From the NCBI RefSeq assembly GCF_001194135.2, contig NC_068990.1, positions 65,319,191 to 65,383,190 on the forward strand: DNA of 64,000 nucleotides, read 5' to 3'. Below the pieces are notes generated by a model that worked only from the letters and a program-made list of their open reading frames with translations, did no database searches and was not told where the DNA came from. Of this stretch, positions 1-64,000 are shown piece after piece. Position 1 is the stretch's first letter, and each line of letters starts with the position of its first letter. A program made the position numbers and the translations under genes. The DNA is from Octopus bimaculoides. Taxonomy: Eukaryota.

Positions 1-238
1 TATATATATATAAGTAATGGAGTTACAGTCTAATGACTGAAACAAGTAAAAGATTATATATATATGTATATATATATATATATATATAATGTAGGAAGTG
101 TAAAATCTAAGCTGTATCCTGTTGAAAATCATCTGCTTATTCCAGTATTACAATCTAGTTTGTAATTGTTGTATTAATATGAGGTACATATTAGAGTTGA
201 AAAGTTTGGAAATACTGTTTGCAGAATTATTATATTAC

Positions 239-541
239 AAAACAGGAAGTTGGAAAATTTTTCAGTATTGTTTATTTACCATTATAAATGTTTCATTTGC
301 TAATAGGAATAACAAAAGTTGTGTATGTTGGAAAAAACATGTAAGAAATTTCCTTTTAGAAATTCTTCAGACAGACAATCAAATAGAAATAATATATTGA
401 TTCTCTGTCTGAAGAATTTCTAATAGAAAATTTCTGACGTTTTTTTTTCCCCAACATGTACAACTTTGTGATTCCTATTAGCAAATGAAACATTTACAAT
501 GGTGAATAAATAGTACCAAAAAATTTCTAAATTACTGTTTT
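239..541. repeat. Foldback palindrome (MITE-like), about 144-bp arms and a 14-nt loop
   Basis: 239-382 is the reverse complement of 397-541. The inner 39 bp (344-382 vs 397-435) match at 36/39. Confidence 0.9.
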
Positions 542-575
542 CTTATATATATGTGTGCATGTGTGTGTGTGTGTG

Positions 576-609
<34 letters not shown>

Positions 610-1449
610 GTGTTGTGTGTGCATGTGCATGTGTGTATGTATGTATAAGAGAAATAGAAGAATATGGGCATAATTTGGTACTCCTTTATTACAATTGTTA
701 CATATGTTTCAGTATTCTGCAGCACATGTTATCACTCTACAGATGCAACCAGTAAATGCAAACTATAGGGCAAGCAGGAAGCAAAGATATTGTCAGACAA
801 CTGAAAAAAAATATGATTGTCTGATAATGTGTGTTGTGTTTGCTCCATGCTGGCCCTGTAAGCTGCATCTGTAGCGTGATGCCTTGTGTTACTGAATACT
901 AAAAAAATATGTAACAATTGGAATAAAGAATTACTGAGTTATGTCCAATGTTTTTTTCTCTTATTTTTATTACTGTGCCCTTTGTATTACATTATAGCCC
1001 ACCATCGGATATGGAATACTTGTGTGTACAAGTGATGGTGGGAGTTTGACACAATTAACATTAGATCCAAAATTTGAATGGTTTAATTTTCATGTCAAAA
1101 ACAACCTGTCATACCTACACTCTCACACACACACTTACACTCACATACATACACACATATATGCACACATCGATACACATACTTGTATTCGCTTTATAAC
1201 TTCAAACAATAAAACCTGGTATCAAAATAATAAAGATCTATACTTTACTATTTCATTTTGATTCATGCAATTATATGTAAAAATCCTCCAAAAAACTATT
1301 AAATTTCATTAATGTGTTCATCTAGTTGGTCTCATTAAAAACAAAATGAATATTTATTTATTATGTCACAAATTTAATTTCATTTATGATATCTATTAAA
1401 AGTAAAAATAAATATTAACTCACTTTTACTAGTTCAATATTGTTCTTAC

Positions 1450-1521
1450 TGGGTGTTACAATTTCTGATTGGTACCGAAAATTATCATCAAAATTTGGAA
1501 GTTTTGCCTTATAGAGTTTTC
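1450..1521 (-). CDS. Coding exon 15 (gene continues beyond it)
   Basis: tttttatttattaaag| after a 101-nt intron ... CCCA|gtaaga; 72 nt, phase 1/1. KLYKAKLPNFDDNFRYQSEIVTP. No stop reached and I found no convincing downstream exon in 1..1449. Confidence 0.75.
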
Positions 1522-1622
1522 CTTTAATAAATAAAAACAGAATGCAAATACTTCATCACAGTGAAATGTACAGTTTATAATGTAAATCGATATCTTGATG
1601 CTAAAAACATAAAGATATTTAC

Positions 1623-1665
1623 CTGCATCCAGTCTAACATGTAGACCTATGTATTCTGCTTTAAT
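1623..1665 (-). CDS. Coding exon 14
   Basis: ttatatatttttacacag| ... GCAG|gtaaat; 43 nt, phase 0/1. IKAEYIGLHVRLDA(G). Confidence 0.75.
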
Positions 1666-3559
1666 CTGTGTAAAAATATATAAAGGAAAACAACAAATTT
1701 TGGAAAACAGAAAAATTTTCATTTTTTAATTCAAATAAAATAATTTTTAGGTTGTTACATTTATGTATTTGTCTTGTAAGACTCTTGATGTGGAATTGTG
1801 TGTTGAAACAAGTATTGTTATATTAGGGGATGGTCATTTTTAAGTTCATGCACGAATAACAAATAGCATAAACAACTTAATATAACCTGTCATTTGCTAT
1901 GTTTGTGGATGCTTTTTTTCATTCTGTAAGACCATCCTTCCACAAAATCAACCTCATCAGATGAAATAGCATATGAAGTAACCATCTTTTCATACTTGTA
2001 TGATAAAATGATTAAATTTAAACATTACTGCATGTATTTTAAGAACATTTTTGGTGTACTCTTTACAGTAGTGAAATATAGTACAAATGGTTGCAGTTGC
2101 ACAAATCCAAATGCACACTTAAATACATGAACTCTTGTTTACACTAGGAAATCAAAAAAAGTCACTGCAGATGGCCAGTCAGACTAGTAAATATGTAGTT
2201 ATATTTGTTCTTACTATAACTTAAATAACATTATTAAGAATCCAAGAGATGGTTAGTAATTTCAGGTTCATGATTTGATTTGTGCTAGATTCTTCAGTTA
2301 CAATATAGTTGTTTATTACATGCTCTCTTAAAATTCTTTGATTATGAGCTCACTATTTTACATACTTAAATGATTTTTTTTCTAAATTTCCATGTAACTC
2401 ACTAAGTCTCATATATCTCTTTATTTAAAATGACTGTTCTTAAACCAAGTGAAAGAAACAATTGTTCTGTTATAGATGTTTTCAATAGCATTTGGTTAAT
2501 AAGCCTACATTTTTATCTGGCATTTTATATTTCATTTTGATCAATATATTCAGGTGTTCTATTTCTAAATATACACAAATACTTTGGCTAGGTTTGAACT
2601 AAGAAGTTTTTGTCTATTCATATTGTAGAAAGGATTATTTTAAGTGGTTTTAATAGGTTTATGTCACAAGCCATAAGGGAAGATGTTTGTCAAATTTGAC
2701 AACTTTGTAAAATGATTAAGTCTATTTCATGCCAACTGGCTCATTTACTGAGAGCTTATTTCAGGTACCTGAGGTATTTCAGAGATTAAGAGTACATAAT
2801 TTACCCTGACAGAAACCAATTTATCACAAAGTTAAACCCCAAACAGTTACTGGTACTCTTGTGGAGCTGAATAGACTGAAGCAACATGAAGTAAAGTGCC
2901 TTGCTCAAGGACACAACATGACACTAGGTCCAGTAACTAAACCATGATTATTAGATCATGAGTTCAACACCTTAAGCACTCTTTTTCTGTCTCAGTCATG
3001 ATACAAGCTTTGATCATGGTAGCAGGGCTTGTATATCCCTATAATACAAGGAGTTATACCAGTGAAAATTGATCTAATCCAGTTGAGCAGGTCTAAGTAC
3101 AGGATCACACTAAATGAGAATCACAGTCAGAATCCTTGGGAATGTACAGATTTTGGTGGAGAAATCAATTAAGCAATGATTGATGGAGAAACTCACAAAA
3201 TGCAGAATTTGGAATTGTATTGCTGGCATTGACTAGTGCTGTCTAGTTCTGAATGTGAGCAATGACTTACATCCACAGAACTGGCAACCATAGGTATTAT
3301 TCAACCATTGAAAGATTTAATATGACTTTAATGCTGCCTAGATATTCATCTTGCATCACTTATCACATGATCAAACAAGGAACATGTTCTGCTGTGGTTT
3401 TGGTTTCTACTAGTATTTGAAAAATCAACTATAGAACCTAAAAACAAATCTATATTACTTAAATGTAAATGTCCTATGATATTTTCAATTTTGAATGCTT
3501 ACATTCTGAATGCAATTTATCAGTTTATTGAATTATCAACTAGAGCAGTTGTTGTCAAC

Positions 3560-4870
3560 ATTGAAATGAAGAGCATCCTCAACAAATACCAAGGTACATT
3601 GTTTTGATAGAAGGAGATATAAGTTTGCAAATTGATGTAATAAATATCACAAATATACATTTGAAAAAATCATCTAATAGAAATGGATAGCATTTGCAGA
3701 AATTTGTATTAGATATGGATTATTATTGATTAAATTTTTTAAAAATTCTAGAAAAAATGGTAAATTATAGATATGCATTTGTTCAATAACCAGTTAAATC
3801 TCAATTGCAAGATTAATAATAACATATGTTCAAACAAAAACTCTTCCTATCATTCCGTTGTTTATAGATTTGTCTAAAGCTTTTGACTTAATTCACAGAA
3901 ATATGATGCAGCAAATTCTACTAGCCAATGAAATCCTTCACGAAATAGTAGTTACAAAAATGATGCTCTACAAAACACTTGAGCCAATATGTGTTCACCT
4001 GATGGAGACAAATTTTTTAGTCGTTCTTGCAGATTTTTCATAAGGAGATATCCTAGCACCTTTCTTATTCAAAATCTGTCTTGATTATGCTCACCACATT
4101 TTAGGAAATTACAAAAAGATACTTGGCTTTATCCTCACAAAATAAAAAAAGCTCCAGATATCCAATTCAACAATAAAAATGAAAATTATGCTGATAACTT
4201 AGTCCTATATAGTAACCATTATCCTATTTCAAAGACTGGAAGAGCTGCAAGAGGCATTGGTTTCTATATTAACTCTAGTAAAATAGAATTCATCAGTTAA
4301 AATTTATAAAGTACAACAACCTCATTATCTGGAAGTTCAATTAAACCATCAAATTCCTTTATGTACCTTGGAAACAACATAACATCTTCAGTGTCAGATG
4401 CTTAGATATGTATCAGCAAAATTTGGGAAGCATTTAAAATCTCATGTAATATGGAAATCTAAGCAACCAGGAGATTGTAAAAGAAACTTCATTTGCTTAG
4501 TGATTGAATCTTGGTTGTTTCATGGCTCTTTCACCTGGACGCTAACCAAAAAATTTGAAACCATGCTAGATGGCACTGATACATGTATGATTCATGCCAT
4601 TTTGAATATGTCCTAGAAAGAATTTCCAAACAAAGAAAAATTATACAATATACCTCCTAAAGTATTCAAGAAAGAAGAGTTCATGTTGCTGGTTAGTGAC
4701 ATCCAACTATGGACACCCAAACAAATTAAAATTACATTAGTTTACCCAGCAAAGACATACAGTGATCATTTAAGTGATGACTCTGGACAGTACCAAGAGT
4801 AATTGTCACACGCCCTGGAAGATAAAGATAGATGGAAAATCAGAGTAATCTGAATTCAAGCAAACTCAAC
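3560..4870 (+). mobile_element. Degenerate RTE-type LINE, RT fragment
   Basis: FIDLSKAFDLIHR and GDILAPFLF-like motifs in broken frames. Boundaries approximate. Confidence 0.7.
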
Positions 4871-4907
4871 CTGATGATAATAATGGCGATGATAAATTGC
4901 TTAATAG

Positions 4908-5228
4908 GCGCAGAAGTGGCTGTGTGCTAAGTAGCTTGCTTACCAACCACATGGTTCCAGGTTCATTCCCACTGCGTGGCATCTTGGGCAAGTGTCTTCT
5001 ACTATAGCCTCGGGCCAACCAAAGCCTTGTGAGTGGATTTGGTAGACGGAAATTGAAAGAAGCCCGTGTGTTTACGTTCCCGTAACTTAGCGGTTCAGCA
5101 AAAGAGACTGATAAAATAAGTACTAGGCTTCCAAAGAATAAGTCTTGGGGTCGATTTGCTCGACTAAAGGCGGTGCTCCAGCATGGCCACAGTCAAATGA
5201 CTGAAACAAGTAAAAGAGTAAAAGAGTA
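4908..5228 (+). mobile_element. tRNA-derived SINE of the abundant family (resembles the Octopus OK-type SINE)
   Basis: tRNA-like head (gtggctgtgtgctaag...ggttccaggttcattccc) and tail cagcatggccacagtc...actgaaacaagtaaaagag. Related copies or fragments at about 11880-12268(-), 17690-18065(-), 22325-22480(+), 50470-50895(-), 52725-52960(+), 53510-53680(+), 54880-55100, 57270-57500 and 57770-57950. Confidence 0.8.
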
Positions 5229-5921
5229 ATTAACTGCTCAACATCATGCACAGGACAGGTTTAATATGTTCATCTGATTGTTCCTAGTTGTGATATAATG
5301 ATCTCGATGTTTTTCTTTGGTTCTTTGACTATATTGAAAACTCTATCCTACAATGTTGTTTGATTTATATTTTTGCATTATGCATGTTCAACTAATTTAT
5401 TGATTGTTAGAAAATGAAAAATTTCACTGCCCTATTTTGAGATTAAGTGCTTTACTCTTGTAAGTTCTGCAACAAAGTGGATGCTATAAATACAATTATT
5501 TAATTTTCTTACTCTTGGATAGACTTTATTAATTTTGAACAGTCTTTCAATTTTATAAAATCTAGATATTTTCCATCTACTCAGTCATACCGTTGCAGTA
5601 AGTTACCATATATTTATAACTTTCTAACTTACACAAACTCTGATATTACAGAACTGACTATCAGTTATGTAGCCCAAGTTGTTTCTAAATAAATATTATT
5701 TCCTCACCTATATATATCTCAAATACTTATATGTTTTCTTTACTATCTTGCAAAAATTGATTAGAATTGGCATGGACAATTTGTTGATCAGATCTATTAC
5801 ATAATTTCCAAATAAGCATATAACTTTATAAACATATAATAAACACATAAATATATTCCTACATGTCATTAAAAAGATAAAAGTGAAAATCAAAAGCATT
5901 TTCATAACAAAAAATACTTAC

Positions 5922-6019
5922 ATTTCCAACACTAACAGTAAAGATGAACTCCCTCTGAGCAATTGCACTACTTAATGTTTGAAATGCCGTTCGAAGAGTA
6001 GAACCTTGACTTTTAGTTC
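5922..6019 (-). CDS. Coding exon 13
   Basis: ttgtttttgctaatttcag| ... AAT|gtaagt; 98 nt, phase 1/0. TKSQGSTLRTAFQTLSSAIAQREFIFTVSVGN. Lies inside ORF 5859..6215. Confidence 0.85.
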
Positions 6020-6876
6020 CTGAAATTAGCAAAAACAAATCAGAAATATTTGTTTCTAAACTGATATTTCTTATAGTTTTGATGAAGAATTGTCCTTTCT
6101 TCTTCAAATTACTTGAAATTAAATGTTTTTTAGGTGTTTTTATTATCATTACAATCTTGTAGTGCCACCTTCTGAATAAGACGTGAACAAGTTGTAATAG
6201 AATTCCATCTTTCAACTGTAAATTAGTTTTTATAACTTTCTTTTATATTTGCATCTACTGTTGAGCCAGTTTACTTTGGTATGCATTTTTCATGTACATG
6301 AGTTGTAGGGTTGTTTCAGGATAATTTTTCAAAGACTGTGTAGAATATTAATTATGGAATATGAATTTCTAGTGCAGTAAAACAGTAGAAAATGTCAGTT
6401 ACAAATTCAATTTCCAATGACAGCTACTGACTTTTTCAAGATAGATTCAATTTGCTTTTGGAAGAATTTCCAATTTCTTGTAGAAAATGTATCACACACA
6501 TGAATTCATATGAATATAACACTGATTTGGAAAATATTATCCTCTATTTTTTGTATGTTTAAATTGCTTGATTATAAATCATTTTGCAAGTCATTTTTGT
6601 ATATGTACAATCAAATTCATTTTTCTAATTTCTTTTATATATATATATACTTTATTAAAAAAGCAGCAAAAAAAAATCACAGAAACTGTTACTCAGAGTT
6701 TCACATTCCTGTTCTTCGGACAGTTTTGTTTAGAATGAAACAAAATAAGGTTATAAGCATAAATATACAATTACTTTGATAGATACACATTTGAAAAGGG
6801 TTTTGTTTATTACTCTACCTCCAGTATTCAAATACCATTTTTTCCACATTGTTTTGCATTTATGAGCTTACTCTAG

Positions 6877-6909
<33 letters not shown>

Positions 6910-7039
6910 TATAGTTCTTAAATTTGACAAGAAAAAGCATATATGCATATATACACACACACATATATATACATATATGCACACACACACACACACACAC
7001 GCATACACACACACACACATATGTATATATACACACACA

Positions 7040-7240
7040 CATATTATGATTGACCGTTGACTGAACACTATTCAATTTTTTTTCTCCGTGTTTTTCTCCT
7101 TGTCTCCGTATTTTTTCTGTTGAAGAGCGTAGCTCGAAACGTCAAAGACTTTCCGTATTCCCGAGCGTCATACTAATATATCCTTTTGTTATTTACACCA
7201 CCTGTCCTCGTCTGTTGTTATTATTTGTATATTCTCCCAC
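7040..7240 (+). mobile_element. Penelope-type terminal-repeat remnant with a minimal hammerhead-like motif
   Basis: Short non-coding unit between (TA)/(CA) microsatellites containing CTGTTGA-A-GAGC-GTA-GCTC-GAA-ACGT-C-AAAGA (7117-7148). Confidence 0.5.
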
Positions 7241-7524
7241 ATATGTATATATACATATATATGTATATATATAATGTATATATATATATATAAATCTACT
7301 AAAATTACTTAACCTCCCTAGCTAACCTGTTATGAGGAATTTCAACCATGTTTCGTGGTCTGCTACCACAACAGCTCCTTTATAGGATCCAGTTAGCTCA
7401 AGACATCATCAGGAGGAACCACGTCCGGTTTCGGCCCCTACTCCTCTACCGTTTTGACGTGGCGGGGCCCCTCCTTTCGGAGGTGTCTTCAACCTTTCTA
7501 TCAACCTCTCTATCAACCTTTCTT

Positions 7525-9590
7525 TTTTCCTTATTGCATACTTTGTTGTCACTTGGGCATGCTATATTTGTGATCCAGCATCGTTTGCTTTCTTTCTCAA
7601 TTAACACTATGCCTGGTTTCATATTCTCTATCTCATCATTGCACTGAATCATAAAATCCCATAAGATCTTCGCATTATCATTTTCGATGATGCTTCGGGT
7701 TTATGTGCATACCACATTTTACTCTGTCAAGTCCATACTTGTTGCAAAGTGTCCAATGGATAATCCTTGCTATATTGTCATGACGTCTCTTATATTCTCT
7801 TTGGGCTAGTGGCATGCATTGACTGGTAATATGCCCTATAGTTTCACCATTTTGTCCACAAATTCTGCACATATCACTCTCTGATGTGTTATCTGTTCAG
7901 TATTTGATGCAATTGGTTCTTAATGCTTACTCTTGGGCAGCACAGATCAGAGCCTTTGTTTCCACTTTTAAATTACTTTTAGTCATCCATAGCCATCTTT
8001 TTTCACTGCCTGTCTTACCTTCAGCACCCCTATGAAATTGTCCATGCATTCTTTTCTTTATCCACCTATTTTCAGTTTCATTCATTCTCAAGTTCTTGTA
8101 CAGTGCTTTATCTTTGCAATCTTCCATCCTACACAAGCCTGATCTTCTTACTTCCAATATTAGCAGTTCTGTGTCATTTTTTACATACCGTGCTATGTTG
8201 TTTTCTTCTGCTCTAATGCTATGTTCATATCCAATCAGTCCACTTCCCCCTTTTTCTCTTGGTACATATAGTTTGTCTGTGTAACTTTTTGGATGGAGTA
8301 TCCCATATCTAATCAGCAATTTCCTTGTCTTTCTGTCTAATCTGTTTAATTCGTCTACCATCCATGTGATTACCCCTGCTCCATATCTAAGGAGTGAAAC
8401 TGCCCAGCTTCAATCTTATTCTGTCTGTTTAATTTCGACTTAAGGATTAGTCTCAGTCTGCACAAGTACTCCACCTTAAATTTTTCTGTCATTTCTTTCT
8501 CCATGAATTTATCCATTTCTCAAATCCCCAAGTACTTATAACCCATCTCTTCTATCTGTTTCATAACATACTCTGATAGTATCGCTAGCCCGTCCATACA
8601 TCTGATTTTTCACCTCTTCAAGACTAATACACCACACTTTTTCAGTTCAAACTTCATTCTGATATCAGCACTGAAAGTATACACCTTATCAACGAGGGAA
8701 CTGACTTGGGATTCATCTTTACCATAAAGTGGTTGACATTTTGTTGGTGGCTCTTGAATACATACTCAGCTTTTGCTTTCTTCAGAATCAGTGTTAATGG
8801 TATCATGCACAGTACAAAGATCCCTAAACTTCTTCCATATGCTGTCAGTTCTGTCCTGCACCATACTCTTTCCTAGCAATCGTTCAACATTTGATACAAT
8901 ACCAAATAGGTTCATACATTCCATAATCCAAGAATGGGGAATCATATCGTATGATAATCAATCCATGACATGGCTAAGTTTTCCTCTTCTTTCAGTCTCT
9001 AAGTACAGTTTTGTCTATCAGGAGTCGATCCTTGGTACCTCTGCACTTACACTTGCAACCCTTCTGCTCATGTGGCAGGGCTCCATTTTTTTCCAGATGT
9101 CTGTACATTGACTCTGTGACTATCCCAGTCAATAATTTCCACATAAGTGGTAGGCAGGACATTGGCCTGTAATTGTCTATCGTATTGCCTTTTCTGGTGT
9201 TTTTCAAGCACAGCACTGTCTTACCCATTGTCAACTACTCTGGTGTTACTTGGTTGGCATTTAAAAAGGTATTGAGTTGTACAGCTATTTGTGCATGACA
9301 TTCACCAAATTTTTTGATCCAGTAGCCTTGAACTCTATCTAGTCCTGGGGCCTTCCAGTTACCCATTTTTTTTTTGCTGATTTCTTCAAATCTGTAACTT
9401 TCAAAGCCTGTGACAATAATTTGATGCCTCTATGACTTCTTCTCTCCAGGGTATTTCCGTTGCCTTTTGCCATGAGGGACCAAGTACCTTTGCTGCCTTC
9501 ATATCCTTAATTATTCTATCTACTATACTGCTGTCAACTTGGATGGCTGCTTCCTCTGTTTGGTCTACTTGGTTCCAAAAGAAGATTATC
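7525..9590 (-). mobile_element. R4/Dong-like non-LTR retrotransposon (RT + CCHC + restriction-like endonuclease), fragmented
   Basis: ORF pieces [65 protein letters not shown], and KPGIVLIEKESKRCWITNIACP (PD..D-type REL motif). Confidence 0.85.
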
Positions 9591-9671
9591 TATATATTCA
9601 GTTATATTTCTTTTTTAGCATTACATATTTTTAAAGTCAACAGACCCGTGAAGCAGTGTGATTAGTTGATA

Positions 9672-10392
9672 TGAGGTGGTATCAAAAGATTCCTGGATCT
9701 CGACAACAGAGTTAAAATGGTGACCTTTGGGCTGCATTTTCAGGTGGAAGTCTTCAGGTGCTAAATCTGGCAAATAGGGTGGGTGTAGAAGCAATACCAT
9801 GTTTTTGATGAGAAACTCTTGAGTGAGGAGAGCTCAGTGACAAGGTGCATTGTTATCATGAAGAATTCATTTCTTCATACTCCACAGATCCCGTCACGCT
9901 TGCTGAATGTCCTCTCTCAAATGCTTCAAAATGTTGCAGTAGAACTCTTGATTGATGGCCTGGCCCTAGGACATGAATTCTCAATTCACAATACCATATT
10001 TCTGGGGGTGACATTCGTGGCAGGTCTTCCAGATCACTCATCATCTTTCAGGGACATTCTTCTGCTTTTGAAGCACCTGTGCTACTCGAAACATTGCATA
10101 TGACCCATTGCCTCATCACCATAAGCTTGCCAAAGCATGCTCAATGTCTCTGTAGCAGACTTCACAAAATTTCACGTTGGCCCTTTGTTTCTGTCCATGA
10201 TAAAATTGCAGGCTACAGCATATATATGATCACAAAAGCATAAATTTCACAACTTGCGAAGTAAACACAGCAATGTCACTCAACACACTGCCTCATGAAG
10301 GTCACTGCTAGCTCTCACTGTGCATGCAACCATATGCTGTCATCTGTTGGTGCACTATAGAACTAGTTCGGGAACTTTTTGATACCACCTTG
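9672..10392 (-). mobile_element. Internally deleted mariner element
   Basis: Imperfect TIRs gaggtggtatcaaaagattcc and (reverse complement) aaggtggtatcaaaaagttcc. Minus-strand remnants LHDNNAPCH and HPPYLPDLAPEDF. Confidence 0.75.
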
Positions 10393-11565
10393 TTGCTGCT
10401 AGAATATATTAGTATACAATTAGACTTAAACAAACGTATGTTTAAAATGCTGCCTGTTAACTTGGAGCAGTAATGTCTTTACATGGAGACCAAATTGAAA
10501 TCACATGTTATATACCAGCATAGTAAATTCTACAATGAATGATAGTGTGCTGAGAGATATGTACAAACACAATGCAAGTAAACATGCAATTAAATCCATG
10601 TAAATAGTTTAAAATTATTATTATGTTGATTTGGATATGTTGTTTACTACATATAATGTAAAACCTAGCTAAGATTCAATCAACCACTCTCTCAACTTGC
10701 TCACAGTATACTTCAGTATCTTCTACTTGTGCTTATTTTATTAATATCTTATCTACATAAAGAACAAGAAAAATTTTTCATGTGTCACAATTCATTATCT
10801 TAGCTTCAAATATATAAGGAAAAGAAAGGTCATTGTTTGGTTTTTGTCCTACTTTTCAACAGAGACACAACACAGAGATGAATACATTTTAGCTCTCTTT
10901 CTAGCTGAAAGAATTAAATGGTCCTAACTATGCCCTGAGCACAAACAAAACCAGCATCAGTTGCCACTGCTGCTGCCACCACCGCCACTGCCACCACCAC
11001 AACACCACCAACACCATAACCTCAGAATGCTGAATCTTTCAGATGAGTTGACAAAGGACCAAGATACCTGGTGCCTTGCTGTACTCATGAAGACTCATCC
11101 TCCACAGCAGAAGTGCTAGGGCTGCATGCCCTGGTGAGGAGGATTGACCTGCAAGAATCCTGTGTTGGTGCCACATAAAAAGCACTTGTGCTGGTGTTAT
11201 GTAAGTGGCACTCTTGCCAGTCCCACATAAAAGCACACACTGTAAAGTGGCTAGTGTTAGGAAGGGCATCCAGCCATAAAAAAACCAAGCCAAATCAGAT
11301 GGGAACCTGGTGCAGCTTTCCAGCTCTGGTTAAACTGTTCAACACATACTAGCATGGAAAACAGAGGTTAAAGGATGATGATGATGAGGAGGAGGATGAT
11401 GAAACTCGTCACTCTTCAAACCCAATAACTCTGTAAGACTTCATTTTACAAAGAAATTTAACACATTTCACTGTTACCTTTGAATCCATTGTTACATGCA
11501 TATGCAGAACATTTATGATAACATAAAACTAAATATTCTGATGCAAAGTAAAGTTTGATACTTAC

Positions 11566-11727
11566 CTTCAGGTGTATTGTCCAGGATACTTGCATATAAA
11601 TACATTAAGTTAGCATCGTAAGACAATTGAACATTTTGTATTTGAAGAGCATCAATGCTCAAAAGTTTCCGAATCATTGCTTTCCCTAGTGTTTCAATTA
11701 CCTCTTTTGTAGATTTGATGTAGTTAC
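11566..11727 (-). CDS. Coding exon 12
   Basis: tttgtttcgttaaag| ... GAAG|gtaagt; 162 nt, phase 1/1. NYIKSTKEVIETLGKAMIRKLLSIDALQIQNVQLSYDANLMYLYASILDNTPE(G). Confidence 0.9.
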
Positions 11728-12369
11728 CTTTAACGAAACAAATATGATTAGTCAGATGAAATTTACATATTTTTGAAGTGATTTATCATTAAAATAGTAA
11801 AGACTGATTGACAATTGTCCACTTTAATTTCTATTTACATGTTTCGATTGGTATAATCTTGTGACATCTTTTATCTTTTATATTTTTTCAGTCATTATAC
11901 TGTGGCCATGCTGGGGCACTGCCTTGACAAATTTCAATTGAATGAATCAATCCCAGTATTTATTTTTTCAAAGGCTGGTACTTATTCTATCTGTCTGTTT
12001 TGCCAAACCACTAAGTTATGAGGATGTAAACACATCAACATCAGTTGTCAAGAAGTGGACACGGATGCACACACACACACACACACACACACACGTCTGA
12101 CAGGCTTCCTTCAGTTTCCATCTACCACATCCACTCACAAAGCTTTTGGTCAGCTTGAGGCTATAGTAGAAGACACTTATCCAAGGTGCCACACAATGAG
12201 ATTGAACCTGGAACCATGTGGTTGGGAAGCAAACTTATTATCACATGGTCACATCTGCGCCTACGATTAAGTACTCTTTTACATTTTATCTTTTACGTGC
12301 CTCAATCTCTTGACTCTGACTATGCTGGGTCATTGCCTTGAAGAATTTTTGTCAAGCAAATCGACCCCT

Positions 12370-12880
12370 GTGCTTATTCTTATTTTAAAGCCTAGTCTAT
12401 TGTCTTTTTTGCTGAATTGCTAAGTTATGGGAATGTAAACACACCAACACCAGTTGTCAAACGGGGACACACAAACACACACATGCACAGACATATTCTT
12501 ATTTTAAAGCCTAGTCTATTGTCTTTTTTGCTGAATTGCTAAGTTATGNNNNNNNNNNTGAATTGCTAAGTTATGGGAATGTAAACACACCAACACCAGT
12601 TGTCAAACGGGGACACACAAACACACACATGCACAGACATATTCTTATTTTAAAGCCTAGTCTATTGTCTTTTTTGCTGAATTGCTAAGTTATGGGAATG
12701 TAAACACACCAACACCAGTTGTCAAACGGGGGCACACAAACACACACATGCACGGACATATTCTTATTTTAAAGCCTAGTCTATTGCCTTTTTTGCTGAA
12801 TTGCTAAGTTATGGGAATGTAAACACACCAACACCAGTTGTCAAACGGGGACACACAAACACACACATGCACGGACATAT
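12370..12880. repeat. 119-bp tandem array derived from a SINE segment
   Basis: Unit atattcttattttaaagcctagtctattg...cacacatgcacRgac recurs (e.g. 12639 and 12758), about 4 copies, with a 10-N gap inside. Confidence 0.85.
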
Positions 12881-13037
12881 TTCACTTATTTTTGTCCTGT
12901 AATTACTGTCCATGTCTTGTATTTATCTCTCGTGTGCATGTTTTTTGCATCTTTGGTGACATCCTGTACCCATATATGCATGCATATATCTATATATATA
13001 TATGTATGTATGTATAGAGTGTTAGCTGTGGTGTACA

Positions 13038-13082
<45 letters not shown>

Positions 13083-13336
13083 NNNNNNNNNNNNNNNNNN
13101 NNNNNNNNNNNNNNNNNNNNNNNNNNNNNNNNNNNNNNNNNNNNNNNNNNNNNNNNNNNNNNNNNNNNNNNNNNNNNNNNNNNNNNNNNNNNNNNNNNNN
13201 NNNNNNNNNNNNNNNNNNNNNNNNNNNNNNNNNNNNNNNNNNNNNNNNNNNNNNNNNNNNNNNNNNNNNNNNNNNNNNNNNNNNNNNNNNNNNNNNNNNN
13301 NNNNNNNNNNNNNNNNNNNNNNNNNNNNNNNNNNNN

Positions 13337-13369
<33 letters not shown>

Positions 13370-13399
13370 ATACTTCTTTTAGTTTCCATTCTCTACATT

Positions 13400-15340
13400 T
13401 AATAAAAGCGGAGAATGAATGGGAGAAAGGGAGATTCCCTCATATGAACCCAACAGAGAGACTGGCTATCCTAGTTGACAGAAGTATGATAGATAAGGCA
13501 ATCAAAGATATGAAAACAGGGAAGACCCTTGGTCCATCAGGAGTCACTGCTGAGAGGCTTAGCATATCTGGTAGAGTAGGATATTGTCTAGTCACTTGCA
13601 TAGTTAATCAGGTTATTCAGAAAGGCGTAATCCCCAGTGATTGGTGTAGTAGCATCATAGTCAGCTGCTATAAGGGTAAGGGAGATACCTTAGATGGAAA
13701 GTTATGGAGTAAGTTATAGCCCAGTTAATTAGGGACAGAAGTAGACTACATGAAATACAGTTTGGCTTTGTCCTATTTTCAAAGTCAGACAACTGCAAAA
13801 CAAGTATTTAGCTAAGAATAAGCTGTTGTACTTAGAATTTCTTGATTTGAAGAAAGCCTTCAGCATAGTCCATTGCTCTGTGATATGGCGGTCTCTGAGG
13901 AAGCTAGAGGTAGACAAATGGCTCATGAAAGCAGTACAGGCCATGTACAGGCAGCTTTTAGTAAGGTAAGGTAAGGTTTGACTATGAATACAATGATGAA
14001 TTTAGTGTACAGGTAGATGTTCATCTAGGCTCAGTCCTCACCCCATTCCTATTCATCATTGTCTTCCAGGCTATAACAGAAATTTAAGATTGGAAGCCCA
14101 TGGGAACTACTATATGCTGATAATCTTGCCCTCATAGCAGAATCCGTAACAGAATTAGAAAAGAAATTCCAGGTGCAGAAACAAAACTAGAAATGAAAGG
14201 ATCTTAAAGTTTATATAGTAAAGGCTAAGGTTCTAGTAAGCAAGAAATGGGACAGAACCTTTCACACTTCACGCAAATAGCCCTGCTCAATCTGCAGGAA
14301 AGGTGTTGGCAGGGACATAGAGGTGCAGGAAGGCTGATAGAGAAAGTAATGTTCATATGTGGAAGATGTACAGGAGTCATACACAGCAAACTGATTTCCT
14401 CACATATCACAGAGACTCTCTAGAAGTAGTAAATAATTTCTGTTACCTAGGTAGCCTAATTTGCAGTAGCGGAGGATGTAATTGCTAGAACAAGAATAGG
14501 ATGGAGAAAGTTCAAAGAACTTTTACCATTGTCGGCAACCAAAGGTCTCTCTTTGAGTGAAAGGAAGATTGTATGAGGCATGTATATGAACTGTAATGCT
14601 ACCTGGTAGTGATATATGGGTCTTGAATGCAGATGATATTTGAAGACTAGAGAGGAATAAAGCTAACATGCTCTGCTGGGTGTGCAATGTCAGTGTACAT
14701 GTATGACAGAGCACTAGTATATTGAGAGAGAATATAGCATTATAAGAATTGGATGCAGTGTGAAAGAGAGAAGACTGTGCTAGTTTGGCCATGTGATGTG
14801 TATAGATAAGCACAGTTGCATATAGAAGTGCTGGTCACTTAAAGTAGATGGAAGTTGTGGAAGAAGGAGACCCAGGGAGACATGGAATGAAGCATTAGAG
14901 GCTGATCTCAAAATGCCAAGACTTTCAAAGAGGCAAAAGGACCGAGGTATATGGCACATTGTTGTATTCAAGAACACCCCCACTACCACAACTGAATTGA
15001 TATCTTAAACCACCTTGGTTCATCAGCCTTCTTCCCTCACCCAGATTTCAGCCCCTAACATCCAAAAAGCACTGGTTTTGGTGCCACATAAAGAGCACTG
15101 GTGCCACATAAAAGAAAGGTGTTGGTGCCATGTAAATAAAAACACTGGTGATAGTGCCACATAAAAATCACTCATGCTGGTGATGGTGTGTAAAAGCACC
15201 TAGTACACTCTGTGACATGAATGGCGCTAGAAAGAGCATTCAGTCATAGAAACCTTGTCAAAACAGTTGATGGAACCTGGTGTGGCTCCTGGCCTTTCTA
15301 GCATGGAAAATGGACGTTAAATGATGATGATGATGATGAT
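13400..15340 (+). mobile_element. RTE-clade LINE, RT to 3' UTR with (GAT)n tail
   Basis: AIKDMKTGKTLGPSGVTAE..IPSDWCSSIIVSCYKGKGD, LDFLDLKKAF and ELLYADNL-like motifs; ends gacgttaaatgatgatgatg. Related pieces at about 11100-11400(+), 17445-17670(-), 26085-27115(-), 30270-30500(+), 39335-40400(+), 51625-52200(-) and 58380-58960(-, endonuclease part). Confidence 0.85.
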
Positions 15341-16124
15341 ATAACTTTATGTGTGTGTATGTAATCATATATGAGTATACATATGTGTGTGTGTGTTTGT
15401 GTGTACAGGTAGACTGAATGGATATGAAGATCACTGCTTAATTACATGGTTACATGGTTTCAAGTTCTATCCTATTGCATGGCACAATGGGCAAGTGTCT
15501 TGACTTGATCAATACCTTTTAAATATTACTTCTGCTGTATAAAAGCGATATTGTTATTTTGAGTGTCATCTTTGATTTTGATGATAAAATATTTAACATT
15601 TTATGAGCTTCCTGATTTCTTCAGTGGAATGCAGAATCTTATATTTTCACAAGATTAGCTCTCAAATGATTGTCCTGATACACTTAGATTGTCAAAAGTG
15701 GTACTCAAAGTTCTTTCAGTTGCAATTTTCTCTGTTGCATGTTTTGCATTAGTATTGCATAAATAAAATGTCTGGTATTATCACCTTTCTGTTTATCAGT
15801 ATTGATTATTATTGAACATTATTTTCACTATTTCAACTACAGAATTAACACAGATCTCTTAAAAATAAAGATCTAAATTAAAGACTTCAATGCTAAAAAA
15901 AAAAAAAACTGGAGTCCTATGAGGCAATAAGAAAAATCTGTTTCTTTAATATTATATCTTTCTTGAAAAGTTTCTTGAAATGTTTTTTTTTATATATTTT
16001 TTAATATCTTTAGTACTGTCCTGTTAAATTTTCACTTCAAACTCTGTTAGAATCAACTTTGTTTTTCCTATCTTTTATTAAATAGAAATTAGTAATATAT
16101 TGGGATCATTTACTTTGGTTATAA

Positions 16125-16175
16125 CTAACCCTAACCCTAACCCTAACCCTAACCCTAACCCTAACCCTAACCCTA
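16125..16175. repeat. Interstitial telomeric repeat (CCCTAA)7+
   Basis: Seven perfect CCCTAA units at 16129-16170 plus partial units. Confidence 0.95.
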
Positions 16176-16257
16176 CACCCTCATAAAACAACTAATCTGT
16201 GCTTGAAAGAAGTCATTTTAACATACATGAATGAAATGTATTTCAAAAGAAACTTAC

Positions 16258-16372
16258 CACTCAAAAGTATTGAAATATGCATCTTTTTACTTGCTTCATA
16301 ACAAGATGATACGTCAGTCTCTTTTTGCTGACCCGAAAAATCAATGAAGCTAAGTTGATATGATATGTCAGC
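16258..16372 (-). CDS. Coding exon 11
   Basis: atttatttatag| ... AGTG|gtaagt; 115 nt, phase 0/1. ADISYQLSFIDFSGQQKETDVSSCYEASKKMHISILLS(G). Confidence 0.85.
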
Positions 16373-16421
16373 CTATAAATAAATATTGTTGCTATAAAAA
16401 GAGATTTCTGACATTAGATGC

Positions 16422-16642
16422 ACAAGAAGGTGCTGGAAAATTCCTGGCTTTGGGCAAAATAAAATACAGGAGGATCAGTTAATCATGATTTTATTCAACA
16501 TATTCCCCTCTCAGATTCACACACTTATTGTAGTGATCCTTCAGTTTTTCTAAGCCTTGTAAAAGAACTGGAGGGTTGGGCCTCCAACCAGGCCTTTCAC
16601 AATACCCTTAATGCCAGGAACTTTACAGCCCCCCCCCCCTTG
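16422..16642. mobile_element. Mariner-type MITE; second copy inverted at about 50077-50293
   Basis: Terminal inverted motif acaag.aggtg.tg.aaaRttcctggc. The internal sequence (ttattcaacatattc.cctctcag...ggcctcca.ccaggcctttc) is shared in reverse complement with 50077-50293. Confidence 0.75.
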
Positions 16643-17057
16643 TATATACAGTAACATTTCCATTCAATAATAACCTAGTTATATTTTGAAATAAAAATTA
16701 ATCTCGTATTTTTCAGTATCAAAATATTTTTTGGCAATAATTCATGAGAGAAATGAATAGATACATTATTTCATTTTTAGGCAAATTTACCAAAATTCTT
16801 CAGTATAAAAAGATTAAATGTCTTGAAAAGATAAGCAATTTGAGACTCTTTATGTTTGACTTGAATTTGAGAACTGAATTTAAACTTTAAGGCATACAAC
16901 AAATTTAATTCACCTACACAAGCCATTCTTTTAAATACCTATGACAAATGATTTGTCATAAGTTCTATTAAATTTCAAAGAAGTTTTTGAGAAGCTCAAC
17001 AATACAGACATAAATCCTAATTCAGACAATATTAAAATATCAAATATTAAAATTTAC

Positions 17058-17132
17058 CGTGTCTAAATTAACCATTACAGGATAATTTACAGTTGCTTGT
17101 CCACTTTTATCAGGTAAAACTGTCCAGTCATT
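17058..17132 (-). CDS. Coding exon 10
   Basis: tttatatttttag| ... ACG|gtaaat; 75 nt, phase 0/0. NDWTVLPDKSGQATVNYPVMVNLDT, parallel to exon 5 (NEW...SPIRFTLE). Confidence 0.85.
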
Positions 17133-20100
17133 CTAAAAATATAAATTATAAAAATATATTAAAATTTCAACTATAGAGAAAAATTTTAAATATTTCTTGT
17201 AAAATTGATTGTGGAACAGTTTTAACTCTTAATTTTTACATTGGTATTATCATGAATTTTTTTAAAACTTTTTTAATTTGCCTCATGAAATTAACAGAAA
17301 ATTGCTTGAATACATGTTTGAATACAACAATCTTATAAGCCTGTCATATTTCTCATAATTCACAACTTCTTAATGAATCCTTAATTAGTGGCTGTTTGCT
17401 GCTCTCTCTCTCTTGCTTAAAAACAATATTGGTTCATCATCATCATCATCTTCATCAGCATCATTTAAGATCTGTTTTCCATGCTGGTATGGGTTGAAAA
17501 GCTTGACAGAAGCTGGCAAGGCCAGAGACCCTGCCAGGTTTCATCATCTGTTTTGGTTTAGTTTCTACAGCTGGATGCCCTTCCTAACACCAACCACTTT
17601 ACAGAGTACACTGGGTGTTTTCTACATGACATCATCACCAGTGCTTTTTATGTGGCACCAGCACTCTTAATGTGCCACCATCTTGAAGGTTTTAGCTGAA
17701 CAAATCAACCACAGTACTAATTTTTTCTTAAGTGTGGTATTTAGTCTATCAGTCTCTTTTGCCAAAGTGTTAAAGTATGTGGATGTAAACAAACCAGCAC
17801 TGGTTGTCAAGTGATGCAAAAAGGCAGATAAACAGACAGACAGACATACACACACATGCACACACTTGCACACATGCGTATGCACACACACACATGTACA
17901 TGACGGGCTTCCATGCAGTTTCTGTCTCCCAAATTCATTCACAAGGCATTGGTCAGTTCGGTGCTATAGTAGAAGACACTTATTCAAGGCACCATTCTGT
18001 GAGTCTGAACCCAAAACCATTTGGTTGCAAACTGAGTTTCTTAATCAAACAGCCATACCTGCACCTCTAGAACTTGCTTGTTTCGCATTTTTTCTTAAGG
18101 ATTCATCCATCGAACACAGACCTTAACTTGCAGCAGTATTAGTAAGCAACTTGTTAATTAAGTACACCAAATCACTCTCTTTTTTTTTTGCAAGGAGAAG
18201 AAGAATTGCTGATATCAAATTTATCTCAAATAATATTCATATAGTATGTAGAAAATTATGCAGGTGAAATCCCAATAGTTAAATAATGTGATAAACAACC
18301 AATGTATATTCAGATATATGGAAAAATATTCTGTCCCTCTCTCTCTTACCTTATTTGCAATTAAGCTATCAGTAGATGATTTACTCATTCAACTCATTCA
18401 CAATCTCCTTTAAGTGATATAAATGATGCTATAAATCTATGTCCCAGAGTGGAAAGAGTCTGTTTTGTATACTGTCTATAGGTACTGATGACAGCTTTCT
18501 AGCCTGATGCAAATGCTTACTCAACATAAGCATTCATCATAAAGACATCATTTACTTACTGTCATACAAGTCAATGAAAGGAACCTCAAAATGGTCCTCT
18601 GTCTTCAAAAATTGCAGCCAAATCGCCTTCAAATTACACCCTACCTTCATAAAAATTGACAAATATATCAGTTAAAGTAACTCTGAACATAATATGCCAG
18701 AAATGAAGACAGTGGTGGGTAGCACCAACTTGATTTTTTCCCAATAAAGAGCTATGCAAACCATGACTGGGTACAAAACAAACTAGAATATTAAACAACC
18801 AAACCAATATTGATCATAAAAGACTTTGTCATGTTAGGAACAACCCAAAACTAATATTATAATGGCAAATGTCACAAGAATAATAAAGAATATATTAGCA
18901 CTTTGTAAACCTCAGAATAGTAGAAATATGTCCCATTTTTATTCTTTGTATGCAACTATTCAATTATGCAAGAAACAGTGTGAAAGTTTATTAAAGAATG
19001 ATGCAGACAGAGTATGTTCTTCATACTGTACAAAATTATGGGATATATTGAGATAGAAATATAAATAGCCTCTGAGTGAGAGTATTTAGAGGTGTTCATT
19101 GGTCAATTCTGATAATGTGAGGAAACTGGCAGTGCAGTGATTACAGGTAATCCATAGTGGATGTAACAGCTGTCTATAATCTGCAGGATTGGGCAACTTG
19201 CTGACATTAGGTAGAAATGGCACTGCTATGAAAAAGTCAAACATGAAGACAACCAAACAGAATTATGACGTTAAAAAAAATACAACAAACAATAGTTGAA
19301 GTGATGTCAATGATCTTCATATCCTATCTGTTCCTTAACAAGGTAACTAAAATATAACTGACACCATAAACATTGCTGGGGCAATAATGTAGAAGGGAGT
19401 GGAAGAATTAGGGTAAAAAGATGAGAGTATGTTTAAAAGAAATATGAGCAAAAAATATATTCTTCGTTCTGAACAACATTTCACTTGATAACAGAGTATA
19501 TAGAAATATAAAGAAAAACCCTTAAGACATTAGATGACAAAAGAGAAACAATAGTATATAACTAAACTGGCACTCCATTGGTTACAATGATGAGGGTACC
19601 AGTTGAACCGATCAACAGAACAGCCTGCTTGTGAAATTAATGTGCAAGTGGCTGAGCACTCTACAGAAATGTGTACCCTTAACGTAGATCTCAGGGAGAT
19701 TCAGTATGACACAGAATGTGATATGGCTTCCCCCTTTGAATTACAGGTACTACTCATTTTTGCCAGCTGAGTGAACTAGAGCAATGTGAAATAAAGTGCC
19801 ATGTCCTTATGATAGTGAGCTGAACACTCATAACCACTAAGCTATGCACCTTCAACAATAGCCTGTAGGTAACTATAAATCCTGATATTTAAGGAAACAG
19901 GAGATAGACTGCATTGGTGGGAATGGTAATAATAAATCCTGGTAAGTTTTAGGAGTTAATATGTTTGATTGCCATAAAGAGTGGGAAAGTTGTTTCAGGC
20001 AATCACCTGTCAGCAGAGTGCAGAATTTAAATAATGGCTGATGCAAACAATCTCTGAGCTATTTATACCATAACTGCAGCATTCATAGAACAACTTTGTT

Positions 20101-20759
20101 GTGAGTTTGAATTACTAGGTATTATGTCAATAGTACATTCCTAGAGTGACTCTCAGTGAGATCTGGTGTGTAATAGAACTAAACTTTCTCCACCATTCTG
20201 ACCATAAATAGCATAATGCATGAAATAAAATTTACAAATCCAAGTGTGTCCAGTGGATGTATATTCTCTGCTTAAAAGTTCTGATTTTTTTTTTACTATC
20301 TGGAAATGCTCTCAAAGAAATAAAATTAGAGCTGCTATAGAAAACAGATTGAGCTTAATATCATTGCCATCAAAGTTTTCATTCTATACATAAGCCTATA
20401 ACACCAATATCACCACATCAGCATGACACAATGTCTCAGTTGATTATGCATATATCATTGTTGCTAGTCAAACATTAATGCTGCTGTGCAATGTTCCTGG
20501 TATACTGGAAATAGCATAAATGTAATCTCCACCAGATTCTCAGTAAAGTGGTAATGAACAACACAGGCAGAAAAAGAAGTAGGAAACTGTTCACATTGCA
20601 GCTTTGTAGTCAAGTGTGTTTATGACTCATTGTTAATGGTATCACTCACAGCTATTATTTACTTATGTTTTTAATTGAAAAAAACAAACAAAAAAAACAG
20701 ATTTTTTGCAAAGTAACAATCATGTAACAAGCCCAGCACTTTGTCTGATAAATGAGCAA

Positions 20760-21400
20760 GGCCTAGACTCATTGCAGTTGAGGAAATTATTGATGATATT
20801 TAGTCTTCAGACAAAGAGTTTACCCTTATGCAGACAATGAGAGTGATTTGGAGAATCAAACTGGTAAAAGGGATGAGAAGAGTAGCAATTTGGGTGAACA
20901 AATATGGTAGTTAAGAGATAGGCTTATTATTGAATTTTTTTGTGACTCTATTAGTCTGAGCTGTATATGCAATTATTTATTGTTTTACTCAGGAACCCAG
21001 GTGAAAGGTAAAATTAGCTACAGGGCCCCAGGTCTGAGAGAGTTAAAGAATGTTAAAGATGTTCATGTTAAAACTAATTAATTACAGTAACAAAATTATA
21101 TTGAAGTATGTTTGTGAATTCAAGTCTCTGATGCATTTAAGGGCTTAACTAATGGAGTTTGGAACCCACAGTACATTTGTACAAGTATGATGTTAAAGCA
21201 GTCTGTACTTAGTGTGAAAATGTGAAAAAGAATTTCCAGATGCACTTATGCAGTTATGGGGTCTGTATTAAGTATAGTGATTGAAAGCGAGATGTTACTA
21301 GGACAACAGAAAGAAAAAGCAAGTGCATAAAGTGGGTTTGGTTGGAAGTACACAGTTGGCTGACTCATGTTGTTCATCATAACTGATGAATTTTCTGGTC
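20760..21400 (+). mobile_element. Highly degraded piggyBac-like transposase remnant
   Basis: Acidic N-terminal stretch, a GP motif and a KW(G/V)-like motif in broken frames. No TIR or TTAA recognised. Confidence 0.35.
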
Positions 21401-22114
21401 AAATGAAAACTATTATGGGAAAGCAAACTACAAGTATAATTTATTTTGGCACTAGATCCATTTTCACTACTTTTACAAAATAAAGAAAAAAATTTAAAAA
21501 GGTTGTTTTATGTTAGAAACAACAACGTAACATATAATTTAGTCGATGATCTAAAGATCTACACCAAAAATATTTACAATGCTGAGAAACAGCTAGACTT
21601 AAAAACATTTTTTGCTGATACAGGGATGGAATTTGCCAAAATAAAAATATTCACCTCAATAATTAAACTGAAAAACTGCTTTGGTCATCCTATCTCCCAT
21701 TTTCCACACAATGTGTGCTACAAATATCTAAGCATTGACAAAAATGTATCTTATAAAGGTACTGTAAACAAAGATTGAGTGATCTAAGTGCATTGCATCA
21801 CACTTGAAAAAAATTTTGCATTCAGATACACCCTATAATACATTTGTTGTACTAGTATGGGTACTAACATTTAGGTGCCAATTAGTACCATTGGTACCAA
21901 CATTTTGGATACTTAACTGGGCTACTGAAAAAATCTAATCCATTGATATTTAAAAGTGCAAGAATCTGATGTCAAGCTCAGAGTCAACATTGATACTCTA
22001 TATCAGAAGATAAGATGTAAGACATTGCTCAAAAAAACATCCTCTAAATAACAGCATCGAGCACAAATACATTGATCAAGCAGTCAAAAGAGAAGAGACC
22101 ATAAATATACTCAC

Positions 22115-22222
22115 AGATGATAAATAAATTTCACAAGTTGCAGATTCTGGTGAGCCATCTTCAAGCATAAACTGTTTTTTATGAGCAGCAAACACAAAAC
22201 AATCGATATTCCGAATTGTTCT
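22115..22222 (-). CDS. Coding exon 9
   Basis: tctttttccttccag| ... TCT|gtgagt; 108 nt, phase 0/0. RTIRNIDCFVFAAHKKQFMLEDGSPESATCEIYLSS, internally homologous to exon 4 (IIRGIPVKTF). Confidence 0.9.
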
Positions 22223-22679
22223 CTGGAAGGAAAAAGATAATTATACTTTTATATGAATATTTAATACAAATTTTTAAAATATGTAAATGAAACAAAAAGT
22301 ATAAAACATTGATTTTTTTTTTTTAGGTGTGGCTATGTGGTAAGCAGTTTGATTCTCAACCACATGGTTCCTGGTTCAGTCCCACTGCATTGCACCTTGA
22401 GCAAGTGTCTTCTACTATAGCCTCAGGCTGACCAAAGCCTTGTGAGTGGATTTGGTGGATGGTAACTGAAAGAAGCCCATCATCGTCGTTGTCGTTTAAC
22501 GTCCGGTTTCCATGCTAGCATAGGTTGGACGATTTGACTGAGGACTGGTGAAACCAGATGGCTACACCAGGNNNNNNNNNNNNNNNNNNNNNNNNNNNNN
22601 NNNNNNNNNNNNNNNNNNNNNNNNNNNNNNNNNNNNNNNNNNNNNNNNNNNNNNNNNNNNNNNNATATATATATATATA

Positions 22680-25110
22680 GGCTATATTAAATCTCTGAGC
22701 AAGAAGCAAACAGTAACAGTACGGAATCGTAAAGTATATTTGCTAACTAAATGTGGCAGTCCCATAGAGGACAATGTAACTGTTGTTTTTAGTCCCAGGA
22801 AGACATCTCCTCCAGCTAGCTATCAACACACGTCCTGTATTGTCCCTCTTTGTAAAAGATATTTATTATCATAATAAAGAAATTGCTGGTGATTTGTCAC
22901 TCTTCTGCATTCGGCTGCTGTTGCTTAGTGAGTTTATTTGATTAATGTATTTTTGTTGTTTTTGAATTATCTGTTGTTTTGTTTGAGGCTGTTTGGAATT
23001 GAACTGTTGTCATCGTTTTGATGAGAATTTTCGCCTTGTGGGCCAGAAAATTGTTTTCTGCATAACTTATTGGACTGTTTTTTGATTTTTTTACCCGTTG
23101 CAGGGTAAAAAATTAATTTTTGTCATTTTGACAAAAATATTTACGATTTTTCTAACGATTTTGGAGGCCATTTGTAAAAATGGAATTGAATTTGTTGTCA
23201 AATGTCAACTTTCTGTTCTCAGTGGAGAATTTCCCTGGAATGAAAGAAAGTAACCAAGTTGGTAACCAGGAAGGAAAGGAAAAGCCAAGTTTCTCTGCTG
23301 CCGTTGGTGGTAATTTTTGTGAATTGGAGGTGTCGAAGGAACAATTATTTAAGTTTTGAAACCTTATAAAGAAAAGGGGTAACGAAAGAAAACTTCTGCC
23401 ACCACAGGACATGATACAAAGCTTAACTGCCAGAATGGTAGTATACAAAATATACAACTGTAAAGAAAAAAAGAATTATGTCAGTGAAGGACGAGGTGGT
23501 AGAGCAGTGTCTCACCCCCATATGGGGAAAAATTACCTATGTCAGTCGAGGACCAAGAAGTGCCACTGTTGAGGCGCAATTCGAGAATGCTGAAACAGCA
23601 AAAGAAATATCGATGCAAACTCTAAAAAGCGATGAGATAATGTTGCTCCTTATCTACCTAGGCCGGAGAACTGCAAAAATAACTATAGAGGAGATACCAG
23701 TTGGCTACAATGTAACATGGATGGCAGCAGCTGTAATTTACAATGTAGAAGAAGAAATAACAATACTTCAAATGAAAAAGCGAGAGGCTCTAAATTGGAA
23801 AGGTCAAACTCTTGAGATGGTAGTTCAAGCCTCAAATGAAATACTTGAATTGAGGCCAGACTGCATTTTTATAGGGACTAAGTGCTAGAGCATCAGTTGA
23901 GGGATGTAGACCCAGATGCTTTAAATGTGGAAAAAAAAGGCACTCATGCTAATCCACAGGGTGGGCAAGGCTGGCAGCAGAAATACCACCTCTGTATTTT
24001 GTAAAGGGATGGTAGAGTATAAGAGTGATGACGTCCTAGGAGAGGCTCTGGGGTTCGATGAGAACCAGCTAGGCAACCTGTTTCAAAAACCTTCAGGTTG
24101 AGGTATTTGGATAATTATCAAAGATCCCTGACCTGGCAGTGTTACAGGGATGCATTGCCTGTCCACGATAAATTATCCAGGCATGGATCAGTGCCACCGG
24201 CATGCCCAAAGTGCAGGCAGGACAAGGAAACTAATTCTGCATGCTCTTGTACAGTGCCCAGAGCTTTTGGGCTTGATAATTTACGTAGAACACATGTTGT
24301 TGCACCTGGGAAGAGTGCAGCTATCAGCTGAGTCTGTGATAAAGATTGTATTGCCAACTGGACTATCAAAGGAAGGTGAGGCATGTTTTCTGTGTATGGT
24401 CGCAGTAATGAAAGAGTGTGCATGGAGAACAAGAATGCAAGGAATCGTGACAGGATCCTTCATCTCCGGCCCTAGTTTGCTATACTACTTCAAGTACCAC
24501 CTGAAGAGCAAGATAGGACTGAGAGAAGACACCTGTCGCGAAGTATATATGAGAAAAGGTGGAAGGATATCATGAAGAAGTTGGGAGTAACTGTCCCTAC
24601 TTCATTCCACCCATGGTAAAAGCAAGGTGTAGTTGCTGAATTTCCAGCCATAGTATTGCGAAAATAAGTTTGTGAAAATTTTAAATTTATATATATATAT
24701 ACATATATATANNNNNNNNNNNNNNNNNNNNNNNNNNNNNNNNNNNNNNNNNNNNNNNNNNNNNNNNNNNNNNNNNNNNNNNNNNNNNNATATATATATA
24801 TATACATACAGTTCATCGAATTTTTAATTATAATCTCACTTAGCACATTTATTTGTTTGTAATGTCCTGTATTGTCCTTCTTTGTAATAGATATTTATTA
24901 TCATAATAAAGAAATTGGTGATTATCACACACAGAAACCCGGGCCTGTGTGTATCACATAAGGCTAGAGATGGGAGTGATGACCTCCCCTCGCAAATACT
25001 AATCAGACACAGAGAGTGTGTCATTAGCCAGCTGGAGGAGATGTCTTCCTGGGGCTAAAAACAACAGTAACATCGTCCTCTATGGGACTGCCACATTTAG
25101 TTGGCAAATA
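22680..25110 (+). mobile_element. Composite element: Tx1/L1-like ORF1 and ORF2 3' end inside direct repeats, inside inverted repeats
   Basis: ORF1-like 23478-23888. ORF2 C-terminus RSLTWQCYRDALPV..CPKCRQDKE / ILHALVQCP (zf-RVT type). DR about 22832-22900 and 24865-24928. IR about 22735-22830 and 25015-25110. Confidence 0.75.
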
Positions 25111-25506
25111 TATTTTATGATATATATATACATATGTATGTGTGTGTGTATGTGTGTGTCTTTGTATCTGTGTTTGTCCCCCACCACTGCTTGACATCTG
25201 GTGTTGGTGTGTTTAAGTTTCTGTAATTTAGTAGTTTGTCAAATGAGATCAAAAGAATAAGTGTCATGCTTCCAAGAAAATCCAATGTGTAGTGCTTGGG
25301 CAAATGTTTTTAAAACAACCTCAAGTAAACCTATGTATATTCCAGAAGTTATTGCTCTTTCATCAGCATCACAACTAACCCATTAACCATCCATAAATAC
25401 ATTGCTTAACTAGCAGCCAAATATAGTAGTGTAGCAATAAATTAAAATGCATTTAAAACTATAAATTAATAGAAAATTATGATATTGTAAATTATTGTTA
25501 GCTTAC

Positions 25507-25679
25507 CAATCCAACATATTCAAAGTCTTTTTTTTGGATGAAACTTTGCATTATGCTCCTAATAAGGTATCCTTCATATGGTGCCTCTCCTAACATCTGT
25601 TTTTCATCTGCAAGTGATGAGTTTTTAATTTTTGATGTTGAACAATTTCCAAGCACATGATTTCTCAAGTATCGAATGC
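25507..25679 (-). CDS. Coding exon 8
   Basis: atttactttaaag| ... TTG|gtaagc; 173 nt, phase 1/0. IRYLRNHVLGNCSTSKIKNSSLADEKQMLGEAPYEGYLIRSIMQSFIQKKDFEYVGL. Confidence 0.9.
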
Positions 25680-26066
25680 CTTTAAAGTAAATTTGTAAAT
25701 AAAAAAAAAATATTTAAAGAAATCAGTGTGTTGGATATCATGAAACAAGGGTAACATTGCAATGTAACTTCACTTCTTAGTCAAAACTATTTCATTTACA
25801 CCTTCAATTATCACATTGTGTTTGCTTATTGGAGTGACTTTGGTTACACTAACTTTATTTTAGGCACTCTATATACAATTTGTGCAATCAAATTAAGGAA
25901 TAGTTAAAACAAGAACAATATTAGAACAAGAGCAATTGTTTGATGCTAAGAATAACAACAACCAGGGCCATTTAAAGGCTAAATCAACTGATTGCTTCTA
26001 ATTAGAGCCTTCAAAATAATGAATAATTATTGTGCTGAATCAAAAGCCTTGCAATATTTTGGTAAC

Positions 26067-26101
<35 letters not shown>

Positions 26102-28576
26102 TTAACGTCCGCTTTCCATGCTAGCATGGGTTGGACGATTTGACTGAGGACTGGTGAACCAGATGGCTGCACCAGGCTCCAATCTGATCTGGCAGAGTTT
26201 CTACAGCTGGATGCCCTTCCTAACGCCAGCCACTCTGAGAGTGTAGTGGGTGCTTTTATGTGCCACCGGCATGAGGGCCAGTCAGGTGGTACTGGCAACG
26301 GCCATGCTCAAATGGTGTTTTTTACGTGCCACTTGCACAGGAGCCAGTTTAGCGGCACTGGCAATGACCTCGCTCAAATGTTTTTTCATGTGCCACTGGC
26401 ACAAGTGCCAGTAAGGCGACGCTGGTAATGATCATGTTCAAATGGTGCTTTTTACATGCCACCGGCACAGAAGCCAGACAGCTGTTCTGGCAATGATCAT
26501 GCTGGGATGGTGTTGTTAGCGCTCCACTGGCATGGGTGCCAGTCATCGAATTTGGTTCGATTTCGATTTCACTTGCCCCAACAGGTCTTTGCAAGCAGAG
26601 TTTAGTGTCCAATGAAGGAAAGGTTGGCACGGGTGCTAGTTGTCGAATTTGGTTCGATTCGATTTCGATTTTGATTTCACTTGCCTCAACAGGTTTTCAC
26701 AAGCAGAGTTTAGTGTCCAACGAAGGAAAGGTACGCATAAATGGGCTGGCTACACCCCTGGCAAAGGCCATGGGTTATGGTCTCACTTGTTTTGCCGGGT
26801 TTTCTCACGCACAGCATATTTCCGAAGGTCTCAGTCACCACAACTGATGCTTCTCAGGTCCAACTTTTCTCTCAAGGTACTTACACTCTATCAAGTATGC
26901 ACACTGACATTACACATCCATTGGAGCATACTGGCTTCATTCCTTGTGAGCTTACACATGTCCTCAGCAGTCACAGCCCATGTTTCATACAGTCTGCCTT
27001 TTACTCTGAGCGAGAGGCCTTTTGTCACCAGCAGAGGTAAGGACTCTCTGAACTTTTCCCAGGCTATTCTTATTCTAGCAGCTACACTTTCAGTGCACCC
27101 TCCCATTTGCTTTATTTGTTAAGTACAAAAGTAGCCTAGCATTCGAAGTAGAGACTGTCAGGTTGCGCTATCCGAAGCCACCTTTCTGCCAGTTCTTTGA
27201 TCCCATACTGATAGTCAGTGTATGAGTTTGGATGATTTCATAGAAGTTTGTTCTTCTTATGTTGTCTGATGATTAGCTTGGTTTATTATCATGAAGCTAT
27301 TAGTAATGATGCATTAATTTATATATTGAAAATAATATTGTGTGTATGCCTCTGTGTGTGTGTGTGTATGCACATGTGTGCATGTGCAGGAGCACTGTGT
27401 GAGTGTGTGTATGTGTGCGTGCGTGTGTGTGTGTATGTGTGTGGCCAGTCCCAAAACAAAATTTTGAACAAGCACACCAAAGAACCAGTGCATCATACTC
27501 ACAAGACCTTCGCTCTAATAATAACTAAATCCATCCACATTACATAGTCGTTGATCTGTACATGTTAGAGTGAATAAAAGCCAAGTACACTTGGCAATTT
27601 TTTACAAGTTGAACAATGAGGGAATTAGAAGAACAATAGGTTTATGTAAAATTAAGAGCTGAACATAGAAAATCTATTTCCCAAACCCTGAACCTTTGTG
27701 TCAATTGTTTCTATATCTCCTCCATTCACTAAAGCAGCTACTATAATTATAAAGGTTTTGATGAAAATGTACCTTACAAAGGTACTCTAAACAATGATTG
27801 AGTAACCAAAGAATACTATACTAGACTTAGAAGATCTAGCAGTCAGAGCTTTCCTCTTACAAGACAATATCCCACAATATTTTTGCAGTACCTGGACTGA
27901 TATCAACATTTAGGATACTCAACTGGTCTATAGAGGAATCTGTTCCATTGACATAAAAGCCTGAAAGATCCAGACATTGACTGTAAATTTACACAGAAAC
28001 AGTACCATTGACAGAAGAAAAGAGGAAAAAGAGGAGGTTTAAAATCAGTGCAGACAGTTCTGCATGGTAACACCTAGTCAGCATCTGCTAAACAATAGCA
28101 GCAAAAAAAAAATGAATCAAATGAATTATACTGCTTCCAAACTTTTTCTTCTTTAAGTGTTTGCATTGAATTCTTTTTTGCTCATTAATTGCATGACATG
28201 CAAACTTTGCATTGACCTCTACCTAAACACCTATAAAACAGACTTTATAATTCCAGTACATTGACATTTAACCACCCAGAAGAGAGGCCAATCCCAAAAT
28301 TCCTCTCCTTAGCATATAAACGTTCAAATGCTTGAGCTTCACTGAATATTGATCCCATTCTTCTGATAAAAGGAATTGCTTATGCTAAAATTGCATATCC
28401 TTTTTGCTTTACCTAATCATCCATTATAAATCTAATGCAATCAACTTATCCCAATCATAAGTTTATGAACTATGTTTTTGAGCAATAAGGATTGTTTGCA
28501 AGAAGCTTGTCTAATCAAAATATTGTAATAGTTATAACTTGTGAAATAACAAAGAAAAATATAGAAATAAGCAAAC

Positions 28577-28694
28577 CTGCATTATAATCATATATTTCTG
28601 ATATTGTGTTCACAAACTCTGGATGAGGGCTATCCTCATTGCCTCCAGGCTGATAGTCAATTCTCAATAATTGATCTGGTTTACTATAGGACAC
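28577..28694 (-). CDS. Coding exon 7
   Basis: tttttatatcattcacag| ... GCAG|gtttgc; 118 nt, phase 0/1. VSYSKPDQLLRIDYQPGGNEDSPHPEFVNTISEIYDYNA(G). Confidence 0.9.
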
Positions 28695-29306
28695 CTGTGA
28701 ATGATATAAAAACAGTGTGAAATAAGTAAAAGAAAAAGTTTACTCATCTAAAAACTACTGAGAGAAAAACTTTATATACAAAAATTAACACATACAAAAA
28801 TGTATAAACACATTTTGACTCACAGAAATACATGCTCAAAAAGGCGATGCTCCAGCATGGCCACAGTCTAATGACTGAAACAAGTAAAAGATAAAAGATA
28901 CGTCTGTTATTATCCATTGATATGGAGAATTATTACTCATGGTATAAATGCTCCACTTGTTTTGTTTGGATAAGGGAAGTTTCTATAGTAAATTATTTGG
29001 ATGTTTGAGGCTCTTTGTCTCAGAACATTTAGGGGACAACACTAGTATCAAGGACAGACTAGATAAAATATATATACAACTAGTAATTTCCATCAATTTC
29101 ACTTCAAAATTTAACAATTTAAAAGTTTCCATAAATTATTTTATTGAAAAAACTTTTTATTTACCTATTCTCATTTTATATTCACTGTGAAATGTTATTG
29201 GATATATATGCATAATATTTTATCTTCTAAATGATGAAATAAATCATTTTATTCTTTAAATTCTTTTATGTTTATTTTAACATTTCTCTTAATGAAGTAT
29301 TGTTAG

Positions 29307-29693
29307 TTGTTGTGTTGTTGTGGGCACTCCGTCAGTTACGACGTCAAGGCTTCTTGTTGATCTGATCAACAGAACGGCCTGCTCGTGAAATTAACGTGCA
29401 AGTGGCTGAGCACTCCATGTGTACCCTTAACGTAGTTCTCGGGGATATTCAGTGTGACGCAGTGTGACAAGGCTGACCCTTTGAATTACAGGCACAACAG
29501 AAACAGGAAGTAAGAGTGAGAGAAAGTTGTGGCGAAAGAGTACAGCAGAGTTCGCCACCATCCCTGCAAGAGCCTCGTGGAGCTTTAGGTGTTTTCGCTC
29601 AATAAACACTCACAACAACCGGTCTGGGAATTGAAACCGCAATCCTATGACCGCGAGTCCGCTGCCATAACCACTGGGCCATTGCGCCTCCAC
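29307..29693 (-). mobile_element. Full-length tRNA-derived SINE with 8-bp TSD
   Basis: Head gtggaggcgcaatggcccagtgg (A box) ... ggtttcaattcc (B box); TSD attgttag at 29299-29306 and 29694-29701. Related fragment at about 19565-19855. Confidence 0.85.
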
Positions 29694-30473
29694 ATTGTTA
29701 GCTGTATTCTGGGCACTAATATATGCATTTAAGAAATAGCACTGAAAGTTAACATAAGAAATATAACTAAAATTACACTATACACAGTAGAAAAAATTCT
29801 CAAACATTCAAAAGAAATATAAAAAAGAGAAAAAGAGAAAACTTGCATCACTCTTATTCTATAAGTTTATATATTTACATTAAATCATCAAGTTAAAGCT
29901 CAAATTTTAATGCATAATTTTTATATTTGCAAATTTCAAGAATAAAATAATTCCAAACCAATAACCAAACTATATCCCACATACTTCTACATGTGAAAGC
30001 TAAGAAACCCTAAATGGTTTACAAGAATGAGTGTTTCTACCTACACTAACCATTAGTGTTAGTGAGGAACTCTTTCAATTAGCTGAAATGAATGTAAAGA
30101 TTCTCATTATCAATAAGTGCAAGGAAGCTGTAAGGAAATTAAGCTTATACATTCTGAGGGCAAAAAGATGCTCTTGAGCAACACACAAGCTGCAGAGTCT
30201 TGATCCTTGTCAATTGTAGTCACGCACGTATCAAAAGTATCTTTTTCTTTTTATTTTGCAAGATGCTTGATAACCCTGTTGGTGCTGGTGCCACGTAAAA
30301 TGTACTCAGTACACTCTGTAAAATGGTTGATGCTAAGGAAGGGCATCCAGCAATAGAAAAGCATGCCAAAACAGACAATGGAGCATTTTACTACTCCTGG
30401 CCTTGCCATCTCCAGTCAAATTGTCTAACCCATGCCAGCAAATGTTAAATGATAAGGATAACGATGATTACGG

Positions 30474-30510
<37 letters not shown>

Positions 30511-32399
30511 ATTTGTCACTCTTCAAACTCAGTAACTCTGTAAGGATTCATTTTACAAAGAAATTTCAACATATTTTACTGCTATCTTTGAATCCATCGT
30601 CACACCCATAACTAAACTTTGAATGAACTTCTCTTTTGTAGCCTGTCCTTTTCATCACATGCTCATAATCATCAAACCTAACAATTTTTCAGCAAACTTC
30701 TTGAGCTCACTATAAAAAATTTCTAGCACTTTCCCTTTCCATGATACAACTTTATATGTCTCAAACAAAATTAACTGAAATGAACTTTTTACTCTGCACA
30801 TTGCAGCAACCTCTTATACAATTTTGAATCTCTTTACCACTTCACTAATAACATATCATTTCTATAAAACAATTCCTATGTAAAATCTTTCTTGTTATGT
30901 CACATAGTGGAGGATTTTTGTACTTATGAACTTTGATAAAGAAAAATGTTATCGAAGCCTTAGATTATGAATCTTCTATCAAATCTTCTCGCTTATGTGC
31001 TCCATCTATTACTGGGTGAGTTAGATAAGAAGCTCCATTACAACATATATTTATGAAAATGCTTTCTTATTAAATAACATATATTTTAGAACTTAGGCAA
31101 CCACATTCTTCTTTTCCACATTTCATTGCTGTCTATAAACATTGTCACTGCTATACAGATGCCGTTACTGTATACATCCATTTCATTTTATATACTTATG
31201 TTTGCCTACAGCAATAACTCTCACTCTTGTATTCCCCATTAACTGAGTTAGTCTTAGTTTATTTTAAAATCATCAAAATGCAGCCACTACACACACTAAG
31301 GAAACAGACAATTTAAATGAATAAAATCCTAACAAATTTTAGACTTAAGAATATCTGAAGATCTTTTGCAGAGACCTAATGTGTCAAAACTTCATCAAAT
31401 AGGCTAAGTTTCCGATTCAACACTTTAGTTCTGAACAGCTGCAAATCAATTGCCCTAAAATAGGAAAGAAGCTAAGCTAGGCAAGGTTTGTGTTATGAAT
31501 TGTAGATCACTTAAAAAAAAAATATGAAAAGCGACTACACAAATGATTATGCAAATTATAATAGATGTAAATATTGCAAGAAGAATAGAGAAGCCTTGAT
31601 CCTAAATTTCAAAATACTGATGCAAAATGATGAGTAGATAAATAAAAAAAAAAAAGGATTACAGATAAGATACCAGATGAGAAATAAGCCTACTTCTCAT
31701 TTCCATTTTTCTTGGAACTTACTTCTTTGTTTGGGTGATAACCATTTTAACTTTAAAAAGTTTTGATTTATATCTCTTATATTAGGAAACATTGAAATGT
31801 GTCAGAGAAAACAAAATATTCAGATGACTGATATGCAAAGTTGATATCTTCAAGTTGTTTTGAAAGCTTAGTGTGGACTTTTCCCTTCTGTGCTATTGGG
31901 ACATAATCTTAACTGAGCATTGTCATCTATACAGAAAAAATAAGAGAAACTTCTGAATAAAGTTTTTTTTAGCATAGTGGGGATGTGCTGGATGTGAAGG
32001 GAGACAGGAGGTGATTTGCTTGAAGTGATGTGGGTGATGTGCTGGAAGGGAGGGAGGAAATAACAATATAATGAAGCGGAGAATTTGAACAATCTCTTTT
32101 TTGACCAACGTCTAGCAAGAACAAATGTGCAGAAGTTCTAGTAGATTTTGGTCAGGTTTGGGTTAATGAGTGCCCCAAGGTCAGACAATGAGTTCCAGTT
32201 GGAATTTTAAGTAGTTTTCCTTTTAAAGTGATTTTGCCAGCTCAGGATAAGATTCTTTTACTCCATCCTTTGTAGTACAAGCTATTTCGGCACCTTTTGT
32301 ACTGACAACGTTCAACATAGCCACAAAGATAAGGATTGATAGCGATGTTCTCAGACTTTTTTTTGGAGAAGGTTGTGACATGGCTTGGATTAAGAAAGT

Positions 32400-34400
32400 A
32401 AGGCTTGTTGCAAAGTTACTGGGCATACAGGAATGACCAGTTTTATGCTAGTCTACCTAGAGGAAAGTACACTGAACTTATATCTGGAAAAGGACAAGGC
32501 AGACCAACTAAAGGTTGGGAAAAACTGAAGAATGACTGAAAGAAACATATACAAAGGGTGTGTGTAAAGCATACAGAAAGCTGGGGAGTGTGAAATGGAC
32601 AGAATAACAGGTGGATGATTATGTGAGCAAAATCAGTAGACTGGCTGGACTAAATGGGTTTTCTGGTGGAGTGATGGAGAAACTCGTGAAGCTGGCATTT
32701 GAGATTGGTTTTTCTGATCATATCTCAATGAGACTGCAGCAACTGCTGAACACTGACATAACAACACTGAGTGATTTGGTGGAGAGAACGAAGCTATGAA
32801 CACATACAACAGTCTGGTCACATAGCAATCTATGGCAATCAGGGAAACAGAGGAAGGAAGTGGAGCTGCTGTACCACTAGCTGTCTTGTTGGTTAAAAGG
32901 AGGCACTCCCCATTCCCTGATAGTAATAAGGGTTCTAGTGAGGGGAAGGCAAGCAAAAACTCTTGTGAATAGAGGCTGCACAACAACCCTGATAACTATG
33001 AAGATGATTAAGAACTGGAGTGGAATAACTAGCTTAAGGGAAGTAGATGAGAAGAAGGTTAGGTTTAGCAGCATAAGTGTAGTGGAGATAGTGGTATAGG
33101 TAACACTAACAAAGATTCAGGTGATTGTCATTGTTGATGCCACTGTAGGGATGGATGTGGTTGACTAGATGGGTGGTGTCATGGTCAGCAAGATGGGGAT
33201 AGAGTTTAAGATCCTGTGCACTTTGTGTCATGAACATGCAGTAGAGGAAGATGGCCATGGGATCAACAAGTTGAACTCTGAGGAAGGGAACGCTATAGAC
33301 AGAATTGAAGATGTGTTTGGCAGTGAGTGATAGACAACAGAGTACTTCTGGAAGGAAGAACAAGTGGCATTGAGATACAAGGTGAGCTACTACATCATAT
33401 CTGGAAAAGAGAAGCCAGGAATGAATTTGAGAGAGAGAGAGGTGAACAGCATGATTGAGGTGGGGTATCTTAATATGTTAGTAAGAGGAGGTGAAGAGTG
33501 GCATGTTGTCAATGATGACAATGGTTCAGTCATCAAAAAGGAAAAAAACAAAATAAAAAGAAGTCTGGCCAGTGCTAGATTTTCAGGAAATGAATAGGCA
33601 TGTATTATATATAGGTGGTGAAGCCACAGATGTCATTGGAGAAACCTTGTAGGAGTGGAAGCAAATGACCAGGGTTTCCATGGCTGAGAAACTGCAGAGG
33701 TTGAAGCTGAAGAATTCACTAACATGGGTAGCTGTTATATGTCAGCTGAAGGATCCAGAGCTGGGAAGGTGGCACAATATGCATTATATGGAAGTGAACA
33801 GGATTCTGTTTTTGAGCAGAAAAGTTGTCAATAGGGAGAGTATCTGGAAGGTGGTTGGGAACTGTGACAGGTGTTAGTCCATTGACCCTACATTGAGTGT
33901 GCATGAAATTGGGAAGCCTCAGGTGGAAGAAGACCGAAAGAGGCTGACAATTTATGTGATGTACTACCAAAGATCGTTCCTCCCAATGATTGACTGGAGG
34001 CAGTGACACAGAGAGAAATCTGAATGGGGACTGTGGATGAAATTGCAAGAGTGCTGGATGTGATATTCTTGGAAAGGGGGCTAGTGTATGAGCTGTTGAC
34101 AGATAACAGAACAGTATTTTGGTTGGGACTGCTGAAGGAAATGCTCAATAGGTGGAACATCAGACACTTCTTTACAGCTGCATATAGACCAAGTGGACAT
34201 GCAATAGTGGCAAAACATTACACACTGAAGGCCATGACTGAGGATGGGCGAATCTCTCCCATTGAGGCACTCTTTTTATACATCATATAGCCAAAAGCAG
34301 GACAAGATGAGGAGTGTTCAAGTATGAATAGATAAACCTGAGCATGGTACTACAGTGTTTTGAGGAAGAGGAACGACCTGGATCAGTTCAGATTGGGGAT
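32400..34400 (+). mobile_element. Degenerate Ty3/Gypsy internal region (gag, protease, integrase; RT/RNase H mostly missing)
   Basis: Gag-like VDDYVSKISRLAGL..AFEIG, protease-like KTLVNRGCTTT, integrase Zn finger MHYMEVNR..VVGNCDRC, core ELLTDNRTVF..HFFTAAYRPSGHAIV. No LTRs recognised. Confidence 0.75.
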
Positions 34401-35352
34401 GTTCTATACTGAAACAATTCTTGATTTCTCAGTTATTTTCTGTTCCCTGGAAACATCATTATTATATGTAATTCAAAAATATATTCAAAATGACCTTCAT
34501 ATATGATGAACCATCAATGTGCAGTTATTATCAAAATTTCTAGGGGCCTGTGGTTAGTGTGGCGAGTAAAATTCTTAAGCAAGAGATCACAAAATATAAT
34601 GACAATTCCATTGGTTACAGTTTCAACCTTAATCGTTATATGAAAGATCTAAACTATATACAGCTGACTATGCTGGAATTCACAAAAGAATATTTCTGGG
34701 CATAGACAATTAAAAAGGAATTTTCTTACAGAAAAAAACCCCAGCTTTAAAATAGGCTTGCTTGCAAGAATATGTTCTAATTTCTGAAAGTTGAAGTAGT
34801 AAAACTACTTTATTTTAGCTTAAATATGAGTCTTCATTCAGAAAGAAGGGGGATTAAACAGTAGAAGATGGTGGGGAGAGAGTAATGATTGTACACCACA
34901 GAACAAATGGCATGTTCAGCCATGCCTCATGGACATGATCACAATGGCATTGCCACAGAAAATGGCCAGCAGCACTCACTGCAGCAGTCATCCCATGTTA
35001 TAGAGCGTATTCTCAAATAGGCCACAGTTATCCTGCAGTTTTGTCTATTGCACTTTGAAATGTTAGTGGTATTATGCATTTTTACATTCTAAGTTCAAAT
35101 CCTTCTAGAGCCAACTTTCACCCTTCTTAGGTCAATAAAATTAAGTATGAATCAAGTATTGGATTTATATAATCAACTGAAATTTTAGCCATGTAATTAT
35201 TCTTCCACAATTTCTTTCTTTAGTTTTGTTTCTCCATGGTAGCTTGATTTGGCTGGTTTTATAACTTCAGATTTTGATTTTTTTATATTTTTTATTTTTC
35301 TAAAACTATTGTTTTGTTCCTTACTTTTTTGAATATGGTATTTAATACAAGT

Positions 35353-35614
35353 GTGGAGGTGCATGGTTTAGTGGTTAGAGTGTCAGCATCATGATCGTAA
35401 GATTGTGGTTTCGATTCCTGGACTGGGCTACGCATTGTGTTCTTGAGTAAAACACTTCATTTCACATTGCTCCAGTTCACTCAGTTGGCAAAAATGAGTA
35501 ACAGTGTGATGGACTGGCGTTCCGTCCAGCTGGGGAACACATACGCCATTGAAACCGCGAAACCGGGCCTATGAACCTGGCTAGGCTTTAAAAGGATGCA
35601 ATTATTTATTTTGT
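35353..35614 (+). mobile_element. Full-length tRNA-derived SINE with 14-bp TSD
   Basis: gtggaggtgcatggtttagtgg...ggtttcgattcc head; TSD tatttaatacaagt at 35339-35352 and 35615-35628. Confidence 0.85.
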
Positions 35615-35894
35615 TATTTAATACAAGTATTTACTAACTAATTGTTACTACATAATGAGTTGAGGTGTTATTTATCAATGAGTTGCCTGACAAAAATATA
35701 GTGAAGAGTTTCAAAGCATATATTCTTTAAAGTGTATAATCATTAAAAAGCATATCCCAGTAACTGTAACGAAGAAGCAAGTGTGAAAGCCAAGCATTAA
35801 ATTCAGTGCTGGACTAACTATTAAGTAAAATAAAACGTGCTTAGGGCATCAAGGGAAGAGGGAGAGTACCACAGAAATGTTAAATAGTTTACAG

Positions 35895-36170
35895 CAGGGG
35901 TTTTCAAACTTTTTGACTTGCGGACCCCTTTATATTTCAGGCTTTACCCTTATAAACGCTTATGAAATTTATACATAAATATTTGCTTAAAATAAGATAT
36001 ATTTTTACATTTGTTTATTTAACAAATAGGTTTATTGTCAATTAAAAGATTTCGATTAAAAACCATATATAAAATCAAATTGCCCATAAAAAGTATTTGC
36101 TGTTCACGGACCCCCTGTCTTTTCCTTGCTGACCCCGTGCGGTCTGCGGACCACAGTTTGAAAACCACTG
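35895..36170. mobile_element. hAT-superfamily MITE, 276 bp
   Basis: TIR CAGGGGTTTTCAAACT vs CAGTGGTTTTCAAACT (15/16) and a perfect 8-bp TSD gtttacag (35887-35894, 36171-36178). Confidence 0.95.
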
Positions 36171-36538
36171 GTTTACAGTACAAAAGAGATTACTTTAAAC
36201 TTGCTAAAATAATATTTAAAGNNNNNNNNNNNNNNNNNNNNNNNNNNNNNNNNNNNNNNNNNNNNNNNNNNNNNNNNNNNNNNNNNNNNNNNNNNNNNNN
36301 NNNNNNNNNNNNNNNNNNNNNNNNNNNNNNNNNNNNNNNNNNNNNNNNNNNNNNNNNNNNNNNNNNNNNNNNNNNNNNNNNNNNNNNNNNNNNNNNNNNN
36401 NNNNNNNNNNNNNNNNNNNNNNNNNNNNNNNNNNNNNNNNNNNNNNNNNNNNNNNNNNNNNNNNNNNNNNNNNNNNNNNNNNNNNNNNNNNNNNNNNNNN
36501 NNNNNNNNNNNNNAAAATACTTGAATCACAATACTTAC

Positions 36539-36655
36539 ATCAATAATTTTTACTTGAGAGTCAGATGTAAGCTCAATGCTTGCTGAAAATGTTGGTGGTA
36601 GATCTGGAAGGCTCATGTTACTCTTTCTACCTGGGCATACAATTCCTTTTGGTGA
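36539..36655 (-). CDS. Coding exon 6
   Basis: ttcag| ... GAT|gtaagt; 117 nt, phase 0/0. SPKGIVCPGRKSNMSLPDLPPTFSASIELTSDSQVKIID. Lies inside ORF 36173..36709. Confidence 0.9.
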
Positions 36656-36755
36656 CTGAAATATAATGAAAAATTTCAAATCAATTTCTGAATTATTCTT
36701 TAAATTCATATTCTAATGTATTTTTGAATTTATTATAATGTGTATTAACGTCTTT

Positions 36756-37287
36756 TTGCCAATGCAAAGTGGCAGTCCTGCTTAGGACGATGTTACTACT
36801 GTTTAGTCCCAGGAAAACATCTTTTCCAGTTGGCTACCAACACATCATCTTTACGTTGGTAAATAGACTTTACTATGCAGTACTGTTACTACATATTTCT
36901 CACTCAAAGATTTAAAACTAGTTGTTTTTCTCTTTACGAGGTCAGTGACTGTGTGTCACTTTCAAAGTATATATTGTGAGTGAGGTCAAGTGGCTGCTAT
37001 CCCTAGTCAGCGATTGTCCTGTCCTGAGGAAGGAAAATAACCCAGGAGCCATTGGTCTACAGATAACACTAAGGCTGGAGGGGCAACATTAGCTCCCTTG
37101 CTCACAGTATATGGACACAGATGATGTGTCAGTAGCCAGCTGGAAAATATGTTTTCCTGGGGTTAAACAGTAGTAACATCGTCCTAAGCAGGACTGCTAT
37201 TTTACGTTGGCAAATAGACTTTACTATACAGTACTTTTACTACATATTTCTCACTCAGAGATTTAAAACTAGTTGTTTTTCTCTTTA
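36756..37287. mobile_element. ORF-less member of the same inverted/direct-repeat family as 22680-25110
   Basis: IR about 36756-36850 vs 37121-37221; DR about 36849-36936 vs 37200-37287. The IR sequence is homologous to that of the 22.7-25.1 kb element. Confidence 0.75.
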
Positions 37288-37693
37288 TAATGTATATATA
37301 TTATAATAATTCCGCTTGTCATTGTGTTATTTAGCCCATCAGTAATGCATTCATATGATTAGAGAAAAAGAGGGAGAAAGGAAAGAGGGAGAGAAGAAAA
37401 GAGAAAGGGAGAAAGAGGGGGAGAGAGAAGCGTCTATGATGTGAGGTAGAGGGAATGTAATTGTAACACTTTCATGTGATTAGATGAAGAGAAAGAGAGG
37501 AAAAAGAAAAAGGAGAGAGAAAAAGAGGCTAAGGCAAAGAGTGAGACAGAAAAAGAGAGAAAGCGAGAGAAGGAAAGAGAAGCGTCCATGATGTGAGGTA
37601 GGGGGAACATAATATTTATTACAAGGTTAAAAAAGTTAGTTGAAGGTAGAGGAAGAGAGTTAAAAATATAATTTTAGTGGAGGGGGTGATCTG

Positions 37694-37788
37694 ATGATGA
37701 GGTTAAAGAAAGGCAGAGAGAGAGGGGGCAGAGAGAAAGAAAGAGAGAGGAGGGAGAGAGAGGGGGAGAGAGAGATAGAGAGAGAGAA

Positions 37789-37860
<72 letters not shown>
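37694..37860. repeat. (GA)n microsatellite; many other microsatellites across the window
   Basis: Direct reading. Others include (TAT)n 48168-48243, (CAT)n 51560-51626, (TAT)/(TGT)n 61835-61945 and numerous (CA)/(TA) tracts, often next to N gaps. Confidence 0.95.
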
Positions 37861-37863
<3 letters not shown>

Positions 37864-40800
37864 GGTGGTGGTGGTAGTGATTGGATAGTAAAAAGTGTAT
37901 TTCTTTTTAATTGAACTCAGTTTTTTATATCACCTATCACTTTTAACACATGCATATGAGTGCAATTCCGTGAAATATTCAAGCTTATTTACGTGGCAGA
38001 TGTATGCAATTTAGCTAAAGGTTAAACCATATTTATAGGATATTTTTTCTTTTGCGTATGGGGAAAATGGAAAAGTAAGAGTGAATATTTATTTTATGAG
38101 TGCTGTGTATTAAGTCTATAAAATTGTGCATAAAGTATATAAAGTGTATATGTAAAATGCATTAAGTAATCATTGTATTCCAATTTCTTTCACTTTTCAA
38201 TGAGTAGCAGATGAGCAACTATCTTTCCATACAGACACAACATAGGCTACACTTTCAGGTTTTTTGGATAAAGTTTCCAGAAATAACCCAATAGGTTTAC
38301 TACTAGTTCCATGAAATATTCATAGGTCCTGCTAGTCTATAATTATATATATTTTTTAAGGAATTAAAATCGTCAATTTTGAAGTTAGATATCAGAATCT
38401 AGGGAAATTTGTGATGGTTTGTATCTACAAATAATTCAAACATTGAAATGAATTTTATGCCTTGGTGAAAAAGGAAAGCCAAACATTTCAGACAGCACTC
38501 TTCATCAATGGTAGAGGTTAAATGTTTAACTGTGCTGTAGCAAAAATAGAGTAAAGTATAATAATGTTAAAGAGTAAGATAGAAGAGGAAGTTAAGAGAG
38601 GACTTTGAGAGGTAATAAGTTAGTGAAGCCAAACAAATGGTCAAATTGAAGAGAAAATAAAGAGTCCAAGTAGACTTGAAAAATGTTGAGAGGAATCACT
38701 ATGCACACACACCTGTACATATACACATACATATGCATCTAAATACAATGTGTCAGCTGTATAGATCCATGCTTCACACCCATACAGGAGAGTGGAAACA
38801 TAGACTGTTTGGTAGGTAAAAGCCTTGGGATGAAGTTAGAGATGGTTATTGGGAAAAATATTTTCCAAAGGCTGCAGAATCTCCTCATCCAGAGTGCAAT
38901 CATTGGAATTATGCTTTTGAGGTATTTGAATCAAAAAGGCATTGTTAGTTGTTGCTTTTGTGCTGAGGTTGAGAAAGAGAGTAGACAGATGACTTGAGTT
39001 TTCTGGACATTAATTGTTGGTCCATTTCTTTTATAAGCTGTAACAACTGCTGAGAGAGTGGTTTGTAGAGCTTCCAGAATGTGATCCACCAGAATATGGT
39101 CATTACCACAAAGCAGTTCAATGATCAATTCATACCTGACCTTAGTGGTGGCAGGCAGCCCTCAGTTGTTAAAAACACTCACATTGAATTGAATGTTCGT
39201 AGTAACTCCCTGATGTATATAACGCATATATTGAAAGTATCAAACAGAGCAGAAGTTGGGATGAAATCTTGTCTGGTTCCTGTTTTTACACTGAAGCTCT
39301 TAGATTTCAGACTGCTAATTACAACTTAGGCCCTTATATGAAACTGGTATGAGGGATTTGTGAAAACGGGTAAGTGCTAAATGTAGAGAATGCATGGGAG
39401 AAGGAGAGGGCTATCCAAATTGACAGTAGCTTAATAGATAAAACAATTAAGGATATGAAAACAGGAAAAGCCCCTAGCTTATCAGGGATCACTGCTGAGA
39501 TGCTCAAAAACATCTGGTAGGGTGGATATGGCCTAGTCACTCATATAGCTAACAAAGTAGTCTATGAGGGAATCATAGCAAACAACTGGTGTAGCAGCAT
39601 TATAGTTAAATGCTACAAAGGTAAATTTGACACCTTAGACAGGAATAATTACAGAGGTAACAAATTGCTGGATCAGGTGATTAAAATTACAGAGAGGGTC
39701 ATAGCTCAACTAATTAGGAAGAGAGTTAGCCTTGATGAGATGCAGTTTGGTTTTGTGCCAGGGAGAAGCACTACTGATGCTATCTTCCTGGTGAGATAAC
39801 TGCAGAAGTACTTAGCCAAACATAAACCTTAGTATTTGGCTTTTATTGATATGGAGAAAGCTTTTGACAGGGTTCCCCACTCCCTTATCTGGTGGACAGT
39901 GCAGAAGCTAGGGATAGATGAATAGTTGGTGAGAGCTGTACAAGCCATGTACAGGGATGCTGTCAGTAAAGTGGAAGTCGGCAATGAATATAGCCATGAA
40001 TTTAGTGTGCTGGTAAGAGATCATCAATGATAGATTCTCAGCTCTCTTTTGTTTATCATAGTCTGTAGTCCTTCACGCTATAACAGAGGAATTTAAGATA
40101 TACTTCTTTTTGATGACCTTGTTCTTAAAGCTGAATCACTACCTGAACTAAAGAAGAAATTTCAGGTGTGGAAGCAAGGTCTGGAATCAAATGGCTTTAG
40201 GGTTAATTTAGCAAAAGTCCTAAGTCCTAGTACACAAATCACTGATCCATTTAGAAAGATGTTCATGCTTGATTTGTAGAAAAGGTGTTGGTAGAAACTT
40301 TATACGAGGTACCCAGTGCAAGTTATGGACAGATAAGAGATGCAGCAGTATCATAGGAAAGTTAACAGAGAAAGTAGTCTTTGTATGTGACAGATGATGT
40401 GCAGGTGCATTAAACACTAGACTGAAATTTGTGAGAAAGTTTTCATGTTGTGCAATACATGAAAACAGCATTTGTTCTCCTTAGTATTGTTGTGTGTGAA
40501 AGCATCTCAGCTGAGTATTGTGTGCATTGTGGCTGTATACGCTGTACAGATACAACACAGCTGTTAGTGAAATATTTGAGAGCATAAGAGTAATGAAGTT
40601 TGTGTGTTAAATGTAGATGCACTGAAGTTTTGGGACAGAAGTTGTTGGGCAGTAAAATGATGCCTTGATTAAGCAATGATCAGATGACTGATTGGTGAAA
40701 GTAATGATGATGTAGGATAAAGAAATATAAACACTCGGTTTAAATTACTGATGTGCCTACAATGTTTATTTTCAACTAAAGTTAACTATGAAATATACCC

Positions 40801-41695
40801 AAATATATATTTGGGTATATTTAATTAATCCATAAATTAATTAAATAAATTAATTAAATTAATCCATAAATTAATTAAATAAATTAAATTAATCCATAAA
40901 TTAATTAAATAAATTAACTTCACTAGATACATTAAAACAGTGATAGATAGCTGTCATGTTTACTCTACAACCTCACTATGCACAATAAAAGCGGAATTGA
41001 TTTGATGCTGCTGTTTCTAGTTTATTAACCTTTGACAATCAAATACCCAACATTTTACGCCCACTGTGAAATTGTACTTGAAGCTACTGTTATAAGGTTT
41101 AAATTAAGCAAGCTAATTTGAATATTACATAAACTTTCAACTGTTAGTTCTGTTACATTTTTGTTATGGATGTGGTAATAGTTTTTATTTTTCATATTAA
41201 AATTACACATGGGGTATACCCAAAACTTTTAGCAATTACTACATTCACAAATTAATTTTTAAAATGATTAGATGTACCTGATATACAATTTAGTCTGTTT
41301 GATTTAGTTATAAGTGTAACAGCAGATACTTCAATTATGCAATTATGCAGAGGTTACTGATGAAGTTTAATAAACTAGAAACAGTATTATTCAGTCAATC
41401 TCTCTTTTACTCTTTATGGTAAGGCTGTATAGTAAATATGACCATCATCTATGACTGTCTCATGTATCCAGTGAATTTAATTTATTTACAAATGCAGTGA
41501 TAGCTAAAATATCCCAGAGTGAGCTTTGGTACTGGGTTTCAAGAAGAGTGCTTGGAGAATCAGTAACTTGTTTATATGTATATATTAGTAGAAAGGAAGA
41601 TGTCCAGCTGGGTAACGATCATATTGTTACTACTAACATTGATAATTAAGAGATATGTCCCAGAAATCATATTAAAATATTTTTGAAATACTTAC

Positions 41696-41844
41696 CTCAA
41701 AAACAGTCTCTGAATTGTCTTGAATACTTTTAAAAAAAGAATGATATTCATAGGTATGGTTCAGGCCTTGTTTTACACCTGTTTGTTCCAAGGTAAAACG
41801 AATGGGACTTCCAGCAACACCTCCAATATTTATCCATTCATTTG
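41696..41844 (-). CDS. Coding exon 5
   Basis: ctttatttttcag| ... GAG|gtaagt; 149 nt, phase 1/0. NEWINIGGVAGSPIRFTLEQTGVKQGLNHTYEYHSFFKSIQDNSETVFE. Confidence 0.9.
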
Positions 41845-42524
41845 CTGAAAAATAAAGATATCAAAAATCTATATTTCTATTACTGGTTATATTATATATA
41901 TAGATATTTTTTGACTAGACACAAGGATATTTAATTAGCTTGACAACAGCATATTACAGATGCTTATTTCATAAATCTTGTCCCTTGCAAAACATGATCA
42001 CATGATATTTATTTCTATTGGTTCAGTCAACTCACTATGCCTGTACAATTTTTGAGAGGACTGGTATTTAAGACGAACAGCTTGATGTTCCATTAACAAG
42101 AATATGAAATCTTTCAAATGAGAAAAAAATCTCATAGAAAGATCAAAATACATTTTTATAAAAATCATTCCAGAATTTTTACAAAAACTTAAGAAATAAA
42201 TATATTATAAATAATTAAAAAGTCATTTAAAGGTGAAAACGTTTTCCACTACTACAACTGAATTTTTGTAAAGTATTTCAAAATTTTAAAAATCTTTCTA
42301 CTAATTTAAGATGTCATACATTTTCTTGATATTATAAAGTCAATTATCAATTTTTATATACAACATAACATTTAAGTTAAACACATGTTCTAAGTCCTCT
42401 AATGATTCACCTTGAACATGACTGAAATTTTTTTGAAGTTGATGATGAAGTCATTTTATTTATAGTTCACTGGGAACATTAAAAGTTTACTAGAACAGCA
42501 GTGAGAAATGGACAATATTGATTT

Positions 42525-42730
42525 CAAATTTTGGCACAGGGCCAGCAATTTCAGGGCAGGGTTAAGTCAATTACATCGACCTCAGTACCAAATAGGTACT
42601 TATTTTATTGATCCTGAAAGAACGAATGGCAAAGTCAACTTCTGCAGAATTTGAACTCAGAACACAAAAATGGACGAAATGCTGCTAAGCATTTTGCCTG
42701 GGGTGCTAATGATTCTGCCAGCTCACCACC
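42525..42730 (-). mobile_element. SINE of a second family; plus-strand copy at about 61950-62165
   Basis: gctggcagaatYRttagca...gttctgagttYaaatt...gtcgactttgcc is shared in opposite orientations. Confidence 0.75.
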
Positions 42731-43114
42731 TGGACAATATTAATCATTTACTAGTCTTATTTTAATTATTTTGGCAAGTATGAAAACTACACCTGACATG
42801 TTTCAAATCTCATCAGTTAAGTATAGTTTTCAACATACTTGTTAAAGTAGTGAGAGAATCATTATGTAAGTGTACAATATCTATATTATCATTGTATGTG
42901 TTCCTGCAGTGATATATAATTAGTTAAATTTAATTATTTCTATTCAACCATGAATTTGCATGATTTTTATATCGCTGTTCGAAATGATCGTCTGCATGAA
43001 TTAAAATTCTCTTACATCTTAACATCTTCTCTTCTTCATTTTTAACAAATTTGTTGAGTTTTATGGGATTTCTTTCCATAAATTCACTACACACACAATA
43101 TATATATATATATA

Positions 43115-44374
43115 CAGGGTGTGTAAGATATTTGAAGACAAATTTATGTTTATTAAAAAACAGATATATAATAACAGATAACTTTATCAAAAAATGCTAT
43201 GAGTATAAAAATAAACCTTCTTTTCTATAATGTTATTCAATAAAGCCACCTTCAGCTTCAACAGCTGCTTCTGTATGAGATCTAAATCATCTAGATGCTC
43301 GAACCAAGTGGTCCTGGTTCATTTTGGATGTTACTCTGACTATGGCAGCTTTCAAAGAATCTTTGGTGTTATGGGCATTTTCATTAACTTCTCTCTCAAA
43401 AATGCTCCACATGTAATAGTCCAATGGATTGAGATCTGGAGAATTAGGAGGCCAAATGTTAGGGGTCATGTGATCATGAAAATTTTCAGCCATCCATTCT
43501 TGTGTTACTAGAGTTATGTGTGATAGTGCAGAGTCTTACTGAAACACATATGGCCTTCCATTGCATATACTGTCTATCTAGGGCTTAACAATTATTTCCA
43601 GGACTTCAATGTAGGTGGAAGAGTTAACTCTAAAGCCTTGTGGAAAGAAGTAAGGAGGCATCACATGTCCTTCATTGCTGACAACCCCAAAAACCATAAC
43701 AGTTGCAGGAAATGTTGTATGCATAACACTTGGAACTTCAGAAGGGTTTGCACATAACCATTTGTCATTTCTTCTGTTGACTTTTTGATCTTGGTTGAAG
43801 TTTTTCTCGTTTGAGAAAAAACAAATCAAATCTTCTTCTGTTGGATTTTTCAGTTTGTTTAAGAACCTTTTAGATCTGATGTAGTGATTTTCTTTTGTTT
43901 TTTTTCTGACAAATTGACCTTTCCTCATCATATAAGATTTGTATCTGATGTCTTTGTGGACAACATTTCTCACTGTTCCTTCTGACACATGGAGATCTTT
44001 TGCAATTGACCGCATGGACTTTCTGGGATTGTAATCAATGATCTGTTGAATTTGCTGGATAAATTCGGGTGTTCTGCTGATTTCAGAATGTTTAGAATGC
44101 ATTTTATGCTTTGATACTTGTGACGTGTTTCCATCTTCAGTCTCTAGCTCCTTACAAACTTTGGAGATGAAAAATCTGGCAACTTTTAAAAGTTGAAATG
44201 TTTCTAAATCTCTATGCTCAGCCTTTATAACTACAATAACAGCATGCCTCTTCATTTCTTGAGTAAGTTGAGGATCTACTATTATTATTTTCTGAAGCAA
44301 AGATTATACAGAGTTAGCAAAATATGCAGCAATAACCCCAAAAAGGTATGTCTTCAAATATCTTGTGCACCCTG
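43115..44374 (-). mobile_element. Full-length DD37D (maT-type) Tc1/mariner element, pseudogenised
   Basis: TIR CAGGGTGTGTAAGATATTTGAAGACA vs CAGGGTGCACAAGATATTTGAAGACA, TA flanks. The transposase reads through two in-frame stops (KP*IDS, FQ*DSA). 37 residues lie between DSA and PLD, and the first catalytic D is mutated (FSNEK). Confidence 0.9.
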
Positions 44375-45149
44375 TATATATATATGAATAAGTTCCATCT
44401 TGTTAATTCATCTTTTGTTTTCTTAAACATATAGAAAAGCAAAGTAAAAAGCAATACTTTCTAAGTTCATTTTGAAGTACACTTCTGATTAAATGGCAAG
44501 ATTTCAAAAGAATTTTTTATATTCTTTGCTTGTATTTATACATTAACATAATATATTAACATAATGCTTTCAAACAAGCTGACTTGATTTGTGGAATTTC
44601 TATGTGTCTTGCTTGTAGTACAATAATTGGCATAGAAAATTAGGATATTTTAGAAAATAAATTACTCAAAGAATTTTTTTTTTATCTAGATAATATCTCT
44701 GCATCAATTATTCTTTCAAAAATTCCAATTTTATATAACAATCAGTGTTCAATATTTTATATTTCATTAGAGGTATCCTCTTCATTAGAGGTATCCTCTT
44801 CATTCCTATGGCAAGCACTGCGAAATTTGTTTTGCTAAAGTGGTCAATTAAGAATAAAATGTATTTTCTCCCATACTTATCAAAATAATCAAAATATCAT
44901 TAGTCATTGACTAATGTCTTTTGTTCACTACATAATTATTTCTAGTTAACCTTTTTAATGTTTCCTGCATCAAACATGTTAACTCTAAATCTATTGTTGC
45001 TTTTTTAAAGTAGACAGCATATCTTAAGCTGGTTCCAAAATTGGATATATACATGATGTTCAAGCAAAATTTGACAGTTTCCATAAAAGGAAAATAAAGC
45101 ACAATATCTCATCCAGAAGTAAAAATATCAGAAAATATCAAATAATATC

Positions 45150-45830
45150 AACTAGATTATGGTTGAGAGACAACTGTTTACTCAGAGCAGCCACCTTTAG
45201 CTTCCACCATAGCTTCATGATGGCTTCAGAACCTGACACATGCATTCCTCACTGTGTCCTTGGGAAGATCTTTGAGCACCTTCTTGATCTGGGCTGCCAG
45301 TTTGACATTGGCATTGCAGGCAGAGAAGTTGGTGTCTTTCTCAACTGTGCCCCATGCATAGTAATTGATGGGAGAATTAGAAGGCCAGAAACCAGGGCTG
45401 GTGAAGTTGTAGAAATTCTCCAACAGCCACTTCTAATTCTTTCTGGATATATGGCAAGGAGCCAATCCCTACTGTCACATATATAGTCTTCCAGCAGCAA
45501 CCCTCTTTAGCCAGAGCTAGACCAGTCTCCAGCAGCCTCACATAGCCATCTGAATTAAGCCTAAGGCTCTGTTTAAAGATATAGAGCAGCATGATATCAC
45601 CCTCACTGGTGACACACTTAAAGACATTCACAGTCCTGCTGGCCATGGTTTCATAGTCTCCATTGTAGCTGTCCATGTCACATCTTATAGCCTTTACAGT
45701 GTTCACAGAGCACTGAGCAGCAGTCATAGTGTCAGCATTATAATACCTGGAGCAAATCATCATGATGCAGGTAACTCTTTTCTGATATTCAGCTGGTTTC
45801 CAGCTTTTTTTCACCTACAACTTTAATCTT
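45150..45830 (-). mobile_element. Deleted Tc1/mariner (DD37D-like) transposase remnant
   Basis: VTSEGDIMLLYIFKQSLRLNSDGYVRLLE and FWPSNSPINYYAWGTVEKDTN fragments. Confidence 0.7.
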
Positions 45831-46219
45831 TATGCTTTCCAATGCCACTGACTGTTCACTTAATCTAAGCCTGCTGTACCAACTATTAAAATTAATTGCT
45901 CATACACCAAATTCAATAATACATATGGATAAATGACTGATGAAATGAAGTTAAAGAGTTTTAGTCATAGAAAACAAAGTAATTATTGTTTTAGTAGTTT
46001 TCATTATATTTATTAACAAGTCTGTTTTACCTTTTGTTGATTGGCCAGTAATTTCATAAAGAAAGGAGACATAAAAAAGTTGTTAAATTGGGCCAGAATA
46101 TCCTGTATATATTTTGAATATAGATACAGAATTACTCAAGTATATGATTAAATAAATCAATAACTACTCTATCTTTATTTCTAGAAAATAAAATTAATTA
46201 AGTTTGATTTGATACTTAC

Positions 46220-46322
46220 CAGCAAAATTCATAGTCAGTTTAAATTTTGTGGATTGCCACTCAATATTTGCAACAAAAGTTTTTACAGGTATTCCCCTTA
46301 TGATATTTTTTCCACTGGAGAA
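46220..46322 (-). CDS. Coding exon 4
   Basis: ctttcttttttataaaag| ... GCTG|gtaagt; 103 nt, phase 0/1. FSSGKNIIRGIPVKTFVANIEWQSTKFKLTMNFA(A). Confidence 0.9.
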
Positions 46323-46628
46323 CTTTTATAAAAAAGAAAGCAATAAGTCATTTATTTCATAATTTCTTTTATAAATATTTTTTTTTCTATCTATAAAATA
46401 GAAGGTTTTAACAATGAAATATACAAGAAAGTATAGTATTATGCTTAATCTAAACATGCTGTACTAACTATTGAAATTAATTGCTCAACCACCAAATTCA
46501 ATAATACATATGGATAAATAAATGTACTGACATGACTGATTAAATGAAGTTAAAGAGTTTTAGTCATAGAAAACAAAGCAATTAATGTTTTAGTAGTTTT
46601 CATATATTTAATAACAAATCTGTTTTAC

Positions 46629-46765
46629 CATTCGTGAATTGGCTAGTAATTTCATAACACTTGATGAGCGGTAAATAAACTTCTTGTTTGACAAATTTAT
46701 TTCTCCAAAGGGGTAGGTACCGTTTATTGGTGAAATACCAGATACTTTGCATTGACGTTTACCAT
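46629..46765 (-). CDS. Coding exon 3
   Basis: attttacag| ... ATG|gtaaaa; 137 nt, phase 1/0. GKRQCKVSGISPINGTYPFGEINLSNKKFIYRSSSVMKLLANSRM. Confidence 0.85.
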
Positions 46766-47073
46766 CTGTAAAATATATATATATATTTATATATATGAAA
46801 AAGAGGGATTAAAAAATCCAGGTAGATAAAGAACTCAGTTTTACAAGAATTTGGTCAACAATATCCAACAATTAGACACCAGTAAATGTAAGTAGAATGC
46901 ATATCCAAGGTAAATCCTCATGTATGACAAGTAAATCCAAATATCCTTCAGCAGAATTTTGAGAAATTTGGAGTATTTAACAACAAAAAATATGTATAGA
47001 GACAATTACATCTTTATTATAGATCTCATCTTATAAAACTGAAAATTGTTTCTCTTTTATTAACATATATAAA

Positions 47074-47121
<48 letters not shown>

Positions 47122-48167
47122 CAAATATCATTAAAATTAATAAATATTTCTGGAAATATATGTTAACACAATGTTATCAAGGTGAATCCAAAGTTAGTGA
47201 AATTTGAATTGAACATAGGAAATATTACCAGTATGTAAACGCCTACAAAAAGAACACTTAAAGTAAATTCAACCTAAGACATTGCTGTATTTAACTAATG
47301 GTGACGTTAGTAGATAAAGAAAAATTATAAAAATAAAAAATAAACATATTTAAGAAAGGTCATTTTTGTATTCAACTATTAGTGACATCAGTGGATAAGG
47401 AAATAATAAAAAAACAGACATAAGGATTCTACATTACAACAATTAGAAACTTAGAGAAATATAATCTAAAAAACGCCATTTTTTATTCAACTATTGGTGA
47501 CATCACTGGATAAACTAAAGAATAACAAATAAACATAAGAATTCTACATTATAATGATTAGAAGCATGGATATTTTACATCACAACAATTAGTTATCTAT
47601 TTATTAGATGCAGTAAATTCTTCTAAAGAATTAACCTTATTAAATAATATATGAAAAGCTATTATCATTAAAAATTGAAATATTTGAATGTCTATCGAAA
47701 TTTATGGCAACGTTTTATTGTAAAGTTCCCATTAAAATTCAATAAAATTAATTTAGAAATAATTATATAATGCATTTCTTCAAGGCAAAAATCATATGTA
47801 GAATTATCAATATTGTATGATGATGCATAACTAATAACAAACCACTTCAAGTCATACTTAATCATACTTCTCATTTTTTAAACCCCAAATGCATTTTCTA
47901 AGATTTGTAGAATTACTTTTTCTTCTACACTTAAATGAATGAGAATGATTATGAAATCTAGATTTTCAATTTGTAGCAGATGAACCAATATAATAATACT
48001 TACAATACCCTGTTATTACCTTACAGTGATAGACTATATTTTTCTTTAAACACTGATTTTCTTAGTGGCATATAATTTTGTTTTTACAATTACACAAGCA
48101 TTTATTCATTTGTATAATTAAAAGAATTTCTACAAGTTTTCCTCACAGAATTAAGAGTTAAGTTGGA

Positions 48168-48244
<77 letters not shown>

Positions 48245-48390
48245 AGCAAGGAGATCGAAACCTGGTTCAGGAAGATTATTGTTAAAGTGAATTTCACAAT
48301 ACACGTTATCTGTTCTACCATTGTTTATAGATTTAGAGTTGAGATATTCCCTGATACTCTGTTTATTGTGTGCTGCTATATGTATATATA

Positions 48391-49646
48391 TCAGGTCATA
48401 AAAAATGAAAAGTTCGATTTTGAACTGAAAGTTTATTTTACTTTATCTCAAAAAAAATAAAAAAGCAATGCAGTTAATCAAACTATACACCTAAATTATG
48501 AACCCCATTTTGCCATTTTATTGGCAGTTTATTAATGCCTGCAGCGAAGAATTCTGGAGAGCAAGAGGTCATGAAATCACGAAAGGCTGTTTTTGCATCT
48601 TCAGATTTGAAGTTTTTTTCTTTGCAAACAGTTGCCTAATGCCTGGAAAACGTGATAGTCATTTGGTGCAAGGTCTGGTGAATATGGTGGATGACAGATT
48701 AGTTCCAAGTTCAGTTCCTGCAACTTGAGTAGCGTTCTTTATGCTACATGTGGTCAAGCATTGTCTTGCAAGAGATTTGGTCTGTCTATATTAACCAATC
48801 TTGGTTGTTTAATTGCAAGTTCACTCATCCTTTCACCCAAGTGGTTGATGTATACATCCGCTGTAATTGATTTACCAGGTCTCATGAAGCTGTAGTGGAT
48901 GACACCAGCACTGGACCACAAATCAGACACCATTAGCTTTTTTTGAGGAACATTCTTTTTTGGATTGTGCTTTGGTACTTTGTCTCTATCCAACAACTGT
49001 ACAGAATGCTTACTATTGTTGAAAAGAATCCATTTTTCATCACACATAACAATATGATGCAAAAATGGTTCACTTTTATGCTGTGACAGCAATGAACAAT
49101 AAGTTTCAAGACGACGTGTCATTTGGTGCTCGTTCAATTTGTGTGGTACCCACTTTGTTTCAGATGGTCCAGTACAGTTGAAATCGAAACATCAAACCTT
49201 GCTGCTAACTCATGTGTAGTTTGAGGTGTATCTGCTTCCACTACAGTTTCCAGCTCATCATTATCCACCTTGGTCTCAGGTCTACCATGGGGCTGATTTT
49301 CAAGAGTAAAGTCACCAGACTGGAACTTCTCAACTCATCAACGTATGATGCACTCATTCACTACATCCTCACCTCATTGATGTTTTGAGCTGTCTGGGAT
49401 GCATTGGTTCCACGACGGAACTCATATTCATAAACAACATGAAATTTTTATCTATCCATGAGTTCACAAAAATTGATTTACAAGAGAAAACTCACAATAT
49501 AATCAGACACCATGAATTGCATTTTGAAAAGTGTTGATGTAACTCTTAATTGTTGTAAAACAGAATTGTCAGGATAAAACATTAGAGTTAATGATTGTCA
49601 AACTTGGTGCATAAAGAAATCGAACATTTCAGTCTTAATGACCTGA
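48391..49646 (-). mobile_element. Full-length mariner (DD34D type), pseudogenised
   Basis: TIR TCAGGTCATAAAAAATGAAAAGTTCGATTT vs TCAGGTCATTAAGACTGAAATGTTCGATTT, TA flanks. ORF 48754-49137 has IVMCDEKWI and LLQDNA. Confidence 0.9.
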
Positions 49647-50692
49647 TATATATACTGAATGAAGGTGCACAGCAGATTATACTGGGTTGCATGCACAGTT
49701 GCACCTATTCTGTACAGCAGAAACATGTGTCAGTCATTTTAACCAACTAATGATGCTGTATGATCAACTGTAAAATTAAAAGAAAAATTTGATGATGTGC
49801 CAGTCTCCATATTCTTTATAACTGTTTGAAATTTACACTCTTGATAATATTGATAATCCAGAGAAGTGAACCTGGAGTTACCTACTCATCAGAAGAATTA
49901 CAACAGGATTGCTAATGCTAAGTGACCAATGATGTTTATTATCATCTGATGCAGTTAACCATGACCTGGAATATACTTAAGAGCTATCACTTTACTCGTC
50001 TGGATAATTTATCTCTATATACTCACCTTATATATATATATATTAGGTGAGTATATAGGAATAAATATATGTATACACAAGGAGGTGTTGAAAAGTTCCT
50101 GACTTTAAAGGTATCACGAAAGGCCTGGCTGGAGGCCCAACCTTCTGAGTTCTTTTACAGAGCTTAGAAAAACAGAAGGACCACTGCAGTAAGTGTGTGA
50201 ACCTGAGAGGCGAATATGTTGAATAACATCATAATTAATTGATCATCCTGTTTTTTTCTTTTACCCAAAGCTAGGAACTTTCTGCACTCCCTGATATATG
50301 ATGCAAAAGAATAGAGATTTCAAGATCAGGGTAGATTCTTTATGAGCACTTTTTGTAATCCAAACTTGGCTAACCATATTGACCAGTCGAAAACATAAAC
50401 AATTGTTCTGAGTTAACTTCAAAGCATTACTCATAAAATTCCAGACACAATAAACAATTGGAAATTACACATCTTTTTATCGTTTACTTGTTTCAGCCGT
50501 TAGACTGCAACCGTGCTGGAACACCACCTTGAAGAATTTTAGTCTAACTTATTGACCCTAGTACATATTTTCTTTTTTGTAAAGTCTGGTACTTCCTCTA
50601 TTAGCCTCCCTTGCTGAATTGCTAAGTTACAGGTATGTAAACATGCCAAGACTAGTTGTCAAGTGGTCGTGGGGGATAAACATATACACAAA

Positions 50693-50751
<59 letters not shown>

Positions 50752-51567
50752 CTATGATAGGCTTCTTTCAGTTTCTGCCTAACAAATCCACTCACAAGGC
50801 ATTGGTAAGCCCAAAGTTATAGTAGAAGACACTTGCCCAAGGTGCTACACAGTGGGATTGAACCTGGAACCATGTAGTTGGGAAGCAAACTTCTTAAATA
50901 AGGAGCCAACACAGGTTTCTGTTATTTGAGTGTCTTAGATGCAATGGTTCAATGTAATCAATTGATTCATAGTAAATCAATTTTAGTACTATGTAGAGCT
51001 AAAGGTAGATGTAGGAACATAATTTTTTCAAGGCATTCATCATTTGGAGGCTGAAGTGAACTAATGGTTGTAGTAGCTGAGGAAGTGACCAAAACTTTGT
51101 ACAGGGTGAGGGAAAGAGATGGTAAAGGAAGGAGATGATAGGAATTTGTAGGTAGTGATGAAATTTGCTATGTTAAGAGTTCTAGTTGTATTTAAACACA
51201 AGCTGACCTCAGTGGACATTAAAAAGATAGATAAATAAGTAGATTAAGTAGATAAATATAATTTCATTTAAGAAGGAGCAACTTATTTATGTCAGAATGG
51301 TTCAACTCACTGATCACTGATGCTAAATACAATATAAATGAACAAGATACACAAATTAGACATATAATAAGATATTAGAAGTATTTGAAGAAGGAAAGCA
51401 ATATTGTTGTTAAAGGGTAACAAAATTATACCTATAATAAAAATATTAATAATTGAATTATAGTACACACTAAAAGAACTGAAAGGAATTATGTCAAAAG
51501 GATTAGTAAAGAGAAAAGAAACAATCACAAAACTGCCTAGGTAGTGAAACATCAACACCATCATCAA

Positions 51568-51627
<60 letters not shown>

Positions 51628-53022
51628 TTTACATCTGTTTTCCTTGCTGGTATGGGTTGGGTGGCTTGACAGAAACTGGCAAGGTCAGGGGCTACACTAG
51701 CTACCATAGCCTGTTTTGGTTTGGTTTTATGGCTAGATGCCCCTCCTAATGCCAACCACTCCACAAAGTGTACTGGATGCTTTTTACATGGCACTATCAC
51801 CAGTGCCTTTTATGTGGCACCAGCACCCACACCAGTGCTTTTTACATGACACCTTTATTTTAAGATATCAATTCTGTTGTGGTGGGCAGATCTTCTCGAA
51901 TACAACAATGCACAACATATCTTGGTCTTCTGTCATCTTTATAAGGTTCAGCGTTTTGGAATCAGCCTTCAGTACTTTGTCCCATGTCTCCCTAGGTCTT
52001 CTCTTCCACAAATTTCATTCACTTTAAGTGATTGGCACTCCTTTATGCAACTGTCCTCATCCATCCACATCACATGACCTAACCAGTATAGTCTCCTCTC
52101 TTGCACATTACATCTAATTCCTCTTATGCCCAATTTCTCATTCAATATGCCAATGCTCTGCCACACATACATGTCTTCTTTCCTCCCTGAGGAAAAGGGA
52201 TACATATGACAATATATATGACCATGTCTAGCCATGAGATGTCAACTCACTCTTGTCCTTTATTCAAAACAGACAGTCTTCTAGTCTTAGATTTAGTAGT
52301 TGATAAAGAAATAAATGAATTAGAAACGAATTACAATCCTCTACAAGCTATGACCTCAATGGGCTTCCTGCGATTCTTGGAAGTGTAGTCTATTCTTAGC
52401 TATGATGGTGACAACAGGAATTTCTTCCATCTTGTTGCTCTGTTAAAGTATTTGAGAAAAATTATATTAATGTGTCTGACTGGTTAAAATTTTATTTATT
52501 TATTTGTGCAGGTGGTGATGGCACTGCAATTAAATTGATCTAATGATTGCATTATTCAATTAAATGGAGCCCCTTGAAACGGTCGTACTGCATCACTTCT
52601 TGATATCCTGTTGCTTATTTTGATTTTATTTGAGCTGTACGGATAATACCGGACTGACTTGGTGCTTCAACTTAAGTACCTAATTCAACTGAATCTCAGT
52701 TATTTCTTATATATAAGTACATATATTTATGTGTGTGTGTCTTTGTGTCTGTGTTTGTCCTCCCACCATCATTTGACAACCGATGTTGGTGTGTTTACGT
52801 CCCTGTAACGTAGTGGTTTAGCCAAAGAGACTGAGAGAATAAGTACTACGCTTACAAAGAATAAGTACTGGGTTGATTTCTTTGACTAAAAACCTTTAAG
52901 GTGGTGCTCCAGCATGGCCACAGTCAAATGACTGAAACGTGTAAAAGAATAAGAGAATAAAAGAATACATACATATACACATACACTACATACACTACAT
53001 GCACACACACACACACACGCAC

Positions 53023-53073
<51 letters not shown>

Positions 53074-53840
53074 CATTCGTTTTTACATCTTTTTACCCAT
53101 GCTAGTACGGATTATATGAATATATTATTGAGGCATTGTTTTACAGCTAGATGCCCTTTCCCTTTACCTATTTTCGAAGTTAGGGATCTCTTATTTCACA
53201 TATTTTCAAAGGTGCAAAGCCACTGGAAAATTTCATACAGGAAAAATGACAATATCAGTATTTTGTGGTTCATGAATTTTTGAGAAGTGCAAACATTTCA
53301 AACAAGCACACACATGTGCATGCACACCCCACCACACACGCACACGCGCACACACACGCACACGCGCACACACACGCACAGAACACACAAAAATACATAT
53401 ACACATGCATGTGTAAGTATGCGTATGTGTGTGTATGTGTATGCGTGTGTGTATGTGTATGAGTGTGTATGTGTATGTGTATGTGTGTGTATGTGTATGT
53501 GTGTGTGTGCATGCATTGACTGTGGTAAGAAGTTTGCTTCCCAACCACATGGTTCCAGGTTCAGTCCCACTATGTGGCACCTTAGGAAAGTGTCTTCTAT
53601 TATACCCCTGGGTCGACGAAAGCCTTGTGAATGGATTTAGCTGATGACAACTGAAAGAAGCCTGTTGTATGTATTTATATATATGTATATATGTNNNNNN
53701 NNNNNNNNNNNNNNNNNNNNNNNNNNNNNNNNNNNNNNNNNNNNNNNNNNNNNNNNNNNNNNNNNNNNNNNNNNNNNNNNNNNNNNNNNNNNNNNNNNNN
53801 NNNNNNNNNNNNNNNNNNNNNNNNNNNNNNNNNNNNNNNN

Positions 53841-54231
53841 AAACGACTACACGTGTTTCATAACCAAGTTTTCAAAAGCGAGAGATTTGTTAAGATAAGA
53901 TTTGCATTTAATATTTCTGTTAGTTTATATTCTAATAAACATAAAGTTAAGAATGTCACGTTTATAATTTTCGATAAGATTAGTATTACATTTCTTTTTA
54001 ATAATATTGTTTAACATTTTTCTATATTGATATAATAAGTATTTTTATATACATTCATTTGTTATTTATTGTTGGTTGATATATATATTCATTTTATTAT
54101 TATTGTTGTTGTATTTTGACCTGAAGATTAGCTATATTTTGGAATAGAATTGATTTTCGATCGATTTAATCCATTTGATTGTATTTTATTTTCTGTTTGA
54201 AAACTTGGTTATGAAACACGTGTAGTTGTTT
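53841..54231 (+). mobile_element. Penelope-type repeat remnant with a hammerhead core and an inverted partial copy
   Basis: 36-bp inverted repeat (53841-53876 vs 54196-54231, 35/36). TGAC-CTGAAGA ... T-GAA-ACACGTGT-A-GTTG at 54117-54228. Confidence 0.55.
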
Positions 54232-54758
54232 TATTATTATTGTTTTGTGATTTTTACTTTTCATTTTGTTATACTTATTTATCATGTATTTGCTTATTAA
54301 TTTTTTTCTATATGTGACTGTGGATTTTCATGGATGAGTTCATGAACTTTGGTTCTTTTCTCTAAATTATATATTTTTCCTCCCCTCCTTCTCCTTCTCA
54401 CTATCATTATACATATCCACCCTCTTGATTCCCTCGCTGCCACATAATATCTTTGGACTCATCTCACATATGCACTTTTAATTTTTTCTTTTTTATTTCC
54501 TCCTTGTACTTTCCTAACAACAAGGCCTAATTCAATGTAATAGCATGACTTTGATGCAAGTCTAAAGAAGTGCCTCTCCAATGCCTAAAACTGCAAATAT
54601 TACGTAATTTTTTCTTTAAGAACTTTTGTGTGAGCTGGCATTGCAAATAGAGATGGTATGGAAACATTTGTAACTTGTAATTAAAGATGTTAAAGCATTT
54701 TCTTTGTCTTCTTCTTTTCATTGGATATATATATATATATATATATATATATCATCAT

Positions 54759-54798
<40 letters not shown>

Positions 54799-55730
54799 AT
54801 ATATATATACACGTTTTATATATACATACATTTACGCTTTTGTGAGCATGAGTGTGCATGTATGCATGTGTGTGTGTGTGTGTGTGTGTGTGTGAGTCTT
54901 TCTGTCTGTTTGTCTCCCACCACCAGTTTACAACTAGTGTTGGTGTATTTACATCCCGTAGTTTGGCAAAAGAGATTGATAGAATAAGTTCTAGACTTAA
55001 AGAAATGAAAATATTTGGGTCAATTCATTTCACTAAATTCCTTCAAGGTGGTGCCCCAGTATGGCCACAGTCTACTGAATGCAGTCTAATGAAACAAGTA
55101 AAAATTAGGGATAAACGATATAATGAAAAAAAAACAAACAAGTATGAACTTGGTATTCCTGTATTTCATCTGTTACATATACTTCTGTATTTTGTAACTG
55201 ATTAACTATTTGGTAATTAATTAATGATGTCACATTATAAATGTAATTCATACATGCAACACATAAGCACAGTATATATATTCATACTGTACAAGTCCTC
55301 AGACTGAGTCGAAATACAGAGATTGCACATGCAACCATCTTATATAAACACCCCAGAGATAGGAGACCGAGGTCAGTGAGAAGGGAGAACAAGGGAAGAA
55401 AGAATGGGATTTAGGTCTTCCATAACAAGTGTGTAATGGTATAGATAACAATGTGGAGTTAGTCCTCAAACAGAACGTGAAGGCATAGGTCAAGTTGTTT
55501 GATCTTACTGGAAGAAAGCCAGACAAGTTGTATGCATAGATATTGTATCTAGATAAGCAGGCTGAGAGGGCATTGTGGAAAGGATTATCAATCACCACGC
55601 TGACATGCATCATCATTGACACACACCAAGCATATATACCCATGTATACACATACATAGACAGAAACCCACATGCATACCTACATATGCATATACATAAA
55701 TATATAGAGAATTTACATGTACATATATAA

Positions 55731-55767
<37 letters not shown>

Positions 55768-55886
55768 TGCATACACACATATGTACACACAGATATACAT
55801 ACACAGGCATGTATAACTATATATACAAATACATTCATTCTATATATACATACATACATACATACATACTTAATACATACATATAT

Positions 55887-55977
<91 letters not shown>

Positions 55978-56192
55978 AGTCCACATACATGAGTATATAC
56001 ACATATACACAATGGTGCATATGTATATACCTGTATGTATAAGCAAACTCAAATACAAACCCAAACACACACAATGAAGCTAATATTTTACACAAATGTG
56101 TGTAGATTCATGCAAATGTACATGAGCAGATATCCAGACATGAATACGCATACACACACACATGAGTGCGCAACGCGCGCGCGCGCACACAC

Positions 56193-56242
<50 letters not shown>

Positions 56243-59029
56243 NNNNNNNNNNNNNNNNNNNNNNNNNNNNNNNNNNNNNNNNNNNNNNNNNNNNNNNNNN
56301 NNNNNNNNNNNNNNNNNNNNNNNNNNNNNNNNNNNNNNNNNNNNNNNNNNNNNNNNNNNNNNNNNNNNNNNNNNNNNNNNNNNNNNNNNNNNNNNNNNNN
56401 NNNNNNNNNNNNNNNNNNNNNNNNNNNNNNNNNNNNNNNNNNNNNNNNNNNNNNNNNNNNNNNNNNNNNNNNNNNNNNNNNNNNNNNNNNNNNNNNNNNN
56501 NNNNNNNNNNNNNNNNNNNNNNNNNNNNNNNNNNNNNNNNNNNNNNNNNNNNNNNNNNNNNNNNNNNNNNNNNNNNNNNNNNNNNNNNNNNNNNNNNNNN
56601 NNNNNNNNNNNNNNNNNNNNNNNNNNNNNNNNNNNNNNNNNNNNNNNNNNNNNNNNNNNNNNNNNNNNNNNNNNNNNNNNNNNNNNNNNNNNNNNNNNNN
56701 NNNNNNNNNNNNNNNNNNNNNNNNNNNNNNNNNNNNNNNNNNNNNNNNNNNNNNNNNNNNNNNNNNNNNNNNNNNNNNNNNNNNNNNNNNNNNNNNNNNN
56801 NNNNNNNNNNNNNNNNNNNNNNNNNNNNNNNNNNNNNNNNNNNNNNNNNNNNNNNNNNNNNNNNNNNNNNNNNNNNNNNNNNNNNNNNNNNNNNNNNNNN
56901 NNNNNNNNNNNNNNNNNNNNNNNNNNNNNNNNNNNNNNNNNNNNNNNNNNNNNNNNNNNNNNNNNNNNNNNNNNNCGAGAAAAAATAATTTCTGGAGATA
57001 TCATTGACTCTATTATTATCTAGTGTAACAATTTAAAAATGATAATATTATAATTAATAATATAGGCGATTGCAGCCCCCTGCTGAAAAGCATTAAATAG
57101 CAGAAGGATTAAAATTAATCAAAGGACACACTAAGTATGTCTATCTGCTGGAAATGACGGTCAAAACTTATTTAAATTGCCAAAATACACTGATGATAAC
57201 TACAGAAATCAACTATCCGAAGGCAAATGGGCTAAGACAAAATTTATATGTATATGTATATACTTATGTGTGTGTGTCTTTGTGTTTATGTTTGTCCCAC
57301 ACCAATGTATGAAAACCAGTGCTGGTGTGTCTGTATCCTTATAACTTAGTGGTTCAGCAAAAGAGGCCAATAGAATAAATACCAGGATTTAAAAAAAGTC
57401 AAATAAGTACTGGGGTTGATTCATTTGACAAAAAATTCTTCAAGTCGGTGCCCCAGCATGGCCACAGTCTTATTAGTAAAACATGTAAAAGATATAAGGT
57501 AAAAAATGCCTGGATCCAGTAAGGATTTCAGTATTGTTGATGGTGGTTGTTGTGCCTTTCAATAGATGAGCGTGGTTGCAGGTGGGTGCTGTTGACAGTG
57601 GCAGGGAGAGGCTGTTGTAGTAGCAGCAACATCTAAGGTTTCCATATGTGAAGTATGCCCCTCCCCTCTCTCTCTCTCTATGTATGTGTATATAATCATC
57701 ATCATCATCATCACTGTTTAACAGTCATTTTACACACACACACACACACACGCACACACATTCATATACTCTTTTACTCTTTTACTTGTTTCAGTCATTT
57801 GACTGCGGCCATGCTGGAGCACAGTCTTTAGTCGAGCAAATCGACCCCAGGATTTATTTTTTGTAAGCCTAGTAGTTATTCTATCGGTCTCTTTTGCCGA
57901 ACCGGTTGTCAAGCGATGTTGGGGGACAAACACAGGCACACAAACACATACACACNNNNNNNNNNNNNNNNNNNNNNNNNNNNNNNNNNNNNNNNNNNNN
58001 NNNNNNNNNNNNNNNNNNNNNNNNNNNNNNNNNNNNNNNNNNNNNNNNNNNNNNNNNNNNNNNNNNNNNNNNNNNNNNNNNNNNNNNNNNNNNNNNNNNN
58101 NNNNNNNNNNNNNNNNNNNNNNNNNNNNNNNNNNNNNNNNNNNNNNNNNNNNNNNNNNNNNNNNNNNNNNNNNNNNNNNNNNNNNNNNNNNNNNNNNNNN
58201 NNNNNNNNNNNNNNNNNNNNNNNNNNNNNNNNNNNNNNNNNNNNNNNNNNNNNNNNNNNNNNATATATATACACACACATATCTTACCAAAAACTCCCTC
58301 AACTTCCATATTTTCCTTTCCAAATTGTTTTGTGACTCAAGTTCTGATGACTTTGATCACTAGCCTCTGTTGGAAAACAATTGAATCATCAAGGATAATG
58401 ACTGGGATGCAGAGAATATGAGGAAGGACTTAATATTCACAAGCAGTCATCTATTCTACATCCAGGTGGATAAAAAGTTTGTTTGACTAGTAGGTGATCA
58501 TGCCAAAATACACTGATGATAACTATGATGGTAGGTGATCATGAGGTGATGTAACTGATTAGATCATCTGCATCCCCAAAACTTTAAAAGTCTCGATCCT
58601 TTCTAATTCCTCATACAGTATGTATAGCTTCCATATCCATGGAACTAACTATCATGTTGTCACTCAATATGTCCAGCCATGATAATGAGGTCACTACCAT
58701 TCATTATTGAGATAGTCTGCCAAAGGGCCTCAAAGAAAAGATACTTTTCTTTCATTTGTCAGTTTGCATTTTTTAATAGCACGGTCTGTATGCAAAGATC
58801 ATACTGCAGCATGCTCAATTCAGCAATTGTCCTCTTCTCTATGAAATGTTTTAGTTGATATTTTTGACTTGAATAGTTGCAAAATTATCATCAATCTGAA
58901 TAGATCCAATTTACTAGCCAAAGCACGAAGCTGTTGTTTTTATGAAATTCAAACAATCTTTTAACACCATGAAGGCCAACATATCTTTCCATGCTTGATA
59001 GTCTAAGCCAATAAAATCAATATGAAATT

Positions 59030-59830
59030 TAATACATCAAAATTTCAGGTTATTCATTATGGAGGGAATACACACAAATCACAATATTTGACACCAGATA
59101 ACATGATGATTCAGAGTGCTAATGACACACAGTACTTCAGAGTAATGCATCTTTCATTACCAAACTGACTTCTAAATGCAGACATCTCATAGGATGGATC
59201 CTACAGACCTTCATGGCAAGAGAACTGGTAGTTTTATGCTAACTCTATGGAAAACCCTAGTTCTGGGCAGAGCAGATTACTGCTTACAGCTTTGGTTTCC
59301 TAAATCATTTGGTCTCATCAAAGAAATTGAAGGTTTACAAAGAATGCTCATCAGTAAATTACCTTCAGTTAAAAGCCTTAATTACTGGGAATATCTGAAA
59401 GCTTTACATCGCTACTCTCTTGAATGCCATAGAAAGATATATACAATCATATACATATGGAAAATTCTGGAAGGGCATGTTCCAAAACTTTAGCATTACA
59501 GAGAACTTTAATGCACAAGCTAGCAGACACTGTCAGCTTCCAAATATAGCACCTTTAAAATCATGAGCAAAAGCACTATTTACCAATCTGATATTTAAAG
59601 GTCTTCAACTGTTTAACTGCTCACCTAAAGAAATCAGAAATATAAAAGGGACTGCTATTGAAACATTAAAAAATACATTGGATAAACTCTTAACAATGAT
59701 ACCAGACTATCCAACCATTCAAGGATACATTCAGGGAAGGTTGGCTGTGACAAACTCAATCATAGACCAACATTATAAAGTGATAAAACCAATAGAAAAT
59801 AAGTTAAGGCAATGCTCTGGGATGGCTGCA
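59030..59830 (+). mobile_element. CR1/L2-like LINE 3' fragment
   Basis: LWKTLVLGRADYCLQLWFP..IEGLQRMLISKLPSVKSLNYWEYLKALHRYSLE, typical of a CR1-clade RT C-terminus. Confidence 0.8.
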
Positions 59831-60513
59831 GTCCAACAAATGAAAACATTAAAAGAATAAGAGAAAAGTAAAGAATGCCATAGCTGAATCATATCTTGTA
59901 AAAGATTTCCTTAAGATATTGAAAGAAGTTGTCCTTTATACCCATAGGAATGAACAGTTACAGAATATACAGAGAAAATATTGACAAAAATCCCTTTTTG
60001 AATATAAACTTTATAATGCCAAATATTGGGAAACAGAAATCAGCACTGTCAGCATACTGAACAATTCATTACATGGCATGAAGCCAGTTCCATGTTTGGG
60101 TCTAACACCATTAGCATGTCTTCTCCAAAAATGAAAATGAGTGCATATACAATATTCTAAATCACATATAAAATACCAGTATGTATAACAATCATAATGT
60201 ATATATAGTTGTAGTACCGTATAAGTTGTAATAAGCTTAAAAAACAAAAACTTTGCTTAGAATGCCAGTAGATTGCCTCATGCAGTGTTTTAACCTGATT
60301 TGAACTGTACTGGAGTAAATGAATATGCGAGACATTCTAAGCTAAGCCAGACATGTTTGTTCTGATAAAGAAGTCTGCAAACAAAACATTTACTGATTTG
60401 TGCTAAACACGCTAAACTAGAATTAAATTAATATATGCACTCGAAATAGCATTAGATTAAAATATTAGTGTGCATAACATTTATAATGTAAATCAAAGTA
60501 AAGATGTACTTAC

Positions 60514-60717
60514 CAGATATAAATAGGACTTGTTTGAAATCTTTGTATTGGATAATCCTTGAAGTGTTTTTATCCGCAAATTGTATTATTGCATCCCGTT
60601 TATTATCAGGGTCATTATATTCATATTCTAGTATTGAAAATTTTCCATTTTCATCATTTATTTCAACTATTGACTGAAAAGCATTTTTAAAAATATCTCT
60701 GTCAAATATTTGTTTAT
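60514..60717 (-). CDS. Coding exon 2
   Basis: ttgttttcag| ... TCTG|gtaagt; 204 nt, phase 1/1. KQIFDRDIFKNAFQSIVEINDENGKFSILEYEYNDPDNKRDAIIQFADKNTSRIIQYKDFKQVLFIS(D). Overlaps ORF 60452..60727. Confidence 0.9.
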
Positions 60718-61009
60718 CTGAAAACAAATATTAAATGGAACACCTCAGTATAAAGCAAAGGGTTTAGCTTTTAATGCATTAAAAAAATCGATGTGACTAG
60801 GAAAGGAAAATAAAATATAAGGTCTGTGTTGTACTTGATAGAGCACGACTGAATATGGCAGAAAAACAAGAGAACATTTTTATGATAAAAAAACATTCTA
60901 GATAATAATTTACAAGTTGTTTGAAAGTAAGTGAGAAACTACTATATTGAGACAATGTACATAATTAAATGTTTCACAATTCACTTCTGTTACAAATTCC
61001 AAAAAATCT

Positions 61010-61710
61010 TTGGCCTGGCAGTGCTACTGAGGGATATTGCTGGTTTGAAAGTGCTATCAGCTGGGCTTGCCCGAGATGTGTGCAGAGTGACAAAGCTGTT
61101 CTGTACACTCTTGTTCAGTGCCTAAGCATTACTGACTTCTAAGGTTTTGTTGAACACCTGCTAGGATGGATTTGACTCTTAACTGAGTCCCTTGTAAAGA
61201 CTGTCCCACTGCTTTCCTTTGGATGGGAAGGGCAGGCAGTGTTTCTTTGTCTGGTAGCCTTAGCAAAATAGGTTGTGTGGTGGACCAGATTGAAAGGGCT
61301 GAAGATAGATACTTAACTCTTTGGTCAAACCCTCATCGATTTTTCAAGTTTCACTTAAAAAGGAAAGCGAGGGTTGAGAGGGAAATGCTGCCTCCCAGTA
61401 ATTTTGTTAAAAGATGGGTGAATGTTGCAAGAAGGGTCTGAGTGAATGGCCCTACTTTAAGCATGCACCTGTAGGTTGAAGGAGGATGTAGAGAGGGAAC
61501 TTGCCATAGTGGTCAGGGTAAATCTAGTTTTGTGGGATCTCCATGAGCAGCCTCAAGAATTTTCCCGCTTTTAGGGAATTATTCATTGTTATAACTTTAT
61601 ATTGTTAAACTTTTTTACTTTTAATGCCTTTTATGTAACCCTACATTGTATCGTCTTGTACCATCCCCAATGTTTTTTGTGAATCCTTAGTGGTAAAGAA
61701 AGAAGACATT
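61010..61710 (+). mobile_element. Tx1/L1-like LINE 3' fragment
   Basis: cctggcagtgctac..gggatattgc and FFKFHLKRKARVERE..FVKRWVNVARRV are homologous to the 24120-24560 region. Confidence 0.7.
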
Positions 61711-61832
61711 ATTATTTTGCTGACCTTGCTTTGGGTCAATAATATAAATATCAGTTGAACACAGGGGTTGATGTAATCAACTTACTTCATCTCCCAAACT
61801 TTCTGGTCTTGTGCCAAAATATGAAACCATCA

Positions 61833-61927
<95 letters not shown>

Positions 61928-62239
61928 AATGTTGTTGCTGTTGTTGTTGAAAGCAGCAAGCTGGCAGAATTGTTAGCATGCTGGATGGAATGCTTAGCAG
62001 TATTTTGCCATTGCTACGTTCTGAGTTTAAATTCCAACAAGGTCGACTTTGCCTCTTATCCTTTTGGGTCAATAAATTAAATACCAGTTGAGTACTGAGG
62101 TTGATGCAATCGACTTGGCTTCTACCCCCAAATCTCAGGCCTTGTGCCTATAGTAGAAAGGATTGTTATTGTTATAATCTGCATGTTTGTTGCAATCACT
62201 TGTTGAAACACACCTAACACCCTAGGGCAAGTGAAGGAT

Positions 62240-63345
62240 AAGAGATATTACAGTAAAACTGAAAGCTTGGGGAGGGGAAGTGGAAGGGGAAGTTAACTGG
62301 AATCTTACAGAGCTCCAATGCCTGGACAGGAAGGCAAGAAAACTGCTAACATCTAAGAACATCCACCACCCAAAGCAGACGTTGATCATATGTACCTACC
62401 TAGAAGTAATGGGGGAAGAAGAATGATGCAGGTAGAACTGTGCTATAAGACCTCCACAATAGCAATGAACAGGTACTTAACTAGTACAGAGGACTGGATG
62501 CTGTGGTTTGTGTGCAAACAAAAAAGCAGCAAAAGATCACATTCTATTGTCAAGGAAGCTTGCAAATTCACAAGGGCACTTGGCGTTAAGCCTGAGTTAG
62601 CTGAAGAACGTGAAACCACTGCCACAAAACAAGCAAAACGGATCAAGCAGACTGTATAGAAGAACTGGCAGAAACAAATTGAGGAGCAGTGGATCCAGAA
62701 GCCTCTGTATAGACAGTATATACTTCGAAGTTGAAGTGCTTATGTAGACCAAGCAACAACCCATCAGTGGCTGAGAAGTTCAGGACTGAAGGCTTCATAT
62801 TGGCAGCACAAGATCAAAGCTTGCTTACCAGAAACTACTGGGTTAACATTCTTCAAAACAGTTCTGACCCTAAATGCAGATTCTGTGACACATTTGATGA
62901 AAAAAATAGACCATCTCATTTCAGGATGTCCTGTGCTGACACCAAACGAATACAAAACTTTCCACGATAGGGCAGGACAGTATTTACATTGGAAAATCTT
63001 GTAAACACTATAAAATCAGCACTCCTACTTACTGGTATGAACATCATCCTGAGCCAGTCATTGAAGGTGAAAATGTTAATATCCTCTGGGATTTTCCAGT
63101 CAAGACTGACAGAATGATCCAGGATAATCGACCAGACACAATTATTGCAATGATGAGATTGAAACACTGAACCACCTAATCTCTGGGTGTAAAGTTCTAG
63201 TACCTATACAGTATAAATCAAGACACGACAGAGTTGGCCAATATCTACACTGGTTAATATGTCAGCATTATAAAATGAAATCTGCTGACAAATAGTACAA
63301 GCACCACCCTGTAACAATTCTGTGGGACTTTCCAGTACATACAGA
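62240..63345 (+). mobile_element. R4/Dong-like LINE 3' part with a duplicated CCHC/REL segment
   Basis: MYLPRSNGGRRM, TEGFILAAQDQSLLTRNY, CRFCDTFDE..HLISGC, ILWDFPVKTDRMIQDNRPD; then again ETLNHLISGCKVL..HDRVGQYLHW..ILWDFPVHTD. Confidence 0.8.
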
Positions 63346-63692
63346 CCTGTGGTTGGCTTGTGGATATAATAGAAGACACTTGCCCAAGATACCATGTAGT
63401 TGGGAAGCAAGCTTCTTACCACACAGCCATACCAGTGCCTTTTCATTAAAATTTTTGGTGATTTGAATGCTGGCTGTATTTATCATTTTAAGATATGTGA
63501 CGAAGATGAAAACTATTCATAAAATAAGTTAGATTTTATATGTAATTTAATGTCTCTGCCCAATCATTTTAAACATTATTTAGCATTTTCCCAACTGCCA
63601 CAAGCTCCTGTACCAAAACATTTTTCAGAGTAAGTTTTCGGCAAGTTATAACATCCTTATTAGATATCACAAATACATTTAATAAAACTTAC

Positions 63693-63768
63693 CATCATTC
63701 ATGGGCTCAGAAAGTTGTCCCAACACTTGTGTTAAAGTTAAGCAACCAATAAGTATCGTATGAAGCAT
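63693..63768 (-). CDS. Coding exon 1 (signal peptide) of a secreted ependymin-related/LolA-like repeat protein
   Basis: Acceptor ttatcttttcag| at 63788, ATG at 63768, donor GATG|gtaagt. Encodes MLHTILIGCLTLTQVLGQLSEPMND(D), a hydrophobic signal-peptide-like N-terminus. Ends phase 1, matching exon 2. Confidence 0.85.
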
Positions 63769-64000
63769 TTTTATTCCTTTTTCATTTACTGAAAAGATAA
63801 TTTATAACATGAAAATTTCATTTGGCAATAAAATCCAGAATTAATAAATTTACTTGAATAACATCAATTGACTACAGTACAAAGTGCCATGAATGAGCCA
63901 TGCTAGGAACATCATTATGAGAACATATTCAAAATGAGATAATACAAGAATAGAGAGGAATGAGTGATGTGATTGCAGAGTACCAAAAGCACAAGTTCTG

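What the first reader, a model, noticed from the sequence alone, without database searches (positions are those of the whole stretch)
1450..63788. Hidden 15-exon gene for a large secreted glycoprotein of repeated ependymin/LolA-like lobes
The ORF track does not show this gene, but 15 exons with canonical GT-AG sites join in frame into 583 codons. Seen directly: a signal peptide, 7 N-x-S/T sequons in the first ~330 aa (NTS, NGT, NLS, NHT, NMS, NCS, NSS) and a clear internal repeat. Lobe 1 has F..IVEI..EYEYND..C..IIRGIPV..NEW..P(I)..YEY..F and lobe 2 has F..SIEL..VSYS..RIDY..EIYDYNAGIRYL..LGNC..YVGLRTIRNIDC..NDW..PV..YQLSF. The lobes are joined by a TVFESPKGIVCP linker. The IYDY..G..Y....GNC and YVG..TIR...C motifs resemble ependymin-related proteins (EPDRs), which have the LolA lipid-binding fold (established for vertebrate EPDR1). 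Inference: a poorly characterised multi-lobed metazoan LolA-like lipid-binding or lysosomal/extracellular protein, much larger than a single-domain EPDR.
Basis: partly seen in the sequence, partly recalled or inferred. Interest (0 to 1): 0.7.

Follow-up and report, generated by a model that had tools for sequence, protein, structure and literature searches.

The report
Octopus membrane protein with EPDR-like lobes
The window holds the first 15 exons (about half) of a real octopus gene for a large cell-surface glycoprotein built from repeated ependymin/LolA-type lipid-pocket domains; its family is found in molluscs, worms and amphioxus, is listed in databases, and has never been studied.

Summary
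The hidden gene is real. On the minus strand, 15 exons (63768 down to 1424) join through canonical AG/GT sites into 592 open codons. All eight assembly gaps lie in introns, and relatives align across every gap-bearing intron without missing residues.

Exon 15 ends at a strong AAA|GTGAGT donor, and "VS*" is intron read-through. The Octopus vulgaris ortholog (CAI9729013.1, 1143 aa, 82-84% identical) continues into a third lobe, three PAN/apple domains, a transmembrane helix and a tail, none of which map in the window. The product is therefore a type I membrane protein, not a 583-residue secreted one.

The fold call holds. An AlphaFold model (pLDDT 84.7, pTM 0.82) has two 11-strand beta lobes. 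Foldseek's best PDB hits are EPDR1 and sponge EPD-BCP1, then LolA, VioE and RseB (probability 1.00). The internal repeat is invisible by pairwise comparison (z about 0.3) but clear between family profiles (E about 1e-28).

Pfam Ependymin is not matched, and profile-profile links to EPDR1 are weak (P 3e-4 to 0.08). These are divergent EPDR-like domains, not family members by sequence criteria. The sequon count is no more than chance.

The family has 186 relatives and no paper was found on it. Interest is moderate to low.

The parts
63693..63768 (-). Exon 1, aa 1-26: start codon at 63768 and signal peptide MLHTILIGCLTLTQVLG; donor G|GTAAGT
   Evidence: P0001 aligns at 92% identity over aa 1-25.
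60514..60717 (-). Exon 2, aa 26-94: first five strands of lobe 1 (FQSIVEIN...EYEYND...IIQYKDFKQVLFIS)
   Evidence: Strands E39-93 in the model.
46629..46765 (-). Exon 3, aa 94-139: the invariant C99 and the loop region of lobe 1. It extends to the ATG|GTAAAA donor and so includes VMKLLANSRM.
   Evidence: P0002 is collinear here. The FG-to-VRGI spacing counted against the consensus fits only the extended exon.
46220..46322 (-). Exon 4, aa 140-174: lobe 1 strands (GKNIIRGIPVKTFVANIEW...KLTMNFA)
41696..41844 (-). Exon 5, aa 174-223: last strands of lobe 1 (NEW...PIRF...HTYEYHSFF) and the first half of the TVFE linker
36539..36655 (-). Exon 6, aa 224-262: linker SPKGIVC(230)PGRK and the first strands of lobe 2; donor GAT|GTAAGT lies 25 nt before assembly gap 36222-36513
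   Evidence: P0001 has SQVKIVDV|YYSK running contiguously across this junction.
28577..28694 (-). Exon 7, aa 263-302: lobe 2 (VSYSKPDQLLRIDY...EIYDYNAG), carrying the YD...R motif and the invariant D298
25507..25679 (-). Exon 8, aa 302-359: lobe 2 (IRYL...GNC314S with the conserved sequon N313, a helix, and Y356-x-G358)
22115..22222 (-). Exon 9, aa 360-395: lobe 2 (RTIRNIDC367FVF...)
17058..17132 (-). Exon 10, aa 396-420: lobe 2 (NDW...YPVMVNL), with the W and PV landmarks
   Evidence: Aligned to EPDR1.
16258..16372 (-). Exon 11, aa 421-459: last strand of lobe 2 (YQLSFIDF), the invariant tail cysteine C444, and the first strand of the next domain (MHISILLS)
11566..11727 (-). Exon 12, aa 459-513: the alpha-beta-beta part of a small alpha/beta (beta-alpha-beta-beta-alpha-beta-beta) domain
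   Evidence: 88% identity to P0001 380-436. Secondary structure (P0001 373-430).
5922..6019 (-). Exon 13, aa 513-545: second helix and a strand of the alpha/beta domain (AFQTLSSAIAQREFIFTVSVGN)
1623..1665 (-). Exon 14, aa 546-560: last strand of the alpha/beta domain (IKAEYIGLHVRLDAG)
1424..1521 (-). Exon 15, aa 560-592: start of lobe 3 (KLPNFDDNFRYQSEIV...ELVK). It ends at the donor AAA|GTGAGT and the reading frame is still open.
   Evidence: It aligns with the start of lobe 2 and with P0001 483-516.
1415..1423 (-). This is the 5' end of intron 15, not coding sequence.
   Evidence: P0001 continues ELVK|IFYDKTKNL....

Best explanation
The window contains the 5' half of an octopod gene: 15 coding exons spread over 62 kb of repeat-filled introns on the minus strand. 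It is the ortholog of Octopus vulgaris CAI9729013.1.

The full protein is a type I membrane glycoprotein. In order it has:
- a signal peptide;
- two tandem ~200-residue beta-clam lobes of the EPDR/LolA fold;
- a small alpha/beta domain;
- a third such lobe (only its first ~30 residues are in the window);
- a second alpha/beta domain with a PAN/apple domain inserted in it;
- two more PAN domains, a transmembrane helix and a short cytoplasmic tail.

Each lobe keeps one cysteine after the sixth strand and one in its C-terminal tail (C99/C230 and C314/C444). This is the pattern of the most conserved EPDR disulfide.

Inferred function: by analogy with EPDR1 (lipids, fatty acids, gangliosides), the sponge carotenoid-binding EPD-BCP1 and bacterial LolA, the lobes hold hydrophobic ligands in their curved-sheet pockets or at the interface between lobes. 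The two adjacent lobes may act as a covalently linked counterpart of the EPDR dimer. The PAN domains would provide protein or glycan contacts, and the membrane anchor would keep the assembly at the cell surface or in an endo-lysosomal membrane.

Shown: the gene structure, orthology, domain architecture and fold. Inferred: the disulfide pairing, ligand binding, the pseudo-dimer arrangement and the cellular location.
For: Gene model:
- 15 AG/GT exons, 592 open codons.
- P0001 is 82-84% identical and collinear over exons 1-2 and 5-15. P0002 (37% identity) and P0003 (28%) are collinear over exons 2-13.
- tblastn places every P0001 segment on the predicted exons in order.

Truncation by the window:
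- There is a GTGAGT donor after exon 15.
- P0001 residues beyond 516 find nothing in the window.

Family:
- 186 HMMER relatives, 87 of them at E<=1e-10, from molluscs, annelid, nemertean and Branchiostoma.
- PAN_1 domains in the long forms.
- C-terminal hydrophobic helix and tail.

Fold:
- AlphaFold2 model with pLDDT 84.7 and pTM 0.82, two lobes of 11 strands each.
- Foldseek top hits are EPD-BCP1, EPDR1 from frog, human and mouse, LolA, VioE, RseB and LprG, at probability 1.00 and target TM-score 0.56-0.69.
- With the ortholog model the first 17 hits are all EPDRs.

Repeat:
- hhalign lobe 1 vs lobe 2 E 1.2e-28; lobe 3 vs lobe 2 E 1.6e-61.

EPDR landmarks:
- C99, C230, C314 and C444 are invariant in 59-60 of 60 relatives.
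- Alignments to an EPDR1 profile are co-linear and place YD...R, the strand-6 Cys, W, PV and the tail Cys correctly, with P = 3e-4, 0.08 and 0.0024 against 0.18-0.66 for reversed controls.
- UniProt names two relatives 'LolA-like domain-containing protein'.

Ligand-binding precedent: PMC6363788, PMC6608618 and PMC10470211.
Against: - There is no RNA evidence for this gene in this species. The junctions rest on canonical splice sites and cross-species collinearity.
- Pfam Ependymin does not match the window protein at E<=10. EPDR1 and LolA are not found by sequence or family-profile search of the PDB. EPDR kinship therefore rests on predicted structure plus weak profile signals.
- I could not read the model coordinates. 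Pocket hydrophobicity, disulfide geometry and the lobe-lobe arrangement are untested.
- No member of the family has any experimental characterisation. The function is analogy only, and LolA-fold proteins do diverse things (PMC6363788).
- The membrane anchor is seen in the ortholog, not in the window.
Confidence: 0.8

Rival explanations
1. One reading: a complete gene of about 583 codons whose product ends at ...ELVKVS* and is secreted as a soluble two-to-three-lobe EPDR-like glycoprotein.
For: An in-frame TAA lies 6 nt past exon 15. An intron-retaining or early-polyadenylated isoform cannot be excluded without RNA data. Some relatives are short or have shorter isoforms, for example the 593-aa isoform of the oyster protein.
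Against: The site is a strong donor (AAA|GTGAGT). The ortholog splices at exactly this residue and goes on for 627 more residues. Stopping here would leave only the first ~30 residues of an 11-strand lobe. By inspection of the sequences read, full-length relatives end with a hydrophobic helix (family consensus).
Confidence: 0.06
2. The lobes are LolA-superfamily beta-clams but not specifically related to ependymins. The EPDR-like landmarks would be convergent or shared by the whole superfamily.
For: There is no Pfam PF00811 match. The family profile does not find EPDR1 in PDB sequences. hhalign probabilities are only 0.7-40%. In the first fold search a LolA chain ranks fifth with almost the same E-value as the EPDRs.
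Against: With the ortholog model the first 17 Foldseek hits are all EPDRs, about 10 to 100 times better in E-value than VioE, RseB or LolA. The strand-6-to-tail cysteine pair is an EPDR hallmark, and the bacterial LolA-type structures have no disulfides (PMC6363788); it is invariant here in both lobes. Three relatives give recurrent weak Ependymin hits. Forward profile P-values beat the reversed controls for all three lobes.
Confidence: 0.15
3. The locus is a decaying pseudogene or an assembly chimera, stitched together across gaps, that only looks like a gene.
For: The window is riddled with transposon relics, SINE-like repeats and eight N gaps. Part of exon 3 plus intron 3 has been duplicated into intron 4. 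The word-index search found no identical annotated protein.
Against: There are 592 codons without a stop or frameshift across 15 exons, and all splice sites are canonical. All family-invariant residues are retained (C99, C230, D298, C314, Y356, G358, C444). Exon order and orientation match the ortholog across every gap. The search also missed P0001, which is 82% identical, so its silence carries no information.
Confidence: 0.03
4. The protein's main role is adhesive or structural, through its PAN/apple domains and glycans. The beta-clam lobes would serve as protein-protein modules rather than ligand pockets.
For: PAN domains are known as protein- and carbohydrate-binding modules (general knowledge). 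They are present in the long forms. LolA-fold proteins also act by binding proteins (RseB binds RseA; PMC6363788). Sponge EPD-BCP1 binds its ligands at the dimer interface rather than in the pocket (PMC10470211).
Against: The short forms (~620-660 aa) have the two lobes, the alpha/beta domain and the membrane anchor but gave no Pfam (PAN) match. The lobes are therefore the conserved core. Hydrophobic-ligand binding is described as the unifying feature of the fold superfamily (PMC6363788).
Confidence: 0.25

Closest known systems
Octopus vulgaris CAI9729013.1 / UniProt A0AA36B7T2 ('Hypothetical predicted protein'; 'Apple domain-containing protein'), 1143 aa
   Same: Ortholog. It has a near-identical signal peptide (16 of 18 residues) and is 82-84% identical and collinear with exons 1-2 and 5-15.
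   Different: It comes from a different species. Its gene model lacks the ~80 residues encoded by window exons 3-4, so its lobe 1 is broken (low pLDDT at 75-106). It contains the C-terminal half (lobe 3, PAN x3, TM helix, tail) that lies outside this window.
Vertebrate EPDR1 / MERP and fish ependymins (Pfam PF00811; PDB 6E8N, 6E7O, 6JL9, 6JLA, 6JLD)
   Same: Both have a signal peptide and N-glycosylation sequons. Both have an ~11-strand LolA-type beta-clam of ~200 residues, and EPDR1 chains are among the closest structural matches. Each lobe keeps a cysteine after strand 6 and another in the C-terminal tail, like EPDR1 C113-C210. The YD...R, W and PV landmarks align.
   Different: Sequence similarity is below the Pfam threshold. 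EPDRs are single-domain soluble proteins of ~213 aa that form non-covalent dimers (PMC6280359, PMC6363788, PMC6608618). Here three lobes are fused in one chain with alpha/beta and PAN domains and a membrane anchor. EPDR1's N-terminal C42-C172 and vertebrate C88-C222 disulfides have no conserved counterpart.
Sponge EPD-BCP1 (PDB 8I34), an ependymin-related blue carotenoprotein
   Same: It is the top Foldseek hit. It is an invertebrate secreted glycoprotein in which two EPDR-fold subunits act as a pair (PMC10470211).
   Different: EPD-BCP1 is a heterodimer of two separate chains that binds carotenoids at the interface. In the octopus protein the two lobes are covalently tandem, and nothing is known about a ligand.
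Bacterial LolA/LolB, VioE, RseB, LprG (CATH 2.50.20)
   Same: They share the beta-clam fold at Foldseek probability 1.00. A hydrophobic pocket is the superfamily's unifying feature (PMC6363788).
   Different: The bacterial structures have no disulfides (PMC6363788), and there is no detectable sequence similarity. They are periplasmic or cytosolic proteins, and they rank below the EPDRs with the ortholog model.
EPDR + cathepsin fusion proteins (clade described in PMC6363788)
   Same: They are a precedent for an EPDR-fold domain fused to other domains in eukaryotes.
   Different: The partner domains differ: a cathepsin there, alpha/beta plus PAN plus a TM helix here. Those proteins have a single EPDR domain rather than tandem lobes.

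Membership tests
Ependymin / EPDR family (Pfam PF00811) | Match to the Pfam Ependymin model above the gathering score (32.3 bits) | tested here: not met
   No hit at E<=10 for the 443-aa draft or for either lobe. Relatives P0007, P0010 and P0012 give only 15-17 bits (E 0.007-0.025), on the first ~40 profile positions.
Ependymin / EPDR family (Pfam PF00811) | Profile-level homology to bona fide EPDR1 sequences | tested here: inconclusive
   hhalign of family lobe profiles against 102 vertebrate EPDR1 sequences gave P = 3e-4 (lobe 1), 0.08 (lobe 2) and 0.0024 (lobe 3), with probabilities of 0.7-40%. Reversed controls gave 0.18-0.66. The alignments are co-linear. The EPDR profile was vertebrate-only (Neff 3), which limits its power.
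Ependymin / EPDR family (Pfam PF00811) | Conserved cysteine pair linking strand 6 to the C-terminal segment (EPDR1 C113-C210, 'seen in nearly all members'; PMC6363788) | tested here: inconclusive
   Cysteines at the equivalent sequence positions are invariant in both lobes (C99/C230 and C314/C444; 59-60 of 60 relatives). They align to the EPDR1 cysteines.
Ependymin / EPDR family (Pfam PF00811) | Signal peptide; ~200-aa single-domain secreted glycoprotein (median 213 aa; PMC6280359) | tested here: not met
   A signal peptide and ~200-aa lobes are present. However, the protein is multi-domain, at least 592 aa in the window and ~1150-1220 aa in full, and the ortholog is membrane-anchored.
LolA/EPDR fold superfamily (CATH 2.50.20) | 11-stranded curved antiparallel beta-clam | tested here: met
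   The AlphaFold2 model has pLDDT 84.7 and 11 strands per lobe. Foldseek gives probability 1.00 to EPDR1, EPD-BCP1, LolA, VioE, RseB and LprG, with target TM-scores of 0.56-0.69. This rests on a predicted structure, not an experimental one.
LolA/EPDR fold superfamily (CATH 2.50.20) | Hydrophobic ligand-binding cavity | not testable with these tools
   The model coordinates could not be inspected, and no binding data exist for any member of the family.
Lophotrochozoan/cephalochordate 'LolA-like domain / Apple domain-containing' uncharacterised membrane proteins (e.g. CAI9729013.1, XP_061182284.1, XP_011416375, V4AT95) | Significant full-length sequence similarity with the collinear order lobe A, lobe B, alpha/beta domain | tested here: met
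   phmmer E-values run from 1e-196 down to 1e-10 for 87 proteins. BLASTP alignments are collinear over 430-500 residues. All invariant residues are retained.
Lophotrochozoan/cephalochordate 'LolA-like domain / Apple domain-containing' uncharacterised membrane proteins | C-terminal PAN/apple domains, transmembrane helix and cytoplasmic tail | not testable with these tools
   These parts are present in the ortholog and the long-form relatives, but they would lie beyond position 1 of the window.

The most novel reading that the evidence does not exclude
The gene belongs to an old bilaterian family (molluscs, annelids, nemerteans, amphioxus; not found in vertebrates in this search) of membrane-anchored receptors. 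In this reading, two fused EPDR-fold lobes recreate the EPDR dimer within one chain, presenting paired hydrophobic grooves at the cell surface next to PAN adhesion domains. That would be an undescribed class of lipid- or pigment-sensing or scavenging surface receptor, and a missing link between soluble ependymins and membrane biology.
Probability: 0.25. Interest if true: 0.55.

Novelty: new member of a known kind. Interest (0 to 1): 0.35.

Why it matters
For annotation: the window gives a better N-terminal gene model than the deposited O. vulgaris ortholog, which lacks two exons.

For biology: EPDR/LolA-fold proteins are known as small soluble lipid or pigment binders whose physiological role in animals is still unclear. 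A conserved family in which three such domains are fused, joined to PAN domains and tied to a membrane would widen the known architectures of this fold. It would also offer a tractable invertebrate system for asking what EPDR-type pockets bind.

The family already sits in public databases with automatic 'LolA-like domain' and 'Apple domain' labels. This is therefore an uncharacterised but not unseen family, and the finding is solid rather than surprising.

Tried and rejected
1. A word-index homology search with a 302-aa exon concatenate found nothing. It also missed the 82%-identical P0001, so this says nothing about annotation status. The exhaustive HMMER search was needed.
2. Pfam and PDB sequence searches with the protein and with the family profile found no EPDR or LolA.
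3. Pairwise lobe 1 vs lobe 2 comparison (BLASTP, and Smith-Waterman with shuffles) was not significant.
4. tblastn of the lobes against the window, to look for further lobe-like exons, found none.
5. A home-made splice-site PWM plus codon log-odds exon finder for the 3' end did not discriminate. True exons scored -5 to +9 at their acceptors. It did rank exon 13 first, but it missed exon 12.
6. My first exon-3 donor (AGT|GTTATG, 46659) was rejected in favour of 46629. My first exon-6 donor (CAA|GTAAAA, 36554) was rejected in favour of 36539.
7. My early guess that 'MHISILLS' or 'AFQTLSSAI' begins a third lobe was wrong. These belong to the alpha/beta domain.
8. I searched intron 12 for a PAN-domain exon like the one in P0002 and P0003. 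None was found.
The 448-aa draft, which lacks 10 residues of exon 3, and the ortholog were used instead.
10. SEA-domain identity for the alpha/beta domain: no Pfam hit, and the fold search was dominated by the lobes. It is left as 'beta-alpha-beta-beta-alpha-beta-beta domain'.
11. Literature searches by accession and by domain terms found no paper on the family.

Full report
OBSERVATION. Inspecting the flanks of each motif-bearing open segment gave exon edges with AG acceptors and GT donors. Eleven exons chained in frame into a 443-residue draft.

The 3' exons could not be found from splice and codon scores alone. They became clear once relatives were in hand. The final model has 15 exons and 1776 coding nucleotides spread over 62,345 bp. 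It gives 592 codons with no stop, and every intron is GT...AG.

GAPS. As the scan's program asked, I tested the gaps first.
- All eight N runs fall within introns 2, 6, 8 and 11. Two of them, 56243-56975 and 57956-58262, were not on the list given with the finding.
- The closest begins 25 nt downstream of the exon-6 donor.
- Most gaps are flanked by (TA)n or (CA)n microsatellites. One sits inside a 119-nt tandem array.
- The Octopus vulgaris ortholog and a 37%-identical relative align without missing residues across each gap-bearing intron: FIS|DGK, KIID|VSYS, YVGL|RTIR and ILLS|GNY.
- tblastn places every ortholog segment on the predicted exons in order.
No exon is hidden in a gap, and there is no sign of misassembly.

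- Exon 3 runs 30 nt further than the weak GTTATG donor, to ATG|GTAAAA at 46629/46628. This adds VMKLLANSRM. P0002 has VMKLVKKTVV at this position. The family consensus has 34 residues between the FG and VRGI motifs, and by my count the window protein matches that only with the extension. The AlphaFold model built without these residues has its only long low-confidence stretch exactly there.
- Exon 6 ends after VKIID at a GTAAGT donor. The ortholog has VKIVD.
Exon 15 ends at AAA|GTGAGT, and 'VS*' is simply GTG AGT TAA, the start of the next intron. The ortholog continues ELVK|IFYDKTKNL... for 627 more residues. None of those residues match the window.
The gene therefore runs off the left edge of the window, and only about its N-terminal half is present.

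WHAT THE PROTEIN IS. A word-index search found nothing. Because it also missed the ortholog, that result is uninformative. The exhaustive HMMER search found 186 relatives, 87 at E<=1e-10 and 13 at E<=1e-30.

The best hit, P0001, is O. vulgaris CAI9729013.1 ('Hypothetical predicted protein'; UniProt 'Apple domain-containing protein'). It starts with a near-identical signal peptide (16 of 18 residues) and is 82-84% identical. The window therefore comes from another octopod.

The other relatives sampled are all 'uncharacterized'. They come from oysters, scallop, abalone, limpet, Biomphalaria, Dreissena, Solemya, the annelid Owenia, the nemertean Lineus and the cephalochordate Branchiostoma. UniProt automatically names two of them 'LolA-like domain-containing protein'.

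Long forms (1000-1440 aa) carry two to five PAN_1 stretches. Short forms (~620-660 aa) have no Pfam domain at all. By inspection, both kinds end in a hydrophobic helix and a short tail.

FOLD. An AlphaFold2 model of the 448-residue draft, built with 60 relatives, is confident (pLDDT 84.7, pTM 0.82). It shows two lobes of 11 beta-strands each.

Foldseek against the PDB returns only LolA-superfamily folds among its leading matches. These are sponge EPD-BCP1, EPDR1 from frog, human and mouse, LolA, VioE, RseB and LprG, at probability 1.00 and TM-scores of 0.56-0.69 normalised to the target.

A model of the full ortholog (pLDDT 80) gives the following architecture in P0001 numbering:
- signal peptide;
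- lobe 1, disrupted because that gene model lacks window exons 3-4;
- lobe 2 (165-356);
- a beta-alpha-beta-beta-alpha-beta-beta domain (373-483, equal to window exons 12-14);
- lobe 3 (496-659, of which window exon 15 encodes only the start);
- a second such alpha/beta domain with a PAN inserted in it;
- two more PAN domains;
- a TM helix (1050-1079) and a disordered tail.
Its first 17 Foldseek hits are all EPDRs, ahead of VioE, RseB and LolA.

REPEAT. Within this one protein the lobes are not significantly similar. The Smith-Waterman score is 34 against 32.6 +/- 5.2 for shuffles, and BLASTP E is above 3 apart from the linker that I had included in both queries. Between family profiles the relationship is unambiguous: lobe 1 vs lobe 2 E = 1.2e-28 over 188 columns, lobe 3 vs lobe 2 E = 1.6e-61, and lobe 3 vs lobe 1 E = 4e-22.

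IS IT AN EPENDYMIN? By sequence criteria it is not.
- Pfam PF00811 gives no hit at E<=10 for the window protein. Three relatives give only 15-17 bits against a cut-off of 32.3.
- Neither the protein nor the family profile finds EPDR1 or LolA among PDB sequences.

All the sequences listed are annotated PF00811. I compared a profile built from 102 of them with the lobe profiles.
- P = 3e-4 (lobe 1), 0.08 (lobe 2) and 0.0024 (lobe 3). Reversed-profile controls gave 0.18-0.66.
- The alignments are co-linear. They superpose the YD...R motif (EPDR1 D70/R77), the cysteine after strand 6, a tryptophan, the PV motif (P174) and the tail cysteine.

C99, C230, C314 and C444 are invariant in 59-60 of 60 relatives. 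In each lobe they occupy the positions of EPDR1 C113 and C210, described as the most conserved EPDR disulfide. The bacterial LolA-type structures have no disulfides (PMC6363788).

My reading is that these are divergent EPDR-like domains within the LolA/EPDR superfamily. I do not file them as members of the Pfam Ependymin family.

GLYCOSYLATION AND SECRETION. The seven sequons exist, but their number is what the composition predicts (5.6 +/- 2.1 in shuffles, p = 0.33). Only N313, in the GNC[S/T] motif at the strand-6 cysteine, is conserved, in 45 of 59 relatives. The signal peptide is inferred by inspection and from its conservation in the ortholog.

HOW IT PROBABLY WORKS (inference). EPDR1 has a deep hydrophobic groove. 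It binds fatty acids and anionic lipids and forms a dimer with two grooves on one face (PMC6363788, PMC6608618). Sponge EPD-BCP1 holds two carotenoids at the interface of its heterodimer (PMC10470211). LolA carries lipoprotein acyl chains.

The most likely role of the octopus protein is therefore to bind hydrophobic ligands with its tandem lobes. Lobes 1 and 2 may be packed as a covalent counterpart of the EPDR dimer. The high pTM fits a fixed inter-lobe geometry, but I could not inspect the coordinates. The PAN domains would add protein or glycan contacts, and the TM helix would fix the protein at the cell surface or in an endo-lysosomal membrane.

I put about 0.9 on the gene model, 0.85 on the fold, 0.8 on membrane anchoring in this species and about 0.4 on hydrophobic-ligand binding as the main function.

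RIVALS.
- A truncated secreted isoform ending at VS* is possible only as a minor product.
- Pure LolA-fold analogy without EPDR kinship is not excluded, but it is disfavoured by the cysteine pattern and the hit ranking.
- A pseudogene or assembly chimera is contradicted by the intact frame, the retained invariant residues and the collinearity with the ortholog.
- A mainly adhesive role cannot be excluded.

NOVELTY. No paper mentions any annotated member or this domain combination. The EPDR literature describes single-domain proteins and an EPDR + cathepsin fusion. The family is nonetheless present in public databases with automatic domain labels, and the octopus gene has an annotated ortholog. 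I therefore rate it a new member of a known kind. Interest is moderate to low.

Noticed in passing
window 45859-46059 and 46444-46657: A 215-nt segment covering the last 29 nt of exon 3 plus the first 185 nt of intron 3 is duplicated at 86% identity inside intron 4. The copy leaves a pseudo-exon fragment (minus-strand ORF 46135-46016, '...FFMKLLANQQKVKQTC').
   Followed up: partly
P0001 (O. vulgaris CAI9729013.1) residues ~75-106: The deposited ortholog model jumps from the end of exon 2 (QVLFI) to exon 5 (ANKWISIGG). It lacks the ~80 residues that window exons 3-4 encode, and AlphaFold confidence collapses there. This is probably an annotation error in that species.
   Followed up: partly
window 12375-12892: A tandem array with a 119-nt unit (also scored with a 146-nt period, 90-98% identity) lies in intron 11. 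The 10-N gap at 12549-12558 sits inside it.
   Followed up: partly
window 4905-5229, 11867-12263, 17834-18027, 22325-22483, 50692-50896, 52708-52966, 53521-53668, 57247-57904: A SINE-like interspersed element of ~150 nt occurs at eight or more sites in both orientations (76-92% identity). It is often next to (CA)n tracts and assembly gaps. None overlaps an exon.
   Followed up: partly
window 48757-49191 (-) and 43290-44303 (-): Mariner/Tc1-type transposase relics lie in intron 2 and intron 4. The first matches Pfam Transposase_1 at 4e-19. The second gives only a weak Tc3 HTH match.
   Followed up: partly
window 7400-9600 (-), 13400-13719 (+), 23478-24575 (+), 32600-34300 (-): Long intronic ORFs include reverse-transcriptase-like peptides (judged by eye). 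The pieces that I scanned gave no Pfam hit.
   Followed up: partly
window 56243-56975 and 57956-58262: Two further assembly gaps (733 and 307 N) were not on the list given with the finding. Both are in intron 2 and are flanked by (CA)n or (TA)n.
   Followed up: yes
window 51500-51627 (-), 61777-62000, 48168-48243, 37715-37859: Long trinucleotide and dinucleotide runs ((CAT)n, a run that reads as poly-L, poly-I or poly-V depending on frame, (ATT)25 and (AG)72) generate spurious long ORFs in the mechanical ORF list.
   Followed up: no
relatives P0002, P0003 vs P0001 and the window: In the long forms the PAN domain is inserted inside the alpha/beta domain, between its beta-alpha-beta-beta and alpha-beta-beta halves. 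The octopus proteins lack this insert in module 1 (no PAN exon in intron 12) but keep it in module 2.
   Followed up: partly
P0056, P0077 (Branchiostoma): The family has cephalochordate members at E 4e-15 and 4e-12, one of them labelled 'DMBT1'. The family therefore predates the protostome/deuterostome split. No vertebrate appeared among the relatives whose source I looked up.
   Followed up: no
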